A stretch of 63,394 nucleotides of DNA, filler included, from Chrysochromulina tobinii (Eukaryota), in NCBI GenBank assembly GCA_001275005.1. It is 9 parts of 9 records of this genome, joined end to end, with 100 filler letters (N's around TTAATTAATTAA, not from the genome) between each part and the next. Parts side by side here need not be neighbours in the genome. Positions count along the whole stretch, not along the records: positions 36,170 to 45,360 come from JWZX01000501.1; 8 more parts are not named here. One strand, 5' to 3'. How positions within the stretch are numbered: the stretch's first letter is position 1; the number at the start of each line of letters is the position of its first letter. Below the pieces are notes generated by a model. That model worked only from the letters and a program-made list of their open reading frames with translations, was not told the origin of the DNA and did not search any database. Of the stretch, positions 1 to 63,394 are shown in pieces. The translations under genes and the position numbers were made by a program.

Positions 1-2
1 CG

Positions 3-848
3 TGCTTCGACTGCACAGCGCTCAAGCCAGGCTGGGCTGTGCTTCCGCATGGCGTGTTCATATGCATCGACTGCGCGCAGACGCACCGTAATATGGGTCG
101 GCATGTGAGCCAGACGAAGGCGATCAACACCGGGACCTACCTGTGGTATCCTGCCGAGCTGGCCGTCATGCGCGAGGTGGGCAACACTGTCGCGGCAGCC
201 GCGTTCGCCGAGTTCAACCTGCCGCCCAAGCCATCGAAGGATGCGAAACCTGCCGAAAAGGTCGCATACTCGCAAGCCAAGTACGGCCGCGGCTCGCCTG
301 ACTTCGTGGCGGCCGCTGCGCGCCTGCGTGCGGCCACCCCAGCAGCGCCCTCATTGTCAAAGGTGTCGGCATCGCCCCAGATACCCACGGTGAAGAAGAC
401 GGCCAATCCCACTGCAGCTCGTCTTCCGTCCCACGACGTCGACCTGATCAACTTTGAAGATGTCTTGCCGACGCCACCGTCGGCTCTCTCTAAAGCCGCT
501 GTGGGAAAAGACGAGGGCATGATCGAGCTCATCGAGGCAACAGGTGCCACCAGCTACCCGTCGGAGGAGGAGCTTGCGAAAGCCAAGCACGAGCAGAAAA
601 AGGTCCAAATTCTGGCTCATTTTGATGCGGCGCCACCTGCTGCAGCACTTCCCATGATGCCGCTCCTTGCCCTTGGTCAGGCCGACCACACGTTTGACAG
701 TGCGCTGAAATACTCAACGAAGCCCAAATGCGGGCTAGCTCGCATGAAGCAGGAACGTCTCCTCTGTGAACGCAGCAAGTCGCACACGCAGTCGCTCAAG
801 GCAGCGGAGGAGCGCCAGATGGCATTTTTTGCTGACTTTGGGCTGTGA
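3..848 (+). CDS. ArfGAP zinc-finger protein (5' partial)
   Basis: Frame open from base 3: CFDC-x16-CIDCAQTHRNMG, the ArfGAP CxxC-x16-CxxC finger with the catalytic Arg retained; low-complexity C-terminus. Confidence 0.85.
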   Translation, partial: CFDCTALKPGWAVLPHGVFICIDCAQTHRNMGRHVSQTKAINTGTYLWYPAELAVMREVGNTVAAAAFAEFNLPPKPSKDAKPAEKVAYSQAKYGRGSPDFVAAAARLRAATPAAPSLSKVSASPQIPTVKKTANPTAARLPSHDVDLINFEDVLPTPPSALSKAAVGKDEGMIELIEATGATSYPSEEELAKAKHEQKKVQILAHFDAAPPAAALPMMPLLALGQADHTFDSALKYSTKPKCGLARMKQERLLCERSKSHTQSLKAAEERQMAFFADFGL

Positions 849-1596
849 CGTGTGGTTCCCATTTGCCATGTTCAATCAGTGAATGAGTTGACATGTAGAC
901 TACACATCGAGAGCCAGAGGTCTACCGTCATGGATTACCCACAGGTCCGAGGTCGAGGTCGGTCCCCCTTTACCTGGGGAGGCCCGACCGCAAGGCCGAC
1001 GATGGCGGGTCCCCCTGTGACTGTGCCCGCATGCACATGGAGATCCGTGAGGCTGAGAGATTAGTTACGGTGCTGCGCGTCCAGCGTTCAGCGTTCAGAC
1101 TAAGTATCTACAGACACGAACAATGCCGTGTGCGCACGTGCGCGCCTTGTAAGTTCTCCAGGTTTCCTTGTTCTCAAGGGTTCCTTCTCCGTGTGTTTGT
1201 TTCGTGTGTGTCCTTGTGTGTCCCGGCACCATGCCCGGCACCTCCTTTTGACCGAGAGTTACCGAGAGACTAAAGGTAAAGCACCTTATTGACCGAGACT
1301 TGAGTCATCAAACGAGTCTCTGGAGCTAGTAATTTCTTCTTTGAACTTCGTATCCAAGCCCAAGCCGGCGGGATCCAAAGCGCGACGCTCTCCAAAGTCC
1401 AAACTGCCGTTGCCGTTGACACTGCTCTCGCGATGGTCTATGATTTGAAGGAGCCGCACGCGTCGTGTCCGCCGGCCCTGTGTCTTGGGTGTCGAAATAA
1501 CCAGGACCTGTGAATTTCGTTAGAACGTGTTTTGGGTGTTGTGAACTTTAACACGACAGACGCGACAACCGTGAATGAATTCGAATCCCAGATCCC

Positions 1597-4500
1597 ATGG
1601 TGAGCTACCCACCCACTCGCCAGTCCGAGCTCTTCGACGCGGCTCGCAAGGGCGACCTGCAGTGTGTGAACTCGCTCCTACGCGTGGGCGGCCCTGGCAC
1701 TGCCTCGGCGGCCATCGACGCGGCTACCGGCTGGAGCGCGTTGGCTGCGGCGTTGATCAATGGGCACGGGCGAGTGGCGGAGGCCCTGCTTGCTGCGGGT
1801 GCAAGCGTAGCACACGTCGACCATCGCGGCAACTCGCCGATGCACGCTCTCGCGGCTGGTGCATGCGCCGACGACAACGACGAGATTGGACTGGTGGTCG
1901 CGCGGACCATGCTCAACGCGGCGCGCCTGCTCGGTCCGAGCCGAGGCTTGGCAGTCATAGGGGCACCCAATCACGAGGGCGCCACGCCTCTGCACCTCGC
2001 TGCGCAGAAAGGTAAGTGCTCGCTCATCGAGGCCTTCGGCGAGCACGGGGCTCCGCTCAGCGCTCTCGACCGCGAGGGTCGCGATCCCTACTACTTCCGC
2101 GCGGACGCGCGCACCGAGAAGGTGTTGCTCAGGCTTCTCGCCGACTCGACGCTGCGCTATCCCGAGGCCGGCGCCCTGAGTGGACGCTCTGTGTCGTCGG
2201 CGTGGAACCTGAGCGACCCGGGGCCGCGCCACGCCACCGACCCCGTGAAGCAGCTGCTGAAGCCGCCGCCGCCGCCGGCCGCTCCGTCTGCCCGGCGGGC
2301 CGGCTCGCTGGTGCCGCCGCACCCTGTGGCGGCGCCGCCGGCGCCGCCGCTGCCAGCGGGCGGGATCGTCGGCCGCGCAAAGGCGGCGCGGGCTGCGCCA
2401 GGCCCTAAGACGCGCACGGGGCGGAAGCTCACCAAGGACGAGGAGCGGAAGGCGACGTACCTCTCCCGCTACCTCGCCCCGGGGGAGGAGAAAATGGCTC
2501 CGGCCTCTCTGCCAATGACCATCGAGGAGAAGATCGCCGCGGCGTTCAAACGAGCGGACGTGTCCGGCAGTGGCACGGTGGGCAAGCGCGAGCTCTACAG
2601 AGCGCTCACCGAGGCGGGCCTCGCGGCGGCCGCGTCCGCCGAGGGCCTTCGGCTATTCCAACTCGCCGACGCGGACCTGGACGGGCAACTCACTTTGGAC
2701 GAGTTTGGCCAACTCGCCAAGCAGCTCAAGCAGCTCCTAGCGGAGCCTGCGCCGGGCGCGCCCGTGCCCCCGCGGCCGCCGGCGTCGCTGCCTCACGCGG
2801 CGCACACGTTGAGCAGTCGTACCCGCGCCCTCATCGTCAAGGCCTTTGCCAAATTCGATGCGGACCATAGCGGCTGGATCTCGCTCTCCGAGCTCAGCGG
2901 CGCGCTGCGCGCGTGCGGCATGTACGTCGACGACGCGAAGCTGCGCAGCATGTTCAACGAGGCCGACATCGACCGATCGGGCGGCATTGACCAAGCCGAC
3001 TTTGAGCTGCTCGTACAACGGCTCATGGCGCCGCCGCGGGTGCTAGGTACAGATTCGTTTTACGTGCCCCCACCGGCGAGTGGCTCTGCAGTCGCCGCCG
3101 TCTTCTCGGCGTTCGAGAAGGGCTCGACGGGCTTCATGACGAGCGACAACCTGCCGCAGGCTCTTCGGCTTTTCAGCATCGATCCTGAGGAGCCGCCCGT
3201 GAAGAAGCTTTGCACTGCAACCACAGAAGGACGTGGCGGCGTGCTCGACCGTCACAGCTTCACGATGCTCGTCTATCGGCTCCTCCGTTGCGAGTACGAC
3301 GTGGTGCCAAGCGGCACCGCCGACCCGTCGGCCGCCGACCCGTTGGCCGCCGCCCTCAAGGAGAAGCCGGACTCCGCACTGAAATACCGCGAGGGTGTCA
3401 AATACTTCTCGGGCGAGCCTGTGGAAACGGGTGGCAAGGCGGCCAAGGCGAGCAAGGAAGCGGCGGCCAAGGCGAGCAAGGAAGCGGTCGGTAAGGCTGC
3501 CAAGACAAGCAAGCCGACGAGCAAGCCGACGAGTACGCCGACCAGCCCGGTCAAGGGGAAAGAGACGAGCCCCAGAGGAAAGGCGATGATCCCGACGAAG
3601 CCGTCGACAAGTGCTGGCGCACCGAGTGCGGCGAGCGGCGCGTCGGCGGACGAGGTGCTCGAGAAGCTTGCACGCGCTTTCGTCACGAGCCCGTCCGAGT
3701 CGAACGGCACAGTGGCGATGCGGGAGGTGCCGAACATCCTGCTTGAGGCTGGCTTCGCTTCGGCCGCCGAGCGCTCGCTTTTCCTGGCCGCTGCCGCCAG
3801 CCCCATGGACCGCGTGCGCTTCAATGAGGTCGTGTCATTAGCTCTCGACGAGGGCAGTGGCGTCAACCGGGACGGCGCGAGCAGCACGTCGCCTGGGCGC
3901 TCGCCGACGGCCCGAGACGGCGCCCGAGACGGCGCGAACTCACACGCGCCGCCGCTGCAGCTGCGCGTGGTCGACATGGTCCTTTCGTCGTCGGTCGTTG
4001 GCCGGCCAGAGCTCAACGCGCTGTGTCTGCTGATGCATGCATCGCTCGAGGCGCACGACGGGCGCGCCGCGCCGCTGGTAATGCGCTCGCCGCTGCTGCC
4101 CAAGCAGTTGACACCCATGAGGATCGATCTCGAAGTGCGTCTGCCTCCGAGTGTGTGCACACTGCAACTCGAGCTGCTCTATGAGGCCGCACCGGACCAG
4201 CTCGCGCCGTTCGCCGCGTGCTCGCTCGATCTCGATGAGATCCGGTCTGCGCTCGCATTCCCGCTCGCATGCACGGTGCCGCTCCGGGACAGCGCGGGAC
4301 GTCAGGCGGCTGCCCTTGAGATCCTTGTCGAGCGTGTGCACGGCGTGCCGCCCTCGCAGCCTGCCCTCTCGCCGAAAAAGCTGCCCAACGGCGGTGGCGG
4401 TGGCGGGTACTCTGCTGCCTTCAACGCGGCGGTCGAGGAGCATTTCAACGCGTGGAGCACGAGCTTGTACGCCTCGAACAGCTTCCTGCACGAGATTGGC

Positions 4501-4941
4501 GCAACCGCGCGCCAAGAGCAGCGAGAGCGCATACGTGAGGCGCTCGAGGTCGAGTGGAGGGCCGCCGGGCTGCCTGTCTTCGAGGGCGAAGGGCGCGGCG
4601 CCGGTTCGGCGAAGGACAAATCTTTGGAGGAGCTCGAGGACGAGCTGCGAGCGCTCCGAGCCGAGAGGGCAGAGCTGCAGCAGCCGCCATCGTCCTCCGG
4701 CCCCACCCTGGCGGATCGTCAGAGCATGCAGGAGTGGCGTGTGCGCGTCGCTGGCGGGCCGGTGACGGGGCTGCAGAAGCCGCGCCAGAGCTCCTCGTGG
4801 CGTGCGTGGGGCACTGAAGCACTCGACCGCACCGCGCGGCTGCTCTCGAGCTCAAACAATCCCTTGAGTCAGGTGCTGCGCGAGTCGCAGGCGGAGCTCG
4901 CGCGCCTCGAACGCCGCTATGCGCCCAACAGCCCACCGTGA
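1597..4941 (+). CDS. Ankyrin-repeat and multi-EF-hand protein
   Basis: N-terminal ankyrin repeats (GNSPMHALA, GATPLHLAA); EF-hand loops DVSGSGTVGKRE, DADLDGQLTLDE, DADHSGWISLSE, DIDRSGGIDQAD; coiled-coil tail. Confidence 0.85.
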   Translation: MVSYPPTRQSELFDAARKGDLQCVNSLLRVGGPGTASAAIDAATGWSALAAALINGHGRVAEALLAAGASVAHVDHRGNSPMHALAAGACADDNDEIGLVVARTMLNAARLLGPSRGLAVIGAPNHEGATPLHLAAQKGKCSLIEAFGEHGAPLSALDREGRDPYYFRADARTEKVLLRLLADSTLRYPEAGALSGRSVSSAWNLSDPGPRHATDPVKQLLKPPPPPAAPSARRAGSLVPPHPVAAPPAPPLPAGGIVGRAKAARAAPGPKTRTGRKLTKDEERKATYLSRYLAPGEEKMAPASLPMTIEEKIAAAFKRADVSGSGTVGKRELYRALTEAGLAAAASAEGLRLFQLADADLDGQLTLDEFGQLAKQLKQLLAEPAPGAPVPPRPPASLPHAAHTLSSRTRALIVKAFAKFDADHSGWISLSELSGALRACGMYVDDAKLRSMFNEADIDRSGGIDQADFELLVQRLMAPPRVLGTDSFYVPPPASGSAVAAVFSAFEKGSTGFMTSDNLPQALRLFSIDPEEPPVKKLCTATTEGRGGVLDRHSFTMLVYRLLRCEYDVVPSGTADPSAADPLAAALKEKPDSALKYREGVKYFSGEPVETGGKAAKASKEAAAKASKEAVGKAAKTSKPTSKPTSTPTSPVKGKETSPRGKAMIPTKPSTSAGAPSAASGASADEVLEKLARAFVTSPSESNGTVAMREVPNILLEAGFASAAERSLFLAAAASPMDRVRFNEVVSLALDEGSGVNRDGASSTSPGRSPTARDGARDGANSHAPPLQLRVVDMVLSSSVVGRPELNALCLLMHASLEAHDGRAAPLVMRSPLLPKQLTPMRIDLEVRLPPSVCTLQLELLYEAAPDQLAPFAACSLDLDEIRSALAFPLACTVPLRDSAGRQAAALEILVERVHGVPPSQPALSPKKLPNGGGGGGYSAAFNAAVEEHFNAWSTSLYASNSFLHEIGATARQEQRERIREALEVEWRAAGLPVFEGEGRGAGSAKDKSLEELEDELRALRAERAELQQPPSSSGPTLADRQSMQEWRVRVAGGPVTGLQKPRQSSSWRAWGTEALDRTARLLSSSNNPLSQVLRESQAELARLERRYAPNSPP

Positions 4942-5776
4942 ACACGTGGCGGGCGCGTGGGGGAGATTGCGCGTTGGAAAGGCGGCTCCAGCTGTCCAGA
5001 TGCGACTGAATCCAGTCGCGGCGCAGCGTGCACAAGCAGCCGTGCCGACCGCGACGAAGGGCGTGGCTGGAGGCTCCTGCGCGACATGGGCTGCGATTGC
5101 GGATTGGATTTCTTCAAGCTGAAGCTCACAAGCTGTGCCAGTGTCGAGCACTCGAGCTTGTCCAGAGGTGGTCGGCGATTGGGGTGATTTCGCGTACAAA
5201 CCGGCTCGGGTCGGCGCGGACCGGTCACCGGACTCGGCACCGGACTCGGCACTGCCACGGCTACGCACGGTGCTGACCGCCAACACGCGCCGCGACACCC
5301 CGACTCGGCGCCAGTGGAGTAATTGCGACTCTATGAGACTCACACGCGCGCCCGCCCGCCGCACGGCACGCACCACGCTCACCGCACGTACGCGGTCCCG
5401 TCACTCCTCGGCTGTGTAAATCACCCGTACAGTATCGGAGTTCAGTTCGGACCGAATTTGCAATTTCTCTTGACTCTCGTTAGTCGTTTCTCCACTCCGC
5501 TCCTCATCTCCGCGCTACCTTCGTCGTGGCGCACATTCTACTCTTTGGACGTCGATCGTCGTCCAGCATTAAGAGCATTGCACTACGGCTTTTCGCTTTA
5601 TTTGAATGGATCTGGTCCACCGGGCTCTTAGTCCAGCTTTGGCCGCCTCATGTACACTTCATCGTATGGCTTGACCATTGTATTTCATCTCATCGTATTG
5701 CTTTGTATGCCATCTCATCGTCTGGCATCTCAAATGACATTACAGCTGCGGCCATTCGCTGCCTTTAAGTAAGGCG

Positions 5777-8719
5777 CTAGGCCTGCATGCTAGTAGGGTG
5801 TGAGAGGCTCCTTTCCATCGGCGATACCAAACAGGCCGAAATCAAACTGTCGCTTGGGTAGCCAAAGCCTGGCTTGAGCGGCTTCTTGTTTCCCGCCAAA
5901 ATTTGGTCTTGGAGCAGCTGCTCGAGCCGGGGGACCACTTCGTGAAACTCGGGCCGCTCTGAAGTTTCCAGTGCCCAGCAATCCTTGAGAAGGCTCTGCA
6001 AGTCAGCGGGCCATCTGGGGTCGATCTTGGGATGGAACCCTTTTGCGACCGCCTTCTTGAAGAGCTCGGGCGAGGAGAACTCGAGGAAGGGCTTCCTATG
6101 GCTGCATATCTCCCACAGGACGGAGGCGAACGAGTACACCTCGGCCTTGTGATTGTAATTTTGCGAGTTGGCCACCTCGGGCGCCATGTAGCGCATCGAG
6201 CCGCACTCGCCTGTGAGCTTGCGCGGTATGTCGTCAAAGGCCTCGCCATGCCGCCAGAGCGAGGCGAGTCCAAAGTCGAAAAGCACGAGCTCGCCGGTGG
6301 CCAGGAAGCCAATGTTGTTGGGCTTCACGTCACGGTGCAGGATGCGGTAGCCCGGGAACGCGTCGTCGTGGCAATACTGAAGCGCGCGCGAGAGCTGCAG
6401 CCCACAGTTGAGGCACCGCATCAGTGGCCACGCCTTGACCTCGCGCCAGCGCACCCAGAATGGGATCGTGTCTGGGTCACGCGGGAGCTCTTTGTTGAGC
6501 ACCGTGGCGAGCAGCTCGATGATGACGAAGGGCTTCCCCTCGAGCTGGCCGAGCGCATACGCGTTGAGCACGTTCGGGTGGTCCATCAGGGTCATCAGCA
6601 TGATCTCACGCTTGATACCACGGAGTGCGCCAATCGAATTCTGCTTCGCCGGCTTGAGCATCTTGATCGCCACCTTCTCGCCGTCCAACGTGGTCCTGTG
6701 CGCCGTCGCGAACTCACCCTCTCCGAGATATTTCATCTCCCCGAGCGAGGTCCACTCCACAGCGCGCACTTGCTCGGGCAGCTTCCCCTTGACCATAAGC
6801 TGCACGCCACGCAGGTCGGACTCCTCGTCCCTTATGGATTTAAAGCCACCCTCCACGGCATTGCTCACGGGATTGCCATGGCCATCATCCACGTCTAAGA
6901 CTGAGTGCCATCCGCGCGTCGGGTCTGCGTTGCGCATAGGACGCTTTTTCATGCTTTGGCTCACAGCCCACGGCACGACGGCCTCGTCGTCTTCTAGGGT
7001 CTTTGACCCGTCCATCTTCGAGCCGTCCATGTCGCCCGATCCTGTCGGGCGGCCCACGACGAGATGGTCGAAGAGACCCGCGAGCGAGAAACCTCTGGTA
7101 TTAGACATGCTTCCCTTGCTGCGGCGGAGAGGGGTAGGGCTCCCGCCACTGCGAGGAGGTAATGACTCGACCACAATATGAGTAGCAGGCCGGCGTGGCT
7201 CATGTTTCAGCATGCCAGCGTCGTCCCAGGTCACAAACTCCGCTGGGGGGCGAACTCGGCCCGGGCTTGGGCTTCGGATCACTTGCACGGCAGCGTCGTC
7301 GAGCTCGGGACGATCGGGCTCGCCGGCGGACTCATATGTGCGAAATGCGTTCCCGGCTTTGACCGACATCTCGTGCCTCTTGTCGGGCGGCCGCTGCCTT
7401 TCCGGTAGCGGAGTAGATAGGGGGCTGCTATCGGCGGATTCCGGGACCCTGCGTACGCGAAGAGACGGGTCGGCGACAGCAAACACGGCGTCGGCGCTGT
7501 TTGATCGAGCGCGGACGCCCTTGCCCTTGAGCGCACTCCCGAGCACACTGTGCTCCTTGGACGAGTCCGAGTCTTCGTCCTCGTTCTCTTCGACCTCAGA
7601 GGATTTGACACGGCGCAGAAACGACCGCCCCCCCTCAGACTCGAAGCCATCTTTCACGCGTTTAGGGAGGTTGCCCTCTTTGGAGCCGTCGTCCAGAGTT
7701 GGCCCAAAGAGGATGACGCACGCGGTGGTGTCGTCGGTGAGTCCGCGCTTGGAGATGGCCGTCTTGACCACCTTGGCTGCCGCTGACTTGCCGTCCGAGT
7801 AATCACCCGAGATCAAGACGGCCGCCGCCTCCTGCGCACTCAGGTGATCCCACACGCCATCAGAGCACGCCACCAGCGCACCGCCCATCGGGGGAACCTT
7901 CCGGGTAACAAAGGAAGGCTCGGGCAACACGAAGGCCGCACAGTCGGCATCGCCGATGCCTCGGGTGACTGCCAGCCCTCCCGGGAAGGCTCGGATTGGC
8001 CCTCCGGGCTGGCCATTGGGGTCAATCGCCCGGCCGAGCGTCGCACCCTTTGCCACAACACGCAACTGCTCCTGCTGGTTTTCCTCGAGGCGATGGCTGA
8101 CGCCGAGCTCGATGTAGCCGTCATTCTCGACGAGCAGCGCCATCGAGTCGCCCACATTCCAACAAGACACTTCGCCGCGCGTCGCATTCACGCAGATTAC
8201 GGTGAGCGTCGAACCCGCCTTCCTCTCACCGGTGTCAAATTTCGAGCTGCACACCTCCTCGTGAACCTTCTTGAAGACGGCGTTACACGCCACGTTCAGC
8301 GCCGCGGCGGACCCGTCTGCCGCCGAGGCACAGATCTGTTGCAATACCCGCGAGCTGATGTAGGTAGACACATGGCTGCCGCCATGCCCATCGGCCACGA
8401 GGATGCACGTGATCGAGTCTCCACATATGATGTCCTGACGCGTCGCAAAGCAATCCTCGCCCTTGAGGGAGCGTTGAAAGCCGCCCACCATGAATTTCGT
8501 CTCTGATTTAGTGCCGAGTGAGGCCACTGCCACGCTATCGCGGCACTTGGGCTTAGTTGGGGTGCGAAATCCAAGGCTGGACGCAGCATGTAAATCGCTA
8601 CTTGTATCCCACGGCCACCTCCACCCCTTCATCTCAGATGAGGGCGATCCCATGCAGGGGAATCGTCCAGCTTCTCCTTGTGTTTTCTTTGGATAAAGGA
8701 GCGAAACTTTCCAGTCCAA
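5777..8719 (-). CDS. PP2C (PPM) phosphatase fused to a C-terminal TKL-like protein kinase
   Basis: PP2C motifs GED, ADGHGG, NVGDS, LAVTRGIGD, SDGVWD, DDTT; kinase motifs GEGEFA, VAIK, HRDVKPNN, DFG, YMAPE, all in one uninterrupted ORF. Start codon uncertain. Confidence 0.88.
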   Translation of the reverse strand: MDWKVSLLYPKKTQGEAGRFPCMGSPSSEMKGWRWPWDTSSDLHAASSLGFRTPTKPKCRDSVAVASLGTKSETKFMVGGFQRSLKGEDCFATRQDIICGDSITCILVADGHGGSHVSTYISSRVLQQICASAADGSAAALNVACNAVFKKVHEEVCSSKFDTGERKAGSTLTVICVNATRGEVSCWNVGDSMALLVENDGYIELGVSHRLEENQQEQLRVVAKGATLGRAIDPNGQPGGPIRAFPGGLAVTRGIGDADCAAFVLPEPSFVTRKVPPMGGALVACSDGVWDHLSAQEAAAVLISGDYSDGKSAAAKVVKTAISKRGLTDDTTACVILFGPTLDDGSKEGNLPKRVKDGFESEGGRSFLRRVKSSEVEENEDEDSDSSKEHSVLGSALKGKGVRARSNSADAVFAVADPSLRVRRVPESADSSPLSTPLPERQRPPDKRHEMSVKAGNAFRTYESAGEPDRPELDDAAVQVIRSPSPGRVRPPAEFVTWDDAGMLKHEPRRPATHIVVESLPPRSGGSPTPLRRSKGSMSNTRGFSLAGLFDHLVVGRPTGSGDMDGSKMDGSKTLEDDEAVVPWAVSQSMKKRPMRNADPTRGWHSVLDVDDGHGNPVSNAVEGGFKSIRDEESDLRGVQLMVKGKLPEQVRAVEWTSLGEMKYLGEGEFATAHRTTLDGEKVAIKMLKPAKQNSIGALRGIKREIMLMTLMDHPNVLNAYALGQLEGKPFVIIELLATVLNKELPRDPDTIPFWVRWREVKAWPLMRCLNCGLQLSRALQYCHDDAFPGYRILHRDVKPNNIGFLATGELVLFDFGLASLWRHGEAFDDIPRKLTGECGSMRYMAPEVANSQNYNHKAEVYSFASVLWEICSHRKPFLEFSSPELFKKAVAKGFHPKIDPRWPADLQSLLKDCWALETSERPEFHEVVPRLEQLLQDQILAGNKKPLKPGFGYPSDSLISACLVSPMERSLSHPTSMQA

Positions 8720-8884
8720 AAGAGGTTTGTACAGAGGGTTATTTTAGTCCATTGTCGCCATTTTTGGAAAAACTTGAAAGTGGACACACATCGGCCGTGG
8801 ATGGCTGCCCAGCGCTCAGTGAGTGAGAGCCCAGCGACTACATGTGCGGTGCGCCATGTCGGTGGCATGTGCCTTGTGCGGATG

Positions 8885-9012
8885 CGCGTTGCTTGCGCGC
8901 GCTGCGCGCGCTGCGCTGCGCTGCGCGCGCTGCGCGCGCCGTGCGCTGCGCTGCGCGCGCTGCGCTGCGCGCGCGCGCGCGCTTGCGCTGCGCGCGCTGC
9001 GCGCGCTGCGCG
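8885..9012. repeat. GC-rich (GCGCT/GCGCGCT)n simple repeat
   Basis: Read directly from the sequence. Confidence 0.9.
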
Positions 9013-9580
9013 GGGCGCGACACCTCGTTCAGTTGTCGGCATGCTCATACAAAATCCAATACAATGTGTACAACGGCTTCTCCTGTTGTCCTGACTGAGT
9101 CCTGACTCCTGGAAACCGACGTCGACACATCTCACATGCGATGCCATTGATATGCCATTGATGGCGAGCCTTGCTCGCCCGCGTCTCCGGGGTCCGGGCG
9201 GTCCTCCCCTGGCTTCGCTGAGGGTCCGGCGATTCCGGCTGCGAAAGCCGAAACCGTGACCGCACGCGGAGCGAGTCGCCCGGACGGCGCCGGAGCGACG
9301 CCGCGAAGCGCGACCAGGCCGCGTTTCCCGGTTCGGTTTGCGTGCTCGCGGGGCGTGTGCGCGCCCGGCCGTCCTGTTATAAACTTGCTACTTGGGCGTT
9401 GGGGTCAGCCGCGGTATCCGGAGGCGCGTTTTTACTTTGGTCTCTCGTCCCACATTCGACAATTGTCTCGATGTCTCGAGGTGAGCCCCGCGAGGCTATC
9501 GGTCGACCGCTGTGCCATCCACCTTGTGGTCTTTCTATGAGCCACGTACATGTATATATGCAGGGCTGGACGAGGGACAC

Positions 9581-10240
9581 TCACGTCTGCTCGACGAGCA
9601 GGAGCATGCGCAGCGCCGTGACGCCCTCGTTAACCTCGGTGAACTCGGGCTTGCACGTGAGATCGATGGCCTCCTCCTCGATGTTCTTGCGCGCGATCGC
9701 GATCGCCTTGATGGCCTGGTTGGCCGCAGCCGCGCCGATGGCCGTGATCACCATGCGATGGCCCTCACGCGCGAAGCTCGAGATGGCGCCCGCGAGGACC
9801 TTGGCGTCGGTGCCGGAGGCGGCCTTGAGCGCCTGCGCCTCATCCTCGCCGCTGCGCGCGCGGCGCGTCTTCTTGCGGATCAGCAGCAACAGGCCCGTAT
9901 GGCCGTCCTCGAGCTGGAAGAACTCGGGCTGCACGCAGATGTCGATCGACTGCGACTCCTTGAGGAAAGTTCGCGCGATGGCAATGGCCTTTACAGCCTG
10001 GTTGGTCGCCTGCGGACCGATTGCCTGCAGAGTTGGGCAGTCGACGGGCGCACGCGCCTGCGCCGCGATGAGCATCGCAACGTCGCGAGGGTTGGACGAA
10101 TTCCCCATCTTGGTGAGGTTGTTGCCGCGGGCGATGCGGTCGTAAAAGGTGTGGCTCATGTGGTTCGGGGGGCGCTTGGACTGCGTGTCTGGTTGCTCGA
10201 CCGCGTCGTCGCCAGTGGGCCCTCCATCGGAGACGTCCAT
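9581..10240 (-). CDS. Tandem two-domain SpoVS-family protein
   Basis: Two copies of the SpoVS signature: AIGPQATNQAVKAIAIAR...ICVQPEF and AIGAAAANQAIKAIAIAR...LTCKPEF. Confidence 0.85.
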   Translation of the reverse strand: MDVSDGGPTGDDAVEQPDTQSKRPPNHMSHTFYDRIARGNNLTKMGNSSNPRDVAMLIAAQARAPVDCPTLQAIGPQATNQAVKAIAIARTFLKESQSIDICVQPEFFQLEDGHTGLLLLIRKKTRRARSGEDEAQALKAASGTDAKVLAGAISSFAREGHRMVITAIGAAAANQAIKAIAIARKNIEEEAIDLTCKPEFTEVNEGVTALRMLLLVEQT

Positions 10241-10441
10241 GACAATGAGTCGTATGTCGCACTCACTCGCGACTACACGAATCCGAGTTCCAACGCGTTG
10301 GCAATTCGGCTTCGCGCAGTGGGGAAATGGAGTGTAGTGCCGCAGAGGATGTGTAGAGCTCGACAGGACGCGCAGTGTCGCCGCACGTTTGCCCAGAATC
10401 GTTCGCGCCGAGTTTGACCCGCGTAGTTCCTAGTGCCCCTC

Positions 10442-11374
10442 ATGCCAGGCGCGCCCCCGCCGATCCGGTTTTCCGCGTTTGAGATGCTCGGCCACGCGGG
10501 GCACACTCGGCTGCTCAAGACGGGCTGCCCGCACCTGGACGCCTTCCTCGGCGGCGGCATCGATACGAACGGCATCACCGAGATCGCGGGTGAAGCAGGC
10601 GCGGGCAAGACGCAGCTTGCGCTGCAGCTTACTCTGCAAGCGCAGCTGCCACCGGCCGAGGGCGGGCTTGGCGGCGCCGCCGTGTACTTGTATGGCGGCA
10701 CCGCCAACGTGGAGCCCGCGCTGCGTCGCCTCCATCAGCTCGCGGACGCCTTCGCCAAGCGGCACTGGCGAGTGCAAGCCGACTGCGAGCTGCTCAAGAA
10801 CAATGTGTACGTGCTGCAAATCGAGGACCCGGACGACCTGTGGCGCACGGTGAGCGAGCGCGTGCCGGCGCTCTTGGGCCAGCACTCGGTGCGGCTGCTC
10901 GTCATCGACTCCATCGGCGGTGTGTACCGCGGGCAGGACGAGGAGAGTGCACTGTCCGCACGCACGATGCACGGACAGCGTGCGCAGCAGTTGCTGCGCC
11001 TCGCGGCGAAGCTCAAGGAACTCGCGCACAAGTTCGACATCGCCACGGTCGTCCTGAACCAGGTCGTCGACAAGCCGTCCGACGGGCAGAACCGCCGCAC
11101 GGCAGCTCCCTGGGAGCTCGGGGCTTGCGGCACGCCTGACGGCTCGATGCGCGTTCCCGCGCTTGGCCTCGCATGGAGCTCGTGCGTGAACACGCGCCTC
11201 GTACTCACGCGCAGGGCGGCGAGCGCACTGATGCCTGAGAGTGCCGCCGTCGCGCCGTACGACTCCATGTGGCGCAGGCACTTGCACGTGGCCTTCTCGC
11301 CTCGGCTGCCTATGGGTGCGGAGGCGCCGTTTTGGGTGCGTGAGGAGGGCGTGGTGGGGGCCGTAGCCGCGTAG
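10442..11374 (+). CDS. XRCC3: RAD51 paralog XRCC3
   Basis: TGCPHLDAFLGGG, Walker A GEAGAGKTQ, Walker B LLVIDS, VLNQV, PALGLAWSSCVNTRL, RHLHVAFSP. Confidence 0.85.
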   Translation: MPGAPPPIRFSAFEMLGHAGHTRLLKTGCPHLDAFLGGGIDTNGITEIAGEAGAGKTQLALQLTLQAQLPPAEGGLGGAAVYLYGGTANVEPALRRLHQLADAFAKRHWRVQADCELLKNNVYVLQIEDPDDLWRTVSERVPALLGQHSVRLLVIDSIGGVYRGQDEESALSARTMHGQRAQQLLRLAAKLKELAHKFDIATVVLNQVVDKPSDGQNRRTAAPWELGACGTPDGSMRVPALGLAWSSCVNTRLVLTRRAASALMPESAAVAPYDSMWRRHLHVAFSPRLPMGAEAPFWVREEGVVGAVAA

Positions 11375-11690
11375 CGTGATTCACTTGCGTCTTTCTGAGA
11401 ATCTCAAAAGAAACGACTCACAAATACCGAATCCGCACTCAGTAGCCCCTTGAATGTACTGGACAATTAACACAGCCCGTCGGTCGTCCAGCTGGTGTCG
11501 TCTTAGGACGACACTTTACTACATACAGCGAAGCCGAGCTGAAGACGAGAGTCGAGAGCTACATGTACTCGGAGACGCCGGGAGACGCGCGTGTCGCGTG
11601 CCTTGGTTGGTTGAGTGTGCACGTCAACCAAGGCACGCGACCTAGCCGTGAGGCACGACATCGGACGTAGCGCTTGCGATCAAGCGACGG

Positions 11691-13490
11691 TCAAGCCGAC
11701 ATTTGGTTTGGTAGAGGCTCAGGGCGCGAAAGTCGAGTCCTCACACCTGGCGCCGCGGGGTTTTTCTTGGGGAAATCCTGAGCAACTCCAGGGAACTTTG
11801 TCCGCCACGGCGCAGTTCCATTGTCATGATCATGCATCTCGTGGTATTGGGCGGCCTCGACGTCGGGGTCCACCAGCCAATCCTCAAGCGTCTTGAAGAT
11901 GGTGCCCGCGGCCGGTTTCGCCTCCTCTGTAGGGGGCTCACAGTTCGTGGCGACCTGCATTTGCGAGAGGAGCGTCGGCGTCGCCCCACCAAAGGCAAAC
12001 GTCGTGAAGACAACCACCATCATCGTCGCAGCACGGATGATGTGCTTGTTGTTTGCTGTGCCGCCGTCAGTGTCGCCGGCAACTTGGTAGGCGAGGGCGA
12101 CCGCAATAGCGCCCCGTAGCCCCGAGAACCAGCAGACCACTTGCTGGCCAATGGGGACGACGTGTTCGGGAGAGGGTGCGATACAGTTGAAGAAGTTGAG
12201 GATCGGGAAGACGTGCACCGCGCGCACGGCGACGGCGAGCACGATAACGAACAGGAAGGCTTTATTGGCATCGACCCAATGGAGGGTAGTGCCTTCGAGG
12301 TCTTCATTGGTGATGTACTCGAGCTCTATCGTGATCGCGAGACCGACGAGCAGATACACCGTGTTCTCCGAGAGGGACGCGAACACCTTGAGCAGCTGGT
12401 CGATACCCACGCGTGCCGGGGCGGACAGGTTGGGGCGCGCGTATGCGCGCATCGTGAAGCCCGCAAACATCGACGAGACGATGCCCGAGTTCTCAAACAG
12501 CTCTGCCCCCACAAACGATATGTACGCGACGAGGACGAAGATGATGCACTCGACATGCGGCATGAGATGGGGTTGCTTGCCCATGCCCATCACGCGGAAG
12601 GTGAGCGCCGCAAAGGCGCCGATGGTGCAGCCCACGGTGGCCGAGCCCACGCCCGTGACCACGAAGGCCAAGGAGATCGACTCAATCTCGTCGAATGTGT
12701 TGATGCCGTAGTGCGTGACGGCGCGGAATGAGATGAGAGCGACTGCGTCGTTGAGCACCGACTCGCCCACCACGATTGAGTTTAGGTTCGGGTCGACCTT
12801 GAGCGCCGTGAAGATTGCGAGCGTTGCGACGGGATCGACGGCCGAAATGAGTGCGGCAAACTGGCCCGACTCTGAGAAGCTCAGGTCGATGAGCCAATCG
12901 GTCGAGTCGGAGTAGAGAAAGTACCACGTGACTCCCGTCGAGATGAGTGTGCCAAAGATTGCGAGCGACAGGATCGGGCCAATATTCTTCCAGAAGAGTG
13001 GCATGTTGAGGCTATACCCCGCCTCGAAAATGATCGGCGGCAGAAGGAAGAGGGTGAAAAATGTCGGGTCGAAGAACAGGTTCGCGTCCGTTAGCAACAG
13101 TGCAGGCGGGATCGACGACTTGATCGTCATGCCGACGATGAAGCCAATAATAATCGTAATACCGCACTCAGGGAACCATAAGATGTGGTTCTGATGGAGC
13201 CACGAGCCCGCGCAAAGCGAGATCACGTTGAGGATACATATGCCCACTATGCTGATCGCGAGGAGGTGATCCTGGTGCACATGCTCGTGCGTCAAGCCCG
13301 TCATGGCATGTTCTCCAATTTCATGCAAGGGCGGCGGCGGCGGCGACGGCGGCAGGCTCCTAGCGCCCCACATGATCGATCGCCCCTGCGTGCAGGCTCC
13401 GACAGCCAGCGGCCGAACGTATTGTGGTTTTGGCGCACCGGCGGAGTTGGCTCCGCGGACACTTTGGGGTCTGGGATTAACTTTCCCCAT
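11691..13490 (-). CDS. CPA1 Na+/H+ exchanger (NHE8-like)
   Basis: FFTLFLLPPIIFEAGY, ISAVDPVATL, GESVLNDAV, WFSGLRGAIA and many TM segments. The true start may be downstream (e.g. 13373). Confidence 0.92.
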   Translation of the reverse strand: MGKVNPRPQSVRGANSAGAPKPQYVRPLAVGACTQGRSIMWGARSLPPSPPPPPLHEIGEHAMTGLTHEHVHQDHLLAISIVGICILNVISLCAGSWLHQNHILWFPECGITIIIGFIVGMTIKSSIPPALLLTDANLFFDPTFFTLFLLPPIIFEAGYSLNMPLFWKNIGPILSLAIFGTLISTGVTWYFLYSDSTDWLIDLSFSESGQFAALISAVDPVATLAIFTALKVDPNLNSIVVGESVLNDAVALISFRAVTHYGINTFDEIESISLAFVVTGVGSATVGCTIGAFAALTFRVMGMGKQPHLMPHVECIIFVLVAYISFVGAELFENSGIVSSMFAGFTMRAYARPNLSAPARVGIDQLLKVFASLSENTVYLLVGLAITIELEYITNEDLEGTTLHWVDANKAFLFVIVLAVAVRAVHVFPILNFFNCIAPSPEHVVPIGQQVVCWFSGLRGAIAVALAYQVAGDTDGGTANNKHIIRAATMMVVVFTTFAFGGATPTLLSQMQVATNCEPPTEEAKPAAGTIFKTLEDWLVDPDVEAAQYHEMHDHDNGTAPWRTKFPGVAQDFPKKNPAAPGVRTRLSRPEPLPNQMSA

Positions 13491-13495
13491 GTTTC

Positions 13496-13602
13496 CCCCC
13501 CCCCTTCAGTTCAGTTCAGTTCAGTTCCGTTCAGTTCAGTTAGGCTTCCGTTAGGTTGTCTGTTGTTTACGAAGTAACTGAACTGAACTGAACCCCCTTC
13601 AG
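13496..13602. repeat. Inverted microsatellite pair (TTCAG)n / (CTGAA)n
   Basis: (TTCAG)n at ~13506-13541 faces (AACTG)n at ~13576-13593. Confidence 0.8.
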
Positions 13603-13747
13603 ACGCGAAGGTTAACGAAGTGTACGGTATTTTGTGACGCGAAGTAGGTTAGCATACTACATTACAACCTAATTACAACCGTGATAACTTTGCGGACAGA
13701 ATCCGTTCCGAACTTCCGATCCGAATCTCTCGAGGGTGTCTCGGCGT

Positions 13748-15863
13748 CTACCGGAACCGGGGGTCCGCGTTAGTTTGGTTCCCGCCGCTGCGGCTCATTC
13801 CGCCGCCCATCATTCCGCCGCCCGTCATGCCGCCACCGCCCATCATGCCGCCGCCCATCGGCGCACCGCCCATCGGCGCACCGCCCATCGGCGCGCCGCC
13901 CATCGGCGCGCCGCCCATCATTCCGCCGCCCATCATTCCGCCGCCCATCATGCCGCCGCCCATCATGCCGCCGCCCATCACGCCACCGCCCATCGGCGCG
14001 CCACCCATTATGCCGCCGCCCATCATGCCGCCGCCCATGCCGCCGCCCATGCCGCCGCTCATGCCGCCCGGCATGCCACCCATCTGGCCGGGCATGCCGC
14101 CACCCATCTGGCCGGGCATGCCGCCGCCTATTTGGCCGGCCATGCCGCCGCCCATTTGGCCGGCCATGCCGCCGCTGCCACCGCCGCGCGCGCCACCGCC
14201 CGATTGCCCCAACATTTGCATGAGCATGCGTTGCTGCGGCGTCCCCCCCATCGCACTGGCAAAAGCACCCATGCCGCCCATCCCCGTCCCCATGCCACCG
14301 CCCATCCCACTGCCCATGCCACCGCCCATCCCACTGCCCATCCCACCGCCCATGCCACCCATGCCTCCCATCTGCGCAGCGACCAAGCCGGGCCCTCTCA
14401 TCCCCATGCCAGCCATACCGGCGCACATGCTGCCTCCGCTGCCCGTCACCCCCATCGCGCCCATGCAGCTGCCGGCGGCGGCGGCCCCCATCCCATTCCC
14501 GGCTACGGCAGGGCCACCCTCGGCCGCCGGCGCCGCCGAGGCCGCGGGCGTGCTGTCCGCCGCGGCCGGCGGCGGCGCCTGTCGCACGGAGCGCAGCGGG
14601 TGCTCGGCGAGTGTCGGTATGGTCATGCCGTCGGCAAAAGGCACGGTGTCGCCACTCCCATCGCGGACGGACCAAGTGTTGTCATCGCTTGCAAAGACCT
14701 CGAGGCGCCCCTGCTCGTCCCACGGGATGCGCGTGCCGTCCATCAGAGGCAATCAATAGGCAATCACGAGGCAATGAACGACACTCAACTGCTCGTCCCA
14801 CGGGATGCGCGTGCAATCCATCAGAGGCAATCACGAGGCCATGAACGACACCCACCTTGGGGACGAGCTCCGCCAGCGACGTGTTGAGCGCCTCGAGCGT
14901 GCTCACCGTACGCCATCCGCCCGAACCAAGCGTGAGCTCGCCCAACGGGCGCAGGCGCACGATCTCTGTGGCATGCAACTTGACCACCACGTCACCCGTC
15001 CCTCTCTCCTGATCCACTTCGAGGCGAGACGAGGCGAACTGCCCCGGCTCGGGCGCGGCCATGCGCGTGCGCGCCACCTTGAGCGGCGGCTGCTGCTGGT
15101 GCTCCCCGTCGGCCGGCCTTTTCTCCGCCGTTGAGGCGGCCATTGAGGCGGCTGCGGCCGCGGCCCTCTCGGCCGCCGCCGCGCTGTCCGCGGCAGCCCT
15201 CTCGGCAGCGGCGGCGAGCTGGGCGGCCCTCTGCTCGGCTGCCTTCTCGGCGGCGGCCTTTGCCTCGGCCGCACGCATCTCGGCCGCCGCAGCCTCGGCT
15301 GCCACCCTCTCGGCCGCCGCCTTCTCTGTGGCCGCCTTCTCAGCCGCTGCTTTCCGGGCAGCCGCCTCTTCCTCAATGAGCTTGGCGACGGCCGCGTTGC
15401 CCAGCACTGTCGCGAGCTCGACCGCGCTCACGCCCGTCGGTCCGGGCTCGATTCTCGCGCCCGCCTTGAGCAGCGATGCGGCGACCGTCTTCGAGCCAGC
15501 GATCACCGCGTGCATGAGCGGCGACAAGCCATCCAGGTCTAGCGCATTGACGTCGGCGCCCGCGGCGATGAGTCTATCGACGCAACGCGTCGCATTCTCG
15601 ATGACCGCGAGCACAAGCGGCGTCTGGCCGCTCTCGCGCTCACGCACGTCCACGCCCGCACCCGCTTCGAGCAGCGCGATGACTGCGGCGAGGTGGTCGA
15701 AGCATGCGGCCGCACAGAGCGGCGTCCGGCCATCGACCGGATGGCCCCAGTCGACGCACGCTCCCTCGCCCACGAGCCGCGTCACGCCGTCTGCTCTCCC
15801 GTGGCGCGCCTCCCAGAAAAGTCCCTCGCTGACCGACGCCGCCGCGCCCGCCTCGGACGCCAT
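13748..15863 (-). CDS. Ankyrin-repeat protein with coiled coil, small globular domain and Gly/Met-rich tail (intron 14711-14855)
   Basis: Ankyrins GRTPLCAAA, GQTPLVLAV, GLSPLMHAV; a phase-0 GT-AG intron joins ORF 14682..15863 to ORF 13748..14752 (VPK|GRLEV); tail of GGM repeats ending DPRFR. Confidence 0.75.
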
Positions 15864-15902
15864 GCCACGTGCCCGTCACAACGCGGACGTTGTTGTCAAA
15901 GA

Positions 15903-18634
15903 ATGGCGGAGGACTTTGAGGAGTTCGACGACCTGCCCGAGTTCGCCAACGAGCCCAACCGCGCTCTGCACCGCCAGCTCAAGGAGCATGAGAAGGCGGT
16001 GGTCGTCGTCGAGAATGAGCTCGTCGAGACCAAGGAGCGCATCGGCACCATGGAGGAGCACCTCTCGGCCGTCAACACGGAGACGCTGCACACCCAGCGG
16101 CTGATCGACGCGAAGGTCAAGGAGATCGAGACCGAGGACCACCTCAAGCAGCTCGCGGAGCGCGAGCGTGGCCGCTTCCAGGCAGAGTACAAGAAGCTGC
16201 AGGCGGAGCTGGCGGAGCTGCACGACAAGGTGAATGGCGTGCAGGTTGCCGTCTTCAAGGGCAACGAGAAAATGGACCAGTTCAAGCTTCAGATGAACTG
16301 GAATCAGGAGGAGCTCGAGCAGTGGGCGCTCGCGGCCCGGCAAAAGGAGGAGGACAACCTCGCGCTGCTCAAGTACTCGAAGGCGGACGAGGCGAAGATG
16401 AAGGACCTTTCGCTGCAGCTGGAGAAGATGCTTGCCGCCGTGCAGAAGAAGAAGGCGGAGCTCGAGGACGAGGTAACGGACACGCAGGCGGCGCAGATCG
16501 AGCTCGACAAGACCGCTGAGGACTTCCGCAAGCTGCACGAGGAGCGCGGCGAGCTGGTGTCGCAGTGGGAGGAGGCGGTCGTGTCAATGCAGAAGCGTGA
16601 CGAGGCGATCCAGCGCGCGCACGAGCAGTTCTCGGTCGCCAAGCGCCAGCTGCGCGAGAAGCAGGAGGTCCTCGCCGAGCGAGAGGCCTTTTTGCTCAGC
16701 GAGCAGAAGAACAACGTCGAAGTCGAGAACAAGATCACGGCGCTCGAGCGCTCGGTGGCCAAGAGCCGCGAGACGCTCACGAAGGCGAACATGCAGCTGC
16801 GCGAGATGGAGGACCAGGTGGAGACGGTGCGCGGCACGCTGAGCAAGGCCGCCTCCGAGATGGCGAACAAAAAGGTGCGGGTGGCCGAGCTCTCGGCACA
16901 GATTGACGAGCGCAAGAGGCGTCTCGACGAGGCGAAGAAAAAGCTCGCCCAAAACGAGCGCTCGCTCGAGCGTTCGCACGCGCACATGGGCGACCTCGAG
17001 AAGTCGGCGAAGCAGATGGACGAGATAAGCGAGCAGGAGAAGATTCGGCTCAAGCAGACGGACAAGGAGCTCGCGGTGCTTAAGGACAAGATGTTCAACG
17101 AGGGGCAGAAGCTCTTCGCGCTGCGCCAGCAGGAGGCGCATCTGCTCTCGGAGATTTCGGGAGCTCAGCGCGTGTCGCGCAACGCGAGCGCGAAGCTCAA
17201 GCAGCTCGACGAGCGCTCGCAGGGGCAGCGCGAGCTCGTGTACGCCGCCGACTTCCAGCTGCAGCTCATGGAACGCAAGGTGGCGCGCGCCTCGGGCGTT
17301 CGCTCGCCGATGGAGCAAAAGGAGCTGCACGCGAAGATCGCCGAGCTCACGGAGGAGTGCGAGCGGTACACGGCGCAGCACCGGATGCTCAACGACCAGT
17401 ACAAGCGGCTCATCAACGACGTCAAGCAGACGAAGCGCATCGCGCACGAGAAGGAGCAGGAGCTCGAGAAGCTCGAGGGCCAAATCTCCGAGACCGAGAT
17501 GAAGACCGACGCGGCCTCGCGCGCTTTGAAGAAGCTCATCAAGGAGAAGGAGCAGAGCATGGTGGCGTTCGACGTGCTCAAGCTGGAGGGGAAGCGGCTG
17601 CGCGAGCAGCTCAACGCCAAGGCCGACGAGGTCTTCGGGCTCACCAACCGCAAGTTCCAGCTCCAGATGTCGATGGAGGAGCGGCAGGAGGAGATCAAGG
17701 TACACCTCGGATACACCTCGGACGTGCTCGCCCTCCTCCGCCCTGCATGCACGCCCCAGCATGCACGTGCTCACCACGGCGCCATGTCCCTTCCCCACAG
17801 GTGCACTCGGACGTGCTCCGCGCGCAGCTCAAGGCCGCTGAGGAGGAGCGGCACGCGGCGGCGCGCGAGCTCGCGAACAAGCTGATCAAGGTGGAGAGGC
17901 TCACAAGCAAGTACGACATCATCTGCGGCAAGCTCGGCGACGGCGGCGACGGCGAGCACACGCAGGCGTACTATGTGATCAAGGCGGCGCAGGAGCGCGA
18001 GGAGCTGCAGCGGCAGGGCGACGAGCTCGACCAGCAGATCCAAAAAGCGGAGCGCGAGATCAAGGCGCTCGAGAAGACGCTGCAGCACCTTTTTGCCAAG
18101 AACGCGGGCTACAAGCGTTCCTTTGCGCCCGTCGAGCAGAACACACCGCAGTTCGAGCAGAAGGTGCTCCTAGAGGAACAGCACCGCGCCGCCCTCTCGA
18201 AGTACCGCACCCACCGGCTCGAGCAGAGCGAGCTCGAGGAGGAGATGGCGCGTATGGCCGACCAGCTCGCTGAGCTCGATGACCAGAAGGCGCGGCTCTC
18301 GACTCAGCTGATGGACCTGTCCGACCAGTCTGAGCAGCTCGAGGAACGCGCCGCGCAGCAGTTGACGAAGCTCGAAGGCGCCAAGGCGCAGGTGCGGCGC
18401 ATGCTCAACGAGCAAAGGCAGCGCGGTGCTGGCGAGGCGCTCGAGCTTGAGCTGGCCCTCATCGAGCAGCGCAGCACCAATCGAGCGCTCATCGAGGCGC
18501 TCACGGCGATCGCTGCGAACGATCCGAAGCTTGCGATGGCGCTTGAGACTAAGATGGCCCAGGCGGGCGTCCAGCCGCCCGCCTTCGACCCGGAGCTCGA
18601 CGACGACGACGAGGCAGGAGTGGACGTTGCATGA
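15903..18634 (+). CDS. CCDC39: Coiled-coil domain-containing protein 39 (axonemal ruler, FAP59); intron 17700-17800
   Basis: LPEFANEPNRAL, FKLQMNWNQEELEQW, QAAQIELDKTAEDFRKLHEER, QAYYVIKAAQEREELQRQGDELD; a phase-0 GT-AG intron joins the two ORFs in frame. Confidence 0.93.
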
Positions 18635-18748
18635 GGCGGGCGAGAGAGGGCCGGGACTTGGCAACCGGAAAAAAATAGGGATGGGCCAGGTTTTCCCGGT
18701 TTGAACCAGGAAAAGTGGTCTGAACCAGGTGGGACTGGTTTTTTGAGC

Positions 18749-18848
18749 NNNNNNNNNNNNNNNNNNNNNNNNNNNNNNNNNNNNNNNNNNNNTTAATTAA
18801 TTAANNNNNNNNNNNNNNNNNNNNNNNNNNNNNNNNNNNNNNNNNNNN
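18749..18848. other. Artificial 100-bp assembly linker
   Basis: N44-TTAATTAATTAA-N44 (stops in all six frames). Identical linkers at 30549-30648, 33863-33962, 36070-36169, 45361-45460, 47690-47789, 51164-51263 and 60459-60558. Confidence 0.98.
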
Positions 18849-19076
18849 AAGCTCATACACATCATGGCTACACACCCCCGAAACGACGAAACGACAAACG
18901 GGGGTGGGGAAGCCGGCGGTAGCACTCTAAACATTTGGCACTCATTGATTGTATGTGGGGCAGCTTTCCAAAATGACCCTAATGATGAGTGCGAACGGAA
19001 GCGCGGCGGCGGCGGCCGACGGCAACGAACGGTTTTCCTTTCAAAACCGTTGCGGGGCGCTCAGTTGTACCTTGAA

Positions 19077-21239
19077 ATGGCAACCGTCGCTCTCGTTGCT
19101 CTCTCAGCCCTCGCGCTCGCAAGCGGAAACGTTCTCTCGGACGTCGCGCTCTCCAGTGCTAACGCTCTCTCGGGTGTTGCGCTCGCCAGCGAGAAGGTAC
19201 TCTCCGTGAACAAGCTCATGAGGCGCCGCCTCCAAGAGGTGCAGCCGTTCCAGTTCTACATCGATCGGCTCTACGAGAAGACTGATACGGCGCCCGCCTT
19301 GCCATCCATGAATTTCCCGGGCGGTAACAATAATGTGAGTCGGCCAGAGAGCGCCTACCCCGATCCTCTTTCCCGCCGAACCCAGCTCTTGTTCGACCAC
19401 CCCCATCACGAACACGAAGCTACCATCACGAGTTCTCTGCTCGGCCCTGTCCTTGTGCCGACGGCGCGCGTCCAACCCCCGTCCGCCCTCTCCTCCCTCC
19501 CTCCCACCGCTTGCTCGTAGGCTCTCGTCGATCTTTTCGAGTTCCAGCACCTCGTGCGCCTCCTCGCCCTCAACTGCGACGCGACGTCCTCGACACGCCA
19601 TGACGGGCGCTACTGCATCGCGGATGTGCCGGCCCAGTTCCAAGCCGCCAATGCCAACAACGTGACGAATGGTATCAGCATGACGGAGCTCACTAATTGG
19701 GTCGTCAGCCGTGAGAGCAGCGCAATCGCTGCGGACCAAGAGCTGGGAAACCAGCTCATCATGAGGCTCACGGGTGTGCCCGATCCGGAGGCGGCGGTTG
19801 GATTGCTGTCCGGAATCGGCCAGGTCTCCTCTTCGCAGTCAGCTGCAGAAGCGGTCGTCACCGTGTCCTTCACGCTCGGAGTCGCGCCTGACACGCTCTT
19901 CCCGGGCGAGAAAGACATGATCTTGATGAATTGCATCAAGCTGCTCTATCCCAACGAGACCCCGACCAGATATCAAGAGATCTTCACTGACACGGTCATG
20001 ACTATCTTGTCGGGCGACGCGAGCGGACGACGGCTGTCGGTGGCCACCTCGTCGACCGTGACCATCACCGCCTACTTCCCCAGCGATGCCGCGGCCTCTG
20101 CGGGCTCGGCCAACATGCAGTCCGTCATGAGTTCTCCTGCCGCCGCGACTACATATCTGGGCGTGCCCGTCACCTCGACCCCCACGGTGTCGATCAGCAA
20201 GCCGCCGGGCTCTGGCGCAATGGAGATCGTCCCGGCGGCGATCATCGCCGGCTTGATGGTCGTCCTCTTCTTCGTCGCTTGCTGCGTCGCCAAGTTCTGC
20301 TCCGAAAAGATGCGCAAGAAGTTCGAGACTGCACCGAAGGCGGTGGGCTGCTGCGGCAGCTGCCGCGCGGGCTGCTGCTCGGCCTTCGCGCTCAAGGGGT
20401 GGGCCTGGAACAACATGATCGCCATCGTCTTCCTGCTCGTCGCCGCAGGCGTGCTCTTTCACCGAATGCATGCTGTGACGATGGGGATCATCGGCATCAT
20501 CGACGCCGTCTTCGCCATGCAGACTGTGAGCATGGAAGAAGTCCGTGACGCTGTCGCAGGGTTCAGTAGCATCCTCGGCATGATCGATCCGATCCGTCCG
20601 CAACTCCCTCTGCTCACCATCGCGGTCATCGTGCCTGCCGCCGTCGCCGCCATCTTCCTCTTGATCTCTTCGTTGTGCTCGTGCCGCGCCTCTGGCACCA
20701 TGTGCTGCGCCAAGCTCTTCCTGATGCTCACGTATATCTTCCTGATCATCTGCATCGTCTTCTACATCATCTTCGCTGCGCTTGGGATCGCCATCTCGCT
20801 GCCCATAGTGAGATCGCAGCTCTCGATGGTCACCGGTATCTGCGGGACGACCTTGCCCATGCTCCAGCAGACTCTTCAGGACTCGAGCTTGGCACTCGAG
20901 CGCGCACGGGCCACGCCCGGCGTCGCCTCAGCAGATCTCGACACTGCCGCACAGCAGATGGCGAACGCTGCGGAGCCGGCAGCTATTATGAACGACCTGT
21001 GCGGCACACTGTACTCTCTCTTTGACCATTTGCCGGCCCTCTTCGCCCCGGCGCTCTCGTGCGTCTTCGCGGCCATCTACGGGCTCTACTCCTCGTGTGT
21101 CACGTGCTGCGTGGCCAAGTGCTGCTGCTCTCCGAAGGTGACAAGCAAGAAATACAACGGCGAGCTCGTCTGGCATGTGCATGGCAAGAGCAAGGTCACC
21201 AAGGTTATTCCGTCGGAAACGGAACTCGTAGCTCCCTGA
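19077..21239 (+). CDS. Signal-peptide, Cys-rich multi-pass membrane protein of unknown family (intron 19335-19520)
   Basis: MATVALVALSALALA signal; GTGAGT...TAG phase-0 intron; about five hydrophobic helices flanked by CC clusters; two RRL motifs. Confidence 0.75.
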
Positions 21240-21985
21240 ACTCGGTCTTGGATGCCCGATTCTCGCGCATCCGCCCGCTCGCCATGGTCGGCGTGAGCCA
21301 GCTTGAGGAAGAAGGCACCGGGACCGTCACCCCCATTCGTGGCCGCCGCCGCCGCCGCCGCCGCTGCCCCCGCCCTCCCCGCCCCCGCTTCCACCCCCAG
21401 CTCGACGACGACCTTTCCTCTACCGAGGAGGATGCTCTTAACAGATGTGTGTTGTTTGTGTGTCCGCCACGGTCCACACGCCAGTCAGGCGAGGTGGTTG
21501 CACGGGTTCAGAGGCTTCAGACCCGGGGTTGACCCGGGGTATGGCGACTCTGAATCGTGTCTGTGAGCGCGGTCCGCGGGACGGAGCATGAGAATGATCC
21601 GAGTGTGAACGTGTATGTGGTGTGTCTCTTCAGTCTTCTCTGTGCATCACACTTAAAGGGATGGTTATGAATATTATATATTATATATTAAACAGCCCCG
21701 TGAGCTGGCCAAGGTTCTTCACGAGTGCGGTGTGCGCGCGATTGAATGCCGATTGCGTTCGTACGTGTTGGAGTGATGAACGTGTACCGAGGTGCGTTGG
21801 TGGGTTGGGATGGTTGTGAGGTTCGTCTGTCCGTGTGTCCCGTGTGTGTCCCGGCTCCCCCCGGTGTCTTTTTACCGAGGATGAGGGGAAGTGGCACCGG
21901 AAACTTCTAACTTCGCCAAGAACATGCTTGCGCTTTGCGGTGAGGGTACAGACCCTCGGTTGCGGCGCCCGAGTCTGCCGAGGAG

Positions 21986-22375
21986 ATGGCAGCGCAACCC
22001 GGCGAGACTCCTGACGTGGAGGGTGAGCCGTGGGTGCTGCGGCTCGGAAATTTTCTAACCAAGAAAAAGGACACGCCAAAAGATGAGACGCCGTGGGCTG
22101 TGAAGCTCGGCACATACCTGGAGGAGCGCAGGCCAGCGCCGTGGACGATTATTGCCAACGAGAAGCCGAAAGACCCTCTTGCTCTGCGGCTCGGCACGTT
22201 CCTCAACGAGCTCGGCGGTACCCGCGATGGTGAGAGCTCGGAACCGTCGGAGCCGATCGTGCTGCGGGTGGGGAACTACCTCAATGGCGCAACCCGTAAG
22301 GGAGCTGATGGCGAGGACTCCCCGCTGATGGGCGGGCAATCGCCAACCGCGGCTGCGCCCCCTCAGGCCGTGTAA
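21986..22375 (+). CDS. Small protein with four PxxLRLGxxL repeats
   Basis: PWVLRLGNFL, PWAVKLGTYL, PLALRLGTFL and PIVLRVGNYL are conserved as protein while the codons differ. Confidence 0.65.
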   Translation: MAAQPGETPDVEGEPWVLRLGNFLTKKKDTPKDETPWAVKLGTYLEERRPAPWTIIANEKPKDPLALRLGTFLNELGGTRDGESSEPSEPIVLRVGNYLNGATRKGADGEDSPLMGGQSPTAAAPPQAV

Positions 22376-22721
22376 GCGGGCCGAGCTTACTAGCCCAATA
22401 CCGCCGGTGCAGACGCTCCAGGAGCGATAGCGATGCACCAGATGCACCAGATGCCACAAGGAAGCGACTCGCCGCATGCCGAGCCAAGGCAAGGCCGGCT
22501 GACCGATGGCGTCTGAGCAATAACAATCTGACGGGGAGACAGACAGACAGACAGACAGATAGACAGATGTAAGAGCCTGAGAAGCCCCCTGGTACTTTGC
22601 ACATAATTTGTAGTCTGAAGAGCTCTGAACTTTCCCACACGTCACCCCCCCCGGCCGTGGCGTGGGTGCCGGCGGGGGCATGTTCACGTGACTGTGCATT
22701 CCGTGAATATTCATTCCCTTT

Positions 22722-23558
22722 TCAGGCACGGGCCTCAAGCTGCACGATGCGACGGATCACCTCGGCGACGGCCGCGGCGAGCTGACGGTGGTCCTTCTCG
22801 TCGTCGCGTGCGTACGGCAGGTGCACAAAGTAGCTCGCGCCCAAAACGGTGCCATGAGACGAGGGCGAGAGCGAGGTCGCCTCCACCTCGGCCCACTCCC
22901 GTGCCTTGAGAGCTCTCCAATGTGTCTCGTTGCAAATGTACGAGTTGGAGACGCGGGCGGGCGCGAGCGAGAGCACAAAGCCACCCGGCAAGGCGGCCGA
23001 CGCGTTCGCGGCGAGCGCCGCGTAACGCCCCTGCATGGCAGAGCCCTGCACGAGCACTTGCGGCGCGCCCATGTCGATCGTGTGCCCTGGCGGGCTGTGC
23101 GCCAGCGCGTCCTGCCCCTGGCGCAAGTTGTACGCATCGTTCTCGACGAGGATGGTGTCGTGCCGATCGTAGACGCCGAGCCCCATGTGAATGACCAAGT
23201 CATACGAGAGCAAGTCAAGGCCGGCCGAGGCGCCCCACAGCACCGGCAGGGTCACGAACGTGAAATCAGCGTCGACAGTCGCACGCAGTGCCTGAGGCAG
23301 CGGGCCGTTGCGCGAAATCGGGGGCGATGCGCAGCACTCGCCGAGGATGAGTCTGCAGCTCGGGTTGTCTCGGCACCTCCAGATATTGCCGTCAAGCTCT
23401 CGCCAGTCGTGGAAGCCTGTGATAAGCACCCGCGGACGACGGGTCGCTGCCGACTCGCTTTCGGCTGCAGCACCTTTGTTGCAGCTAATAGCGGCCGCCA
23501 CCCCGCCGGCCACGGCGGCCACTAGAGGGCCACTCTGGCGGATGAGGAGGCGATGCAT
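22722..23558 (-). CDS. Pyroglutamyl-peptidase I-like (peptidase C15)
   Basis: VLITGF...NPS, TLPVLW, VIHMGL, VENDAYN (Glu), SYICNE (Cys), FVHLP (His). Confidence 0.8.
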   Translation of the reverse strand: MHRLLIRQSGPLVAAVAGGVAAAISCNKGAAAESESAATRRPRVLITGFHDWRELDGNIWRCRDNPSCRLILGECCASPPISRNGPLPQALRATVDADFTFVTLPVLWGASAGLDLLSYDLVIHMGLGVYDRHDTILVENDAYNLRQGQDALAHSPPGHTIDMGAPQVLVQGSAMQGRYAALAANASAALPGGFVLSLAPARVSNSYICNETHWRALKAREWAEVEATSLSPSSHGTVLGASYFVHLPYARDDEKDHRQLAAAVAEVIRRIVQLEARA

Positions 23559-24178
23559 GTCTTTCGTTGGGCTTTCTTGTTTTAACAGTGAAACCTAAAT
23601 CACGTTCTCGTTCACGTTCACGTTAATTTGCCATCTCGGCAAGACGCACAGCCACAGGTCCCGTGGAGACACAACGTGGGAGGCGCAGAGTGCGGCGCGC
23701 ACACACACAGAAACACAACGCCGCAGACAAGCACAAACACCGGATCGATCGATCAGAAGGGGGCGGGAGTGTCAAGGTGGTGAAAGAGGCCGCCCGGAGG
23801 GGGCGAAACTCACGTTCACGGACCTTGCCCGCGCGAATGTATAGACGTTGGGCCGCTGCGCTTGCGCCCGGGACCCTCACCATAATTTTGTCGCAGAGGC
23901 TCCCCTGGGTGGGGGCCAGTTGCGTCCTGTTCCCTTGGCCGCTTGTCGCCCCGACCACACGCCCTCCCTTGGGCATCCTGCGGCGCATCGTCCCCTGAAG
24001 TCGACCCGTCGTCCGATGCGTCAACAAATAGGTTGCGGCGTTGTCCGCCGGAGCGGGCGCGTCGCGGGGCCTCTTCCCCCCGTGCGGTCGGCCGAGCGTC
24101 GCGTGCCGCTTGTTCCCGGGCGTCCTTAAGCGCTTGTTTGCGGCGTTCAATCGTGGGGTCAAATCCCGCGTTGCGTAG

Positions 24179-25387
24179 CTAGACAAGTTTCCGTCGGTGC
24201 TTGCCCGCAATAGCGAGAAGTTTGTCCGCGATAGTGTGGAGCTTCTCCGCGAGGGCCGTGGTAAGGTGGATGAAGTCTGACCACTGGTCATACGCGAGGC
24301 ATCCCGCCTCATGTCCCCCCTGCCTGTCAGGTTCCGCAGCCGGCACTCCACGTGGGCGCGGCATCTTGTCGAGCACCTCGGGGCCTGCCATGATTGTCCA
24401 CAGCCGGAGAGCACGGAAGGCCCGCCGGACCAAGCATGCCCCACTCCACACCTCGCGCAGCCCCCGAGACGTAGTCCACACCGATCGGGGGGCAGGTCGA
24501 TCGAGGACTACGATGCGATCGCGGTAGCTGATGACCGTTGTGTGAACCGCGTTGGGTTTAACCCTTGGCCCTGATCGAGCCACGCAGGCGGCTTTGCGCC
24601 CTTCATTGAGTATGCCCACGATCCACTTGAGGAATCCTCGCCCGTAGGCGAGCGCGAGTGTCCTTGCTGCCTCTTTGGACTCAACGACAATTTGCGCCCT
24701 AGGAGAGTCAGGAAGCCCGAGCATGAATCGTAGTGCCGCGTGGCGCTCAAGCGGCCCGAGCTGCGCCGCGTTGCCTGATAGGGCTGCGAGAGCATATTGT
24801 GCTTGTCTCGTACCAAAGTCACTCAGACGTTGACTGAGCCATCCTGCAGCACGCGCTCGGTAATCAGCGGCCTCGCCGACGCAGCAAGTAGTTAATGCGT
24901 GCCATCGGGATTGAGGCGCTCGTGCCGGCAGCGGACGCCATATGCCCGCCACAATCACATCACGCGCGAGGAAGCATCCCGTGCACGGACACGGCGCATG
25001 CGTCTGACACCACCATTCCCAGCTGCCTTTCTGAGCGTGATAAGCGCGCTCGCGCTCGCGCTGCGGGGGACCAATCAGAACGCGTTCGCGTACGTCGTCC
25101 CCGAGCCTGTCAGCGAGTAGTCCACAGCGATCTGCTCGGGCATCCAGTATACAGTCGCGCGTAGCTTCGGTGAGGAGTCTCGCCCGCACTGGTGATCGAC
25201 AGAACATTGGCCACGTCTCCGCGGTCTCGAGAAGGGTGAAAGAGGATGCGCCCGCAAGCTTACGAGCCATGATCGCCGCACACAGATCGAAGACAGCCCT
25301 TCCAACCCCCCGTTTGACCCCCGCTATGCGGCAGAGTGCGTGTAAGGAGGGCATGAGGTCGATTGGTCGGATAGATGCACTAAGCAT
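24179..25387 (-). pseudogene. C-terminal retroelement segment with CPCxxC...H...C motif
   Basis: Follows RNase H after a frameshift near 25385; HAPCPCTGC...RWHALTTC. Confidence 0.55.
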
Positions 25388-26291
25388 GGATTGAGCCGTC
25401 GGCCGCCTCGTTGGGGGTGATGCCGTCGTGGCTGTGGACGTGGACGTAGAGCACGGCGCGGTGACGTTGCTCGAGGCGGGATATGTTGCCCAGCTCGTTG
25501 TCTCGGTAGCGTGCCGTTTTGGACGACACCGTGCGCCCGGGGAACGCGTGGCCTGCTTGCATTCCGCTAAGGCAGTCGGTCACAAAAACAGTGACCGTAC
25601 CGACGGTGGTGGCAAGTTGGTCGTGAAAGGCGGCAAGTTCGGCCTCGTACGAGTGGCGCTCAAAGGTGTCGGCGAAGACGTCGAGCTGCCCTCCCACGAC
25701 AGTACGCCCTAGGACCTCGGCAGCTACTGAGACGCAAGCCCGACTAACCACTTTGTTGCCCGAGTCAGGGTCGACTGCTTTGGACCCGTCCGTCGGGACA
25801 AAGTGGGTGACTGGGTACTCGGATTCGAGAACCAGAAGCTTGTCAAAGACGAATCGGCACTCCTTGGCCTTGAGCTCCTTGTGGGCGCGTGCGCAAATCT
25901 CGTGACATTCCCACCAGAAGCGCGCGGCTAAGGGGCAATCAGGGTGAAACGGGTTACCGCGAAGCCGGCCGGAGTCGTCGAAAGTGTAAGCAAGGCGGAC
26001 CCGACATAGCCACGCCTCCCCCCTTCCGATCCACACTTGATGGTAGCCCCCTTGGGTCCGTTGCCTCCACTCCCGTTCGTCCGGCTTCAGCTTGGAGTCG
26101 TACGAGAAAATGACTCGGCGCGTAGACCCGTCGAGGTCGAGTTGAGTTGGTCCCGCAGTGCCGTGAGGAAGGGGAGCAGGTGGTGCTGAGGTGCCGAGAA
26201 GGGCGGAGAAGGCCTCCTGCAGCTCTCCGGCGCGCGCTCCGTCGAGTTCCCGTCCCGACTTCTCTATCGCGGTGTGCCCATCTCTATGACT
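25380..26291 (-). pseudogene. RNase H domain of the retroelement
   Basis: D-E-D-D catalytic set: TDGS (25782-25793), YEAELAA, VTDCLS, NEAAD. Confidence 0.8.
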
Positions 26292-26964
26292 CAGAGCGCA
26301 ATCCTCATTGCTTACCCCAAAGAGGTTCGGTCTGCGGTCGGAAACCATCTCTTCAGGGCGGACGCTCTCAGTCATGATGACATCTACGCTCGAGCCAAGG
26401 TGCTCCTAAGTGCGATTGAGAATGGCGCGTCGTGTGAGTCTTGGCTTCGACAGCAGCCCCCAGGTCAGGTGCGCAACTCATCCTTACTCACGAACATCTG
26501 GATCTCGCCTTCTACTACCTTCAATTTGGCGGCGTTTGCGCGCGAGCAAGTGGCTCGAGCGAGGTGGCTCGCTGGCGCTCAGCCCCACCTCATCTCCTTC
26601 GTCGAGACCTTAAACGGCCTCATGCAGGAAGGGGATCGCGACGCCGAACTCACGGCCAAGTCGTACGTACTGCAAGACTACGAAGGTGCTTCGAGGCGGG
26701 CCAAGGTGGAATGGGCTCGACGCACGCAGGCGCAAGTCATCAACTTGCAGCACGACGGCGTGCGCATGCGCTTCCCCTTCGACTTGCACCTTGAGACGGC
26801 ACTTCTACGGATTTCGGACGCGTGCTCGGCTGCTCTTGGGTACAAGCAGGTAGTCTGCGTTAAACAATCACCTAAGGGCAACTCGCTGCTCGATCGCCTT
26901 CAACCTTCAATCCTACCTCCCGCCACCCCTCAGCGCCCCCCTACAGTGTTCACCCCTTCTGTGA
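26286..26964 (+). pseudogene. Inverted segment encoding the C-terminal half of a family-A/TV-Pol-like polymerase domain
   Basis: RAKVLLSAIENG (motif B-like), SYVLQDYE, INLQHDG (26745-26759, motif C-like). Confidence 0.65.
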
Positions 26965-27340
26965 CTCTTGACTGCCTGCTGAGCTGTCGGAAAACTGATG
27001 GCGTCATCCAAGTCGTGACTGACCTCCTGGAGAGCAGCGTCACGTACTAGGCGAGAACAAGTGAAAGGGTCGGGGCCGAGGGCGTACTCACGGCTGTATC
27101 GAACGAATCCGGCGGCGACGAGCCTCGCGCCGCGCTCAGAATGCACGTAGGATATGGGTAGACTGCGAAGGTGCGAGCTCGACGGGTGTTCCTTGCTAGC
27201 CGCGAGAAGCCCTCGCACTTCGGAAGCTACAGTGGTGCCGGGGTGACGGCCAGGCACTCCGGCATTTGGGGATAGTAGGAGAGCGCGGAGGGCGGTGGCG
27301 TGAATGACGCATTCGATGGTGGTGGTGACGGGCCCACGGC
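26962..27340 (-). pseudogene. N-terminal half of the family-A/TV-Pol-like domain
   Basis: SREY...SRLVRDAAL...HDLDDAISFPT (27003-27014, motif A-like); frameshifted from the RT ORF at about 27260-27360. Confidence 0.6.
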
Positions 27341-29503
27341 GGCGTTCAAGCCACGCGGACCAATCGTGAAGGCGGTTCTGGCGGTCGCGTAAATGGATCC
27401 ACGCTCCATTGCAGCGGACGGGGTGTCTGAGCTATCGCCGACGAGGATGGCTGTAATCGCTTTGGCGTAGAGGCAAGCGGACCAGAAGTTGTCGACCGCC
27501 GTGCAGGTTGATCCGCTGGGAAGGTTCTTGAGCACTGCAGGCGCAAGCTCCCCGTACTTTCGAAGGTGGTACTTCAACAGAGCCCGGTCTATCATCCTGT
27601 GAAAGGAAAGACCATGCTGGTCGTCCGTAAAGTTGATAAAGGCGCTATCGGGCAATAGCTGGATGGCTGCCCGCAGGGTATTGACGTCGACGGTCACCCG
27701 GAGGAGCGCTGCAAGCTTATGACCGCCGTCTCCACTACGCTTTCGCTGGGCAAGATCGGCGAGTGGCAATTGTCGGACGAGCCCATACTCTGCAGGGGCG
27801 TAAGGAGGGATGATCCCATCGGCAGCATCCGCCATTGCCCACCCCCGTCGCCCTGGCACAGGCGCTACATGGCACGCAATGATAGCCCCAAGGAGGACTG
27901 CGAGTTCACGCCGAGCCTCACTCGCCCCGAGCTCGACTGCCCGTGGGTGCGCTGAAAGGATGTCATCGACGCCTAAGAAATCCCCATGAGTCTCGTCGCA
28001 CAGGTTAGCGAGTTCAGCTATGCCGCCAGCGGCGAGTATGGGGCAGAAAGTGACGCCCTTGGCGCGTAGCCGCGAGTAGAGGGGCCCGTGCCAAAGTCCG
28101 ACCCAGTCCTCAGGGTATCCCGGCCAGCGCTCTGCGCGGAGGGGGGACCATTCCGCGAAGTGACAATCAACCAGCGGGAGATAACCAGCACCAAGCTGAC
28201 AAAGGATCCACATAGGGCGCTCGATGACGTTGTCCAGACGGAGGAATTCAGAGACGGGGCCAAGGAGGATGCCTTGAGGCCCGAAGGTAAGCTGGCGAAG
28301 GCCGTAGGTCCACAGAACTCGAGCGACGGCATGGTGGGCACGATCGGCGGCTGGTGTATGGACGGGCGATGCCAGTGCGTTGACAAGAGTCATGGCCGCT
28401 GCCGCCATCAAGGCCGGCCATACGTGGGCAGTGCCGTAGCCGGAGACGAAGGCAGCGGGGCCTGCGACGTTGACAAAGAAATGCGCCAGGTCGTCGTTGG
28501 CCGGCGCAGTAATCCCTCCCGGTTGGGCGTGGAGTTGGATGCGTGGCGATGAGTACGAGCGCCGCGGGCCCTTGACTCCCGCGCCTTGAAAACATTTTCG
28601 GCTCGCAGGTCCCAACCTTCCCTCGATATCTTCAAAAGATCCCCCGAAGCAGGTGCCGTAGAAGAAAGCATTCCCGTACACGCCCAGACCAGCACACCCG
28701 GTGGCTATTCTCCTGCTCGTGTGAGAAGTCGTAGCTTGAGCTCCACATGCCGAGATCTTTGTTTTGAGGGTGGCGAGGCCAATATTGTTGTGGTTTCCAT
28801 CCATGCGCGTCGCCATACCGCAGTACAGATAGTGTTCGCTGATGAGAAGGTTGGGGATGAGGCGAGGGGGGTCATTCGGCCGAAGCCCCGCAATGAAGAA
28901 GTCCTTTTGCGTTTCAGTGGGGACAAGGGTTCCGTTGCGTGCTCGCTTGTACTCGAGCGCCTGCACCACCGTCTTGTCCTTGCCCTTGATGTTGAGCTGA
29001 CAGTCAGTTATGCGGCTCCAGATGGACCAGAAAACCGTAACTCTCTGAAGGAAGTCAGCGTCCCCCGTAGCGTTTGCCGCGTCGTCCACGAAAACCAACA
29101 TGCCTAATTCTAGTCCAGCTCCGTCCGGTGCGAAGGCCGAGTAGCCGGAGACCTTAAGCTCAAGTGCCTGAGCGATAGTGTCCATCATGATTTTACACGC
29201 TTCGGGCGACCCTTGCGCACCCTGGAGGAAGCCGCGCAAGATTGGGAATGGGTCGGTCGCACCAAACGCCGTCTCATACCGCCCTTGCGCCACGCCGTGC
29301 TTCCAGTTATCCACGAGCCCTCGAAGAGCCCGTAGCGCAGCCTCAGGAACACCAATGTGACGCATTGCCATAGCGGCGGCCGTGCGGGAGAATGACATGA
29401 AGCACTTCGTGAGGTCGACATAAAGGACATAAAGAGGTTTGCGCCGTGCGAGGGCGTCGTCGATGCACAGATGTAGGGCGAATGCTTGCTCAGTGCATCC
29501 TCG
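27227..29503 (-). pseudogene. Reverse transcriptase (LINE-type) region
   Basis: Frame open from a stop at 29504-29506 through LYVDLTKCFMS, QGAQGSP, FVDD, LNIKGKDK and YLYCG. Confidence 0.85.
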
Positions 29504-29535
29504 TTAAGGCGTGGATCCGGCTGGCTCCAGCGCCA

Positions 29536-30548
29536 TCCGGGTTAACCGGATAGTGGCTATTTTGCCATCTGGTAGATACAGATAGCTGGTGTGGGTGGTC
29601 CAGGTAGATCCAGATACCGTAAAAAAGTCTTCGGATATTTCGGATAGTCAGATATCCGGATACCGGTACAGTACTGTACCGGTACACGTGCGCACCGCTT
29701 CACCGCGCGATGCTGGCAGGCTTTCGCGCTTCGCTGCCGTCGGCTGTGCTCGCCGCCACGCTTCTTCGCGACGCGGGCGCTGCCAGTGCTCGCCCGCAAC
29801 CAGCTTCCAGCATTGAGCGTCGCGTCTCCACTGGTGGTCAGCACTACTAATCGGGAGCCAGCCAACTATGTGTTGCGCTTGCTCGCTGCTGGCTCGCTGC
29901 TTGCTGCACTTGTCCAGCCGGAGGCGGCGGAGTGTGGGGGCACAAAGCGCAAAAAGGGCACTGTGGTGGAGGAGTTTTACGAAGTCGATTGCATTAAGGC
30001 GCGCCGCATTGTCAAAGGAGGTCGAGCGCATCGACCGCTTCAAGGAGCTCCTCGCCAAGCGCGCCAAGGAGACCCCCGAGGACTCAGAGGCTTTCTGACT
30101 ACACCCGTACAAGGACCAGCTGCTCGAAAGCGCCAGGGCACTAGCGCGCGAGCAAATCCTCGACTGGCAGCTCCACGGGCCGGACGAGCACCTGGAAGTC
30201 TGAGGTCATTTTGGAGCCCAGTGAGATCCTGGATGCCAGAAGTGGACCGATGGAAGTAGCCGACGATGCCCTTGCAGCGCGAGAAGGTGTCCACGATGAC
30301 GGCCGCGCCAGTGTAGTTCTTGACAGAGAGCTCAATTGTGTGGTCGGCGCAGAATCCGCCATCGAAGCCCACCCAGCCCGGTTAGCGCCCGGCCTCGTCG
30401 CTGCGGGCGTTGAGCGTATGTTCTCGAAGGCGGGCAAGCTCCATGGCGCAGACAAGGCTCCCCAAGAGGATGGGACCCTCGAGCACTGCCTCTTTGCCTC
30501 CGCCAACACCGAGTAGGGATGAGAGAGCACGCACGAGCGGAGCAAGAG
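29536..30548 (+). mobile_element. Degenerate hAT-like DNA transposon remnant
   Basis: AGVERMFSKAG...LEHCLF resembles the hAT dimerisation motif; fragmented frames; repetitive CGGATA/TATCCG subterminal region abutting the truncated RT. Confidence 0.55.
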
Positions 30549-30648
30549 NNNNNNNNNNNNNNNNNNNNNNNNNNNNNNNNNNNNNNNNNNNNTTAATTAA
30601 TTAANNNNNNNNNNNNNNNNNNNNNNNNNNNNNNNNNNNNNNNNNNNN

Positions 30649-32380
30649 CGACGTGGGTCTTAGCGTACTCGGGGTACTTGCGCACCAAGCGCGTGTACGC
30701 GGCCACGAGCAGCGCGAAGAGCAGCACGACGCCCGCAACGGCGCCGGCGAGGCCGAAGATCTCGAGCGACGTCGGGCAGCGCACGCATCCGAGGCCGTTG
30801 AGCTCCACCTCGTAGCGCTGGCCCTGGCGGTTGAAGGCGCTGCAGCCAATCGGCGGGATGCCCGAGCACTGCTCCGCGCCGAGTGTCGAGCAGCGCGGCC
30901 AGAGCCGGTTGATCGCGACGGCGGAGTCGGCGGCCGTCGGATCGTGAAAGGCGTTGTTGGCCAGCCGCAGCGGCGCCAGAAAGTCGAGGCGGTCGAGGAG
31001 CCACTCAGGCACGGGGCCGGAGACGCCGCCCTCGTCATCCCACGTGCGCGTCTGCGTCAGGTCGAGGTAGGCGAGGCGCGGCAAGCAGTCGGCGGCGGAG
31101 GGGAGGCTGCCAGTGAGCGCGTTGCCCGAGAGGTCGAGGTGCTGCAGGAAGGGCAGCTCGCAGAGCGCGCCGTCGAGTGGGCCGATCAGGCTGTTGGACG
31201 GGAGCAGCACCTTGACGACGACGCAGGTGGCGAGGTCGAGCGCGGTGCCCGTTACGGAGCCCGAGTGGCAGGCGGCGCTGCCCTGCGTCATGAGCACGCC
31301 GGTGGCTCCGCCGCCATCGGCGGTGCACTCGTCGTCCCCGCGTAGGACAGGCAGCGCCTGGGGGCAGCAGTGCACGCCATACCAGCCGTCGACGCACGGC
31401 TCGCCGGACAGCCATTTGAGGTTGTTGCGCCACGCGTTGCCGCCCGTGGACTCGTAGAGGAGCGCGAGTGCGCGCACCATTTGCGTGGGCGGCATCGAGG
31501 GTGGCGGGGGCGAGGGCGGCGGGGGCGAGGGCGGATGCGAGGGCGGCGAGGGTGGCGAGGGTGGAGGCGGCGAGGGAGGCGGAGGCGAGGGCGGCGGCGG
31601 CGAGGGCGGCCGTGATGGCGGTAGAGACGGTGCATCGCCGGCTCCAAATTGGACCTCTCGAAGATAGCATTGGAACATCGCCTGAGAATCTGTGTTCGCG
31701 TAAGACGTGATGGCCACTTGCCAGCGAGATGCGGTCACTGGGCTGCCAAAGGTGCCATAAGCAAACTCCCCATCGGGGATGGTAGTGAAGTCGGTGTTCG
31801 AGCCAGGAACGGTAACAAATGTCCTTGAAGTGTCCGCATAATTGAGGTGCACCTGCCCGAAGCGATACCAGGTGTCGCCTGCAACCCGCCAATGTGAAAA
31901 CGTGTAGCGAGCGCCCATCTCAATAGTGTAGGTATATGGTAATGGTTGGTAGTTCGGCCCAGCAAAGTCGATGGAGTTTCCAAGTGGGTTTGAGGCCGTG
32001 CCATCAAAGGGAGCCGTGATCGTGCACAGGTTGTACTGGCAAGCATAGGACACCAGTGGCGAATACTGTGGTACGGTCCAGCTCGAGCCAGACCCTGAAT
32101 AGTATGTGATTCCGTTGACAGTGCTTACAGCAAGGAGGGGCGGCGGCGGCGACGATGACGGTGGCGGCGGCGATGGCGGCGGCAATGCCAAAGCATTGGA
32201 TGACGACCGAGAGCCGCAGTCCACGCAGTCGGTGCCGAGGCTGCAGGCAGTATACTCGGCTCCGGGTCCGCCGTCGTCGCAGTCACCGTCGGTGGCAGAG
32301 ACACACGTGTTTGAGCAGTTTTGTCCAACCGTGCCGCTCAGCTGGAGGAGGATCAGGAGAAGCCCTCGTCTGGCCAGCAT
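30649..32380 (-). CDS. Cell-surface protein: signal peptide, Cys-rich DGDCDDGG module, polyproline linkers, LRR, TM (3' truncated by gap)
   Basis: CSNTC...DGDCDDGGPG...GTDCVDCG; ALLYESTGGNAW...W...PCVDGWYGVHC LRR cap; LQHLDLSGNALTGSLP; hydrophobic helix. Confidence 0.8.
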
Positions 32381-32567
32381 AGAACAATCCCGCTAGCTTC
32401 ACGATAAATCGTTCCACTCCCCACAGAGAGGGGGCCGTGCGCCGAGGTTGGTCGAGGGCCGTCCGAGGCCTGCAGAGCGCTAAGCCGCTCCTCGAGGCTC
32501 GTGCGCGGTCCCCGCTCTCACTGCATGGCCTTCCGATACACCCTTCCGATGCACCCCTCTTTTCTCA

Positions 32568-32622
32568 ACTCAAGTCAAGTCAAGACAAGTCAAGTCAAGT
32601 CAAGTCACGTCAAGTCAAGTCA
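32568..32622. repeat. (CAAGT)n microsatellite
   Basis: Read directly from the sequence. Confidence 0.9.
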
Positions 32623-32919
32623 TTGTGAATGTGGGCTCCCACGCCGAGCGTGGCGCCGGGCCGACTTGCCTGTGGGGAAAAACGGGGAGGAGTGCAAGTT
32701 GAGAAGAGCGTGTTGAAGCCCGAGAGGAGTACGAGAGGAGGTAGTCCATAAACTCCACGTCAGTCCGCTTCACCTGGTTGTACATGACCTTCGTCGTGAA
32801 TGTGAGCTGTCGCTCCTCGCGTGGTGCAAATGGCATTCCTCCATAGTAGTTCTTGAGCCAGACCAAAGGCTTCGTTGCCTTATCCTTCTGTATCGCGCCT
32901 GCCTGCTCGTGTGGGGTGA

Positions 32920-33710
32920 CGTGGGGTTTCCTATCCTTTTTGGGGGGGGGGTTCCTATCGGATACGTATCCTGATGTATTTCGATGTATCCTGCATGTAT
33001 CTTGCATGTATTTCGATGTGTCCTATCAAGATACATCAAGATACATCAAGATACATCAAGATACATTTGTATAGGATGTATCTCGCATGTATCTCGCATG
33101 TATCCCGCATGTATCCCGCATGTATCCCTCAGATACGTACCTCTCTGCATACATTTGAGATACATGTCTCTCATGATGTATCCCTGATGTATCCCGCATG
33201 TATCCTCTATGTATCCTCTATGTATCCTGGAGTACCACTGCAGATGCATGTATCCCGCATGTATCCCGCATAAATGCTTGCATGTATCCCACATATATTC
33301 GTCATGACCGTCCAAGATACATGTATCGTGATTTTGTATCTCGGTGTATCCTGATGTATCGTGATGAAGAGTCCAAGATACACGTATCCTGATGTATCCT
33401 GACATGTATCCAGTGTGCCACCAAGGAAGCGCCCAAGATACATGTATCTTGATGTATTTGATGTGTATCACCAAAATGTATCTTGGACTCGTTTGGGATA
33501 CGTGTAAAATACATGCATAATGTGAAGGATACATGTATTCTCTTGGAATGTAACAGAGCATGTAAAATACATTTGAGATACATCAGGATACATTCGGGAT
33601 ACATGTATCCTTCAGGATACATGCAGGATACATGCAGGATACATGCAGGATACATAAGGATACGTATTGTATAGGAAACCACCCCCAATTTGTATAGGAA
33701 ACCCCCCCTG
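32920..33710. mobile_element. MITE-like element filled with GATACA/TGTATC motifs
   Basis: Imperfect terminal inverted repeats GGGGTTTCCTAT...GATACGTATCCT and AGGATACGTAT...ATAGGAAACCCC; related copy at ~48180-48400. Confidence 0.65.
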
Positions 33711-33962
33711 ACCCGGGCGCGACCGGCTCCCCATAAGGGGTCGGTCACGACGAGGACCACCACGTCACCGTCGACCTACGGCGCGACGCCCCCCCATCCG
33801 GGGGCGGGCCGTGAAACGCATCGAAAAATCCTCCCCAGGGTGGATGGTTTTTCCACAACCTCNNNNNNNNNNNNNNNNNNNNNNNNNNNNNNNNNNNNNN
33901 NNNNNNTTAATTAATTAANNNNNNNNNNNNNNNNNNNNNNNNNNNNNNNNNNNNNNNNNNNN

Positions 33963-36069
33963 TGGACTTCCCGACCAGCCCGGTGACGAAGAGTGACATG
34001 ACGAGGTTCTGCATGTTTGGAAAGACGAAGACGCCGGGAAGCGGCCTGAACGGGCTGCCCTTGCCCGTGGCACACGTGTCATGTTCCTTCGCCTCGTAGT
34101 ATTTCTTATTCATGCGCTTCTTCCAGTAGACCTGCGCGAACACTTGGATGATCGTGACGAGCGACATGGCCATGACGAACGTCACCAGGTTGTCGATGAG
34201 AGCGGCCAGCGTGTCCGGCGCGTCCTCGCCACACTCCGTTGCCGATCCCCTTGCCACACGTCCTCCTGTTGCCGACCCCCCATTCCCACCGCCTCCTTTT
34301 GCGAGCCGCCGCCGACCCCAATCGACGCAGTCGAAGAAGTCGTCGGTGTTGCTCCCGTTGATATCCGCGTCGCTGCTGGTTGCATTCTCGCCAAAGTCGA
34401 CCAGCCGCCGTGCCAGCCAGATGGATAGCCGTCGCCGGCTGCCGCCACCGTCGCCGCCGCCGCCGCCGCCGCCAAAGGCGCCAAAGGACCCCGAGGCCCA
34501 TCCCATGCCACCAGCTACTCCGCTCTGCAACTCGCTCTGGTTGGCGGCCAGCCCAGAAGACGCGCTGAAGCGCTGCACTCCAAAGATGAGCGGCGCCACG
34601 CCGCCACCGGCGCCGCCACCTGCACCGCCACCACCTGCACCGCCACCAGCAGCACCACCCGCGGCGCCACCCACGGAACCGGCAACAGCTCCTGCGACCG
34701 CTGCAGCCACGGCAGCTGCAACCACAGTTGTCACAGCAGTCGTGACCGCGTCTACGGTTGCGGCGCTCGCGTCAAGCGCTTGCGCTGGCGGTGGGGGTGG
34801 GAGATTGCCCCGGATGATGATGAGGCCGAGACGCGGGTGCACGTACTGGGCATACAGCGAAGATATGGTGATGCTCACGTTCACGCCGGTCGCTTCGGAG
34901 AGGCTTGCGATGAGATCAGAGGTATCCATGAGAGTCACGAAAAGGTCCGCTGCCACGCCGTTGGCCAAACGCACATTGCTGGCCATCGCTGAGATGCTCA
35001 CGTCAGCGCGGAGTCCCGTGAGTGCTGAAGCCTCGACGGAGCTGTTGCGCAAGGTCGCGGTCGGGCAGCTGAAGGCCGTCGCAGGGCACGCCACAGAGCT
35101 CTGCTCCGCGACTGCCGCGTTGAGCCTCTCCGGACCGGTGGTCGCATTGAGAACGTCTCCACTGGCAACAAAGGACCGATCGACTAGCAGGTTGAGGAAG
35201 TGGTAGTAGAGCGGTGGCGAGCTCGGCGGGCCTGGCAGGCCGGGCGGGCCCGGCGGGTCGGGCGGCGGCCGCGGTAGCTGTCGCGGTGCCAGTCGTGGCG
35301 ATGGCGGCATTCGCGGCGATGGCGTCGCTTGCTGCAAGCGGCGGGTTCCGATGGCGGTCGGCGCTGGCAGCATGGGCTGAGGTGGACTGGCAGGCGGCCT
35401 CGGAGGTAGATCGGGAGGCCTCGGCGGCAGCCTCGGTGGCGGTGGCGACGGCGGCGGGGACGGCAGCTCTGCTGACACCTCACAGCGTGTCACCTCGGCG
35501 AAGTCGCACATGGCCGCATCAGCGGCTGCTTGGAAGGGCGTCAGCAGGCCTTCCAACTGGCTCGGATCTTCGAGCGCGACGGCAATTGTCGACCTGCTGC
35601 CCTCGTGCACGGTGAGCTGTGTCAAGGCCGCGCCATCGGCCCGGGCGCCGGTGATTTGCTCGGCATAGGCCACTCGCGAGTCGGCCCAGTTGATAGCCAA
35701 GGTTGCGAATACTGCCGAGGCCGCCAGCGAGAGGCCCGATGGATTGATCTCTATTGTGACAAACGCTTCCACCCGAACCCGACTAGGAGGAATGGCTGGA
35801 GGTGGAGGGGAGGTCGGCGGCGGTGCAGGCCCGCCGAACTCGAGCACGGTGCACCACGGCCGCGTGGTGTTGTACAGGCCCAGGCTAGCCCACTGGTCGA
35901 CGACCGTCGGCCTGACGGTCGCGATCCCGGCCGTTGGCCAGACGACGCCAAAGAGGACTGGGCATGCGCCGTGAATGACGTACTCAATGGTGTGGTTCCG
36001 ATTGACCACCGAGGTCGCCACCGCGGTGACGCGCGTGTACTTGCCAATCGGCGCGAGCGCGATCGCCGC
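33963..36069 (-). CDS. Polyproline/Gly-rich membrane protein (partial at both ends)
   Basis: Open frame across the whole contig; SPPP tracts, TTAVTTVVAAAVAAAVAG TM-like segment, RRL motifs, further TM helices. Confidence 0.75.
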
Positions 36070-36169
36070 NNNNNNNNNNNNNNNNNNNNNNNNNNNNNNN
36101 NNNNNNNNNNNNNTTAATTAATTAANNNNNNNNNNNNNNNNNNNNNNNNNNNNNNNNNNNNNNNNNNNN

Positions 36170-37422
36170 ACGACGCCAGGTCGGGCAAGGCGCCCGACGG
36201 TCACGCATCCGCGTTCAAGTCGGGCTCGCAGCGGCTGCAGGTCGAGGAGCCGACCGGAGATCCTGGCGCGTACGACCCGTACGCGACGCGCGACCTCGCA
36301 GCGACAGCGAACAACTCGTTTGGTCGCTCGAATCGCGCTGGTTCCGGCGGCTTCGGCGGCGCGTCGGCACGCGAGATGAAGCTTGACATCATGGGCGAGG
36401 ACACGCCCGGTCCTGGCACGTACCGTGCCAAGAAGGAGCTGTCGGAGGGCTCTGCAATGCCGTCGTCAGCCTTCCGCTCATCGTCGGCGCAGCGCGGCAA
36501 GGAGCGGGCCAACCCGACGCCCGGTGTCGGTGCGTACGATCCCAGAATGTCGGCCGTCGAGCCTGGCATGCAGAACGGCGGGTCAGGCATGCGCAGCAAG
36601 GCGCAGCGGTTCACGACGGAGAAGACGTCGACGGACATGGGCGTGGGTCCAGGCACGTACGAGTCCCACACCGACGGCTCGCTCGCGCAGTCGGTCGCCA
36701 AGTCGGTCGAGCGCATGAGCCGCTCCAATCCAGGCTTCGGCTCGCGCCAGCCAGCGCGCGAGCTGCCGTACCAGAAGGAACAGGCTGACATGCCCGGACC
36801 CGGTGCGTACGACGCCAGGTCGGGCAAGGCGCCCGACGGTCACGCATCCGCGTTCAAGTCGGGCTCGCAGCGGCTGCAGGTCGAGGAGCCGACCGGAGAT
36901 CCTGGCGCGTACGACCCGTACGCGACGCGCGACCTCGCAGCGACAGCGAACAACTCGTTTGGTCGCTCGAATCGCGCTGGTTCCGGCGGCTTCGGCGGCG
37001 CGTCGGCGCGCGAGATGAAGCTTGACATCATGGGCGAGGACACGCCCGGTCCTGGCACGTACCGTGCCAAGAAGGAGCTGTCGGAGGGCTCTGCGATGCC
37101 GTCGTCAGCCTTCCGCTCATCGTCGGCGCAGCGCGGCAAGGAGCGGGCCAACCCAACGCCCGGTCCAGGCGCTTACAACTCCAAACTCGACGCTGTCGAG
37201 CCTGGCACGCAGAACGGCGGCGCAACGATGCGCAGCAAGGCGCAGCGGTTCACGACGGAGAAGACGTCGACAGACATGGGGGTTGGGCCTGGCTCGTACG
37301 AGCACGATCAGCTCAACAATGGACAGCGAGGCTCCATTCGATCAAAGGTGATCGACAGCATCAACGGTGGGATGAGCGCGTCCTTCCGGTCGGATTCGGT
37401 GCGCCAGATGGAGTTCTCATAG
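36170..37422 (+). CDS. STPG/SHIPPO-repeat (ODF3-like) protein, 5' partial
   Basis: Repeated PGPG-x-Y motifs (TPGPGTY, PGPGAYD, VGPGTYE); near-exact 639-bp internal duplication. Confidence 0.85.
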
Positions 37423-37959
37423 ATGATGGTGATGTGGGGGTGACGAATGGGGTGAGGTGGTGGCAATAATCCGTGGGTTGACGTGCTTTCGGGTTCGTCT
37501 CATGAAGCAAGGCGTGGCTCGATCCCGAAGGCCCATCGTGTGAGCGCCATGGTGAGCGCAGCCCAGATGTGGAGCGCCATGGTGAGCGCGATCAAAGCAC
37601 TCCGTCGCAACGCGCGCGTACCGTTTGATATCGGTGACGGTGACCATGCGATCATGGAGCGATGCGAACCTAATTTGGTGACGATGCGACTTACGTCGTT
37701 GTCGGTTTGCAGCGGAGGGCATTTGTCCACTTGCGAGTGGAGCGTGGCAGGTGAGTCGTTACGTTATGTAGAACCGAACCGGTGTCTCGGGTACAACCGC
37801 GTATTCATGTTGATATATTGTGGGGCGATCGACCCTCTGCGATCGACACGCATCGTTACCAAACAATTTTGCAGCTGGTAGTGCACCTCGAAATGGCCGT
37901 GCTACTTGTGAACGCGCATCGGCGCGCGCGCATGCTATCCCTAACCCTGAGAAGATGCA

Positions 37960-38889
37960 TCAATCCACAGGAACGCCATCGTCGCACCCGTTTGCGAATG
38001 GGTTCTGTCGGCAGCGCTCGAAGCGAGGATCGATGAGGCCGGCCTTTTTGGCATCGGCGAAGCCGACGAGGTCGAGCTCGACGAGCAGTGACTCATCAAA
38101 CCGGCGCCCGAAGCGCGCCTTCTGCCCGTACGTGCGCGGCTGCGGCTGCGACACCTTGTTTTGGCATGCATTCTCGTTCTCGATGGCGGCACCGATGTCA
38201 GCCTTGAAGACCAAGTTCGATTCGGTCGCGGTGTTGCGCGTTGCGGCGCCCGCAAGGTCAATTTTCTGCTCGCCCTCCTTGCAAGCGCCCGTCTCCAAGC
38301 GCCAGCCGCGCTCCGGCCGAACCAGAACGCGCCGCCGTCCACCTGGTTGCATGCCGACGAGCGCGTCGCCTACTCCAGGGATCAGGTTCTGCCCGCTGAG
38401 CTGGACGGCAAGCGTGTCGCCCACCTTGTCCTCGTCCTCGCCGTAGCCGAACGAAAAGATGGTCTGGCCCTCGCCCGAGAGGCCATCCCGTGCCTTTGTG
38501 CCCAGCCGCATTACCCGATAGCGGATCTCGATCGTGTCACCCTCGGCCACGGCCTTGCCACTGCCCGGGACCAGATCACGGTAACGGTCGCCGCCCTTGG
38601 TGCGCTCAAAATCGGTGCGCTCGTTCGCCGCCGCCTCTGCCTTGATTTTCTCGCCCAGCGCTTCGCACTCATCAATGCTCTTGCACTTGCGCTCCTTCGG
38701 CTCCATTTTTGGCGGCGGCGCACTGCCCTTGACAAGAGCCTTGGTTGGCTGCGGGCCGGTCAGCGCCACCGCACCCGCGGCAAAGCACGCGATGACATCG
38801 CGCCGGGCCGCGAGTCGTGTCGCCTTAAACGCGAAAGTGGGGCTCAGCGATACGGCTAGCGCGACGACAAAGAGTTTCTGCGTCGCCAT
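37960..38889 (-). CDS. FKBP-type peptidyl-prolyl isomerase, probably thylakoid lumen
   Basis: Signal peptide, FAF, twin-Arg RRDV plus hydrophobic stretch; YRDLVPGSG...GDTIEIRY...LVGMQPGGRRRVLVRPERG. Confidence 0.85.
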   Translation of the reverse strand: MATQKLFVVALAVSLSPTFAFKATRLAARRDVIACFAAGAVALTGPQPTKALVKGSAPPPKMEPKERKCKSIDECEALGEKIKAEAAANERTDFERTKGGDRYRDLVPGSGKAVAEGDTIEIRYRVMRLGTKARDGLSGEGQTIFSFGYGEDEDKVGDTLAVQLSGQNLIPGVGDALVGMQPGGRRRVLVRPERGWRLETGACKEGEQKIDLAGAATRNTATESNLVFKADIGAAIENENACQNKVSQPQPRTYGQKARFGRRFDESLLVELDLVGFADAKKAGLIDPRFERCRQNPFANGCDDGVPVD

Positions 38890-39086
38890 GTGAATCTCCG
38901 TGGCGCCGAGATCAACTCCGCACGCAAAAACGACGCGTTAGTCGGTGGCTATTCACCGCGCCCCACGCTTCGAGCTCACCCCGAACTTTCGAACGCGAAT
39001 GATGTTGATTGTCATTTTCTGGAACGTGGACGGAAGCAAAGATTCCTCTCATCAACCAATTCTGTACTCCCCGCCGCCGAATCCAC

Positions 39087-40247
39087 ATGGCGGTGAGCTT
39101 GCAGTTGGGCTTGCAGTTGGTGGGCTTGCAGTTCGCACCACACTATCTGTCCGGAGCGTGGCGCATGACACCTCGGGTCGCACCAGCCATGAGGTTGAGC
39201 GAGGAGGAGGAGGATCGGGCAAGTGACCAGCGCCTGCTGGATGCCCTGTTTGGCGATTCACCAGAGGCGCAATCCTATCGTGACATGGACCCGGACGTGC
39301 CTTCGCACGCCAAGCTCCGCGTCGACGAGGATGGTAGGCCGCTCTTGCTGCGCTTCGTGTATGTCGACGAACTGACATGCATCGGGTGCACTTACTGTGC
39401 TGAGGTGGCGAGGAGTACCTTTTACATGAACGAGGACGCTGGCCGCGCCCGTGTCTTCAACCAGCACGGCGATGATCCTATGGTGGTGCAGGAGGCGATC
39501 GACTCGTGCCCCGTCAACTGCATCTCGTACGTCGATCATGAAGATCTCGTCATTCTCGAGACTGAGCGAGAAGGCATCAAGATCAACCCTATGACGATCG
39601 GGATCCCGGCCACCTGGAGCGCGCGCATGCAGGCGGTGCCGCCGACGAAGGCGAAACTCGGCAAGGGGAGCCGGATCTGCTGCAATAACTGCCCAGGGCG
39701 CGGCTGCAAAGAATGCCCGATGTACGGAGTCGGCCTCAATCCTGTGTACATGGAGCGCATGGCCGCAAAGAGCTCGTTGAGGGAGGCGAGCGGCGAGGCG
39801 GCCAAGCTCCGCTTCGACCAATCGGCGCAGGAGATTCTCGACTCCTTCCTCGGCGCCGCGCCGGAGACGCCCCTCGAGGTGCTCGCCAGCGAAACGGACG
39901 ACGAAACCACTGACGAAACCGTTGACGAGAAGGCCGTTGAGGAGCTGCCGAGCGTCGTCGTGGGGATGGTCGTGCCACTCGGCGAGGCGCCTGCAGTGGC
40001 GCCAGTCGCGCCTCTGGAAGGTGTCGTGGTGTCAAGTCAGATCAAGTCAAGCCAAGTCATGTCAGTGGAAGGTGTGGTGGTGCCGGTCGGCGATGGTGCG
40101 GATGTGCCCCCCGCGCCCGTGGCGGCGTTGCGATCTGAGGATCTCCTCAGCGCCGACGGGCCGAGCGCTGCGTTCTTCGATGTGTTGTACGCGCCTCCGA
40201 GCGAGTTCCTCGTGGACGACGTCGACGACATGCCGCAACCGATCTAA
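39087..40247 (+). CDS. Fe-S ferredoxin-domain protein (CDJ3/4-type Fd domain, no J domain)
   Basis: YVDELTCIGCTYC...GRARV...AIDSCPVNCI; second motif CCNNCPGRGCKECP; acidic tail. Confidence 0.8.
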   Translation: MAVSLQLGLQLVGLQFAPHYLSGAWRMTPRVAPAMRLSEEEEDRASDQRLLDALFGDSPEAQSYRDMDPDVPSHAKLRVDEDGRPLLLRFVYVDELTCIGCTYCAEVARSTFYMNEDAGRARVFNQHGDDPMVVQEAIDSCPVNCISYVDHEDLVILETEREGIKINPMTIGIPATWSARMQAVPPTKAKLGKGSRICCNNCPGRGCKECPMYGVGLNPVYMERMAAKSSLREASGEAAKLRFDQSAQEILDSFLGAAPETPLEVLASETDDETTDETVDEKAVEELPSVVVGMVVPLGEAPAVAPVAPLEGVVVSSQIKSSQVMSVEGVVVPVGDGADVPPAPVAALRSEDLLSADGPSAAFFDVLYAPPSEFLVDDVDDMPQPI

Positions 40248-40436
40248 CTCGCCAACAGCCGTCCGCGTCGTCGGCCTTGCAGATTGGCAAGCGTGGGGGT
40301 ATGTATTCTGGGTCCACGAGTACAGTACGTGAGCTTGTTTCTGCATTATGAACTCTCATATGTGCTCAAAACGGCGCTTCGTCACTTGGGGAGCGCGCGG
40401 CTTTTCCGACGGCCGCTGCCAGCCGCGGAAGGAATC

Positions 40437-40907
40437 ATGTCGAAGATGATGATGTCGGGTTTGAAGACCATGGCGGCCGGCGCCAAGGCGGGAGCGGATT
40501 TGTCGGCGCGAACCGCACAGGCGACGAAGCTGCGAGCGGATATCGTGCTGCTGCAACGGAGCGTGGCCTCTGCCAAGAAGGAATTTGGACCGCATGTGTA
40601 CGATGCAATGGTCTCCGGCAACCAATCGGAAATCGATCGACTCTTTGCGGACGTGAAAGCAAAGGTCCAGGGGCTCGAAGCACAGATTGAGGCCAAACGC
40701 CAGGCCGTGGCAGATCTCAAGGTGCCAGCATCTGCTCGAGGAAGCGGGGGCGACGACGATGTGACGCCGCCGCCGCCTGGGCCAGCGCCAGAGGCAGCGG
40801 ACGTTCCAGCCGGCTGGAAGAAAACGACGACGGCCGAGGGGCGCGAGTACTACTACCATGAGGCAACTGGCGAGACGTCGTGGACGGTGCCCACAGCGAA
40901 AGATTGA
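40437..40907 (+). CDS. Coiled-coil + WW domain protein
   Basis: PAGWKKTTTAEGREYYYHEATGETSWTVP. Confidence 0.85.
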   Translation: MSKMMMSGLKTMAAGAKAGADLSARTAQATKLRADIVLLQRSVASAKKEFGPHVYDAMVSGNQSEIDRLFADVKAKVQGLEAQIEAKRQAVADLKVPASARGSGGDDDVTPPPPGPAPEAADVPAGWKKTTTAEGREYYYHEATGETSWTVPTAKD

Positions 40908-41341
40908 AGGCCCCATGGAACGGGCAACTGTCTGCTGCGCATGCCCGGTGCGGTGCCGTTCTCCTTCACGCTCGACGTGCGCTGTGGACGTTGGCGCGCG
41001 AGTCGCGGGTTCTTGCCGCAGGGGCGGGGGCGACCTACTTCGGGGTGGAGGAGAGCCGATTACTTTCCGATTCGCGCCTGTCCGCTCGGCTCAGTCATGT
41101 GTGTTGGAGTGTCGATCGATCGCGGAGTGTGGGCGACGGCCCCCGAGGCCGAGCGCTAGCGGAGAACGTTATCCGCTATAATAGTGTTGTTGATTGTGCA
41201 TCTCCGGTCTCCCGCGAATGGAAAGTGCCACGGTCCCAATTAGTCCAACTCACACGTCTCACTGTTGATGTTCCGCACTTTCGGAAGACCAATAAAATCC
41301 CAAACGCATAGGCCGCTGATTGTGATACCGGTTCCTCGGCA

Positions 41342-41427
41342 GAGCTCCATCTCGCCCTGGAGCTCCATCTCGCCCTGGATGGAGCTCCATCTCGCCCTGG
41401 ATGGAGCTCCATCTCGCCCCGGAGCTC
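41342..41427. repeat. Tandem 18-22 bp repeat GGAGCTCCATCTCGCCCT
   Basis: About four copies directly after the stop codon of the AP2/CW gene. Confidence 0.9.
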
Positions 41428-44400
41428 AATCGTCGCCAAGCACCGGGTAGGCCAGGCGCAAGGCCTCCAGCGTCCACATCGATGGCTCGTACGCCACCGC
41501 GGTGAGCGAAGACGCGAGCGTGCGCGCAATCTCGAGCTCGAGCTCACGGCACTCGACGAGCTCGGCAATCTGGTGCTCCGGCTCCGGGCGCATGGTCGCG
41601 CCGCAGCCGCCGAGACGCAGCGGCCGACCAGTGCCGCACACGAAGCGCTCATACACGGGCTCCCAGCGCGCGCGCTGTGAACAGTCGCACAGGGGTGTGA
41701 GCGAGAATGGGGGCACGAGGTGCTCGAAGGTGCACCCGCCCGCGGACTGCTCACGCATGCAGAACCAGCGGCCGCGCTGCCAGTCCGCGCGCAGTCCGCA
41801 ATGGCACAGCACTGCAGCTTGCATGCGTAACCGCTTCGACGGCCTCCCTGAGCGAGCGCTGTGTCGGGCGCACCAGTCGAGGTTCGGCTGCACGTACCAG
41901 GGCAGAGCGGGCGCCGTGGTGAGCGCTGCGGCGGCCGACGAAGCTACCGGTACCGCCGTTGACGAAGCTACCGGTACAGCCGTTGGCGCTGGCGCCCACG
42001 ACGGCGCCGGCGCACCCTGGGGCGCCCACGACGGCGCGCCGTGGGACGCTCCTGCAGACGCAGCACCGGGCACGCGCGAGATCGGCGCCCGCCACGGCGC
42101 CCCCTCAGAGGCTGCATTGCCGTTGGCGATGCCCACCACGGCGCCTATTGGTTCCACAGACGGCGCCTCGGTGGCTCTCTTGCGCTTGCCGTTCGGTGCG
42201 GACGCGTCGGGCGCTGCGTCGGGCGCTATGGCGCCCAAGGCGGAAGAAGACGCGCACGACAAGACCGTCGAGGGCTGCAGGGGGGTCGGCCAGCTGGAAG
42301 CCTTCACAGCTGGAGCCATGCCTTCACAGCTGGAAGCCGCAGGTACAGTGATGGCTCCAGCTGGGAAGGCCATCACGGGCTCCAGCTGTGAAGGCACGGC
42401 TCCAGCTGTGAAGGCCATCACGGGCTCCACCTTGACGAAACTCACCCCTTCCGCTGACGCCGGCAGCGCTGTCGCGAGCGGCGGCTGCGGCTGCGCTGGC
42501 CTCACGCACGGCGGCACGCTCGTCTTTGGCGTCGTCGTGGGCGGCAGGTGGAGCTGCACCACGGACGCCGCCGAGGCTGCGGCGGCCAGGACGGCAGCGG
42601 ACGGGAAGGAAGCGGCGGCCGCGAAGGAGAGGGCGCCGTACTGGGCGCAAGAGTCGCTGGAGCGGTTTCGGTCCGTGGTGCTGCTGCTGCTGCTGAGGCT
42701 GCGCTCGCTACCAACGGTCGGGCAGCGGCGGGCCGCCGTACTGGGCAGCGCCGTACTGGGCAGCGCCGTGCTGGGCAGCGCCGTGCTGGGTAGCGCCGTG
42801 CTGGGCTCGCTACCAACGGTCGGGCAGCGGCGGGCCGCCGTAGGCGCCGGGGCGGGCGCCGCGCAGGCTGCTGGTGCAGCAGCCGTCGTACTGGGTAGCG
42901 CCGTACTGGGCGGCGCCGTACTGGGCAGCGTCGTACTGGGCAGTGTTGTACTGTGTGGCGTCGTACTGGGCGGCGCCGTACTGGGTTGTGCCGTACTGGG
43001 CAGCGCCGTACTGGGCAGCGCCGTACTGGGTAGCGCCGTACTGGGCAGCATCGTACTGGGCAGCGTCGTACTGGGCAGCGTCGTACTGAGTGGCGCCGTA
43101 CCGGGCAGCGCCGTACTGGGCAGTGCCGTACTGGGCAGCGTCGTACTGGGCAGCGTCGGCCGCCTCGGCGCCGCCGCAATCGGCTTCGAAAGCGCTCGCG
43201 GAGGGCGCTGTGTCGGGCACGTCCAACCGACCAGTGAGGACCACTTGCGCGCCGGCCGAGACCCGAGGCGCTCAGCACGGCGCGCCTCGGCGATCGTTCT
43301 CGGTCGGCGCTCAGGACGGCGCTCGGCGGCGGCGGCGGCGGCGGCGGTGGCTCCGAGCCCCGCCGCGCTCGCCACCGCGCTCGCCACAGCGCTCGCCACC
43401 GCGCTCGCCACAGCGCTCGCCGCCGCGCTCGCCGCCGCGCTCGCCGCGACCACTGACATGGGCGGCCGCAGCGAGGGCACATGCAAATGTGGCAGCGTCG
43501 CCTGATGACGTGTCCCCAGCTCTATGCGACCATCGAAGATCGATGCGTCGGCGACGCGAAGGTAGCCCGCGCGCCGTCCGCCCCCCTTGGCCTCTCCCCC
43601 CTTGATGCCGCCCTCGCCCCCCTTGATAGCGCCCTTGTCCTTCCCCCGCTGCTCCCGCTGCTGGCGCCGCTGCTGCACGCGCTGCCGCGCCGCCTCCACC
43701 GCGTCCTCGTCCTCGTCCTCATCCTCCGCCTCCTCAGAGTACTCCTCCTCAGTCGCGTCACAGTCATTCCGCCGCGGGTCGTCATTGAGCTCACAGACCC
43801 AATGCTCGGAGAGCACCTGTGAAGAGAGGGGAAGGAGGGGGAGGAGGGGGCGCCGTGGTGAGCACTTGGAGGGCGCCGTGGTGGGCACTTGCATGCCGCC
43901 GCATCGGTCCGTGTGCTCGCAGATCCAGAGGGCGCCGTGGTGGGCACCTCGAGAGCAGCCGCCTCATCCAGCCCACTCGGTAGCTCAATACGGCGCCACT
44001 TGGCACAGCGCTCGCACTGCACCCACGTGCACGCCTCCTCGTCCTCCGCTTCGTCGGCTTCGTCACTCCCCGCCTCGCCGCGCCGCTCAGTACGGCGCTG
44101 CTTCTTCTGCCGCTCGTCGCCCCCACCCCCTTGGTCGCCCCTACGCTCAGGACGGCGCTCCTTCTTGTCCTTGTCCTTGTCCTTGTCCTTCTCCGCCTCC
44201 TTGTCCTTTTTATGCTGCGGCCCGGGCGACTGCTCAACCAGCCGGCTCACGCCCTGCCGCTGCCGTTGCTGCCCGATCTCGGGCAGCGAGATCTCGAGAT
44301 CGCGAACGAGCTTGTACACCTCGCCCCTGCCGCGACCGGCCTCACGGGCGCCCGACACGGCGCCCTCCCGGGCGCGCTTGCGGCTCGCGTGCGCCCGGCA

Positions 44401-45360
44401 CGGCGCCCTCACGTGCAGCGCGAGCCGGACCGCGCCCCGCTCGCGCACGGAGACCTCCGCCGCCACGTGCGCGCGTGGTGCGCCCGACACGGCGCCATCG
44501 GCGCTCGCCTCGTCATCGACCGCCATCGGGACGGCCGTACCTAATTAGGGAGAGCGGGGCGCCGTGGTGAGCACATGCATGCAAGGCAGGTCATCAGTCC
44601 ATCGGGACGGCCGTACCGGTACCATACGAAGCGCCGTCCTGAGCGGCGGTGCGCTCAGTACGGCGCGCTCGGGCCGCCGCCGCGCGCTCGACACGGCGCT
44701 CGACCGCGCGCAGCGACGTGCCCACGTAGACCGCCCGACACGGCGCGCTCTCGCCCGTCGATCTCAGCTTGAGCTCGAGCCGCACGAGCGGGCCTTTGGC
44801 GCCCACGACGGCGCCCCCGGGGCCACCACCGCCATCGCCATCGTCACCGCCACCTTCAGCGCCTCCGAGGGTGCGCTCCCCTCCGCGGGTACGCTCGGCC
44901 TTGCTGCCGCCGTCGCCGTCGCCGTCGTGCCCGTTAGCTGAGGCTCGGCCATTATCTCGGCCATGATCTCGGCCATTATCTCGGCCATCATCTCGGCCAT
45001 TATCTCGGCCATTATCTCGACCATCATCTCGGCCATTATCTCGGCCATTATCTCGGCCATGATCTCGGCCATCATCTCGGCCCGCCGCCCGCGCCGATGC
45101 GTCGCGATGCATGCGCGCATACTCGAGCGCGCCCTCCTCCGCCGTCGAGAACCATCCAAGGATGAGGCGTGAGTAGCGCGCCATGTACGGCGTGTGCTTA
45201 CTGGCCGTCTTGTGCAGCTGGAAGGAGACCCCCATGAAGCCAGACGAGTTCGCCGAGCGGCTCAGTGTGAGTCCTTCCGAGGCCGCCTGCGCCAAGGCGG
45301 CCTCGGCGCGGCGGCGGTACTCGTCCGGATCGAGGGGAGGCATACTGGGATCCATCGACG
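41426..45360 (-). CDS. AP2-like + zf-CW + ELM2-like + GRF-type zinc-finger regulator (introns 44541-44616, 43817-43947; possibly 5' partial)
   Basis: EGLTLSRSANSSGFMGV...LGWFSTAEEGALEYAR; spliced WVQCERCAKWRR...LE|VLSEHWVCELNDDPRRNDC; IELGTRHQATLP; CHCG...WFC...CTF and CDCS...FVC...GC. Frames join across both introns. Confidence 0.8.
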
Positions 45361-45460
45361 NNNNNNNNNNNNNNNNNNNNNNNNNNNNNNNNNNNNNNNN
45401 NNNNTTAATTAATTAANNNNNNNNNNNNNNNNNNNNNNNNNNNNNNNNNNNNNNNNNNNN

Positions 45461-47689
45461 CGCCGTACGTGTAGCCGGTGATGCCCTCGATCTGCGTGGT
45501 GGTCGGCATGTTGGTCGGCGCGTTGCCGAGCAGGATGAGCCCGCCCCACTTGCCGCGCGCGCCCAGCGCAAAGACATCGCTGGAGCTGTCCGTCACGGCG
45601 GTGGCCGAGCCGCTGAGAGCGCTCTCAGAGAGAATGGTCGTCAGAGTGATCGGGCTGCTCGCCGTGCCCGCCGCCAAGAGCATGCCGCCCTTCACGACCA
45701 CGAGCGCCGGAGCGGCGACGCCGTTCGGTACGGGCAGCGCAAAGATGGTGGTGCCAGCAGGGATCGTGAGCGTGACACCCGATTGCACGAAGACCTGGGA
45801 GGCGAGAATGTACGAGATGTTCGCGCCGAGGGCCGTGTTGGAAGAATAGTGGCTCGACACCAAGGCGACATTCGGAAGCAGCGTCACGAACGGCGGCGCC
45901 AGGGCCGCTCTCGCAGCGCTAGATGTGCACGTGGATCCAACCATCTTGCCGCTGCACGCGAGCCACGAGTAGCCAGCGAGCCAGTTGTCCGTCGAGGAGC
46001 CGAACGCGCCCTTGCAGCTCACCGACGAGAAGAAGGGGTCGCCGTTGGGAGCTGCGTCCTTGGTGCCCGTGCACGCCAAGCCGCTGGCCAACGGCAGAGG
46101 GTTGAAGGTGGCGGAGCCCCCCGCGAGGTCAGTGGTGGCGACCGCAGCGAAGCCGGGGGCACCCATCACGGCCGTCCACGTGTCCGCGGGCGTGCAGGCG
46201 GCGGTGGTGCCGGTGTGCAGAGCGACCTGCGACGCGCTCGTCGCCGTGTCGATGATGTTGTTGGCCGAGAAGTACAAGTAGCCGGGGTTCGAAATGCTGA
46301 CCGACGCCGCCGGCAGCGTCTGCGTGTAGCTCAGCGTCGAGCCGCAGTCCTCGAAGAGGAGGCCGTTCAAGTGCGGGTACGCCAGGATGCCGTTGCCGAA
46401 CTTGCCACCCGTGCCGTCGTTGACGTGCATCAGCTCGCCCGTGCGCGCGCCAGTGCCAGTGCCTCCGCCGATCAAGGTGAACGAGTAGAAGGCCGGGTGC
46501 GAGCGCGGGGTCACGTCCTGATTCGTGCCAACGCCCGAGTCGATCTCCATCGAGTGGTCGCCCGTCAGGCCCTCGATCACGAACAGGAACTGGCCCTTGC
46601 CAATGTAGCCCTGGTCCGTGTCGAAGCCGTCGTCGCCCACGAAGAGCACCGACAGGTACTTGACGTTCACCGTGCCGCCGAAGAACTCGAAGCCGTCGTC
46701 GACATTGTACGCCACCTCGCAGTGGTCGACGACCGTGCCGGAGCCGACGCCGCCGAAGGTGATGCCGTTGATCTCGTTGTTCGCGCCCACGACCGCGCCG
46801 CCGTGCCACACGCGCACGTACTGCAGGGAGCCCGACGACTCGGTCGGGTTGGTGCCGCCGTACGTCTTCGCGGTGATGCCCTCGATCTGCGTGGTGGTCG
46901 GCACGTTGGTCGGCGCGCTGCCGAGCAGGATGAGGCCGCCCCACTTGCCGCGCGTCTCGAGCACGGTATCCGCGCTGGTAGAGTCAGTCGACACCGACAA
47001 CGACGACGACACGGTGGGGTTGAAGGCAGTGAAGGTGATCGGTGAAGTCGCAGTGCCCTCGGCGAGCAGAAAGCCGCCCTTCTCGATGATCAGGGCTGGC
47101 GCACCGCCGCCACCGGAAGCCACCGGCGAGGCGTAAATGGTCACGCCCGCCTGAATGGCCAAGGTGATGCCCGACGGAACGAACACCTGGCAAGTGAGCA
47201 CGTAGAGCGCACCCCTGTAGAGCATCTTGTCCGCCGAGAGGGTGCCGCAAAGAGCAACGGAGTCGTCACGGTCAGCCGCCGAGGGGCACGTGAACGTCGA
47301 GCTGACAAAGCCCGGGCGGTTGGGCAGGTTGAAGAACGACCAGCCATCGAGCCAGTTGTCGCTGCCGAACGCGCCCTTGTACGTGGTAGTCATGAACCAT
47401 GAGTCCGGCACCGGGTCGACGTTCGAGTACGCGGCCGTGCCGCACGCGCGCGGGTCGATCGGAGACGTGCTGGTCTCGGTGAACGTGTCTCCAAAGATGA
47501 GCGGATTCGTGTTGGTAAAGTTCGGCGCCGTGCCAGTGCATGGCGACAAAATCTGAAAGCCGGCGGTGGGGCTCTCGATGATGTTGTTCGACGAGAAGAA
47601 CAGGTACGTGTCCAGCGATTCCAACGCGTTCGCCGGCAGCACCGACACAATGGACGGCGCGGCGCTGGATGCATTTGTGCAGGTGTCGA
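45461..47689 (-). CDS. Bacterial-type repeated beta-helix surface protein (partial at both ends)
   Basis: GKWGGLILLG, NEINGITFGGVGSGT, DDGFEFFGGTVNV, DDGFDTDQGY, YKGAFGSDNWLDGWS; the unit is tandemly repeated. Confidence 0.75.
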
Positions 47690-48179
47690 NNNNNNNNNNN
47701 NNNNNNNNNNNNNNNNNNNNNNNNNNNNNNNNNTTAATTAATTAANNNNNNNNNNNNNNNNNNNNNNNNNNNNNNNNNNNNNNNNNNNNGACATGAGCGC
47801 TGTGGCCTCGTCGGACGACGCGGGCGACTCGAAGTCTGAGTAAGCTTGTTGGCGACGCTCCGGAGCGTCACCAAAGGACGACAGGGGAGAGCACCAAAGG
47901 ACGACAGGGGAGAGTTCGCCGTCGGCCTTGGGGACGTTCACACGGCATCGCCGAGAAATGCCAAATCTGGAAAACCCAGACGTATTTTATTTCCCTCATC
48001 AAGGGGCGGAGTAACCACACCAAGGCTCACATCACGGCTGGAACTATCGCCAGCTTGGCGTGTACGCCCAGCGTGTTGCACGGACGGCCGTGCGGATACG
48101 CCGAGACAGTTCGGGCATGCTGCGGATTGTGAGAGTAATGAGGGCGCGTGGACGAGCATGGTGCATGGACTGGGTCACG

Positions 48180-48405
48180 GGGAGACGTGGGGTTTGTTAT
48201 CGAATTTGGGTGGGTTTGTTACGTATCAGGATACGTATCCTATGAATCTTGCATGTAATTGCATGTATCTTGACGTGTTCCGTTGCCTATACATAACTAA
48301 CATACTCATACAAGCATATCATACATCATCAGATAACAACCGAGATACTAGTCAGATACTAGAGAAGATACATCGAGATACATCAAGATACATTTGTATC
48401 TGTCA
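48180..48405. repeat. Diverged relative of the GATACA MITE-like element
   Basis: GACGTGGGGTTTG...GGATACGTATCCT...CAAGATACATTTGTAT matches 32918-33072. Confidence 0.65.
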
Positions 48406-48799
48406 CTTTGGCTATCATAGAACCTCGTTCACACCCCATCTGCGCGAAAAAGGACAAGGAAGAAAGAACTGAGCCCATGCGAGCCCTCCAGATCCCAGAT
48501 GTCCACCACGGCACAAAATGCATAATGCAACGCGGGAACGCCCCCATGGAACGCCCCTCAGCCTCACACACGACATCCGTTAGACATCCCACACGTTTTC
48601 ACCGCACTGACAGGCATACCTCGTGCCCAGGAGAAGCAAGGGCGAAAAAAGTACATGGTACAGATAGTTTTGCGGCACGGCGCTGCCTTTTCCGACTCAC
48701 AACAAGAATTTGTTCCATCAAGCATCTCGGAGATCCGCCTCAGTGCCTCCCTCACCCTCTTCTCCTCCACTGTGCTTGATGTGGCCACACGCCCCGCGT

Positions 48800-50785
48800 T
48801 CACGCCGAGCCGTCAAGCAACTGATCTCGGCGATTCGAGCCGTCGCCCGCGCGCAGGATGGGAACGCTGCCCGCGACGACGCTCGCGAGCTCCTCGGAGG
48901 CCAATCGCTTGGCCGTTGGCACGAAGAGGAGCGTCACCAGCATGCCGAGCACGCTCACGCCTGCACAGATGAGGTAGACGCCGTCGAGCCCGACGACGTC
49001 CATGATCACCTCGAAGCTGGCAGAGCCGATGAGTGCGCCAACCTTGCCCAAGCCCGCGCACACGCCGAAGCAGGTCGATCTCACCGCCGTTGGGAAAATT
49101 TCGGTAGGCAGGGTGTACCTGATCAAGGAGGCCATCCGAGGCACTCAGATGGCACTCAGATGGCACTCAGATGGCACTCATAAGCTATGCGTGGCCATCA
49201 AGAGGCCATCAAGAGGCCATCAAGAGGCCATCTGGCACAATCAGCCGCAATCAGCGTACGTCGACACGTTAGGGCCAAAAGCGAGTGAGAATTCCAAGGC
49301 ACAGAAGAGGCCGAACTTGAGGCCACTCGAAGCCTTGGCGAGCACCGCCGCCGCCAACGCCACGCAAGTGGCGGTCTGCAAAAGGAACCCATACGCCTGC
49401 AGCGTTCGCCCCGACCAATAGTAGAGGGCGAAGATGGCGAGAACGACCCCCGGGATGCCCGTGCACATGAGCACAATATCGTGCCAGCAGTTGTCGTAGA
49501 GCGACTCAGACTCTCCGAAGACCGCGTTCACGATGACCACCTGACGAGGGAGCCAATCAGCCGCCATCAGCCGCCATCAGCCGCCATCAGCCGCCATCAG
49601 CGACCCTCAGCGACCATCAGAGAGGAAAAGCGAGCAAGCCTCCCTAATCTGGCAACCATGAAGAGAGCCGATTCAAGGGAGGAACTCACCTTGTTGACAG
49701 ACGAGCCGTAGCAGACAAAGTCGTACAGGAACCAGCTGAGGCCACAACCCGTCAATCTCCCGAGGAGCTCCGGATGATCTCTCACGACGCGCAGAGGGCC
49801 ACGCTTGTCGGCGGTGCGCGCGCTCACGTACTCATGACTTTCGCTCGAGTAGTACGTGAGAAGCATCACAATGAGCGTGGGCACTGCGGCGAAGAGGGAG
49901 GTCATCAGAGAGGTTATCAGAGGCCATCAGAAGTCATCAGAGTTCAGCAGAGGTCAGCAGAGGTAATCATACGCCATCAGCGACCATGAGACGCACTCAG
50001 ACGCACTCAGACGCACTCAGACGCATTCAGAGCCGACCTCACCTGCGCCCAGCCCAAGCAGCAGACGGAAGTCGAAGCTCGTTGCCGCCATGTGCTCGGC
50101 GCCGTAATTGTCCTTGCCGCCGATGAGCAGCAGCAGCAGCGCCACCACGTACGGCAGCATCGAGCCAGGTGTCTGCCAGAAGAAGCCTGCGGGAAGCGGC
50201 GGTCATCACTGGCACTCAGAGGTCTTCAGAGGTCCTCAGAGGCACTCAGAGGTCCTCATAGGTCCTCACAGGCACTCAGAGGCACTCAGAGGTCCTCAGA
50301 GGTCCTCAGAGGTCCTCAGAGGTCCTCAGAGGTCCTCAAAGCCAGATGTCTGCCAGAGAAAGCTTGTGGCGCCCTCGACGACGAGTTTGGGCTCCGAGGC
50401 CATTGGGGGGCACTCAGAGGTCACTCCAGAGGGCACTCCAGAAGGCACTCAGAGGTCACTCCAGAGGGCACTCCAGAGGGCACTCAGAGGGCACTCAGAA
50501 GGCACTCAGAGGGCACACAGAGTGTAGACCGAGGGCCATCATCAGAGGGCCATGAGCGCCATCATCAGAGGGCCTTCATCAGAGGGCCTTCACACCTTTG
50601 GCCACCTCGATGGATGGATTCGGCCCCTTCGAGGCTGGGGGAAGCAGGGGTGGCTCCTGCGTCGTTGTGGGCGCTCGGACGGCCTCATCTCGCTCGTTCT
50701 CGCGCATCATGGTAGCCGTCAGCGGGTACTTGCCGCCCACGCCCACGCCCAGCACGAAGCGGCACGCGCCCATGACGCTGTAGAT
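48800..50785 (-). CDS. MFS inorganic phosphate transporter, PHO84/Pht1-like (5' part not resolved; introns 50187-50595, 49884-50042, 49541-49689, 49119-49259)
   Basis: RFVLGVGVGGKYPLTA, WFLYDFVCYG, FGPNVSTYTLPTEIFPTAVRSTCFG...GKVGA. All four GT-AG introns give in-frame joins. Confidence 0.88.
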
Positions 50786-51697
50786 CTAACGCGTGGACGC
50801 AGGGCCAAACGCGGCGAGAAAGAGAGCAAGAGACACCATGGCTCCACTCAACAACCAAAACACAAGCACCCACGTACCCACTAATTCCCCACAGAGAATT
50901 CCCCACAGTGGTTACTGACTAAACCTGACTAAACTAACAGGTACTTCCGTATAAGGGATGATTTGGCGCACTGAGCATGCACATGCCCCGTGATACTGCG
51001 CGACACCACCGTTCCGTTGCACGAAATCGTGGCGGCCAGCAACCGCGTGCCAGTTTGCCCGATGTCGGTTGAGGATGCCAGCAACGCTGAGATGGACGGC
51101 GAGGACGGCGGTGACGAGGTTGACGACCACGACCTGGAACAGCTGCAGCACATCTTGTGCGAGNNNNNNNNNNNNNNNNNNNNNNNNNNNNNNNNNNNNN
51201 NNNNNNNTTAATTAATTAANNNNNNNNNNNNNNNNNNNNNNNNNNNNNNNNNNNNNNNNNNNNTCTCGGATGACCCCTGATGACCACTGACTTGACCACA
51301 ATCAGTGGCAATCTGAAGCCATCCGCGAGATCGCACCTGTGAATGTGAACGGGAGGCGGGAGCGAGGGAGGTGGTGACGGCGGCTGAGGAGATGGAGGCG
51401 GAGGCGGCGGCGGCGAAGGCGGCGGTGGCGACGGCGGCGGAGGAGACGGAGGCGGAGGCGGTGGCGGTGAAGGCTCCCCCACCGCCGCCACCGCCCTCGC
51501 CACCTCCGCCCTCGCCTCCGCCCTGCCGCTGCTGTCCCAGCTCGTCGCCGACCCGCGTCTTCTCCAGCAACTCTCGGAGCGCTGGTTGCACTCGCTCCAA
51601 GATTTCGCGCCGAGCTGGCGAGTCCGGTGACTCTCATCACTGCTCAAGCTTGCGAGAGCGTTTTCACCTTGCGCGCTTCGTTACACGCCTTGAGGCG

Positions 51698-51880
51698 AGC
51701 ATGATGAGCACGCTGAGCACGCTGTGGTCGGATGCATTCCCGCGATTGCCTTCAGGTCCATCGATTCGATGCTGAGCACAATGCGCACAATGAGCACAAT
51801 GATCTCGATGTGAGAGCACGATGAGCACGCTGAGCACGCTGAGCACACTGAGCACGAACAGCACGCTGAGCACACGCTGA
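51698..51880. repeat. (GAGCACGCT)n minisatellite
   Basis: Read directly from the sequence. Confidence 0.8.
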
Positions 51881-53416
51881 GTGAGGCGCTCAACGTGGCG
51901 AGATCGACATGACGAGGATCGGCTGCGCTGGACCCAGTGACATTGAGTACGTCTCGCTCCCACGATTTCGCTCTCCTCGCTTCACGAACTCGGGCACCGG
52001 AGGTCAGCATCATCCAAAAAGTATAGAATGAAACCATGAGCAAGGGTGGCAGCGGAGACGTGTTGCACGCCGGTGTGAAACGAGATCCGACAAAATTTTC
52101 GAACTCCCGCAATGCGGGACCCGGGCGGCGTACCTGACGGCGGCGTCGAACATGTTCACACAGACGCGCCCGAAGGCGCGCCCCCATCAGGGAACGCAAA
52201 TTTGCACTCGACACCGTCGCAAGACGATGGTGTCGAGCGCTCTGCTCGAATTTCATCATGAAGTTCGGCGCAACGCTTTCCTGATGTCCTAAACACGTTA
52301 CTGATGCGTGTACCTCCGGCCCAAGCATGTACGAGGTCGGTACAATACTCGTTTGACCGGTCCCAAACGCCCACAGCGGACCCTCGAGCACGGCGGGCGC
52401 GCGGCCCTCTCGACTCAAGGTGGCCGGCTAGCGAGCGTCGCCGTCCACACGCCGCCAGCGCTCGCGCACGCATCGCCGTGCCCGCGCTTGCTGCTGGGCT
52501 CCTCCTTGCCCCCCACGAGGATGCCTACCAATGCGTCAGAACCTGTCCGGGAGCACGGGGATGGGGTGAGGCGTGTGGTTCGCTCAGCGCGCTCTCCTCG
52601 CTTCGCTCTGGTACCCGCTAGCCGCTGCCTCCTCGTACAACGCCTTGCAACGCGTCGACCTCAGAGCCCGTACGAGAGCGGCGTGCCGCGGCATCGCGAA
52701 GTGGCGCGAGCGCTGCGACAAGATACAAAAAACACAAAGAGACGAGGACCCCAACCCCCCCCCCCTCACCCCTCCCTGCCAATGCCAAAAATTTCGACTG
52801 AACGAAGACCTCTGGAAAGGGCTTTTTTCCGGTGCGGGTGGAACGAGTATAAAAAAAGAGAAAAAGAGGGGAGAAAGAGGCGGGGGGTATAGGATTCAGC
52901 CGGTAAAGTCGGTATGTGTAGGATTCAGCTGTTTTACTCTGGCTTCGTAGGATTCACACACAAAAAACGCAAACCAAGCGCGTCGCTTTCCGACAAATGA
53001 ATGAATGCGGGTCGTTAGTAAAGCGAGCGCAAGCCGTACACATGGCCATGGGCGCCTTTTGCCGTGTCTTTGTCCGGCTTCTTCTCTCCATGCAGCGCTT
53101 TGATGCGTCAGCTAAGCCGTGAGTTCGAGGGGCTCTGGCACGCTGAGCTCTGCTCGAATTTCACCATGGAACTCGGAGCTACGCTTTCCTGAGGTGGAGC
53201 GCAAGCTGTACAAGGCCATGAGCGCCTTTTGCCGTGTCTTTGTCCGGCTTCTTCTCTCAATGCGGCGCTTGGATGCGTCACCTTGTGCAGAGCCTTTGTG
53301 TGCGTGCCTCTTCCAACAGGGTCGGGGCTGCGGCTGTAACCGCGCGGGAAAGTATACTCTTCCCTATCCCTTTTATTCAATGTGATAACCGAAATTTGAC
53401 GACGCATCAAAAAAAC

Positions 53417-54793
53417 ATGTTCGCGCACCTCGCGCTTGTTTCCTGCGTGGCCATGCTTTCCCTTACAACCAAAGCTGTCCCGCCGCCACTTGCGGTCAAT
53501 GCTCTACTGGCATGTTTGGGATACGTTGCGACCTCTCGCATGACGCTTGCAATGCGCCCTATGTTTATCAAAGCAAATTTGTTTGGCATCGACTTAAACA
53601 AACCTGCGACGAAGCGCGATGCCAATGGTGTGCTCATTCGACCGCTTGAGGGACCTATTGTGCCTGAGGCGATGGGCGCCATCGCGAGCATGGTCTACCT
53701 TGTGCTCATGTTCATGTTCATCCCATGTCCCTTTCTGTATGACTATGCCGAGTGGGGCGCAACCATTGGTGGCGGTGGATGGGGACGTATTGGCGGTGCC
53801 GGTGGCGACGCAGTGGGTGCCTTCCCGCATGCACATCTGTCCAAGTTCCTTTGTGCACTGCTTGCCATCTGCTGCATGTGCTTTCTTGGGTTCGCTGACA
53901 ACGTTCTTGATCTGCGATGGCGGGATCGGCTCTGGTTGCCACTAGCGGCTTCTCTGCCTTTGCTTATAGTGTATGCGGTCGACGGGGGAGGTACACAGAT
54001 TATCGTGCCAAAAATTATTGAGCCATGGTTCGGATCGGTGCTGCAGCTCGGCATGTTCTACTACGTCTTCATGGCATGCCTCGCGATCTTCTGTACGAAC
54101 GCCATCAACATCCTGGCAGGTGTCAATGGCCTCGAGGCGGGACAGGCGGTCGTCATTGCTGCAACCATCCTCGTCAACAATTTGATCCAAGTCTGCCGCT
54201 GCCGTGATGGGCATTTGCACGACAACAACTTGTTCTCTCTCTATCTGGTCCTGCCGTTTTTCGGGGTTGGGGCAGCGCTGATGCGCCACAATTGGTATCC
54301 CTCGAAGGTGTTCGTGGGGGACACCTTCTGCTACTTTGCCGGCATGACGTTCGCGGTTGCCGCTATTCTCGGACACAATTCCAAAACGCTGCTGCTCTTC
54401 TTCGTGCCACAAGTTTTCAATTTCCTGTACTCGATTCCGCAGCTGCTACGCGTGATCCCGTGTCCGCGCCATCGAATGCCCACATTTATGCAAATCGACA
54501 ACAAGGTATGCAACTCATTCGCCGAGATCGACCCGGCGGAATTAGGAACACTTGGTCGGGGCTCGTTGTGGCTTTGTGAAACCTTCAAGCTCGCCAGGGT
54601 CGAGCGGCTACCTGGTCAGACCCTTGTGCGCATCTCAAACTTAACGATCATCAACTACCTGCTCTTCCTCACCGGCCCAGTCCACGAGCAGACCCTCTGT
54701 GTGTTTCTTCTCACGCTCCAGGCCGTTTGCAGCGCGCTCGCACTCTGCGTGCGCTATCAGCTAGCCGGTCTCTTGTATGACACCGTCAGGTAA
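53417..54793 (+). CDS. DPAGT1: UDP-GlcNAc:dolichyl-phosphate GlcNAc-1-phosphate transferase
   Basis: LFGIDLNK, VPEAMG, LGFADNVLDLRWR, FCTNAINILAGVNGLE, NWYPSKVFVGDTFCYFAG, PCPRHRMP; intronless. Confidence 0.95.
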   Translation: MFAHLALVSCVAMLSLTTKAVPPPLAVNALLACLGYVATSRMTLAMRPMFIKANLFGIDLNKPATKRDANGVLIRPLEGPIVPEAMGAIASMVYLVLMFMFIPCPFLYDYAEWGATIGGGGWGRIGGAGGDAVGAFPHAHLSKFLCALLAICCMCFLGFADNVLDLRWRDRLWLPLAASLPLLIVYAVDGGGTQIIVPKIIEPWFGSVLQLGMFYYVFMACLAIFCTNAINILAGVNGLEAGQAVVIAATILVNNLIQVCRCRDGHLHDNNLFSLYLVLPFFGVGAALMRHNWYPSKVFVGDTFCYFAGMTFAVAAILGHNSKTLLLFFVPQVFNFLYSIPQLLRVIPCPRHRMPTFMQIDNKVCNSFAEIDPAELGTLGRGSLWLCETFKLARVERLPGQTLVRISNLTIINYLLFLTGPVHEQTLCVFLLTLQAVCSALALCVRYQLAGLLYDTVR

Positions 54794-56115
54794 AGTGGCT
54801 TCCGAGCGATTGCTGACGGCGACACAGTCCCGCGCACATGTCGAGGCTGACTTTTTAACGCTCAGAAGTTCTTTCAATATTGGTCCCAGGCGTCCGAGCC
54901 GCCCAGCCGATGCTGCGATCCGTGCCGCCGTTCCCGCCAACCGCGCAGGATCGAGCTGAACGGGTGAATCTGGTAGCGCGACGAGGAGTGCGTCATGAGC
55001 AGCCTGATGAAGGTGCCTGGGCCGTCCGTTCTCGGGGACGCCGGTTTGTAACGAACGTCTCTTCTGCGCCCGTTTTTCCACAGTTTCTGGATGGGGCCCT
55101 CGCAGTGCAGACACCCTCGCGAGCGAGCCCGCGGCGGGGGTTTCCGAATCTCCATTCCCCTCTGGTTACACGCTTACACCGGCTTCTCCAGGGTTGACGT
55201 ACACCTGCTACCTGGTAGGTCCCCAACTGACTCCCTGCGTAGTGAATAACGCTCCCCCATTTTGACACTGTTATGAATAACATGCCCAAGTTTGACAAAA
55301 CTTTAAAAATGTCGGTGCACGGTGCTCCGCGTCCGCCGGTTGCCGGTGTGGGCAGCGGCCGGCCTTGGGCGGGCGGGCGCCGCCCGCGCTGGTATGAAAC
55401 TCGTACAGAAACCCATTCGTACACCACACCGCAAACGAAAAGACACAAATGTGTCACAGGAGCGGGTGGCGTGTCTGCAGGAGGAGCTTCCATGTGGACG
55501 GAATGGCGTGGCGTGATCGCCGAGAGAGAGGCTGCGCGCGTCGAGAGAGAGGCTGCGCGCGTCGAGCGCGAGCAGCATGCCAGCGAGCGCGCGGCAGGGC
55601 GTGAGCGTGAGCGCGAGCGGCATGCCAGCGAGCGGCATGCCAGCGAGCGTATCTCGCCGCATGCGACGTGTTGCACGCCGGCGTGAAACGAGATCCGACA
55701 AACTTTTCGACACCTGCAATGCGGGACCCCATTCGACTTTTTCTCGGCGACCGCGCCGCGTTCAGATGCGTGAGTCCTATTGAAGGTGCGTGAGGGTCCG
55801 CCGTGGGCGTTTGGGACCGGTCAAACGAGTACTGTACCGACCTCGTACATGCTTGGGCCGGAGGTACACGCATCAGTAACGTGTGTAGGTTTTACTAACG
55901 GCCCGCATTCACTCATTTGTCGGACCGCGACGCGCTCGGTTTCACCGCCTGGCATGCAACACGTCTGGGCTGTGGCCCTGGCACGACCTGCCGATCCCGC
56001 AGATAGATCCCAGTGTCTGAGACGGCAGCGTCTCTCTTTGCGCTATTTCTGTTTCGGTACCTTTACGCTAACTTGCACTCACGTTTCATCTATTTCAGCC
56101 TCCCCTACAGAAAAC

Positions 56116-59100
56116 TTACGCCACGTCCGCGTCTGCGCCTCGGCGCGATGCCCTCTCCTGCGCCCGTCGTTGGATCATTGCCAAAATTCGGGTTGTATGC
56201 TTACGGTGGCGCTCTTTAATCTCCTCAATCTCCCTGAGTTGCTGGATTTCGATGCGCTGCATGATCGCCCTGTCGTCTATGTCGCCATCATCGTCGTCGT
56301 CGAGTGCGCACGCTCGGCTACCGCCACTCCCTCCGTCAACACTATCTCCTCCGCCAACACCACCGACGCCGCTTTGCGCCATCGAGCCTTGGGCTGAGGA
56401 AGATGCTGCATTCATCGCCCCAGATCCATTGCCAACCGCGAGGGTTCCATTAACAGCTCGCATTCCTGGAGCATGTAAGCTTGATGCTGTGGAGGTACTG
56501 ACGCTGACGCTGGCGCACACACCACCTTGGGCGAAGAGCGGTATGCCGCCAGGACTCTTGGGATCAGGCGAAGCCTGCACAGATGGAGCCAGTGCTGCGA
56601 TCGGCGACGACAGATCGAGCGTCGTCGGCAAATGAAGTGGTGCTGGCGGCATGGTACCAACGACCATCCCGACGGAAGCACCCTCACCAGCTCTCAGTGC
56701 AGCGAATACCTGATGGCCAGTCCGTTCTGACTCCGGCTCGACCTCATCCGTAGCGGTGGCTGACGCAAGTGCACCTCCAGCCCCCAGTGCGGGTGGGCTG
56801 ACACCGGACGAAGCGTGTATCGCACCAGCTGGTTGCCCCGACGATACCAGTGCACGCAGCGGAATGTGCAAAGACGCATCCGTTGCCGTCGGCGCATCAG
56901 CAGCCAGAAGAGCAGCCAAGTGTGGTGGCACCGCATGCATGGGAGCGCTCGAAAATGTCGGTTGCTGCGAGGCAAGCGATTCAGGAAAGATTGCTGCCAG
57001 CTGTGGGTTGTCAAACGCGTCCGACGACAGGTGGCAAAGAGCGTGGCCATGCGATTGGGACAGCCGCATGTGCTCAACAATTGCGTGCTGCGTCTCGGAC
57101 CCGGACGACGGGTCCATGAAAGGCATTCGGGGCTGGGCCGTGAGTCGTGCGCTCGGCTGCTCCCCGGCCGGCTCCAACGGTGGCTCCGCAGGTGCTTCCA
57201 TGAGCGCCTCCAAGGATGGTTCCGTGTGCGCGAGTCGAACTAGCTCGATCTGTCGGATGATGTCGGTTATCGTCTCCTCTGATTCCCCCATGTGAAGCTC
57301 GTCCACCATCTCTTTCGCGACCGCACGGGGCGTGTCGTGATTAAAATCCATGGGAAAGGTGACCGTCCTCTGCTCGCCCTCGACAATCACTCGGCAGGTG
57401 ACCTCTACTACGGTGATGCACGTCGTGCTCCCAGTCTGCTTGGGCGATTTCTGACACGAGACGCCACTGCAAGATGCGCACGTCGCAGAAACGCCACCGC
57501 ACTGCGAATATGAAGGGTTCACCGCCATTACCGGCGGAGTCGTCTCGATGAGGTCGGGCCCTCTCGTCTCGCTATGTACAGCAACAATCTCTGCCGCTGA
57601 ATGTTCGCCGACCATTAGCCCCGCACGAGCGATGGCATGTGTATCCTGTTGGGCACAGCTCGCAACCGGCGGCGCCACATGAGGCCCCTGCGTTGCATCA
57701 GCTGTTAGCAATGGCGAATCCTTGACGTTCATACACGCAAGCGCCTCGGTCCTTCCTCCTACACTGTGGCCGGGCGCGCTTACAACGCCTCCTGCCTCAG
57801 GCATCAGTTTAGCAGACGAAGATGAGGCCTGATTTGCGACACTCAAGACAGGTGCAAAACTTGTTGTCCCGACCGAGTCGCCAAGCTGAGGCGGCAGTTG
57901 AGAAGCGGTCACGAGCTGGTGCTGAGGAAGCTGTGGGTATTGGTGTGGCTGTTGGGCCGAGGCTGAATTTGCCGGCGGCGGCGATGGTTGCAGCTGCTGA
58001 TTGGATGCCGCTTCCCTGGAAGGGGCCGTGAGCTCCCGCTTCGGGAGCAGTTCTACTGGCTCATCGTCCTTGGTGCCTGGGCCGCCAAAAGGGGGCTGCC
58101 ACACAAAGCAGAAGAGCAGAACAGCAAACGTGAGCCACGTTGAAATGGGGAGAGGCAAGAGGCCCCGAGAAGACAGGAAAGGGCAGCCCAGACATGCGCT
58201 GGTAGCGGGTCTCAAGATGATGCGCAAGCATCTATCGCGCCACGGTGCCGATAGCATCGAGGAGCCGGGGCAGCTCATAGCGGCAAGAGAGTGCTGACCT
58301 GCAGGTAATCGTGGTCGAGAAGCGCTGTGGCCGAGGGGCGAATGCCGTGGTCGTGCTGAAGACATTCCTCTATGAAGCGCTTGGTCTCCCCATCGACGAT
58401 CTTCTGCAGCGAGGCGGGTTTGCTACGCTGCGTGACTTTCCTGTATATTTGAGCTGCGTTCAAGCATTCCGAGTATGGGTACTCGGATGTCACCATCTCA
58501 AGCACGCACATGCCGAAGGCATATATGTCGACTTTCTCATCGTAGAGCTCGTCGTACAATTCGGGGGCCATGAACTCGGGCGTACCAAGCACCGACTGCG
58601 CCTGTCCCTGGCCTTCGCGCATAAGCGTCGAGAGGCCGAGATCGCCAATCTTAATCTCGGAGTTGTTCCCGTTGATAAAGATGTTGTCGCATTTGAGATC
58701 GCGGTGGATGATACTGAAAGGGGCGTGCGCGTGGATCATTAGAAGGTCAGATGCGGGGCAGGCATCGTCACCGGCCGAACGTAGATGTGGCATGACAACG
58801 GGCAAGTGGCTCTTTGTACGTGCATGCGGTGGCGGATAAGGCACAAGAGCCATGCGTGCTGCATGAGGGGAGCGTGGACAAGTGCCGAGACGAGGGGAGG
58901 GGCACGAACCGTCGAGCATGCAAGAAGGACAACCCATCCAAGATCTGCCGACACCACTTCTTTACCACCTTACGCTTCACGCGCTTGGCCTTGTGGATGT
59001 ACCTGCATACAGCGCGAAACCAAAAGCAGATATCGAACGCAAGGAGGGGGCTGAGAATGCAAGCAGCGCATCGGGCTCCCTCACTGTTTGAGCGTGCCCG

Positions 59101-59557
59101 AGGTCATAATCTCCGTGATGAAGACTATCTGCTTGGTACTTGGCAGGTCGAAGTAGGCCAAAAATGTGAGAATGTGCTGACGGGAAAGGGAGACGATGCA
59201 AACATGTGAGGGCGGTGCAGTCTGGTTGGCTTCTGGATTCGACTGCGCAGAAGATGGTCAAACCTTGTGCGTCAACGACCTGAGGAGATCCACCTCCGTG
59301 TGTATCTGGGTCTTTTCCGCTTCGCCAACACGGTCCATGTTGACCTGACACCACGCCACTTCGATGCCTTCCTCCTCGTCATATCCCTTGAACACGGCTT
59401 TGAAGGCGCCGTGGCCGAGCTGCTGGTTGAACTGTGCAACCAGCAGGGCGCACAAGTCAGATCGTGTGTATACACGAATAGATCGAGCGAGGAGACGCAC
59501 CCGAGAGTAGCGCCCGTCGGGTGATCTCTCAACGATGAAATCCTCGGCTTCGCTCAT
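56116..59557 (-). CDS. WNK: WNK-family Ser/Thr kinase (about six exons)
   Basis: [12 protein letters not shown] (catalytic Lys in subdomain I), [51 protein letters not shown]-like [20 protein letters not shown]. Confidence 0.92.
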
Positions 59558-60049
59558 GCCCCGACAAGCGCAGCCTTAGAGGGAGAGGGTCGAAGCGCGT
59601 TGTATCGAGCATCGTCAAGCCTCCGGAACCTCGGAGGGTCCGGTTTTAAGGCACAATGCCGAGGGACCACCTCCCGGTACTACGAAACTAAAAATCCTGG
59701 GGACCCTGAAAAAGGCGTGTTGCAGCCTTTCTCCTCCGTCCTACCTTTTTTTTGCGCACCGCGCGCATGCGCGCGCCTCCGCGCCCCGCTGCGACCGGCT
59801 CCAGGCGCGTCGGCGGACGGCGCTGCTCCCAACCATCTCTACATTCGCCATCGACCTGCGCGCGCCCCCTTCGCCGCGCGCCTTGACGCGCGCGCGCTAC
59901 GGAGGAGCTGCGCTCGGACTCCCAAGCTCGGGCCTCAATGGGGGCCAACGAACCGCCCCCTGGCCCTGCCAAGGGGGAGTTCCAGCCACCCGATGGTCGC
60001 CCGCCTCGTTAGGTACGGTCCGGTGAGACAAAAGAAAAACTTTTCTAAT

Positions 60050-60365
60050 CCGAGGGCAATCAGAGGTAATCAGAGGGGATAATTTGCAATCAGAGGCAAT
60101 CAGTGGCAATCAGTGGCCATTCTGAGACAATCTGTACAGAGGCTCCTGAGAGGTCAGCAGAGGCACTCAGAGGGCACTCAGAAGCAATCATAGGCAATCA
60201 GTGGTTAATCAGTGGCAATCAGTGGCAATCAGTGGTTACTCAAAGGCACTCAGAGGCACTCAGAGGCCATCCGTGGTCATCAGAGGCACTCAGAGGCACT
60301 CAGAGGCACTCAGACGCACTCAGAGGCACTCAGACGCAATCAGACGCAATCACAGGCACTCAGCA
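60050..60365. repeat. 10-bp GAGGCACTCA/GAGGCAATCA satellite
   Basis: Same unit family as in the transporter introns. Confidence 0.9.
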
Positions 60366-60667
60366 GCATACCCTTGCATTTCCCTGCCCCAGAGCAGCGA
60401 CCGGGCTGTAGCTTCCCTAGATGGAAGCTAAAAAACGGGACGGACTGAGGACTTACTTNNNNNNNNNNNNNNNNNNNNNNNNNNNNNNNNNNNNNNNNNN
60501 NNTTAATTAATTAANNNNNNNNNNNNNNNNNNNNNNNNNNNNNNNNNNNNNNNNNNNNCATGGGGATCACCAGGGCCTTCTTTCACACAATCAACGCCAC
60601 TCACGTCTCCTACATGCAAAGCCAAGAAGGCTGTCGGCCGTGCTTGCAACCTAAAGGAAGCCTAACT

Positions 60668-60908
60668 CGAACTTGAACTTGAACCACACGCGCGCCGTGT
60701 CGTGCGCGTGGACCGCCCGGGGCGAACCACACAACGAAGTGGCCTCCGCTCGAGGCACGATATACCCGTGAATTCTACAGTCGCTCGAAGGTGTGTGTTC
60801 AAGTTCAAGTTACTACGTATAAAACAGACAAGCTATGGAAGCCGAACTTGAACTTGAACAAGCAAGCTTGCTGCGTGCTTCTTAAACTTGAACATGAACT
60901 TGAACTTG
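60668..60908. repeat. (AACTTG)n inverted and direct repeats, possible small foldback element
   Basis: AACTTGAACTTGAAC at ~60670 versus GTTCAAGTTCAAGTT at ~60797; further copies at 60844-60908. Confidence 0.7.
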
Positions 60909-60969
60909 TATGTTTTTGTTTCCGGTTACCCGCAGGGGAATCTCCGGGGGACGCGGAGAGAAATGACGT

Positions 60970-62236
60970 GAGCGGTGACTTGGTCTTCGTCGAGAACAGT
61001 GTCGCGATCGCACAGGCCGGCGCCATCGCGCCGCTCGTGACGATGGTGCAGAGCGGCACGGATGGCCAAAAGGAGGAAGCGGCGGGCGCGCTGCGGAACC
61101 TTGCCCGAATCTACGAGAACAGTGTCGCGATCGCAGAGGCCGGCGCCATCGCGCCGCTCGTGACGCTGGTGCAGAGCGGCACGGATGGCCAAAAGGAGGA
61201 ATCGGCGGGTGCGCTGCGGAACCTTGCCCGAAACGCCGGGAACAGCGTCGCGATCACCCAGGCCCGCGCCATCGCTCTGCTCGTGACGCTGGTGCAGAGC
61301 GGCACGGATGGCCAAAAGGAGGAAGCGGCGGGTGCGCTGTGCATGCTTACCCTCGACGCCGGGAACAGGGTTGCGATCGCAGAGGCCGGCGCCATCGCGC
61401 CGCTCGTGACGATGGTGCAGAGCGGCACGGACCGCCAAAAGTCGAACGCGGCGGGCGCGCTGCGGAACCTTGCCCGAATCTACGAGAACAGTGTCGCGAT
61501 CGCAGAGGCCGGCGCCATCGCGCCGCTCGTGACGCTGGTGCAGAGCGGCACGGATGGCCAAAAGGAGGAATCGGCGGGTGCACTTCGGAACCTTGCCCGA
61601 AACGCCGGGAACAGCGTCGCGATCACCCAGGCCGGCGCCATCGCGCCGCTCGTGACGCTGGCGCAGAGCGGCACGGATGGCCAAAAGGAGGAAGCGGCGG
61701 GTGCGCTGTGCATGCTTACCCTCGACGCCGGGAACAGGGTTGCTGTTGCAGAGGCCGGCGCCATCGCTCTGCTCGTGACGCTGGTGCAGAGCGGCACGGA
61801 TGGCCAAAAGGAGGAAGCGGCGGGTGCGCTGCGGAACCTTGCCCGAAACGCCGGGAACAGCGTCGCGATCACCCAGGCCGGCGCCATCGCGCCGCTCGTG
61901 ACGCTGGTGCAGAGCGGCACGGATGGCCAAAAGGAGGAAGCGGCGGGTGCGCTGTGCATGCTTACCCTCGACGCCGGGAACAGGGTTGCGATCGCAGAGG
62001 CCGGCGCCATCGCGCCGCTCGTGACGCTGGTGCAGAGCGGCACGGACCGCCAAAAGTCGAACGCCGCGGGTGCGCTGCGGAACCTTGCCCGAAACTACGA
62101 GACCAGTGTCGCGCCGTCCATGACGCTGGTGCAGAGCGGCACGGATGGCCAAACTGAACAAGCGGTGTGTTTGCTGTGTGGTCTCACCATCGCGCAGCTC
62201 TGGACGGTGGTGCAGAGGGCCTGGTCGTGGGTGTGA
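60970..62236 (+). CDS. Armadillo-repeat (Vac8-like) protein, 5' end uncertain
   Basis: About nine to ten 41-aa repeats NxVAIAEAGAIAPLVTLVQSGTDGQKEEAAGALRNLA, nearly identical at DNA level (123-bp unit). Confidence 0.85.
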
Positions 62237-62727
62237 GCCGTCGAACCTTGGATACGGTGCCACAGTTCGGCTTGAATCCACAGCTGCACAGGGTCCCTGA
62301 TTCAGGGTCGCGTAGTGGTCGCGCGCGAAGACCTATGAACGGGAACGAGCAAAGGGTAGGCCTAGGTATAAATGGGGGGGGGCATGGGGGGGTGCATCGG
62401 TATGAGGGCATAGGGTGATAGCAGATAGGGAGGACATGGGGGGCAAAGAGCTGAGAGGGGCAAAGGAGGGCAAAGGTAAGCAGGGCATAGGAGGGCAATA
62501 GGGAGTCGGAGTGCGAATAGGTATAGGACCTTAGGACGGGCATAAGGCGTATAGGCGAGGGACGGACGGGAGAGACGGCGAGAGATCAGAGATAAACGAT
62601 AAAATCACACGGATCGAGCGAACGCGCGCAGACGGCTGACGGGAGAGAGACGCGGGTTCGGTTCTGTGCTCGCTGCGCCTGTTCTTTGACTGCGTGCGAC
62701 GGGGACCGTCTGGGATCGGCGGGTCGT

Positions 62728-63045
62728 GCCTTAAGCCGGGAGGGGGTGACTTAAGCCGCGCCGGTACTTAAGTCGGGTCGCCGCGACTTAAGATGAAATC
62801 TCCCTTAAGTCACGCGTGCTCCGACTTAAGTCGCCGGGGCCGACTTAAGTCGGTGCACGGGCCGACTTAAGTCGGGTAGTCGGCCCCGGCGACTTAAGTC
62901 GAGGCCGCCCCCAGCTTAAGTCGGCCCGGTGACTTAAGTCACCCGCGGCACCGACTTAAGTCGGCCCGGTGGTTTAAGTCGCGGTGTGGGTGGTTTAAGT
63001 CACCGGGAGTGGTTTAAGTCGGCCGTGCTCTAGCTTAAGTCGCGC
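62728..63045. repeat. Array of palindromic (A)CTTAAG(T) motifs
   Basis: More than a dozen CTTAAG/TTTAAG cores at irregular ~15-30 bp spacing. Confidence 0.85.
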
Positions 63046-63287
63046 AGTACTGATACACTCAGTCGCGTGCTCGGCCTCGAGCGCTGGCGGGCATCACGAG
63101 TTGCGTCGGCATCGCCGTCGGTGCGGCGGGCGCGCGGCCTCGGCGGCGCCTGCCCCCAGCTCTAGCTTAAATCGCGCCGTACTGAGATACACTCAGTCGC
63201 GTGCTCGGCCTCGAGCACTGGCCGGCATCACGATTGCGTCGGCATCGCCGTCGGTGCGGCGGGCGCGCGGCCTCGGCGGCGCCTGCC
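63028..63287. repeat. Tandem duplication of ~130 bp
   Basis: CTCTAGCTTAA...GATACACTCAGTCGCGTGCTCGGCC...GGCGCCTGCC occurs twice. Confidence 0.85.
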
Positions 63288-63394
63288 GCAGTGGGGGCGA
63301 GCGCTCACATTCGGTTCACCTGCCGATGGCGCAGGAGGGAATCCCCCTTGCGCTTGCCAGCCGACGTAGAAGGCGGTTCGGCCTCCTTGTGGCT

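What the first reader, a model, noticed from the sequence alone, without database searches (positions are those of the whole stretch)
17700..44616. Same 17-bp motif GTGCTCACCACGGCGCC near the 3' end of three introns in two unrelated genes (Introner-like family)
Seen: exact copies at 17767-17783 (+, CCDC39), 44558-44574 (-) and 43849-43865 (-), always in sense orientation, ending 17, 17 and 32 nt before the intron end. They are preceded by GCATGCA-type sequence and followed by a pyrimidine tract. One-mismatch copies lie at 43872-43888 and 43931-43947, and the latter supplies the GT donor. I did not find the motif in the WNK introns or the 19335 intron. Known: Introner elements create introns en masse in algae, and CTCAC fits a branch point. 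Inference: a mobile cassette carrying branch point and acceptor.
Basis: partly seen in the sequence, partly recalled or inferred. Interest (0 to 1): 0.7.

Follow-up and report, generated by a model that had tools for sequence, protein, structure and literature searches.

The report
New introns made by duplicate-and-fill insertion
In the alga Chrysochromulina tobinii and close relatives, many short introns consist of a 13-56-base copy of the neighbouring exon plus a shared piece that carries the splice signals, and one such intron is present in one strain and cleanly absent in another, which likely shows new introns being made by pasting intron fragments into staggered DNA cuts.

Summary
The motif and coordinates are real. 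The window is Chrysochromulina tobinii. In metagenome loci 88 of 123 acceptor-bearing sites carry such a copy (control 2 of 150), 13-56 nt, median 29; none of 88 has inverted ends. The CCDC39 intron is spliced in RNA, shared by close strains and absent in relatives. One 81-nt member with a perfect 33-nt duplication is present in one record and absent in two others that are 98% alike. A longer form carries its own donor and takes the AG from a duplicated upstream exon end. So this works like an Introner but fails the published definition; the 2025 screen scored this genome zero. The enzyme is not shown: reverse transcription of intron RNA is my best guess, DNA-repair template switching a close rival. 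The two gene-2 introns lack RNA proof. This scan noted a similar repeat-flanked intron elsewhere in this genome before (e1-2577349).

The parts
15903..17699 (+). CCDC39 exon 1 (599 codons)
   Evidence: 100% identical to P0001, named by NCBI as a C. tobinii protein, Pfam PF24161
17700..17800 (+). Family intron, 101 nt, GT..AG, phase 0
   Evidence: skipped in RNA contigs of 3 of 3 RNA runs, not in DNA run X9
17700..17729 (+). Copy of the start of exon 2 inside the intron (with a small internal re-duplication); supplies the GT donor
   Evidence: gapped score 10; sister alleles P0132/P0134/P0002 read as a longer copy (read at protein level)
17759..17800 (+). Shared 3' piece: GCATGCA-N, 17-mer (17767-17783, branch-point-like GCTCAC), pyrimidine tract, CCCCACAG
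17801..18634 (+). CCDC39 exon 2; its first 18 nt are the second copy of the duplicated target
44541..44616 (-). Family intron X in the zf-CW gene, 76 nt (82 nt if the GT at 44622 is the donor)
   Evidence: frame test; not confirmed by RNA
44599..44616 (-). Perfect 18-nt copy of the next exon's start (44523-44540)
44558..44598 (-). 5'-truncated piece of the long family form: 24 nt shared extension plus the 17-mer (44558-44574)
   Evidence: extension found with at most 1 mismatch in 8 of 119 metagenome regions
43817..43947 (-). Family intron Y, 131 nt, three motif copies (43931-43947, 43872-43888, 43849-43865); splits a zf-CW domain
   Evidence: not confirmed by RNA
43907..43927 (-). Probable older, diverged copy of exon sequence (16 of 21 nt match the exon from 43801); weak
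   Evidence: read; anchored gapped score only 6.5
41910..41926 (-). One-mismatch copy not at a shown intron end; an RNA contig runs through it
   Evidence: X12 record 2, 41584-41942

Best explanation
These are young spliceosomal introns, each made of a 13-56-nt duplication of the host exon with a fragment of one ~70-nt intron family set between the two copies, likely pasted in when a LINE-type reverse transcriptase copies intron RNA into a pair of staggered nicks. Shown: the duplication, the shared fragment, its variable 5' end, splicing of the CCDC39 member, and empty sites. In the common mode the fragment brings branch point, pyrimidine tract and AG, and the first target copy starts with GT and becomes the donor, so the mRNA is unchanged. 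In the mirror mode the fragment brings the donor and the duplicated upstream exon end gives the AG. Inferred: the nick on the template strand primes copying from the intron's 3' end; the copy stops after about 30-60 nt and joins the second nick through 2-3 nt of microhomology; only events at donor-like sites that give a 65-95-nt intron survive in exons; each new intron is itself a template, so no autonomous element ends are needed. The structural part stands at about 0.9; the reverse-transcriptase part at about 0.45.
For: 88 of 123 distinct acceptor-bearing sites have the exon copy, control 2 of 150; length 13-56, median 29; 76 of 88 copies start with GT; only 2 of 88 have another motif just upstream, so most are not re-duplicated old acceptors. 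The two copies differ at 148 of 2516 aligned nt and 26 of 88 are perfect. L112 holds an 81-nt member with a perfect 33-nt duplication inside an open frame; L032 and L064 hold one copy only, flanks 97.9% alike. CCDC39: every cluster member at 98% or more that spans the site reads into the intron, except two Logan records (P0135, P0136) on mRNA-sized contigs; relatives at 76-87%, among them P0011, P0012, P0015, P0142, P0145, P0147 on contigs of 7-168 kb, read straight across. Ladder of 5' ends along the long form in 300 copies; 5' extensions of 12 nt or more shared between loci in 19 of 138 against 0.3 in shuffles. 2-3 nt overlap at the 5' junction in 12 of 16 testable sites. No inverted ends, 0 of 88. 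76 of 80 further copies lie on the same strand as the anchor copy. Copy length and insert length trade off (rho -0.47). Targets are donor-like: GTRNG in 51 of 79 against 28 of 210 other GT in the same exons. A LINE-like reverse transcriptase frame lies in the window, and many RNA contigs hold the motif.
Against: No enzyme is tied to the family. The window's LINE-like region has no motif match (best 8 mismatches of 25) and its frame found no tblastn hit in the loci. There is no poly(A) or fixed 3' end: 27 of 62 other copies are also flanked by repeats, many without an AG (control 9 of 150), and the mirror form is cut at its 3' side, which needs internal priming. Tails of neighbouring copies are more alike than distant ones (0.288 against 0.174; 3 of 2000 permutations), which fits local DNA templates as well. 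A hairpin that a LINE protein could recognise is not supported (40 changes keep, 31 break the stem; z -1.26, +1.25, -0.27 for the motif regions). Sense bias and donor-like targets can come from selection alone. The clean empty site is one case and could be a loss by recombination between the repeats or an assembly collapse. 35 of 123 sites fall below the duplication threshold, and window intron Y shows only a weak copy. The frame test on loci was uninformative (73 against 67 of 88), so splicing of the metagenome members is inferred from their signals.
Confidence: 0.5

Rival explanations
1. DNA-repair route: two nearby nicks are filled in to give a tandem duplication, and a repair polymerase (theta-like, or synthesis-dependent annealing) switches for a short stretch onto another family intron in DNA through microhomology. 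Same product, no RNA step.
For: Both ends of the fragment vary; microhomology at junctions; nested multi-round inserts; neighbours share tails; CTGA-type repeat arrays are also flanked by direct repeats (57 of 107 against 3 of 292) and an unrelated filler with a duplication is polymorphic in L152/L085. Staggered-break intron gain is described in Daphnia (PMC4202315, passages).
Against: CCDC39's 18.7-kb contig has no second 17-mer at up to 3 mismatches, so the template was distant; the same extensions recur in unrelated regions; Daphnia repeats are 4-12 nt and their inserts mostly have no known source.
Confidence: 0.33
2. A tiny non-autonomous element moved by an HUH (Replitron- or Helitron-like) transposase, with variable duplications and a fuzzy end taken from the parent's flank.
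For: Chlamydomonas Replitron-1 makes variable target duplications and a parent-derived fuzzy end, and one Replitron protein was recovered from a single C. tobinii locus (10.1101/2022.12.15.520654, passages).
Against: That paper reports these signatures for C. reinhardtii only; no terminal direct repeat or fixed second end is seen here; the hairpin is not supported; mirror-mode copies lack the supposed fixed end.
Confidence: 0.1
3. The motif is only an unusually long branch-point consensus in old introns, and the exon copies are later local duplications.
For: The least variable letters are GCTCA, a branch-point-like core; some copies are local tandem re-duplications.
Against: Empty orthologous sites; no motif upstream of the donor in 86 of 88; no match in the WNK or 19335 introns; shared extensions beyond the core.
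Confidence: 0.04

Closest known systems
Introners that carry the 3' splice site and take the 5' site from the target duplication (Symbiodinium; Polarella classes 4/5 and 6/8/10; 10.1101/2020.10.14.339549 parts 1-2; 10.1101/2022.06.06.494994 passages)
   Same: Dispersed family makes precise introns; acceptor carried, donor taken from the first target copy.
   Different: There the duplication is fixed at 3-8 nt and the whole intron is family sequence, often with inverted ends. Here it is 13-56 nt, makes up about a third of the intron, has no inverted ends, and the fragment is cut at either end.
Introners of marine Chrysochromulina MAGs (10.1101/2022.06.06.494994, Fig. 2C legend)
   Same: Same genus label; no inverted ends; resembles the mirror mode (donor carried, acceptor co-opted).
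   Different: 4-nt duplication. The family sequences lie on GitHub and could not be compared; three motif strings had 0 hits in the stored, cut supplement. C. tobinii GCA_001275005.1 is listed with 0 families in PMC12130899 supplement file 7.
Intron gain at staggered double-strand breaks in Daphnia pulex (PMC4202315, passages)
   Same: Direct repeat of adjacent exon sequence at the other end of a new, polymorphic intron; repeated rounds inside young introns.
   Different: Repeats 4-12 nt and mostly unknown, AT-rich inserts; here longer repeats and one recurrent GC-rich family.
Tandem genomic duplication of AGGT-bearing exon segments (PMC3443670, passages)
   Same: Duplicated exon sequence supplies splice sites; seen in some CTGA-array introns whose repeat spans AG-GT.
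   Different: In the motif introns the acceptor and branch point come from inserted family sequence, not from the duplication.
Non-LTR retroposition (LINE/SINE, target-primed reverse transcription)
   Same: Variable-length duplication, 5' truncation, 5' microhomology (hallmarks recalled; variable duplications also in PMC9977147 passages).
   Different: No poly(A) or tandem tail, no partner LINE found, 3'-cut mirror copies.

Membership tests
Introner (operational definition, PMC12130899 Methods) | Similar introns in at least 4 unrelated genes | tested here: met
   139 distinct intron-end copies in 93 regions; 2 genes in the window. Gene identity of most loci not annotated.
Introner (operational definition, PMC12130899 Methods) | Similarity reaches both exon-intron boundaries, 5' with 5' and 3' with 3' | tested here: not met
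   Mean identity 0.28 at nt 7-26 among 88 introns; only a few long-form copies share a 5' end. Definition read.
Introner (operational definition, PMC12130899 Methods) | Insertion gives a spliced intron and an unchanged mRNA | tested here: met
   CCDC39 intron spliced in 3 of 3 RNA runs; protein collinear with relatives. Only this one member shown.
Introner (operational definition, PMC12130899 Methods) | Recent gain: empty orthologous sites | tested here: met
   L112 versus L032/L064; CCDC39 relatives. Direction of the first not polarised.
MITE / TIR DNA-transposon Introner | Terminal inverted repeats | tested here: not met
   0 of 88 with a run of 6 or more
MITE / TIR DNA-transposon Introner | Short target duplication of fixed length | tested here: not met
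   13-56 nt, continuous spread
SINE / LINE-mobilised element | Variable-length target duplication | tested here: met
SINE / LINE-mobilised element | 5' truncation with microhomology at the 5' junction | tested here: met
   ladder in 300 copies; 12 of 16 testable junctions
SINE / LINE-mobilised element | Fixed 3' end with poly(A) or tandem-repeat tail | tested here: not met
   variable pyrimidine tract, 77 of 125 end CCCCACAG; 3'-cut copies
SINE / LINE-mobilised element | 3' end shared with an autonomous LINE | tested here: inconclusive
   only the one LINE-like region in the window could be checked; no match; no whole genome held
SINE / LINE-mobilised element | Internal pol III promoter (A/B boxes) | not tested
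   no test run
Replitron / Helitron non-autonomous element | Conserved terminal direct repeats or 3' hairpin, shared with an HUH element | tested here: inconclusive
   hairpin not supported; the autonomous element could not be fetched
Tandem genomic duplication introns | Both splice sites from the duplicated exon segment | tested here: not met
   acceptor lies in the inserted piece in the 88 sites

The most novel reading that the evidence does not exclude
Introns breed introns without a transposon: fragments of spliced or unspliced intron RNA are reverse-transcribed into staggered nicks, the long target duplication supplies the missing splice site, and every product is a new template. This would be a genome-wide, still active intron factory that current Introner screens cannot see, with a built-in route to precise loss by recombination between the repeats.
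Probability: 0.3. Interest if true: 0.9.

Novelty: new variant of a known kind. Interest (0 to 1): 0.74.

Why it matters
How new spliceosomal introns arise is still largely open; most mass gains are laid to DNA transposons with short fixed duplications. Here a cultured alga scored as Introner-free carries a family, by rough extrapolation 600-8,300 exact copies in 59 Mb (from 3 copies), whose members keep a readable record of the target, the inserted piece and both junctions, and at least one site differs between strains. That makes the staggered-break, duplication and reverse-transcription models of intron gain directly testable in one organism, and suggests a new screen (intron start equals next exon start) for other genomes that similarity-based searches miss.

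Tried and rejected
No whole genome is held and the records behind five loci could not be searched, so there is no genome-wide count or unbiased intron-enrichment test. RNA laid on gene 2 gave too little cover to test its introns. A search for longer homologues of the gene-2 middle exon found none (weak evidence). Open-frame test across spliced metagenome junctions did not discriminate. RNA hairpin in the motif: not supported; the whole CCDC39 intron folds better than shuffles (z -3.2), a single case not followed. Link to the window's LINE-like element: none found. The first neighbour-similarity test merged unrelated loci through shared repeats and was replaced, in which only the tail measure is clear (upstream 6 nt 71 of 2000, variable N 1281 of 2000, shared variants 121 of 2000). 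Viral collection: 16 of 17 stretches with the 17-mer lack the family context and look like chance; one has it at a contig end. Penelope/Chlamys as mobiliser: no passage on duplication length or haptophytes found in PMC8557442. Not-in-print claim rests on paper searches and supplement searches; files 13-14 of PMC12130899 were not searched, the PMC9860276 file was cut when stored, bioRxiv supplements and the GitHub family sequences were not seen.

Full report
Observation. The window is nine contigs joined by N spacers. Exon 1 of the CCDC39 gene is 100% identical to P0001, which NCBI names as a Chrysochromulina tobinii protein on a contig of 18,748 nt, the length of the window's first contig. No whole genome was held.

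Are they introns? 17700-17800 is skipped, GT..AG, in RNA contigs of 3 of 3 RNA runs and not in the DNA run. For the second gene RNA cover was too thin; no joint was listed in 4 runs and one contig ran unspliced over the 43817 acceptor. Removing both introns opens a frame of over 700 codons, keeping either gives a stop, and the 43947-43817 intron splits a zf-CW domain into profile positions 1-15 and 24-47.

Intron 44616-44541 starts with a perfect 18-nt copy of the next exon's first bases; the CCDC39 intron starts with an imperfect copy; the third shows only a weak one. Of 155 distinct exact copies, 150 had enough flank and 125 were followed by a pyrimidine tract and YAG, 77 of these ending CCCCACAG and 97 followed by GT. 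Of 123 distinct sites, 88 have a copy of the exon start upstream of the motif (control 2 of 150); it is 13-56 nt long, median 29, starts with GT in 76, and defines introns of 55-134 nt, median 79; only 2 of 88 have another motif just upstream. The two copies differ at 5.9% of 2,516 nt and 26 of 88 are perfect. Of the other 62 copies, 27 also sit between direct repeats, many with no acceptor (control 9 of 150; some are tandem repeats of the motif unit). No terminal inverted repeat was found in 88 of 88, and the 5' parts of different introns are unrelated. In the viral collection 16 of 17 hits lack this context.

Recent gain. In unspliced gene calls, all listed CCDC39 relatives at 98% or more that span the site read into the intron, in at least three allelic forms, apart from two Logan records on mRNA-sized contigs; relatives at 76-87% identity, six of them on contigs of 7-168 kb, read straight across. 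That these six calls are unspliced is inferred from junk or truncated starts in four of them and from read-through in the same source. Of 18 locus pairs aligned, most were the same strain; among five diverged pairs, L112 carries an 81-nt member with a perfect 33-nt duplication in an open frame where L032 and L064 have a single copy (97.9% alike), L147 carries a tail-only insert with a duplication that L071 lacks, and L152 differs from L085 by a 93-nt duplication-led insert with another filler. Loss by recombination between the repeats, or assembly collapse, is not excluded for any one case.

The family is larger than the 17-mer. A longer form that begins with its own donor and CTGATTGCC-type units and runs into the motif occurs in L030, L073, L086 (three times), L127 and L150; in several the duplicated target is the end of the upstream exon and supplies the AG (read by eye). 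300 copies follow this form upstream for 1 to 38 nt, most for 8-13; window intron 44616-44541 follows it for 24 nt. Extensions of 12 nt or more are shared between loci in 19 of 138 copies against 0.3 in shuffles, five of these rows being repeated or probably homologous sites. CTGA-type arrays are themselves flanked by direct repeats in 57 of 107 cases (control 3 of 292) and 90 of 100 lie on the motif's strand.

Mechanism. Shown: duplication, insert, variable ends, 2-3 nt overlap at 12 of 16 testable 5' junctions, 76 of 80 extra copies on the same strand, donor-like targets (51 of 79 against 28 of 210), a trade-off between copy and insert length, and the least variable letters at GCTCA, which fits a branch point (consensus recalled). 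Inferred: two nicks 13-56 nt apart, templated synthesis from a family intron, rejoining by microhomology, and selection for spliceable products. I favour an RNA template and a LINE-type reverse transcriptase because the same fragments recur at distant loci in sense orientation with a 5' ladder, a reverse transcriptase with an RNase H-like frame exists in the window and motif-bearing RNA contigs are many. Against it: no poly(A) tail, 3'-cut copies, no motif in that LINE, no supported hairpin, and neighbours with similar tails, all of which suit DNA-repair template switching. An HUH element is a weaker rival.

Comparison with the literature. Introners that carry the acceptor and take the donor from the duplication are known, with fixed 3-8 nt duplications (10.1101/2020.10.14.339549, parts 1-2 of 4; 10.1101/2022.06.06.494994, passages; PMC11282704, parts 1-2 of 5). 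The 2025 screen lists C. tobinii with 0 families (PMC12130899 supplement file 7) and requires similarity up to both boundaries (passages), which this family fails. Daphnia neointrons have 4-12 nt repeats (PMC4202315, passages). Tandem duplication and break-repair models: PMC3443670, passages. The genome paper mentions introns once, as about one per gene in 59 Mb (PMC4580454, passages). Also seen: passages of PMC8557442, PMC9977147 and 10.1101/2022.12.15.520654 and the outline of 10.1101/051292. I found no description of this family in eight paper searches and four supplement searches; unseen supplements and the GitHub family sequences could hold it.

Earlier notes of this scan. I reached the duplication reading before looking. 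Note e1-2577349 reports a 66-nt intron with a 15-nt repeat in a polyketide synthase gene of this genome and over a hundred related introns in metagenomes; it is probably the same phenomenon, but its sequence was not shown and I did not test it. It is not independent support.

Verdict. Real, recent and mobile; works like an Introner but is not a member by the published test. New variant of a known kind; interest 0.74; enzyme unresolved.

Noticed in passing
window 49100-50600 (-), 14741-14854 (-), 60050-60360 (-): Introns or intron-like stretches filled with degenerate 10-nt CTGA-type repeats. The intron ending at 50187 holds a diverged copy of its own exon-exon junction, as if two duplication-flanked inserts had stacked; the stretch at 14741-14854 has the mirror form and may be partly collapsed in the assembly (DNA contigs break at 14726-14743).
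   Followed up: partly
window 27227-29503 (-) and 25380-26405 (-): Degenerate non-LTR retrotransposon: RVT_1 (E 2.4e-6, below Pfam's cut-off) and a weak RNase H match (E 0.019); clade not settled.
   Followed up: partly
window 30145-30516 (+): Frame ending in a stretch that resembles a hAT transposase C-terminus (recalled); Pfam found nothing.
   Followed up: partly
L001 1501-1560 / L012: A record of the viral collection ends in a family acceptor piece, suggesting a chimeric join with algal DNA.
   Followed up: no
L021-L023, L070, L072, L073, L083: Copies cluster strongly, up to about seven in one gene region, while long stretches of the window have none.
   Followed up: partly
window 57950-59560 (-): WNK-like kinase gene with several ordinary introns without motif; one appears to start with GA or an unusual donor near 59085 (not checked).
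   Followed up: no
window 42700-43150, 44950-45080 (-); 61000-62150 (+); 62750-63050; 32950-33700: Tandem arrays: 15-nt and 12-nt coding repeats in the zf-CW gene, ARM-like repeats, a GACTTAAG-rich array and a TGTATC-rich array.
   Followed up: no
window 4442-4476: RNA contigs of three runs differ from the DNA at five nearby places; probably a paralogue or other strain.
   Followed up: no

Follow-up and report, generated by a model that had tools for sequence, protein, structure and literature searches.

Between positions 23,588 and 30,548 of the window (the whole stretch of 63,394 nucleotides from Chrysochromulina tobinii that was analysed, filler included) lies a retroelement in which a domain with motifs of family-A DNA polymerases separates the reverse transcriptase (RT) from the RNase H. 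Does a retrotransposon family carry a second polymerase (Pol) in its polyprotein, and what would such an enzyme do?

The Window Element Is a Decayed but Full-Length LINE Copy

The layout of the window copy is given in Table 1, where L002 is an intact relative. All the motifs listed by the initial annotation were found: FVDD in the minus frame 27227-29503, SREY, LVRDAAL, and DLDDAISFPT in the minus frame 26913-27431, and RAKVLLSAIENG, SYVLQDYE, and NLQHDG in the plus frame 26190-27050. The inversion proposed there is real but its limits were not 26291-26964, since 26247-26969 gave the best score against three intact relatives. With these limits restored, a 683-codon stop-free frame is obtained that is gapless over 675 columns and 84% identical to the relative P0001. 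Placing the inversion by stop-free reading alone failed, 819 breakpoint pairs being equal, and the alignment of the relatives resolved the limits. The same inversion is present in two further assemblies of the locus, L004 (99.6%) and L005 (100%, possibly the same data as the window).

Other lesions had been read differently. What had been taken for a frameshift near 27300 is the loss of ~235-245 codons together with a frame change at ~27415-27449. Where a stop had been read at 29504, a nested insertion of 1.26 kb ends; it carries terminal inverted repeats of 17 bp and a target duplication of 6 bp (29498-29503). The 5' truncation was refuted: beyond the nested insertion the 5' half of the LINE (N-terminal domain, AP endonuclease, and RT start) continues in L004 (11887-18067) to the matching 14-bp duplication, 13.3 kb upstream of its partner and off the window contig. 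A further ~238 codons (L002 aa 3765-4002) are deleted ahead of the 23816-24094 part, whereby the C-terminal zinc-finger repeats were lost; an in-frame stop lies near 24180, inside the post-RNase H region, and a frameshift near 25395 in the RNase H. Pfam matched the RT (RVT_1, E 2e-6, minus frame 27227-29503) and the RNase H (E 0.019, minus frame 25380-26405) of this copy. An Rfam search of 23400-30548 gave no match.

Both copies whose two ends are known (window/L004 and L003) have target-site duplications, 14 bp and 11 bp long, respectively, and all three distinct copies having a 3' end carry the (AACGTG)n tail. The 3' UTR has ~82-85% nucleotide identity to L001 and L003, and the 3' flanks differ among window/L004, L001, and L003, as in dispersed copies. 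By its RT type, AP endonuclease, 3' tail, target-site duplications, and dispersed copies, the family is a LINE (non-LTR retrotransposon) family.

Table 1: Features of the LINE copy in the window, with positions counted from the first nucleotide of the window.
Feature	Position	Strand	Basis
Target-site duplication, 3' copy, 14-bp	23588..23601	-	Identical 14-mer at both element ends in L004
3' UTR, closing with (AACGTG)n tail	23601..23815	-	Kept in L001 and L003, flanks differ
Polyprotein C-terminal end and stop codon	23816..24094	-	Comparison with L002
Post-RNase H conserved region, CPCTGC motif	24095..25396	-	70% identity to L002 aa 3330-3764
RNase H domain (TDGS, SYEAEL, VTDCLS, HSHDG)	25398..25825	-	Pfam and alignment to relatives
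Conserved linker, polymerase to RNase H	25826..26246	-	
Inverted 723-bp segment: fingers (motif B Lys), QxxE, motif C (QHDG), polymerase domain end	26247..26969	+	Relatives' alignment, fold
Polymerase domain N-terminal part: J-domain-like helical hairpin end, thumb region, RxY, motif A (DLDDAISFP)	26970..27431	-	
Deletion junction, ~235-245 codons (L002 aa 2400-2645), and frame change	27415..27449	-	
Conserved stretch downstream of RT, thumb/wrist-like by position, without Pfam match	27450..28760	-	
Non-LTR reverse transcriptase, C-terminal two thirds (YVDL, QGAQGSPE, FVDD, YLYCG)	28760..29503	-	
Nested 1.26-kb insertion splitting RT, passing the contig end	29504..30548	.	

Intact Relatives Encode the RT, Pol, and RNase H in One Frame

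The fusion proposed by the initial annotation proved to be family-wide. In L002 a single ORF of 4,095 codons encodes, in this order, an N-terminal domain, the AP endonuclease, the RT, the family-A polymerase domain (about aa 2590-3020), RNase H, and zinc fingers. Pfam matched Exo_endo_phos (E 2.7e-8, above the curated cut-off), RVT_1 (E 1.2e-7), and RNase_H (E 2.2e-5); its C-terminal parts gave weak C1_2/zinc knuckle matches only, and Pfam detected in L002 neither a restriction-like endonuclease nor a SET domain or C48 peptidase. The RT is of the non-LTR type, all seven PDB sequence matches being R2 or LINE-1 proteins (best E 1.4e-4). Close relatives are Chrysochromulina gene models. Among 293 proteins, 29 have at least 2,000 aa and all 29, many of them near-copies, combine Pol and RT: 22 harbor a LINE RT-Pol-RNase H in one frame (15 also with the AP endonuclease), six are GIY-YIG-like/Penelope-like, and one has the order RT-RNase H-Pol. 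In LINE contexts the RNase H is the nearest recognised domain beside Pol, on either side; 135 of the 182 Pol-bearing matches, mostly short fragments, have no recognised neighbour. Contigs of four metatranscriptomes match scattered parts of L002 including Pol (4, 9, 11, and 8 of 30 bins); with no silent-stretch control, this scattered coverage does not demonstrate transcription.

The Middle Domain Is Predicted to Have a Family-A Polymerase Fold

A PolA/TV-Pol-type fold of the middle domain had been set as a test beforehand, and three structure comparisons of its AF2 model (pLDDT 82) agree on it. Among the Foldseek matches listed against the PDB, all were family-A polymerases. The best BFVD match was the replication protein of the Zamilon virophage (V6BPG7, E 6.8e-11, TMq 0.55). 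VIA aligned 291 residues to Pol theta (Z 15.5, rmsd 4.0) and 279 to Klenow (Z 13.9, rmsd 4.4), the first unrelated match having a Z of 7.2. The model thus matches a family-A (TV-Pol-like) polymerase fold, nearest to the virophage TV-Pol-helicases. For the members tested, sequence searches of Pfam, PHROGs, NCBIfam, and PDB sequences and tblastn of a phage collection did not name the domain, and in two scans of viral contigs none of the sequences matching the pattern (28 and 39) was a relative.

The Pol domain shares its chain with RNase H and endonucleases. The helical hairpin before Pol bears a weak likeness to a J-domain (DnaJ2, E=2, with no Pfam match, pLDDT 40-65, and the HPD motif absent), and the VIA lists for residues 1-86 did not display DnaJ domains, which is no exclusion; we treat the resemblance as a lead only.

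Catalytic Residues Are Conserved

Residues were counted over the alignment rows covering each column, the rows having ~25-35% identity. The palm Asp residues, assigned to motifs A and C by motif pattern and not by coordinates, are present in 123/124 and 134/136 rows, respectively, and the window copy has both. Also conserved are the beta-hairpin Arg of RxY (117/117), the motif B Lys (135/136), and the QxxE Glu (140/140). The Lys of the fingers RxxxK motif is kept in the window's family (12/12), but the Arg at K-4 is not (0/12, with Tyr in 10 and an Arg at K-2 in 10); the wider group has it in 91 of 132 rows. Polymerase activity may therefore be altered in the window's family.

An aromatic residue lies five positions past the motif A Asp in 111 of 123 rows. 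By analogy to the steric gates of family-B polymerases and RTs, this favours dNTP use by the Pol domain. Judged from its sequences, Pol is under purifying selection (pN 0.15-0.26, with synonymous sites saturated). Identity is lower in Pol (62-65%) than in RNase H (75-78%) and in RT (80-82%).

The Pol Domain Occurs in Several Retroelement Classes

The initial annotation had noted neither the AP endonuclease nor the target-site duplication, nor that the domain has spread to other classes of retroelement. The same Pol, a group of 515 clusters at 50% identity, was found in three other contexts, namely a distant LINE family, LINEs with the order RNase H-then-Pol, and Penelope-like elements with a telomerase-like RT. 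For the latter RT, modelled from P0129 (pLDDT 64), the top nine Foldseek matches were telomerases, and VIA placed telomerase (Z 12.9, rmsd 4.5, 248 aligned) ahead of R2 (10.3). The GIY-YIG-like region and the CxC and DK motifs of the Penelope-like relatives are tentative, noted by eye and by mutual phmmer matches; Pfam/PDB profile searches named none of them. RNase H was not detected in six long Penelope-like ORFs, so the coupling of Pol to RNase H is not general. Nor is Pol universal among LINEs: since one sister LINE (P0135, n=1) has no Pol between the RT tail and the RNase H, with flanking regions 37-40% identical, Pol is an accessory domain in LINEs.

The Pol of the window's family clusters with Penelope-type Pols in an unrooted tree built with no viral outgroup, and the Penelope-type Pols as a single clade were not rejected (AU p 0.0503). 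These sequence comparisons favour, but do not establish, that the window's family took its Pol from a Penelope-like element. The module probably moved between LINE lineages and Penelope-like elements, and its ultimate source is likely a virophage or a Polinton-like virus.

Proposed Role of the Second Polymerase and Alternatives

A part in priming or in making the second strand, as the initial annotation suggested, is plausible. On balance, we lean toward the view that this LINE family, with AP endonuclease, RT, TV-Pol-like Pol, and RNase H in a single ORF, uses the extra polymerase as a dNTP-using second-strand enzyme. Following established LINE biology, the AP endonuclease would nick the target DNA and the RT would copy the 12-13 kb RNA by target-primed reverse transcription. 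The RNase H would then cleave the RNA of the hybrid, and the tethered polymerase would extend RNA remnants or the second-strand nick with the cDNA as template. Non-LTR RTs are themselves able to copy DNA templates, and the need for a second polymerase is therefore not obvious; it would be an accessory gain suited to very long elements and not obligate. CCPol, a member of the TV-Pols, is described as extending DNA and RNA primers with dNTPs (PMC7581432).

Pol could instead be a de novo DNA primase-polymerase. Needing neither a nick nor an RNA remnant, it would initiate the second strand or generate free double-stranded copies, and the J-like hairpin or some other domain would act as counterpart of the MP protein of CCPol. 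TV-Pols were predicted to be primase-polymerases (PMC2579912), the nearest folds are the helicase-fused virophage TV-Pols, CCPol-MP is reported to prime de novo with dNTPs (PMC7581432), and the Penelope-like carriers show no RNase H as a source of RNA primers. We nevertheless consider such priming unlikely: CCPol alone is reported to be unable to prime and to require the ssDNA-binding MP (PMC7581432), and here no MP-like partner was identified, no helicase was found by a Pfam scan of 38 long carriers, and both two-ended copies have ordinary target-site duplications. Quite unlikely, in our judgement, is a Pol theta-like junction or repair polymerase whose microhomology-templated or terminal-transferase synthesis would link the 5' end of the cDNA with the target or rescue a stalled RT. 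Pol theta is the top VIA match, but it is ahead of Klenow by just 1.6 Z units at ~10% identity; the two internal inversions and two internal deletions of the window copy would suit this activity, as would the terminal-transferase activity reported for CCPol (PMC7581432), but these lesions come from a single copy and are perhaps later than insertion, and both observed 5' junctions are clean or have a short T run.

It is distinctly improbable that Pol is a nucleic-acid-binding scaffold or has a role outside transposition, for example against giant viruses, virophages, or host silencing. Its absence from the sister P0135, the missing RxxxK Arg in the window's family, and its varying position among elements agree with such a role, and for accessory domains of other retrotransposons a part in defence has been proposed (PMC6338049). 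Yet both metal-binding Asp and three more active-site residues, all dispensable in a pure scaffold, are near-invariant, and nothing here directly supports defence. A nested insertion that happened only once, or a chimeric assembly, is a practically untenable account of the arrangement, even if the window copy is much rearranged and contains a true nested insertion: intact single ORFs are present across several assemblies and subfamilies, contigs from other sequencing runs span linker-Pol and Pol-RNase H (on L002, X2 at 8112-9758 and X5 at 7552-8308 and 9008-10276), and the constraint on Pol argues against it.

Comparison with Known Systems

No earlier account of this architecture was found in the literature searched, Repbase lying outside the comparison; in this scope the initial annotation, which had taken it as undescribed, is borne out. 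The TV-Pol family was described by Iyer, Abhiman, and Aravind in 2008 as never nuclease-fused and with the fingers RxxxK as hallmark (PMC2579912). Like TV-Pols, including the TVpol-SF3 helicase fusions of virophages and Polinton-like viruses, the domain is a minimal family-A core without proofreading exonuclease that has the beta-hairpin Arg, two palm Asp, and the fingers Lys. Unlike them, it lies within RT polyproteins and is not joined to a D5/SF3 helicase or beside a resolvase, has nucleases on the same chain, and has lost the RxxxK Arg in the window's family. CCPol-MP of staphylococcal SCCmec, according to PMC7581432 the sole biochemically studied TV-Pol, is likewise an exonuclease-free PolA core on a mobile element; that element, however, is a bacterial DNA element, priming goes through a separate ssDNA-binding subunit, and the enzyme works with a helicase. 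The sugar gate of CCPol is given there as Glu, whereas Tyr, Phe, or His stands at the presumed equivalent position here.

Among retroelements, Dualen/RandI (cryptophyte Dualen-1_GCr, 5,287 aa) is alike in its single ORF of more than 4,000 aa, AP endonuclease, RT, RNase H, zinc fingers, accessory domains, and algal hosts; the available text of PMC5029228 reports no second polymerase for it, and its second, C-terminal restriction-like endonuclease, SET, and C48 peptidase were undetected by Pfam in L002. Capture of one enzyme by distinct retrotransposon classes, with the RT frame shared and catalytic motifs kept, has a parallel in cytosine methyltransferases (PMC5890265), and insect LINEs captured a viral SF1 helicase in frame with the RT, again with catalytic motifs kept (PMC6338049). 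In contrast to both, the captured domain here is a DNA polymerase that could serve a core transposition step. The Penelope-like relatives P0035, P0036, P0040, P0180, and P0187 resemble the Naiad/Chlamys elements (PMC8557442) in the predicted telomerase-like RT fold and, putatively, in a GIY-YIG-like N-terminus and the CxC and DK motifs but bear the Pol module at one of two sites upstream of the RT core; the terms "DNA polymerase" and "haptophyte" are absent from the main text of that paper. Prokaryotic systems in which an RT is fused to an AEP primase, or shares a cassette with Pol I pieces, also tie an RT to a second polymerising or priming domain (PMC8632793); they are CRISPR/defence systems that have an AEP-type primase or, of Pol I, the 5'-3' exonuclease alone, and not mobile eukaryotic retrotransposons.

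Significance

Second-strand synthesis and priming of LINEs and Penelope-like elements are poorly resolved, the RT being hard to separate from host enzymes. A separate polymerase beside the RT makes the second-strand step directly testable, as one Asp mutant would remove the candidate with the RT left intact, and a sister lineage that lacks Pol offers a natural control. The module also adds compact family-A polymerases by the hundreds, unnamed by Pfam, PHROGs, and NCBIfam for the members tested. It is common to two deeply separated retroelement classes, and through it virophages and Polinton-like viruses would be tied to retrotransposons by gene flow. More tentatively than for the second-strand role itself, we suggest that algal LINEs and Penelope-like elements have repeatedly acquired and exchanged a virophage-type primase-polymerase, giving two-polymerase retrotransposons that may need no host enzymes to complete the second strand or to produce free double-stranded DNA copies. 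If true, such self-sufficient elements would be a hybrid of retro- and DNA-replication not previously described in eukaryotes.

The Element in the Window and Its Intact Relative

The window consists of several contigs with N linkers between them, and the element lies within the contig at window positions 18849-30548. The motif series listed for it in the initial annotation was recovered, partly on each strand (see the table), and a Chrysochromulina gene model is an RT relative at 96% identity. In a search among longer proteins, the plus-strand piece matched 9 of 1,279 candidates, two of these relatives being Chrysochromulina gene models (EukProt). The proposed inversion is present in two further assemblies of the locus; its limits, put at about 26291-26964, scored best against three of these relatives at 26247-26969 instead. 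Re-inverting this segment gave a stop-free frame of 683 codons, aligned without gaps to the related protein P0001 (84%).

Features of the window copy, of the intact relative L002, and of the nested insertion
Feature	Location	Strand	Evidence
RT frame	window 27227-29503	minus	Pfam RVT_1, E 2e-6
Short frame with SREY and DLDDAISFPT	window 26913-27431	minus	motifs
RNase H frame	window 25380-26405	minus	E 0.019
RAKVLLSAIENG, SYVLQDYE, NLQHDG	window 26190-27050	plus	motifs
N-terminal domain	L002 about aa 37-485		no Pfam family
AP endonuclease (APE)	L002 aa 990-1237		
RT	L002 aa 1654-1843		
Middle domain (Pol)	L002 about aa 2600-3010		
RNase H	L002 aa 3195-3332		
Cysteine-rich fingers	L002 C-terminal		
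Nested 1.26-kb insertion	window 29504-30548; L004 10623-11886		17-bp terminal inverted repeats, 6-bp target duplication

The copy had been described as 5' truncated, with a stop at 29504. Neither description held: L004, the same locus in another assembly, reaches beyond the contig and supplies the 5' half, and the apparent stop is where the nested insertion splits the RT. The inverted repeats of this insertion start with TTAA and subterminal palindromes are present; three of its short frames had no Pfam match, and it is probably a non-autonomous DNA transposon. The copy is decayed, as annotated, and dead: two internal segments are inverted, one of 0.72 kb in the window and one of 1.5 kb at L004 14828-16334; about 240 codons are missing ahead of Pol and about 240 ahead of the C-terminus; and there are frameshifts and a stop. 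The 1.5-kb inversion, which has itself lost about 20 codons, is in the 5' half of the LINE, and both inversions of this copy are clean.

Six loci were retained from the 130 pattern matches of a metagenome scan. One of them, L002, holds a single ORF of 4,095 codons. Its type turned up chiefly in metagenomes from lakes and fresh water (24 runs and 20 studies among the matches listed), and contigs of four of these runs covered 28-30 of the 30 bins of L002. The window copy, as seen in L004, measures 13.3 kb with its nested insertion and is flanked by two copies of a 14-bp word, and a second element (L003), 11.2 kb long, has the same 11-bp word on either side. Three distinct copies include a 3' end; all of them terminate in (AACGTG)n, and their flanks differ. 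These duplicated words, ends, and differing flanks are hallmarks of target-primed insertion, and the element is a LINE on every feature tested.

Several further observations were made on these sequences. In the 3' UTR of L002 (12065-12462), summed contig depth was several-fold above that of the ORF in each of the four DNA runs, and loose ends were numerous. Copies truncated at the 5' end, related families, or non-autonomous elements with the same 3' end would fit this pattern. Immediately downstream of the LINE is an intact frame of 290 codons (window 22722-23594, minus), which had no Pfam match and whose motifs suggest a pyroglutamyl peptidase-like protein. Elsewhere in the window (49895-50378, 60076-60392, 32973-33328, and 60865-62192) there are 10-11-bp repeat arrays that recur from contig to contig, together with a coding repeat of 123 bp resembling armadillo repeats.

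Fold and Catalytic Residues of the Middle Domain

The middle domain was not named by the Pfam, PHROGs, or NCBIfam profile libraries. Its AlphaFold2 model, built from 24 sequences, had a mean pLDDT of 82 and a pTM of 0.74. The Foldseek matches listed against the PDB were family-A polymerases throughout (E 2e-4 to 2e-3). Much stronger were the best matches among viral models, led by the Zamilon virophage replication protein (E 6.8e-11) and including, in twelfth place, a helicase/primase/polymerase of a Qinghai Lake virophage; we take both to be TV-Pol-helicase fusions. In a Foldseek-independent structure search of 48,161 chains, the top 14 were family-A DNA or T7-like RNA polymerases (Pol theta: Z 15.5, rmsd 4.0, 291 aligned), and the first unrelated row scored Z 7.2. 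The predicted fold thus bears out the PolA/TV-Pol-type assignment made from motifs.

Residues were counted over the rows covering each column among 182 Pol-bearing proteins. The Asp of motif A is present in 123/124 and that of motif C in 134/136; the RxY Arg (117/117), the motif B Lys (135/136), and the QxxE Glu (140/140) are similarly retained. An aromatic residue stands five positions after the motif A Asp in 111 of 123 rows, which, by analogy with the steric gates that family-B polymerases and RTs possess, suggests the use of dNTPs. The RxxxK Arg, found in 91 of 132 rows overall, occurs in 0/12 of the window's family, which argues against full TV-Pol membership. The domain is TV-Pol-like by predicted fold and catalytic residues, but it departs from that family in two of its defining features. 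Between L002 and two other copies, pN was 0.15-0.26 for Pol and 0.07-0.12 for RT at a saturated pS of 0.69-0.76, with the RT under stronger constraint. In all contexts Pol is preceded by a helical hairpin, which in L002 spans aa 2595-2685 and in the window survives as a remnant near 27330-27431. It is similar to a DnaJ J domain, at E=2 only, and lacks HPD.

Distribution of Pol among Retroelements

When 1.84 billion representatives were searched with a profile, 515 proteins matched at E <= 0.001, and the best 150 of the 515 were examined. A recognisable neighbour domain was found in 47 of 182 Pol-bearing proteins, the other 135 being mostly short fragments; three of the neighbour class labels were assigned by hand. 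The window's family accounts for 14 of the 47, and a distant APE-RT-Pol-RNase H family (P0188 and P0189; RT 27% identical) for two. RNase H precedes Pol in 19, with P0194 as a complete example (RT at E 1e-23, chromodomain, RNase H, Pol). The PC and ENP motifs at about aa 1700-1960 of P0194 resemble those of a C5 cytosine methyltransferase, a domain that Pfam did not report there. The remaining 12 are Penelope-like carriers, an identity for which sequence profiles gave no confirmation; by eye they have an N-terminal GIY-YIG-like region with CxC and DK motifs, and the predicted fold of the P0129 RT is nearest telomerase. Four Pol-bearing proteins (P0039, P0042, P0061, and P0066) have N-terminal extensions of 200-430 aa that matched none of the retroelement domains tested; they are possible further contexts or domesticated copies.

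Among the 293 proteins collected, all 29 of at least 2,000 aa have an RT alongside Pol, although many of these 29 are near-copies. Together with the intact L002 ORF, this pairing shows that the fusion is not a one-off. In P0135, a sister LINE, the RT tail, linker, and RNase H are retained but Pol is absent; within this LINE clade, then, the module is optional.

An unrooted tree was built from 25 labelled Pol domains; rows without a label, near-copies, gene models, and two anomalous rows were set aside. The window's family grouped with two Penelope-type Pols (support 100/99) and with four (97/96), and a 55-row quick tree reproduced the grouping. Placing the two Pol-RNase H LINE families in one clade was rejected (AU p 0.006); a single clade of Penelope-type Pols was borderline (AU p 0.0503). 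From this grouping, Pol has likely passed between retroelement classes, in either direction.

Novelty and Possible Role of Pol

TV-Pols have been described in phages and virophages as well as in bacterial elements and a plastid (PMC2579912) and, as helicase fusions, in Polinton-like viruses (PMC12220804; 10.64898/2026.06.19.733378; 10.1101/2022.12.02.518924). Accessory domains reported for retrotransposons include methyltransferases, proteases, SF1 helicase, chromodomain, PHD, and SAP (PMC5890265, PMC6338049, PMC8557442, PMC6431247, PMC5029228, PMC5963040, PMC8632793). Our literature search found no family-A polymerase within a LINE or Penelope-like ORF, though a Repbase, subscription-journal, or supplement entry is possible. 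The Pol-bearing LINE is real and family-wide and, in keeping with the initial claim of a new retrotransposon type, apparently undescribed.

The analysis shows the architecture, ends, predicted fold, and conservation; for the mechanism, we lean towards a putative route in which the endonuclease would nick the target and the RT copy the RNA, as in the standard LINE route, RNase H would then cleave, and the tethered Pol would synthesise the second strand. According to PMC7581432, the staphylococcal TV-Pol member CCPol uses dNTPs to elongate both DNA and RNA primers, and it primes de novo only with its ssDNA-binding partner MP. De novo priming by Pol is an unlikely reading here. Junction repair in the manner of Pol theta is less probable still, and we give much the same small weight to a scaffold or a role outside transposition. 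That the arrangement is an artefact is very improbable. We argue for an accessory role in these retroelements, given that no RNase H was detected in the Penelope-like carriers and that the sister LINE P0135 has no Pol.

Follow-up and report, generated by a model that had tools for sequence, protein, structure and literature searches.

A 723-bp segment inside a dead non-LTR retrotransposon copy has been inverted with blunt ends and is fixed in that orientation. We consider it probable (roughly 0.65) that the inversion arose after the element had inserted, through paired cuts and end joining. The copy lies in a stretch of 63,394 nucleotides from Chrysochromulina tobinii, here called the window, for which a first-pass annotation had described an internal inversion of ~670 bp.

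The window consists of contigs joined by N spacers, and the finding is on the contig at positions 18849–30548. Among named homologues, gene models of Chrysochromulina parva are the nearest, one of them with 95% identity across 185 aa of the reverse transcriptase (RT), and the element is likely to derive from a Chrysochromulina-type haptophyte. No relatives of the studied sequence were found among the viral contigs searched, and there was no Rfam match. The other contigs of the window carry eukaryotic genes. At 5777–8743 (minus strand), PP2C phosphatase and protein kinase domains share one reading frame, and a low-GC array of 10–11-nt repeats (ATGTATCC-like) occupies 32600–33800, with a related repeat near 48355.

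The retrotransposon copy carrying the inversion

Intact relatives of the copy encode a single ORF of 4,095 aa (L004) or 4,392 aa (P0176), which combines an APE endonuclease, an RT, a J-domain-like unit, a family-A polymerase, an RNase H-like domain and a C1-like region in one protein. In the intact L004, the endonuclease matches Exo_endo_phos above the cut-off (E = 1e-6) upstream of the RT, whereas the RT matches Pfam RVT_1 (E = 2.1e-6) at 28 bits, just below the curated cut-off of 29.6, with the FVDD motif present. Relatives end in a conserved 3′ UTR and a microsatellite tail. Tails of (AACGTG)n or (AACG)n occur in the window and in 8 of the 9 loci shown (L004 ends before the tail), and no LTRs were found. 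The element is laid out in the window as follows.

23600..23818, minus strand: conserved 3′ UTR, ending in the (AACGTG)n microsatellite tail
24095..24100, minus strand: junction of deletion 2, in frame, ~714 nt relative to P0176 and ~717 nt relative to L004; the C1-like Cys-rich region is lost
24098..25397, minus strand: C-terminal region, with a 1-nt frameshift near 25396 and an in-frame stop at 24179–24181 (Trp in P0001)
25398..26246, minus strand: downstream arm with the RNase H-like domain (TDGS, SYEAEL, TDCLS, HVHSH, NEAAD); weak Pfam RNase_H match, E = 0.019
26247..26969, plus strand: the inverted 723-bp segment, with 241 codons and no stop; it encodes fingers and palm in the predicted family-A (TV-Pol-like) polymerase
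26283..26297, plus strand: left site of the first-pass annotation, present and within the inverted segment, no breakpoint
26394–26408, 26661–26684 and 26748–26759, plus strand: polymerase motifs in the segment, namely the motif B lysine region, SYVLQDYE and motif C QHDG
26970..27416, minus strand: upstream polymerase arm, with thumb, conserved Arg (SREY, 27095–27084) and motif A DLDD (27014–27003)
27416..27422, minus strand: junction of deletion 1, ~733 nt relative to P0176, frameshifting; the J-domain-like unit is lost
27422..29503, minus strand: RT and downstream region (VDLTKCF, LQGAQGSP, FVDD), 87% identical to P0176
29504..30548, no strand assigned: insertion of 1,264 bp that interrupts the element and runs off the contig; the 5′ continuation of the element is seen in L005

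Besides the inversion, the damage to the window copy consists of two deletions, a frameshift, a single stop and the insertion of 1,264 bp, which is flanked by a target-site duplication (TSD). The copy is young, since 22 of 995 invariant columns are changed, a number similar to that in intact relatives. L005, a longer assembly of the same copy, extends 5′ into the APE endonuclease region and shows the TSD-flanked insertion interrupting the element (L005 4931–6194), which refutes a 5′ truncation at 29503; the 5′ end of the element lies beyond both the window and L005. The insertion has 15-bp terminal inverted repeats starting with TTAAGGC and a 6-bp target duplication, CGAGGA, and looks non-autonomous. 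A 5′-short copy of the element is represented by L009.

At the other end, the last ~80 nt of the 3′ UTR (23609–23689) have several hundred times the local summed contig depth, which suggests many short copies, or a SINE with the same tail. In several copies the end of the 3′ tail is followed, within at most a few tens of bases, by a long ORF (L007–L011; window 23594–23625), hinting at gene-proximal insertion. The adjoining ORFs include those of L010 and L007 (TIG-domain and leishmanolysin-like) and that at 22722–23594 (minus strand) in the window. The latter has no Pfam match at E 0.01; its motifs resemble those of pyroglutamyl peptidase I.

All 13 homologues of the plus-strand ORF match the plus strand of the window, whereas the flanks match the minus strand. 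Five homologues match the upstream arm (minus), the segment (plus) and the downstream arm (minus) in order, as separate hits, and the same change of strand is seen against six DNA loci (L001–L004, L007, L013). Because homologues and DNA loci agree in this, and homologues run through arm, segment and arm, the plus-strand ORF is not an independent gene. The internal inversion itself, as first annotated, therefore stands.

Its ends were placed by homologue alignment at 26247–26969 (723 bp, blunt), with 26246–26970 scoring equally well. Among 977 in-frame breakpoint pairs ranked with an HMM built from nine homologues, 26246/26970 came first (588.9 bits) and 26247/26969 second (588.7 bits). The latter pair fits both junctions of the homologues without gaps, these being QQA[VLIT]-FP at one and, mostly, T-P-x-V-x-x-x-D at the other. 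A contig from a diverged sister family, present in two DNA runs, matches 26970–27026 and departs exactly at 26970; its next six letters are those at 26247. The inverted repeat at 26247/26969 is 0 nt long, and the longest inverted word shared by the two breakpoint zones is 5 nt.

These ends bear on the mechanism first suggested, in which a template switch at microhomologous GA(C/G)TCA cores, within a quasi-palindrome regenerated by flipping, or else a reversible switch, had turned the segment. The quoted sites, TCTATGACTCAGAGC at 26283 and TCTGTGACTCTTGAC at 26958, are both in the window, and flipping 26290–26965 does join the sequence into one 683-aa frame. As evidence, this restoration of the frame is weak, because 8,887 of the 30,000 breakpoint pairs tested (about 30%) give the same 683-aa ORF; inverted identity of at least 5/7 at the cut was found for 41 of 2,666 in-frame pairs. 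The annotated pair, at 541.4 bits, ranked 692nd of the 977 and puts about 14 conserved residues out of place relative to the homologues; the true left end lies about 43 nt further left, and the size is 723–725 bp. Since the cores are not the ends of the inversion, the microhomology mechanism is unsupported, and the quasi-palindrome is coincidental. The true ends have no inverted repeat. A switch is further opposed by the finding of one orientation throughout and by the copy being broken elsewhere too. We regard this whole set of explanations as very improbable. The same low standing applies to an artefact of assembly or library, such as the chimera raised in the first-pass annotation. Eight of 21 listed sequencing runs (four DNA, four RNA) were compared as contigs. 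In all four DNA runs, both junctions are spanned by one unbranched unitig of 5,722 nt that shows 0 differences; its depth equals that of the flank in the two runs for which flank depth was compared. RNA contigs bridge the left junction in 4/4 runs and the right in 3/4. The DNA runs are possibly the source of the window itself and RNA libraries can contain DNA; against this, two other assemblies agree with the arrangement in the window, and there is no end repeat on which an assembler could flip. No strand-change joint, as expected of a second orientation, was found in the eight runs, which as contigs drop rare variants, so that rare forms could be missed. Because the unitig spans both junctions and no such joint was seen, the inversion is real and fixed, and neither an assembly artefact nor a switch.

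A predicted family-A polymerase in several retroelement types

The inversion cuts just after motif A, which remains outside the flipped piece, and parts it from motifs B and C inside. The polymerase domain of the window copy is thus inactivated, in line with the original annotation of a broken polymerase. Sequence searches for a polymerase gave no match in Pfam or in the PDB sequence profile. AlphaFold models of the L004 domain (pLDDT 87.9 and 94.6) contain the parts of a family-A fold (thumb, hairpin, palm, fingers), and the rows returned by Foldseek against the PDB were family-A polymerases, with VIA giving Z 12.0 and an r.m.s.d. of 4.1 over 277 aligned residues against Pol theta. The best viral structural matches were an unnamed 776-aa protein (E = 3.5e-9) and a Zamilon replication protein (E = 1.1e-10), which we take to be TV-Pol–helicase fusions. 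Catalytic D205, D206 and D387 and hairpin R177 are invariant in 28/28 rows; in the RxxxK of the fingers, K is present in 28/28 and R in 17/28, with Tyr in the window subfamily. Differences between L002 and L004 at the three codon positions (89/58/187) show a third-position excess. The broken domain is accordingly modelled as a predicted family-A (TV-Pol-like) DNA polymerase, which would make the second DNA strand of the element. The ~95 residues ahead of it match J domains with middling scores (Z 6.3–8.0), on which many rows agree.

The polymerase profile matched 609 representatives at E ≤ 0.001, the best 150 of which were listed. In the window family the module sits between RT and RNase H. 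P0284 and at least 12 of the 35 proteins scanned have it downstream of RNase H, and the RT relatives P0219, P0221 and P0225 lack it; P0219 has a chromodomain in place of its relatives' polymerase. P0064 combines an endonuclease-like start (by eye) with RNase H and the polymerase. In P0027, P0030, P0031, P0167 and P0061, the module occurs together with Penelope-type RT motifs; an N-terminal GIY-YIG-like motif is followed by a J-like unit and the polymerase module ahead of the RT core. The motifs of this Penelope-like set were identified by eye or regular expression; Atlas feature hits were 0.92–0.97, several in clusters with HTH_animal or RVT_1, and Pfam and PDB profile searches of the set were negative. 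Taken together, the sequences place the same polymerase module in several unrelated retroelement types, with the Penelope-like members putative. Trees were quick and weakly supported, and no donor or order of events was drawn from them. The literature searched, which included few subscription papers and did not include Repbase, contained no retroelement with a family-A polymerase; the novelty is provisional.

Internal lesions of similar length

Taken by itself, a single inversion in a dead transposon is ordinary. Within the element family, 12 of 15 sized internal lesions measure 714–739 bp (median 725), and the other three 1,086, ~1,605 (a weak call) and ~3,369 bp. Sizes simulated log-uniformly over each of two ranges were equally clustered in 0 of 1,000,000 cases. 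Several sizes were read from alignments with proteins of other subfamilies, to an accuracy of about ±10 nt. The two deletions of the window copy (~733 and ~714) were sized against a different subfamily. L005 carries two further inversions of ~724 and ~725 bp, 59 nt apart. In other subfamilies, L007 has deletions of 726 and 727, L008 one of 728 and P0259 one of 739, and the inversions in P0005/P0179 and P0010 fall at ~718–731 bp, with estimates of about 725 and 721. The count left out five gaps of 216–909 nt in the C. parva gene models P0004 and P0007, which are possible called introns. A 728-nt signal in P0181 was rejected as non-significant, and P0253, tried as a sized lesion, turned out to be a 1-nt frameshift. 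Copies free of such lesions include L002, L003/L004, P0176, P0180, P0192 and P0194.

One insertion exists as several alleles. L001 and L002 are distinguished by a blunt inversion of exactly 1,086 bp, with no loss or duplication and 2 mismatches elsewhere, and P0233, a third allele, has an exact 725-bp deletion. Because a single insertion thus has intact, 725-deleted and 1,086-inverted alleles, the lesions postdate insertion. The inversions in the window, L005 and L001 have no inverted repeat at their best-scoring ends, and no shared motif was seen by eye at the cuts. Three relatives break at position 2432 of L008, by the 728-bp deletion (L008), the 1-nt frameshift (P0253) and a junction to upstream antisense sequence (P0250). 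The survey of lesions covered element copies and barely touched host flanks. In the literature searched, with few subscription papers, we found no fixed-length lesion process, so its novelty is provisional.

Paired blunt cuts followed by end joining leave joints without loss or homology. We propose that two blunt double-strand cuts ~725 bp apart would be made in an already inserted element and that homology-free end joining would follow, giving a deletion where the piece is lost and an inversion where it is re-ligated backwards. The sharp length of ~725 bp, together with blunt and homology-free joints, implies a physical ruler. This may be chromatin, in the form of four nucleosomes of ~181 bp, a guess to which we give a little less than an even chance. 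Arithmetically, 724 = 4 × 181 and 1,086 = 6 × 181, and nucleosome-periodic linker methylation is noted for Emiliania in a review (PMC9246332). Set against such a ruler, only 1,086 of the three outlying sizes fits a 181-bp unit, and the lesions of a single copy keep no common phase, the two L005 inversions being separated by 59 nt. CG periodicity of ~181 bp was absent from 150 kb of window and loci, and there was no excess of CG at 12 breakpoints (5.6 versus 4.9 ± 1.9).

The main rival to this proposal is a dedicated nuclease or recombinase, belonging to a host defence against transposons or to another mobile element, which would measure ~725 bp itself rather than by chromatin. The very tight sizes where references are exact (723–728), the accumulation of as many as five lesions by a single young copy, the break shared by three relatives in L008 and the lack of both CG periodicity and a motif common to the cuts would all suit such an enzyme. 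It comes without a candidate enzyme, however, the size of 1,086 (1.5 × 724) suggests a smaller unit, and the apparent targeting may be survivorship, host-gene lesions being purged by selection; we therefore rate it unlikely. Lower still, and quite improbable, is template switching during retrotransposition by the RT or the second polymerase, similar to L1 twin priming with switching. L1 insertions do show internal inversions and deletions in the sections available of the published accounts (PMC8219666; bioRxiv 10.1101/2024.08.27.596794), and the window copy is young yet has several lesions. However, the alleles L001, L002 and P0233, with identical flanks, place lesions after insertion, both flanks are in sense with gapless junctions, and the short deletions or duplications often reported at twin-priming junctions, as far as those sections go, are absent here. 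Paired cutting and end joining after insertion remains our preferred explanation.

A wider reading, held more tentatively than the chromatin ruler, is that haptophytes carry out a previously undescribed, blunt ~725-bp editing of retrotransposons, dropping or flipping pieces and inactivating copies in cultured populations. The targets would be a widespread, unrecognised class of retroelements with their own virophage-type polymerase for the second strand, a module exchanged between LINE-like and Penelope-like elements. If true, the fixed-length lesion process would add a new means by which genomes inactivate transposons.

Comparison with known systems

Dual-guide Cas9, Spo11 double cuts and nucleosome-ladder circular DNA all involve paired blunt cuts and end joining, and, like the lesions described here, yield precise, homology-free deletions or inversions of the intervening piece. 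The present lesions differ in that they come with no known guide, enzyme or hotspot. Serine and tyrosine recombinase switches reverse a defined DNA segment; in contrast, the inversion in the window lacks inverted repeats, occurs in one orientation only and has no alternative functional state. L1 twin priming, with or without switching, resembles our case in that internal inversions and deletions inactivate copies. As described in the portions of the L1 literature available, it occurs at insertion, with variable length and ragged junctions, whereas the lesions here are post-insertion, blunt and ~725 bp long.

The element itself is similar to APE-type LINEs with RNase H in its endonuclease, FVDD RT, RNase H-like domain, microsatellite 3′ tail, absence of LTRs and 5′-short copy, but differs from them in having a single ORF to which a J-domain-like unit and a family-A polymerase are added. 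In the available part of its description, TV-Pol has a minimal family-A core of a hairpin Arg, two palm Asp and a fingers Lys (PMC2579912). The same core residues are present here, the nearest structures are virophage replication proteins, and the module would link virophage replication genes with eukaryotic retroelements. TV-Pol was reported to occur alone or with a D5 helicase, resolvases or integrases, and in that part of the account never fused to a nuclease (Iyer, Abhiman, Aravind 2008; PMC2579912). Here, unlike TV-Pol as described, the predicted polymerase forms one fusion protein with RT, APE and RNase H, and does so in eukaryotic retroelements. Second-strand completion in non-LTR retrotransposons is described as not understood in the accessible text of a further source (PMC13486585), and an RT and a conserved, predicted DNA-dependent polymerase in one element would offer a natural system for that question.

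What the first reader, a model, noticed from the sequence alone, without database searches (positions are those of the whole stretch)
44523..44617. Intron flanked by a perfect 19-bp direct repeat
Seen: CCATCGGGACGGCCGTACC occurs at 44523-44541 and 44599-44617, so the 76-bp intron starts with the same GTACGGCCGTCCCGATGG as the next exon. The 57 bp between the repeats hold the 17-bp motif and the pyrimidine tract leading to the acceptor. The neighbouring intron has a decayed echo (TGGATCTGCGAGC versus exon TGGGTCTGTGAGC). Known: DNA-transposon TSDs are short and fixed, whereas long variable ones fit target-primed retrotransposition or staggered-break repair. Inference: a very young intron made by a splice-acceptor cassette.
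Basis: partly seen in the sequence, partly recalled or inferred. Interest (0 to 1): 0.75.

Follow-up and report, generated by a model that had tools for sequence, protein, structure and literature searches.

The report
Algal introns with long duplicated flanks
A 76-base stretch that interrupts a gene of the alga Chrysochromulina starts with an exact copy of the exon that follows it and ends in a short sequence shared with many other introns built the same way, which likely marks a mobile cassette that makes new introns while duplicating 12-48 bases of the gene, a far longer and more variable footprint than the 3-9 bases reported for known intron-making transposons.

Summary
An exact 19-bp repeat flanks a 76-bp GT-AG segment whose removal restores the reading frame. 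Its own junction had no RNA cover; the neighbouring family intron is spliced in 3 of 4 RNA runs. The host matches Chrysochromulina tobinii.

The intron is one of a large family. In 75 of 106 cassette copies (0 of 300 shuffled pairs) the intron opens with a copy of the next exon, 12-48 bp long and often imperfect, which supplies the donor; a shared 3' cassette supplies the acceptor. A second cassette leaves the same footprint, and two loci stack both at one site. One member is absent from relatives.

'Very young' is not supported: 23 of 71 repeats are perfect, and a perfect one this long has probability 0.34.

Likely mechanism: target-primed, microhomology-guided copying into staggered nicks, probably by a LINE-type reverse transcriptase (0.5); DNA break repair is the main rival. 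A 2025 introner survey lists zero families for this species. This scan found the family before on another contig (e1-2577349).

The parts
44541..44616 (-). 76-bp spliceosomal-type intron (GT...AG, phase 1)
   Evidence: Removal restores the frame; junction not covered by RNA contigs
44599..44617 (-). Upstream repeat copy: last base of exon 1 plus the first 18 intron bases; supplies the GT donor
44523..44541 (-). Downstream repeat copy: G of the AG acceptor plus the first 18 bases of exon 2
44583..44598 (-). 16-nt 5' extension of the cassette; other loci share 3 to 20 or more bases of it, a nested truncation ladder
   Evidence: short high-depth RNA unitigs of other copies end at 44598
44557..44582 (-). 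Cassette core (GCATGC plus the 18-nt motif); holds a CTCAC whose A lies 27 nt before the intron end, a likely branch point (consensus recalled, not tested)
44541..44556 (-). Pyrimidine tract and acceptor of the minority CTAATTAG type (most copies end CCCCACAG)
44617..45360 (-). Upstream exon of the host gene (open at the contig end); no Pfam hit
43948..44540 (-). Exon 2 of the host gene; a CW-type zinc finger begins here and continues in exon 3 (both halves below the Pfam cut-off)
43817..43947 (-). Neighbouring 131-bp family intron with three motif copies and a patchwork exon copy; spliced
   Evidence: Joint in 3 of 4 RNA runs; sequence
41429..43816 (-). Exon 3 of the host gene (low-complexity S/T/P repeats)
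17700..17800 (+). Third family intron in the window, in CCDC39, with a stuttered imperfect exon copy; present in close strains, absent at this site in relatives
24182..29503 (-). Fragmented LINE-like retroelement (reverse transcriptase, weak RNase H); candidate enzyme class only, no sequence link to the cassette found

Best explanation
The segment is a 76-base GT-AG insertion whose removal restores the gene's frame, one of a large family in Chrysochromulina built as [copy of the next exon's start] + [shared 3' cassette], likely made when a short non-autonomous template was copied into two staggered nicks 12-48 bases apart by target-primed synthesis, probably by a borrowed LINE-type reverse transcriptase. 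Inferred steps: (1) one strand is opened at a donor-like site, G|GT(G/A)(C/A)G; (2) the free end pairs through a few bases with the AG|GT end of a cassette-bearing template and is extended through acceptor, tract and core; (3) synthesis drops off at a variable point in the 5' extension and jumps, often through 1-6 bases of microhomology, onto the overhang left by the second nick; (4) fill-in duplicates the target, so the upstream copy begins with GT and serves as donor while the cassette gives branch point and acceptor, and splicing returns the original coding sequence; (5) selection keeps products of about 57-99 bases, so long copies pair with short extensions; (6) afterwards the intron's 5' part keeps changing by slippage and further insertion at the same site. 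Shown: the anatomy, the family-wide variable repeat, splicing of one member, absence of one member in relatives. Inferred: the nicks, the template, the enzyme and the order of events.
For: Repeat anchored at both splice sites in 75 of 106 copies vs 0 of 300 shuffled pairs; unanchored, 79 of 102 vs 15 of 2000. Length 12-48, median 28, no fixed mode; intron 57-99; copy length anti-correlates with filler, rho -0.67. Nested 5' truncation ladder on one extension: 3, 4, 5, 6, 8, 10, 14, 16, 20 bases. Overlap of 2 or more bases between exon and cassette core at 6 of 18 direct joins (p about 0.004 against a rough 9% expectation). A second cassette shows the same footprint in 6 of 12 vs 0 of 146 controls. 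Two different cassettes stacked at one site in L097 and L128 need an outside template. Variable 5' truncation, template jump and downstream second nick giving a duplication are described for non-LTR elements (PMC2881922 passages). A LINE-like reverse transcriptase is in the window. CCDC39 member: relatives whose gene calls look unspliced (P0015, 78% identical, contig up to 28.8 kb; P0019, 58%) cross the site without insertion. Neighbouring member spliced in 3 of 4 runs.
Against: No autonomous partner or master copy found: the window's retroelement shows no cassette at its presumed 3' end and no whole genome was available. No poly(A) tail, no Rfam match at gathering level and only four weak unrelated matches at E up to 1, no fold above shuffles for this cassette (z 0.06-0.33). 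Several copies (L005, L009, L011, L066, L070, L110, L132) lack the acceptor end yet carry long repeats, which a strictly fixed 3' end does not predict; the template could also be the opposite strand. Patchwork switching between exon copy and cassette (L088, L090, L032, the neighbouring intron) fits repair polymerases as well. The same CCDC39 intron differs by 12 bases in its 5' part between strains, so part of the variability arises after birth. The codon-position test could not separate errors at birth from later drift (35 of 86 at third positions, p 0.17). This intron's own splicing and its absence in any strain are not shown.
Confidence: 0.5

Rival explanations
1. DNA-only break repair: staggered double-strand breaks are patched by a repair polymerase (polymerase-theta-type end joining or abortive strand invasion) that finds AG|GT microhomology in any existing cassette intron, copies 40-60 bases of it and rejoins. 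No transposon protein or RNA is needed.
For: Patchwork switching between exon copy, cassette and nearby repeats, and more insertions than deletions in the copies (16 vs 6); chimeric cassettes such as this one, with core, extension and acceptor from different modules; copies cut at either end; staggered-break repair is the model for Daphnia intron gains, including repeated gain at one site (PMC4202315 passages).
Against: In Daphnia the exon-intron repeats are 4-12 bp and the passages read name no shared source for most inserts; here one cassette recurs in over a hundred loci with one end nearly constant (54 of 71 end CCCCACAG) and a one-sided truncation ladder.
Confidence: 0.27
2. An ordinary MITE-type introner with a short fixed duplication made the introns; the long repeats came later through local tandem duplication of [exon start + cassette] and deletion back to the donor.
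For: Identical tandem units exist (L050, L055, L065, L073, L115); the 5' part of the CCDC39 intron differs between strains; the second cassette's 10-base units begin with up to 7 bases complementary to its acceptor end, which could be a relic inverted repeat; marine Chrysochromulina MAGs have introners with 4-bp duplications (PMC9860276).
Against: No fixed-length class: exact matches in the 31 low-scoring loci scatter from 2 to 11 and many are interrupted longer copies; the main cassette shows no inverted ends beyond CTG/CAG and no fold above shuffles; two extra events would be needed at about three quarters of all copies; stacks of different cassettes each carry their own long copy (L097, L128).
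Confidence: 0.13
3. Old introns whose 5' halves were overwritten by repair templated on spliced mRNA (an aborted intron loss): the exon-1 end copies across the junction into exon 2, then rejoins the old 3' half.
For: Copies start exactly at the junction and carry errors.
Against: The CCDC39 position is empty in relatives; the next exon starts with a donor-like GT in 65 of 71, which needs a birth mechanism anyway; it does not explain the shared cassette.
Confidence: 0.06
4. The segment is not spliced (a disabling insertion) or is an assembly artefact.
For: No junction contig was seen; no homologous longer protein was found (weak searches).
Against: 12 DNA runs hold 97% of the region's words (all flagged as possible sources, so not independent); exact frame restoration; the next intron of the same gene is spliced; a public gene model splices the CCDC39 member at the predicted site.
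Confidence: 0.04

Closest known systems
Introners that carry the 3' splice site and take the 5' site from the duplication (Symbiodinium ILEs; Polarella glacialis classes 4/5 and 6/8/10; bioRxiv 10.1101/2020.10.14.339549 parts 1-2 of 4 read; PMC9860276 passages)
   Same: Acceptor in the element, donor from the duplicated target, splicing restores the coding sequence.
   Different: Their duplications are fixed at 4 or 8 bases per class (3-9 overall) and the Symbiodinium elements have inverted ends; here 12-48 bases, variable, often imperfect, with no inverted ends in the main cassette and a variable 5' boundary.
Chrysochromulina sp. marine MAG introners (PMC9860276 Fig. 2C legend and supplement rows)
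   Same: Same genus label; short introns of 75-108 bases in the rows seen; no inverted repeats in the figured family.
   Different: 4-bp duplication, element carries the donor and co-opts the acceptor, the reverse of this family. C. tobinii appears only in the 2022 list of screened genomes and has 0 families in the 2025 survey (PMC12130899).
Daphnia pulex neointrons from staggered break repair (PMC4202315 passages)
   Same: Exon end duplicated at the far end of a new intron; repeated gain at one site; young introns keep changing by internal duplication.
   Different: Repeats 4-12 bp; in the passages read the source of the inserts is a standing puzzle; here a common cassette recurs genome-wide.
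SINEs and other products of non-LTR target-primed reverse transcription (PMC2881922 passages)
   Same: One constant end, one variably truncated end, microhomology at the join, duplication from a downstream second nick.
   Different: No tail, no recognisable small-RNA head, only 40-60 bases, no partner LINE identified, and nearly every copy found sits at a donor-like GT.

Membership tests
Introner (broad sense) | Many sequence-similar introns at unrelated sites | tested here: met
   106 distinct motif hits with an acceptor pattern in 136 loci, two of them probably chance; similarity is confined to the 3' part
Introner (broad sense) | Spliced out, restoring the coding sequence | tested here: met
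   Neighbouring member spliced in 3 of 4 runs; this member by frame only
Introner (broad sense) | Positions gained: absent from relatives | tested here: inconclusive
   One member (CCDC39) absent in relatives, inferred from protein-level gene calls; this member untested, searches empty
MITE / TIR DNA-transposon introner | Fixed short target duplication (3-9 bp) | tested here: not met
   12-48 bp in 71 loci, no fixed mode; short cases scatter 2-11
MITE / TIR DNA-transposon introner | Terminal inverted repeats | tested here: not met
   Main cassette: variable 5' boundary, no fold above shuffles; second cassette has a possible 7-base relic
SINE / non-LTR target-primed insertion | Variable-length target duplication | tested here: met
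SINE / non-LTR target-primed insertion | One fixed end, other end variably truncated | tested here: met
   54 of 71 end CCCCACAG; truncation ladder; exceptions cut at the acceptor end
SINE / non-LTR target-primed insertion | Head derived from tRNA, 7SL or 5S RNA with an internal Pol III promoter | tested here: not met
   No such Rfam match in 10 loci at E up to 1 or in the window at gathering level; short degenerate heads could be missed
SINE / non-LTR target-primed insertion | Poly(A) or repeat tail shared with a partner LINE | tested here: inconclusive
   No poly(A); 10-base repeat arrays lie at the variable end; the one LINE-like element in the window does not share them; genome not available
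SINE / non-LTR target-primed insertion | RNA intermediate and dependence on reverse transcriptase | not testable with these tools
   RNA runs are unstranded contigs
Staggered-break repair introns (Daphnia type) | Short (4-12 bp) exon repeat with an insert of no shared origin | tested here: not met
   Longer repeats and a shared cassette

The most novel reading that the evidence does not exclude
There is no dedicated element at all: the 3' end of any existing cassette intron (as pre-mRNA) is the template, primed through its own AG|GT junction at a donor-like nick and joined by an error-prone jumping polymerase, so introns breed introns, swap modules and restack at the same site. That would be a self-feeding intron-gain route, distinct from cut-and-paste introners and from reverse splicing, that explains why two unrelated cassettes leave one footprint and why similarity-based surveys score this genome as having none.
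Probability: 0.2. Interest if true: 0.87.

Novelty: new variant of a known kind. Interest (0 to 1): 0.66.

Why it matters
How spliceosomal introns are gained is a long-standing question, and the large surveys count only introns that resemble each other end to end. Here about half of each intron is a copy of its own downstream exon, which is probably why the 2025 survey lists zero families for C. tobinii; intron gain of this kind may be undercounted elsewhere. The alga is culturable with a small genome (59 Mb, PMC4580454 passage), so the route can be tested by population sequencing and mutation accumulation. The long repeats also predict exact intron loss by recombination between the copies and tandem stacking by unequal exchange, giving a turnover that can be measured.

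Tried and rejected
Junction evidence: six RNA runs in two layings gave no listed contig bridging this intron's two exons; no evidence either way. Presence/absence of this intron: two protein searches for longer homologues of exon 1 and exon 2 found nothing at E up to 0.001, weak because of low complexity. All-against-all comparison of the 136 loci found only identical or near-identical pairs, none with an empty site. No genome was available for a census or a search for a master copy. Viral contigs: 3 motif hits, none with cassette anatomy. Adenine-specific mutagenesis as in diversity-generating retroelements: rejected, rates A 7.9%, T 9.1%, G 4.5%, C 2.2%. Errors at birth versus ageing: no third-position excess (p 0.17), no overdispersion (73.4 on 70 df), and copies with an imperfect motif differ from their exon at 15 of 279 bases, like the exact-motif set; undecided. 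A recalled likeness of the core's antisense strand to the start of SRP RNA or tRNA got no Rfam support. A telomere-like reading of the CTAATTAG acceptor (telomere repeat recalled) was not tested. Literature: nine searches showed no paper describing this family; the motif was absent from the supplements searched (file cut when stored, 12 of 14 files); the 2022 SI appendix PDF, bioRxiv supplements and most subscription papers could not be seen.

Full report
Observation. The 19-mer is exact at 44523-44541 and 44599-44617 and is maximal. The host gene reads on the minus strand. Bases 44616-44541 form a 76-base GT...AG segment; the upstream frame meets two stops inside it, and cutting it out gives one open frame to the next intron. 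The repeat covers the last exon-1 base plus 18 intron bases on one side, and the acceptor G plus 18 exon-2 bases on the other. The rest of the intron is a 16-base extension, a 26-base core and a 16-base tract with acceptor. One such repeat appeared in 30 shuffles of the window.

Host. The window is nine contigs joined by N linkers. A CCDC39 gene on the first contig is 100% identical over 600 residues to a protein that a source names Chrysochromulina tobinii. No whole genome was available. The interrupted gene has a CW zinc finger split by the neighbouring intron, both halves below Pfam's cut-off.

Splicing. In RNA contigs the neighbouring family intron (43817-43947) is skipped, with GT-AG ends, in 3 of 4 runs. 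For the 76-base intron no listed contig of six runs bridged the two exons, so its splicing rests on the frame. A public gene model cuts the CCDC39 member at the predicted site.

Family. These gave 150 hits, 136 after removing duplicates; 106 had an acceptor pattern within 45 bases and enough flank, two of them (L126, L136) probably chance. An alignment anchored at a candidate donor and at the acceptor scored 12 or more in 75 of 106, against 0 of 300 shuffled pairs; an unanchored version gave 79 of 102 against 15 of 2000. I dropped four tandem cases; two more (L050, one L073 unit) slipped through the filter. In the remaining 71 the copy is 12-48 bases (median 28; the score cut-off excludes shorter ones), 23 are perfect, and there are 90 substitutions in 1822 bases, 16 insertions and 6 deletions in the intron copy. 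Introns are 57-99 bases. Copy length and filler length trade off (rho -0.67). The target consensus is G|GT(G/A)(C/A)G, and 54 of 71 end CCCCACAG. The sample is biased to copies with an exact motif; 11 of 15 flanking copies with 1-3 motif mismatches show the same repeat.

Cassette anatomy. The acceptor end is nearly constant; the other end is variable. The extension carried by this intron is shared by other loci over 3, 4, 5, 6, 8, 10, 14, 16 and 20 bases, and several other extensions recur in pairs. At 18 direct joins between copy and core (two tandem units set aside), 6 overlap by two or more bases (rough test). Some copies switch from exon into cassette and back (L088, L090, L032, the neighbouring intron). 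Several copies lack the acceptor end but still lie between long repeats. This intron's acceptor is a minority type also seen in L029, L036, L090 and L117. No inverted ends, fold or Rfam family were found.

A second cassette. Introns ending CCCTCATCAG and built from 10-base stutter units occur in the flanks; 6 of 12 have the same anchored exon copy, against 0 of 146 controls. L097 and L128 stack the two cassettes at one site, each with its own exon copy; in L097 the two intron copies share one difference from the exon and the upstream one has a further change, which suggests successive events. Identical tandem units occur in L050, L055, L065, L073 and L115.

Gain and age. For the CCDC39 member, read-through gene calls from strains differing at 9 of 600 and 4 of 434 residues contain the same intron, one with a 5' part 12 bases longer. 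Of 28 further hits examined (P0003-P0030), 22 cross the site with no insertion and 6 do not reach it or are read-through calls; many may be transcript-derived, but P0015 and P0019 retain intron-like text elsewhere and so look unspliced. This points to gain in the C. tobinii lineage, for one member and from protein data only. It also shows that the 5' part changes after birth. A perfect repeat is no sign of youth: probability 0.34 at the family rate, 23 perfect against 16 expected, no overdispersion. Whether the differences arise at insertion or later is undecided (35 of 86 at third codon positions, p 0.17, in 67 of 71 loci with an inferable frame).

Mechanism. Long variable duplication, one constant and one truncated end, and microhomology at the join are what target-primed reverse transcription leaves (PMC2881922, passages). 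The window holds a fragmented LINE-like element, so the enzyme class exists in this assembly, but I found no sequence tying it to the cassette. I put 0.5 on target-primed synthesis with a borrowed reverse transcriptase, 0.27 on DNA-templated break repair, 0.13 on a short-duplication MITE with later rewriting, 0.06 on mRNA-templated overwriting of old introns, and 0.04 on no splicing or artefact. The first two share the core claim, insertion of an outside cassette with a long variable duplication at birth (about 0.77). The strand of the template is not settled.

Known systems. Reported introner duplications are 3-9 bases (PMC9860276, passages and supplement rows) and fixed per class in dinoflagellates (bioRxiv 10.1101/2020.10.14.339549, parts 1-2 of 4). 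The figured Chrysochromulina MAG family has a 4-base duplication and carries the donor. Non-LTR-derived introners are about 5% of classified families in the 2025 survey (PMC12130899, passages), which lists 0 families for C. tobinii. Daphnia neointrons have 4-12 base exon repeats (PMC4202315, passages). A general survey reports 4-30 base repeats near intron borders (PMC11782384, abstract only). The C. tobinii genome paper mentions introns once, as an average (PMC4580454, passages). Nine searches found no description of this family; unseen supplements could hold one. An earlier agent of this scan reported the same family on another contig (e1-2577349); my reading was formed before I saw it, and it led me to the dinoflagellate preprint.

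Verdict. Real; an introner-like system that fails the MITE tests and meets some, not all, SINE tests: a new variant of a known kind. Interest 0.66.

Noticed in passing
window 24182-29503 (-): Fragmented LINE-like retroelement: reverse transcriptase (Pfam RVT_1, E 2e-6) followed by a weak RNase H match (E 0.019); nearest Atlas clusters are labelled diatom and oomycete.
   Followed up: partly
window 14711-14850 (-): Probable intron of the 10-base-repeat type in an ankyrin gene, with an internal tandem duplication that includes an exact 26-bp repeat 78 bases apart; acceptor not determined.
   Followed up: partly
window 49850-50000, 50220-50520, 51264-51330, 60050-60350: Free-standing arrays of the same 10-base units that build the second cassette and this cassette's extension; whether they lie in introns is unknown.
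   Followed up: no
window 41910-41926 (-), 42129-42145 (-): Motif matches with 1-2 mismatches inside the open frame of exon 3 of the host gene; the gene is rich in the motif's 8-base end, so these may be coding repeats or an exonised relic.
   Followed up: no
window 32670-32780 (-): Probable ordinary intron ending CCCCACAG without the core motif and without a visible exon copy, a possible negative control.
   Followed up: no
window 44538-44549: The acceptor sits in a 10-base palindrome (CCTAATTAGG) that spans the intron-exon border; the same acceptor type occurs in L029, L036, L090, L117.
   Followed up: no
window 53052-53260 and 63052-63290: Long imperfect direct repeats (170 and 133-134 bases apart) with no cassette; probably plain tandem duplications.
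   Followed up: no
L040 vs L089, alignment columns 210-225: Two near-identical loci (98%) differ by a cluster of 9 substitutions within 16 bases about 60 bases downstream of the cassette, suggesting a templated patch rather than point mutation.
   Followed up: no
L005, L009, L011, L066, L070, L110, L132: Cassette cores lacking the acceptor end but flanked by long imperfect repeats; they may show the unselected insertion products.
   Followed up: partly

Follow-up and report, generated by a model that had tools for sequence, protein, structure and literature searches.

How does an intron come to hold, within genomic DNA, a copy of the exon-exon junction that its own removal creates? The origin of new introns outside the known introner families is still open, and few introns retain a readable record of it. 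The intron considered here lies in Chrysochromulina tobinii (assembly GCA_001275005.1), in a window of 63,394 nt, by which we mean the whole stretch of DNA that was analysed. The parts of the window that bear on the question are these:

47790-51163, no strand assigned: source piece (3.4 kb), between two N-padded linkers
48800-50785, minus strand: host gene, 3' part of an MFS transporter in a five-exon model, predicted PHS-type phosphate transporter
50596-50785, minus strand: exon A, matched by an X16 RNA contig over 50595-50786 with 1 difference
50627-50596, minus strand: B, the last 32 nt of exon A, source of the copy's upstream half
50187-50595, minus strand: intron 1, 409 nt, GT-AG, phase 1, from a 409-nt RNA joint
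50396-50595, minus strand: donor and first satellite block (sat1), about 200 nt in 11-14-bp units, found by TRF
50364-50395, minus strand: B', the decayed counterpart of B (exon A, last 32 nt)
50340-50363, minus strand: C', the copy of C (exon B, first 24 nt)
50187-50339, minus strand: second satellite block (sat2, 10-bp unit) with the working acceptor, 153 nt, from TRF and RNA
50043-50186, minus strand: exon B, RNA contigs with 0 differences
50186-50163, minus strand: C, the first 24 nt of exon B, source of C'
48800-50042, minus strand: rest of the gene, exons C-E with introns 2-4, stop at 48802-48800
50042-49884, minus strand: intron 2, 159-nt RNA joint
49689-49541, minus strand: intron 3, 149-nt RNA joint
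49259-49119, minus strand: intron 4, 141-nt RNA joint

On its domain profile and named homologues, the host gene is predicted to be a PHS-type phosphate:H+ symporter of the MFS. The exon model is 58-62% identical to the homologues P0001 and P0002, exon E matches Pfam Sugar_tr (PF00083, E 4.5e-9), as does P0001, and the homologues bear the JGI name "PHS family inorganic phosphate transporter-like". A FastTree tree built on 83 rows, from which short fragments, P0047-P0055 and the L028 contig were omitted, puts the model inside a 20-row clade (support 100) with a Prymnesium parvum protein, which makes a haptophyte source likely. The 5' exons of the gene are absent from the window, and RNA contigs exit it at 50786.

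Inside intron 1, minus-strand 50378-50340 matches the spliced junction without gaps at 11/15 upstream and 21/24 downstream positions. This is the 32/39 match that an earlier note had read from the sequence, and the best ungapped match is longer, with 41 matches over 56 nt (50395-50340). The satellite that the same note had placed on both sides of the copy is also there, in TRF arrays spanning 50408-50592 (arrays 50408-50522 and 50531-50592) and 50215-50338. When the 160-nt spliced junction is aligned locally to the intron, it scores 66, against a mean of 23.7 (sd 4.2) and a maximum of 45 in 2000 dinucleotide shuffles, which argues against chance; when the other 160-mers of the window, 2893 in all, are aligned to the copy region, none exceeds 43. 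The junction copy in intron 1 is confirmed. Its upstream half agrees with the end of exon A at 20/32 positions (binomial 2.8e-5 in a fixed register) and with the intron's own 3' end at 10/32, and this difference rules out a duplicated acceptor as the origin of B'. The spliced junction reads AAG/GC, an AG/GY proto-splice site (the slash marks the splice point), and intron 1 splits a Lys/Gly codon there, ahead of the conserved FFWQ motif. In the copy, B' ends ACAA where exon A has AAAG, and the internal junction has no AG in register. The register of the junction is otherwise exact, ungapped and free of any intron remnant, and two duplications would give the same.

RNA contigs join 50595 to 50186 as a GT-AG intron in three of the four runs examined (X12, X14 and X16), so the splice sites assumed in the earlier note are the real ones. 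Six runs were listed, the evidence is limited to assembled contigs, in which rare splicing intermediates would be invisible, and the sequencing runs, all from cultures of one kind, may sample populations that are not independent. The copy segment serves as an exon in none of the 15 RNA joints listed, of 16, and the signature of a stwintron or recursive intron is likewise missing, with no working internal splice signal in the copy and no two-step splicing in the RNA contigs. One contig from the X12 RNA library does span 50335-50438 at depth 2.7, as might be expected if the copy were a used alternative exon, but unspliced RNA or DNA would also explain it, and the copy has an invariant Phe and an invariant Pro altered and, entered from any of three candidate acceptors, runs into stops within 3-24 codons whatever the frame. 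An assembly chimera is excluded by the 27% divergence of the copy, which is also carried by a second assembly, L028, whose 10 differences in the intron all lie within sat2, and by DNA contigs of runs X6 and X8 that extend from exon B through the copy. Taken together, chance, a chimera or a used exon would be a barely credible account of this segment.

The copy is a dead, local one. It agrees with the host gene at 31/39 positions and with 37 homologous loci at 27/39 or fewer, its depth in the DNA runs is exon-like, and there is no extra close copy at 85% likeness; the closer match to the host and the lack of extra depth rule out a diverged paralogue as the source. Summed depth on the satellite units exceeds 10,000, against about 60 on exons. 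In X6 and X8, a DNA joint 50340-50479 would delete the copy; its short side is 35 satellite letters, and it probably derives from another locus. Over 18 codons the copy has 15 differences, spread 5:5:5 by codon position (11 nonsynonymous and 4 synonymous), and it decays without protein constraint. It is likely without function now, and the whole is a real, unusual and probably neutral fossil. Its two halves have diverged unequally, with 20/32 positions retained in B' and 21/24 in C' (Fisher p=0.065), or 11/16 and 21/24 when the conserved part alone is compared (p=0.23), an age difference that is non-significant either way and is to be read knowing that the exon A linker itself evolves fast.

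That linker has a peculiarity of its own. It exceeds its counterpart in the nearest homologues by about 17-20 residues, and 50636-50651 within it resembles the intron 1 acceptor (14/17), possibly as old intron sequence that has become exon, or else by chance.

We consider it moderately probable that the copy was put together by two local duplications of DNA, one older than the other, meeting at the splice point. In the first step, an intron would have been born at the AG/GC site by insertion or tandem duplication, in an event that repeated at least the last 32 bases of the upstream exon, with B' as the 3' end of the intron and the source of its acceptor AG; CAG would have come from the AAG of B' by an A-to-C change. 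In the second and later step, a satellite stretch of about 150 bases, bringing a new acceptor, would have been inserted 24 bases into the downstream exon, duplicating those 24 (up to 30) bases and shifting the working acceptor downstream. B' and C' would then have come to adjoin each other within the intron, and the internal AG would have been lost afterwards. Recursive splice sites read AG/GY, and the internal AG/GC just after the second step could have been one. No RNA template would be required. The order of events, the intermediate and the insertion agent are what we infer; what favours two stacked duplications is the state of the relative P0072, the more decayed B', a Lys-to-Thr change shared by P0072 and the window, and boundary repeats of both polarities on L028. 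The two satellite blocks differ in unit length, and each is at least as large as a whole intron of this gene. Counting against two duplications, the right end of the copy keeps no donor remnant apart from a GT-to-TT look-alike.

P0072, a predicted protein of 69 aa from a close relative, is encoded on an ENA contig of 541 nt and is known as protein only. Its start matches the in-frame reading of intron 1 at 11/14 residues up to the end of B', after which the real exon B follows at once (47/47 residues) and then a read-through of intron 2 (7/8); C' and sat2 are missing. At the end of B', P0072 and the window both read Lys-to-Thr, the change that would turn AAG into CAG. On its sequence, P0072 may be the intermediate predicted between the two duplications. 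At its junction the codon is for Arg, where an intact CAG/GC acceptor predicts Gly; explaining the Arg takes a shift of 1 nt, a gene call with a corrected frame, a C'/C deletion or an assembly collapse. If P0072 is a real C'/C deletion, then it is neutral between one-step and two-step origins, which the other explanations are not; if it is an assembly collapse, then C' must be nearly identical to C in that genome, which again makes C' younger than B'. Among 7 of the 38 matches from 1.84 billion representatives, no second record has B' beside exon B. A search of 50% clusters added P0089 and P0090, which are ORFs starting at a Met inside exon B and are uninformative on intron 1.

The same features can be set against a single repair event, in which a break in the satellite of an already existing intron would have been mended by copying some 56-85 junction-spanning bases from a nearby template that lacks the intron (spliced RNA, its cDNA or an allele), both ends rejoining satellite and P0072 arising by a later C'/C deletion. 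The exact register would then come in one step, and spliced RNA directs end-joining in human cells, according to the accessible part of PMC11390984. On its left, the copy grades into sat1 while keeping a weaker, gapped likeness to exon A that extends B' to about 50427; this extension past -32, which only 0.2% of 1500 random coding 35-mers outscore (P=0.002, uncorrected), could have guided a template switch. The window also holds a 758-aa frame (27227-29503, minus strand) with a weak RVT_1 match (E 2.1e-6, below the Pfam cut-off), on that match likely a retroelement. At the right end, however, no microhomology is found (P=1.0 in the window, 0.40 on L028). A single repair also predicts halves of equal age and no allele with B' beside exon B, requires an extra deletion to explain P0072, and is not helped by the 10 DNA joints listed from 4 runs, none of which deletes intron 1, in contigs that drop rare variants. 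We regard it as unlikely. The earlier note had offered both two successive duplication-insertions and mRNA- or cDNA-templated repair, and had held that either way the copy points to intron gain. The first of these is the best supported, and the second is made less likely by P0072 and the unequal decay; the "either way" is wrong, because a cDNA patch needs a pre-existing intron and is silent on its origin.

Gain is nevertheless likely from a survey of homologues, because the position of intron 1 is empty in them. Of 37 other loci from a metagenome scan, 36 have an uninterrupted Lys-Gly codon, and the remaining one, L037, is a very distant match with an acceptor-like site nearby and is ambiguous. 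About 22 of the 36 intron-less loci are visibly genomic, having introns elsewhere or lying on long contigs, and all of these are outside the 20-row clade. Inside the clade, all seven of seven read-through ORF clusters cross the site unbroken and then enter non-homologous, intron-like tails; they were assigned by the tree (P0019, P0026/62/63 and P0028) or by best match (P0073/86, P0074/87, P0077/88 and P0078), while P0013/59 and P0029 were omitted because their tails are too short to judge, and the count leans to absence because a gene with no break there is easier for an ORF search to pick up. The nearest relatives are about 62% identical (about 66% or less among the intron-less). Judged by these sequences, intron 1 was likely gained on the lineage of the window, at a loosely dated point, with loss elsewhere possible.

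Several homologous ORFs (P0071, P0073/74, P0076-P0082, and within these P0077 and P0078) leave the family alignment at various points of the FFWQ region, a pattern that suggests repeated independent intron gains within about 10 nt. If such introns had once stood at about -32, 0 and +24 in alleles or paralogues of the host gene, then recombination between their satellites could have trapped a former exon of 52-56 nt and so produced a mosaic. The same ORFs have separate intron-like breaks 15-25 nt downstream of the intron 1 site, sat2 on L028 begins donor-like with one G-to-T change, and at least two gene copies or haplotypes exist. Three intron-bearing variants would be needed, though, and none is seen in this organism; there is no clear acceptor before B', and the homologues with nearby breaks are distant. 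Such a recombination seems to us very improbable.

The two stacked duplications can also be judged against other introns. Repeats of 10-11 bp abound in haptophyte introns, which frequently use GC donors. Satellite introns are few in the window, being limited to the host gene's four and one at 14.8 kb. The satellite patterns had no match in viral_contigs and matched 17 loci in genome_contigs, of which L046, L055 and L056 looked like algal introns and L055 yielded one complete intron. These three are short contigs with the same satellite introns inside bacterial metagenome-assembled genomes, and they look like algal contamination. None of the seven other introns examined contains a junction copy, and their junction scores are 12-24, compared with 66 for intron 1; the eight introns compared are dissimilar end to end. 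Two of the seven do have repeats anchored at a boundary, one of each polarity, and both belong to a DHFR-TS-like gene on L028:

L028 3510-3627: predicted satellite intron, repeat of 10/12 nt with the start of the downstream exon
L028 3727-3835: predicted satellite intron, repeat of 8/8 nt with the end of the upstream exon

Both repeats score 8, against maxima of 6 and 5 in 56 mismatched pairs each. The two introns are predictions, and the name of the gene comes from reading its sequence. When the window was scanned for triples of donor, copy and acceptor without annotation, the 5672 matches were mostly coding repeats and uninformative.

The fifth satellite intron of the window bears on a further account of the copy:

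14711-14855, minus strand: predicted 145-nt intron that doubles a shorter one as two near-copies in tandem, with TT for GT at the inner donor

Local tandem duplications, this doubled intron included, are common in the window, and tandem duplication at a proto-splice site is documented, in the accessible parts of PMC2891723 and PMC3443670. A tandem array of three AG/GC exon units, spliced between the donor of the first and the acceptor of the last, would give the exact register automatically, the middle unit being the copy and the outer ones having been overwritten by satellite. Yet the outer units leave no trace (the 5' end of the intron matches the start of exon B at 4/20, and its 3' end matches the end of exon A at 8/20) while the middle retains 73%, and unequal halves are not predicted. 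The present boundaries of intron 1 repeat just 2 nt upstream and 1 nt downstream. A triplication thus appears decidedly unlikely, less so than the mosaic and more so than the single repair.

How two stacked duplications relate to known systems can be stated within the limits of the cited sources, each of which was accessible in part. Introners carry one splice site in the insert and recruit the other from the target duplicate, with both polarities known, and those of Chrysochromulina sp. bring the 5' site and co-opt the 3' site; their target duplications are 4-8 nt, and the full datasets may include longer ones (10.1101/2022.06.06.494994; 10.1101/2020.10.14.339549). Intron 1 would share with them a splice site taken from the target duplicate, but its repeats are 24-32 nt or more, an excess over those 4-8 nt that counts against the two duplications, and both polarities would be stacked at one site. 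An introner family consists of near-identical introns at unrelated sites, and only some families have terminal inverted repeats; here, high copy number belongs only to the satellite.

In repair-associated gain (PMC3443670, PMC2809761), too, new intron sequence is bracketed by an exon copy, but the Drosophila repeats are 8-18 bp and lie at the intron boundary, while those of intron 1 are longer and buried mid-intron; short flanking repeats occur in Drosophila at 25% of gained and 26% of conserved introns (PMC3443670), and their presence around old introns too counts against the support from the two L028 introns. Tandem genomic duplication (PMC2891723, PMC3443670) likewise uses an AG/GY site and leaves exon-derived sequence in the intron, but a single event leaves swapped pieces at the intron ends, unlike the mRNA order found here mid-intron between two satellites. 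RNA-guided end-joining or RNA-templated repair would also leave an exon-exon junction in DNA, but its outcomes are intron deletions or exon-exon joins, not a copy inside a retained intron (PMC11390984). Fungal stwintrons (PMC8469720) similarly have two intron units nested or back to back, but in intron 1 the internal AG is lost and two-step splicing is not seen. By analogy, then, the copy would behave like intron gain with a duplicated target, while being neither a typical introner nor a simple tandem-duplication intron. The accessible main text of PMC12130899 has no mention of haptophytes, and what is accessible of PMC3488318 served as background. No title or abstract opening in the literature covered, outside of which most subscription papers fall, describes an intron with its own junction.

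If two stacked duplications are the true origin, then intron 1 keeps an older and a younger footprint, a relative may keep the intermediate, and finding an exon-exon junction in genomic DNA would not suffice to demonstrate reverse transcription or RNA-templated repair. The scope is one neutral locus with a history that we infer. Beyond it, we offer only tentatively the possibility that satellite introns of this haptophyte lineage are made by insertions that duplicate a long and variable target (8 to more than 30 nt) in both polarities and reuse AG/GY sites, so that stacked hits would build spliced-looking junctions without RNA, via a back-to-back (recursive) splice state, and could be read in order as dated steps of intron birth and extension. 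A cheap genome-wide test of the origin of haptophyte satellite introns would be to compare single-sided long repeats with full junction copies.

The gene and its surroundings show further irregularities, beginning with the element next to exon A:

50787-50995, no strand assigned: 209-bp high-copy repeat adjoining exon A in this assembly

Its summed contig depth runs to thousands, equivalent to tens of copies, where exons have about 60; no inverted termini and no further copy within the window were found. DNA contigs of 1035 nt in X1 and X6 carry different sequence beyond 50786, as do RNA contigs, and the latter also show a variant at 50638. The repeat seems to interrupt one gene copy. Within exon B, X6 and X8 have four differences at 50147-50175, one of which changes an invariant Gln to Met, a variant also present in P0089 and P0090, and in the exon D region (49260-49540) RNA contigs differ from the window at 23 positions. 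A second haplotype or paralogue of the host gene is present, and the window looks like a mosaic of two gene copies. L028 agrees with the window at 98% over the gene, but after the 3' UTR the two are entirely different (from 48605 in the window and 2228 on L028), and there L028 runs into the DHFR-TS-like gene.

Elsewhere in the window, a minus-strand frame at 9581-10429 holds two SpoVS domains (PF04232, E 8.5e-36), a bacterially named family on a eukaryotic contig, and a 988-aa frame at 5777-8743 (minus strand) combines a PP2C phosphatase with a protein kinase domain.
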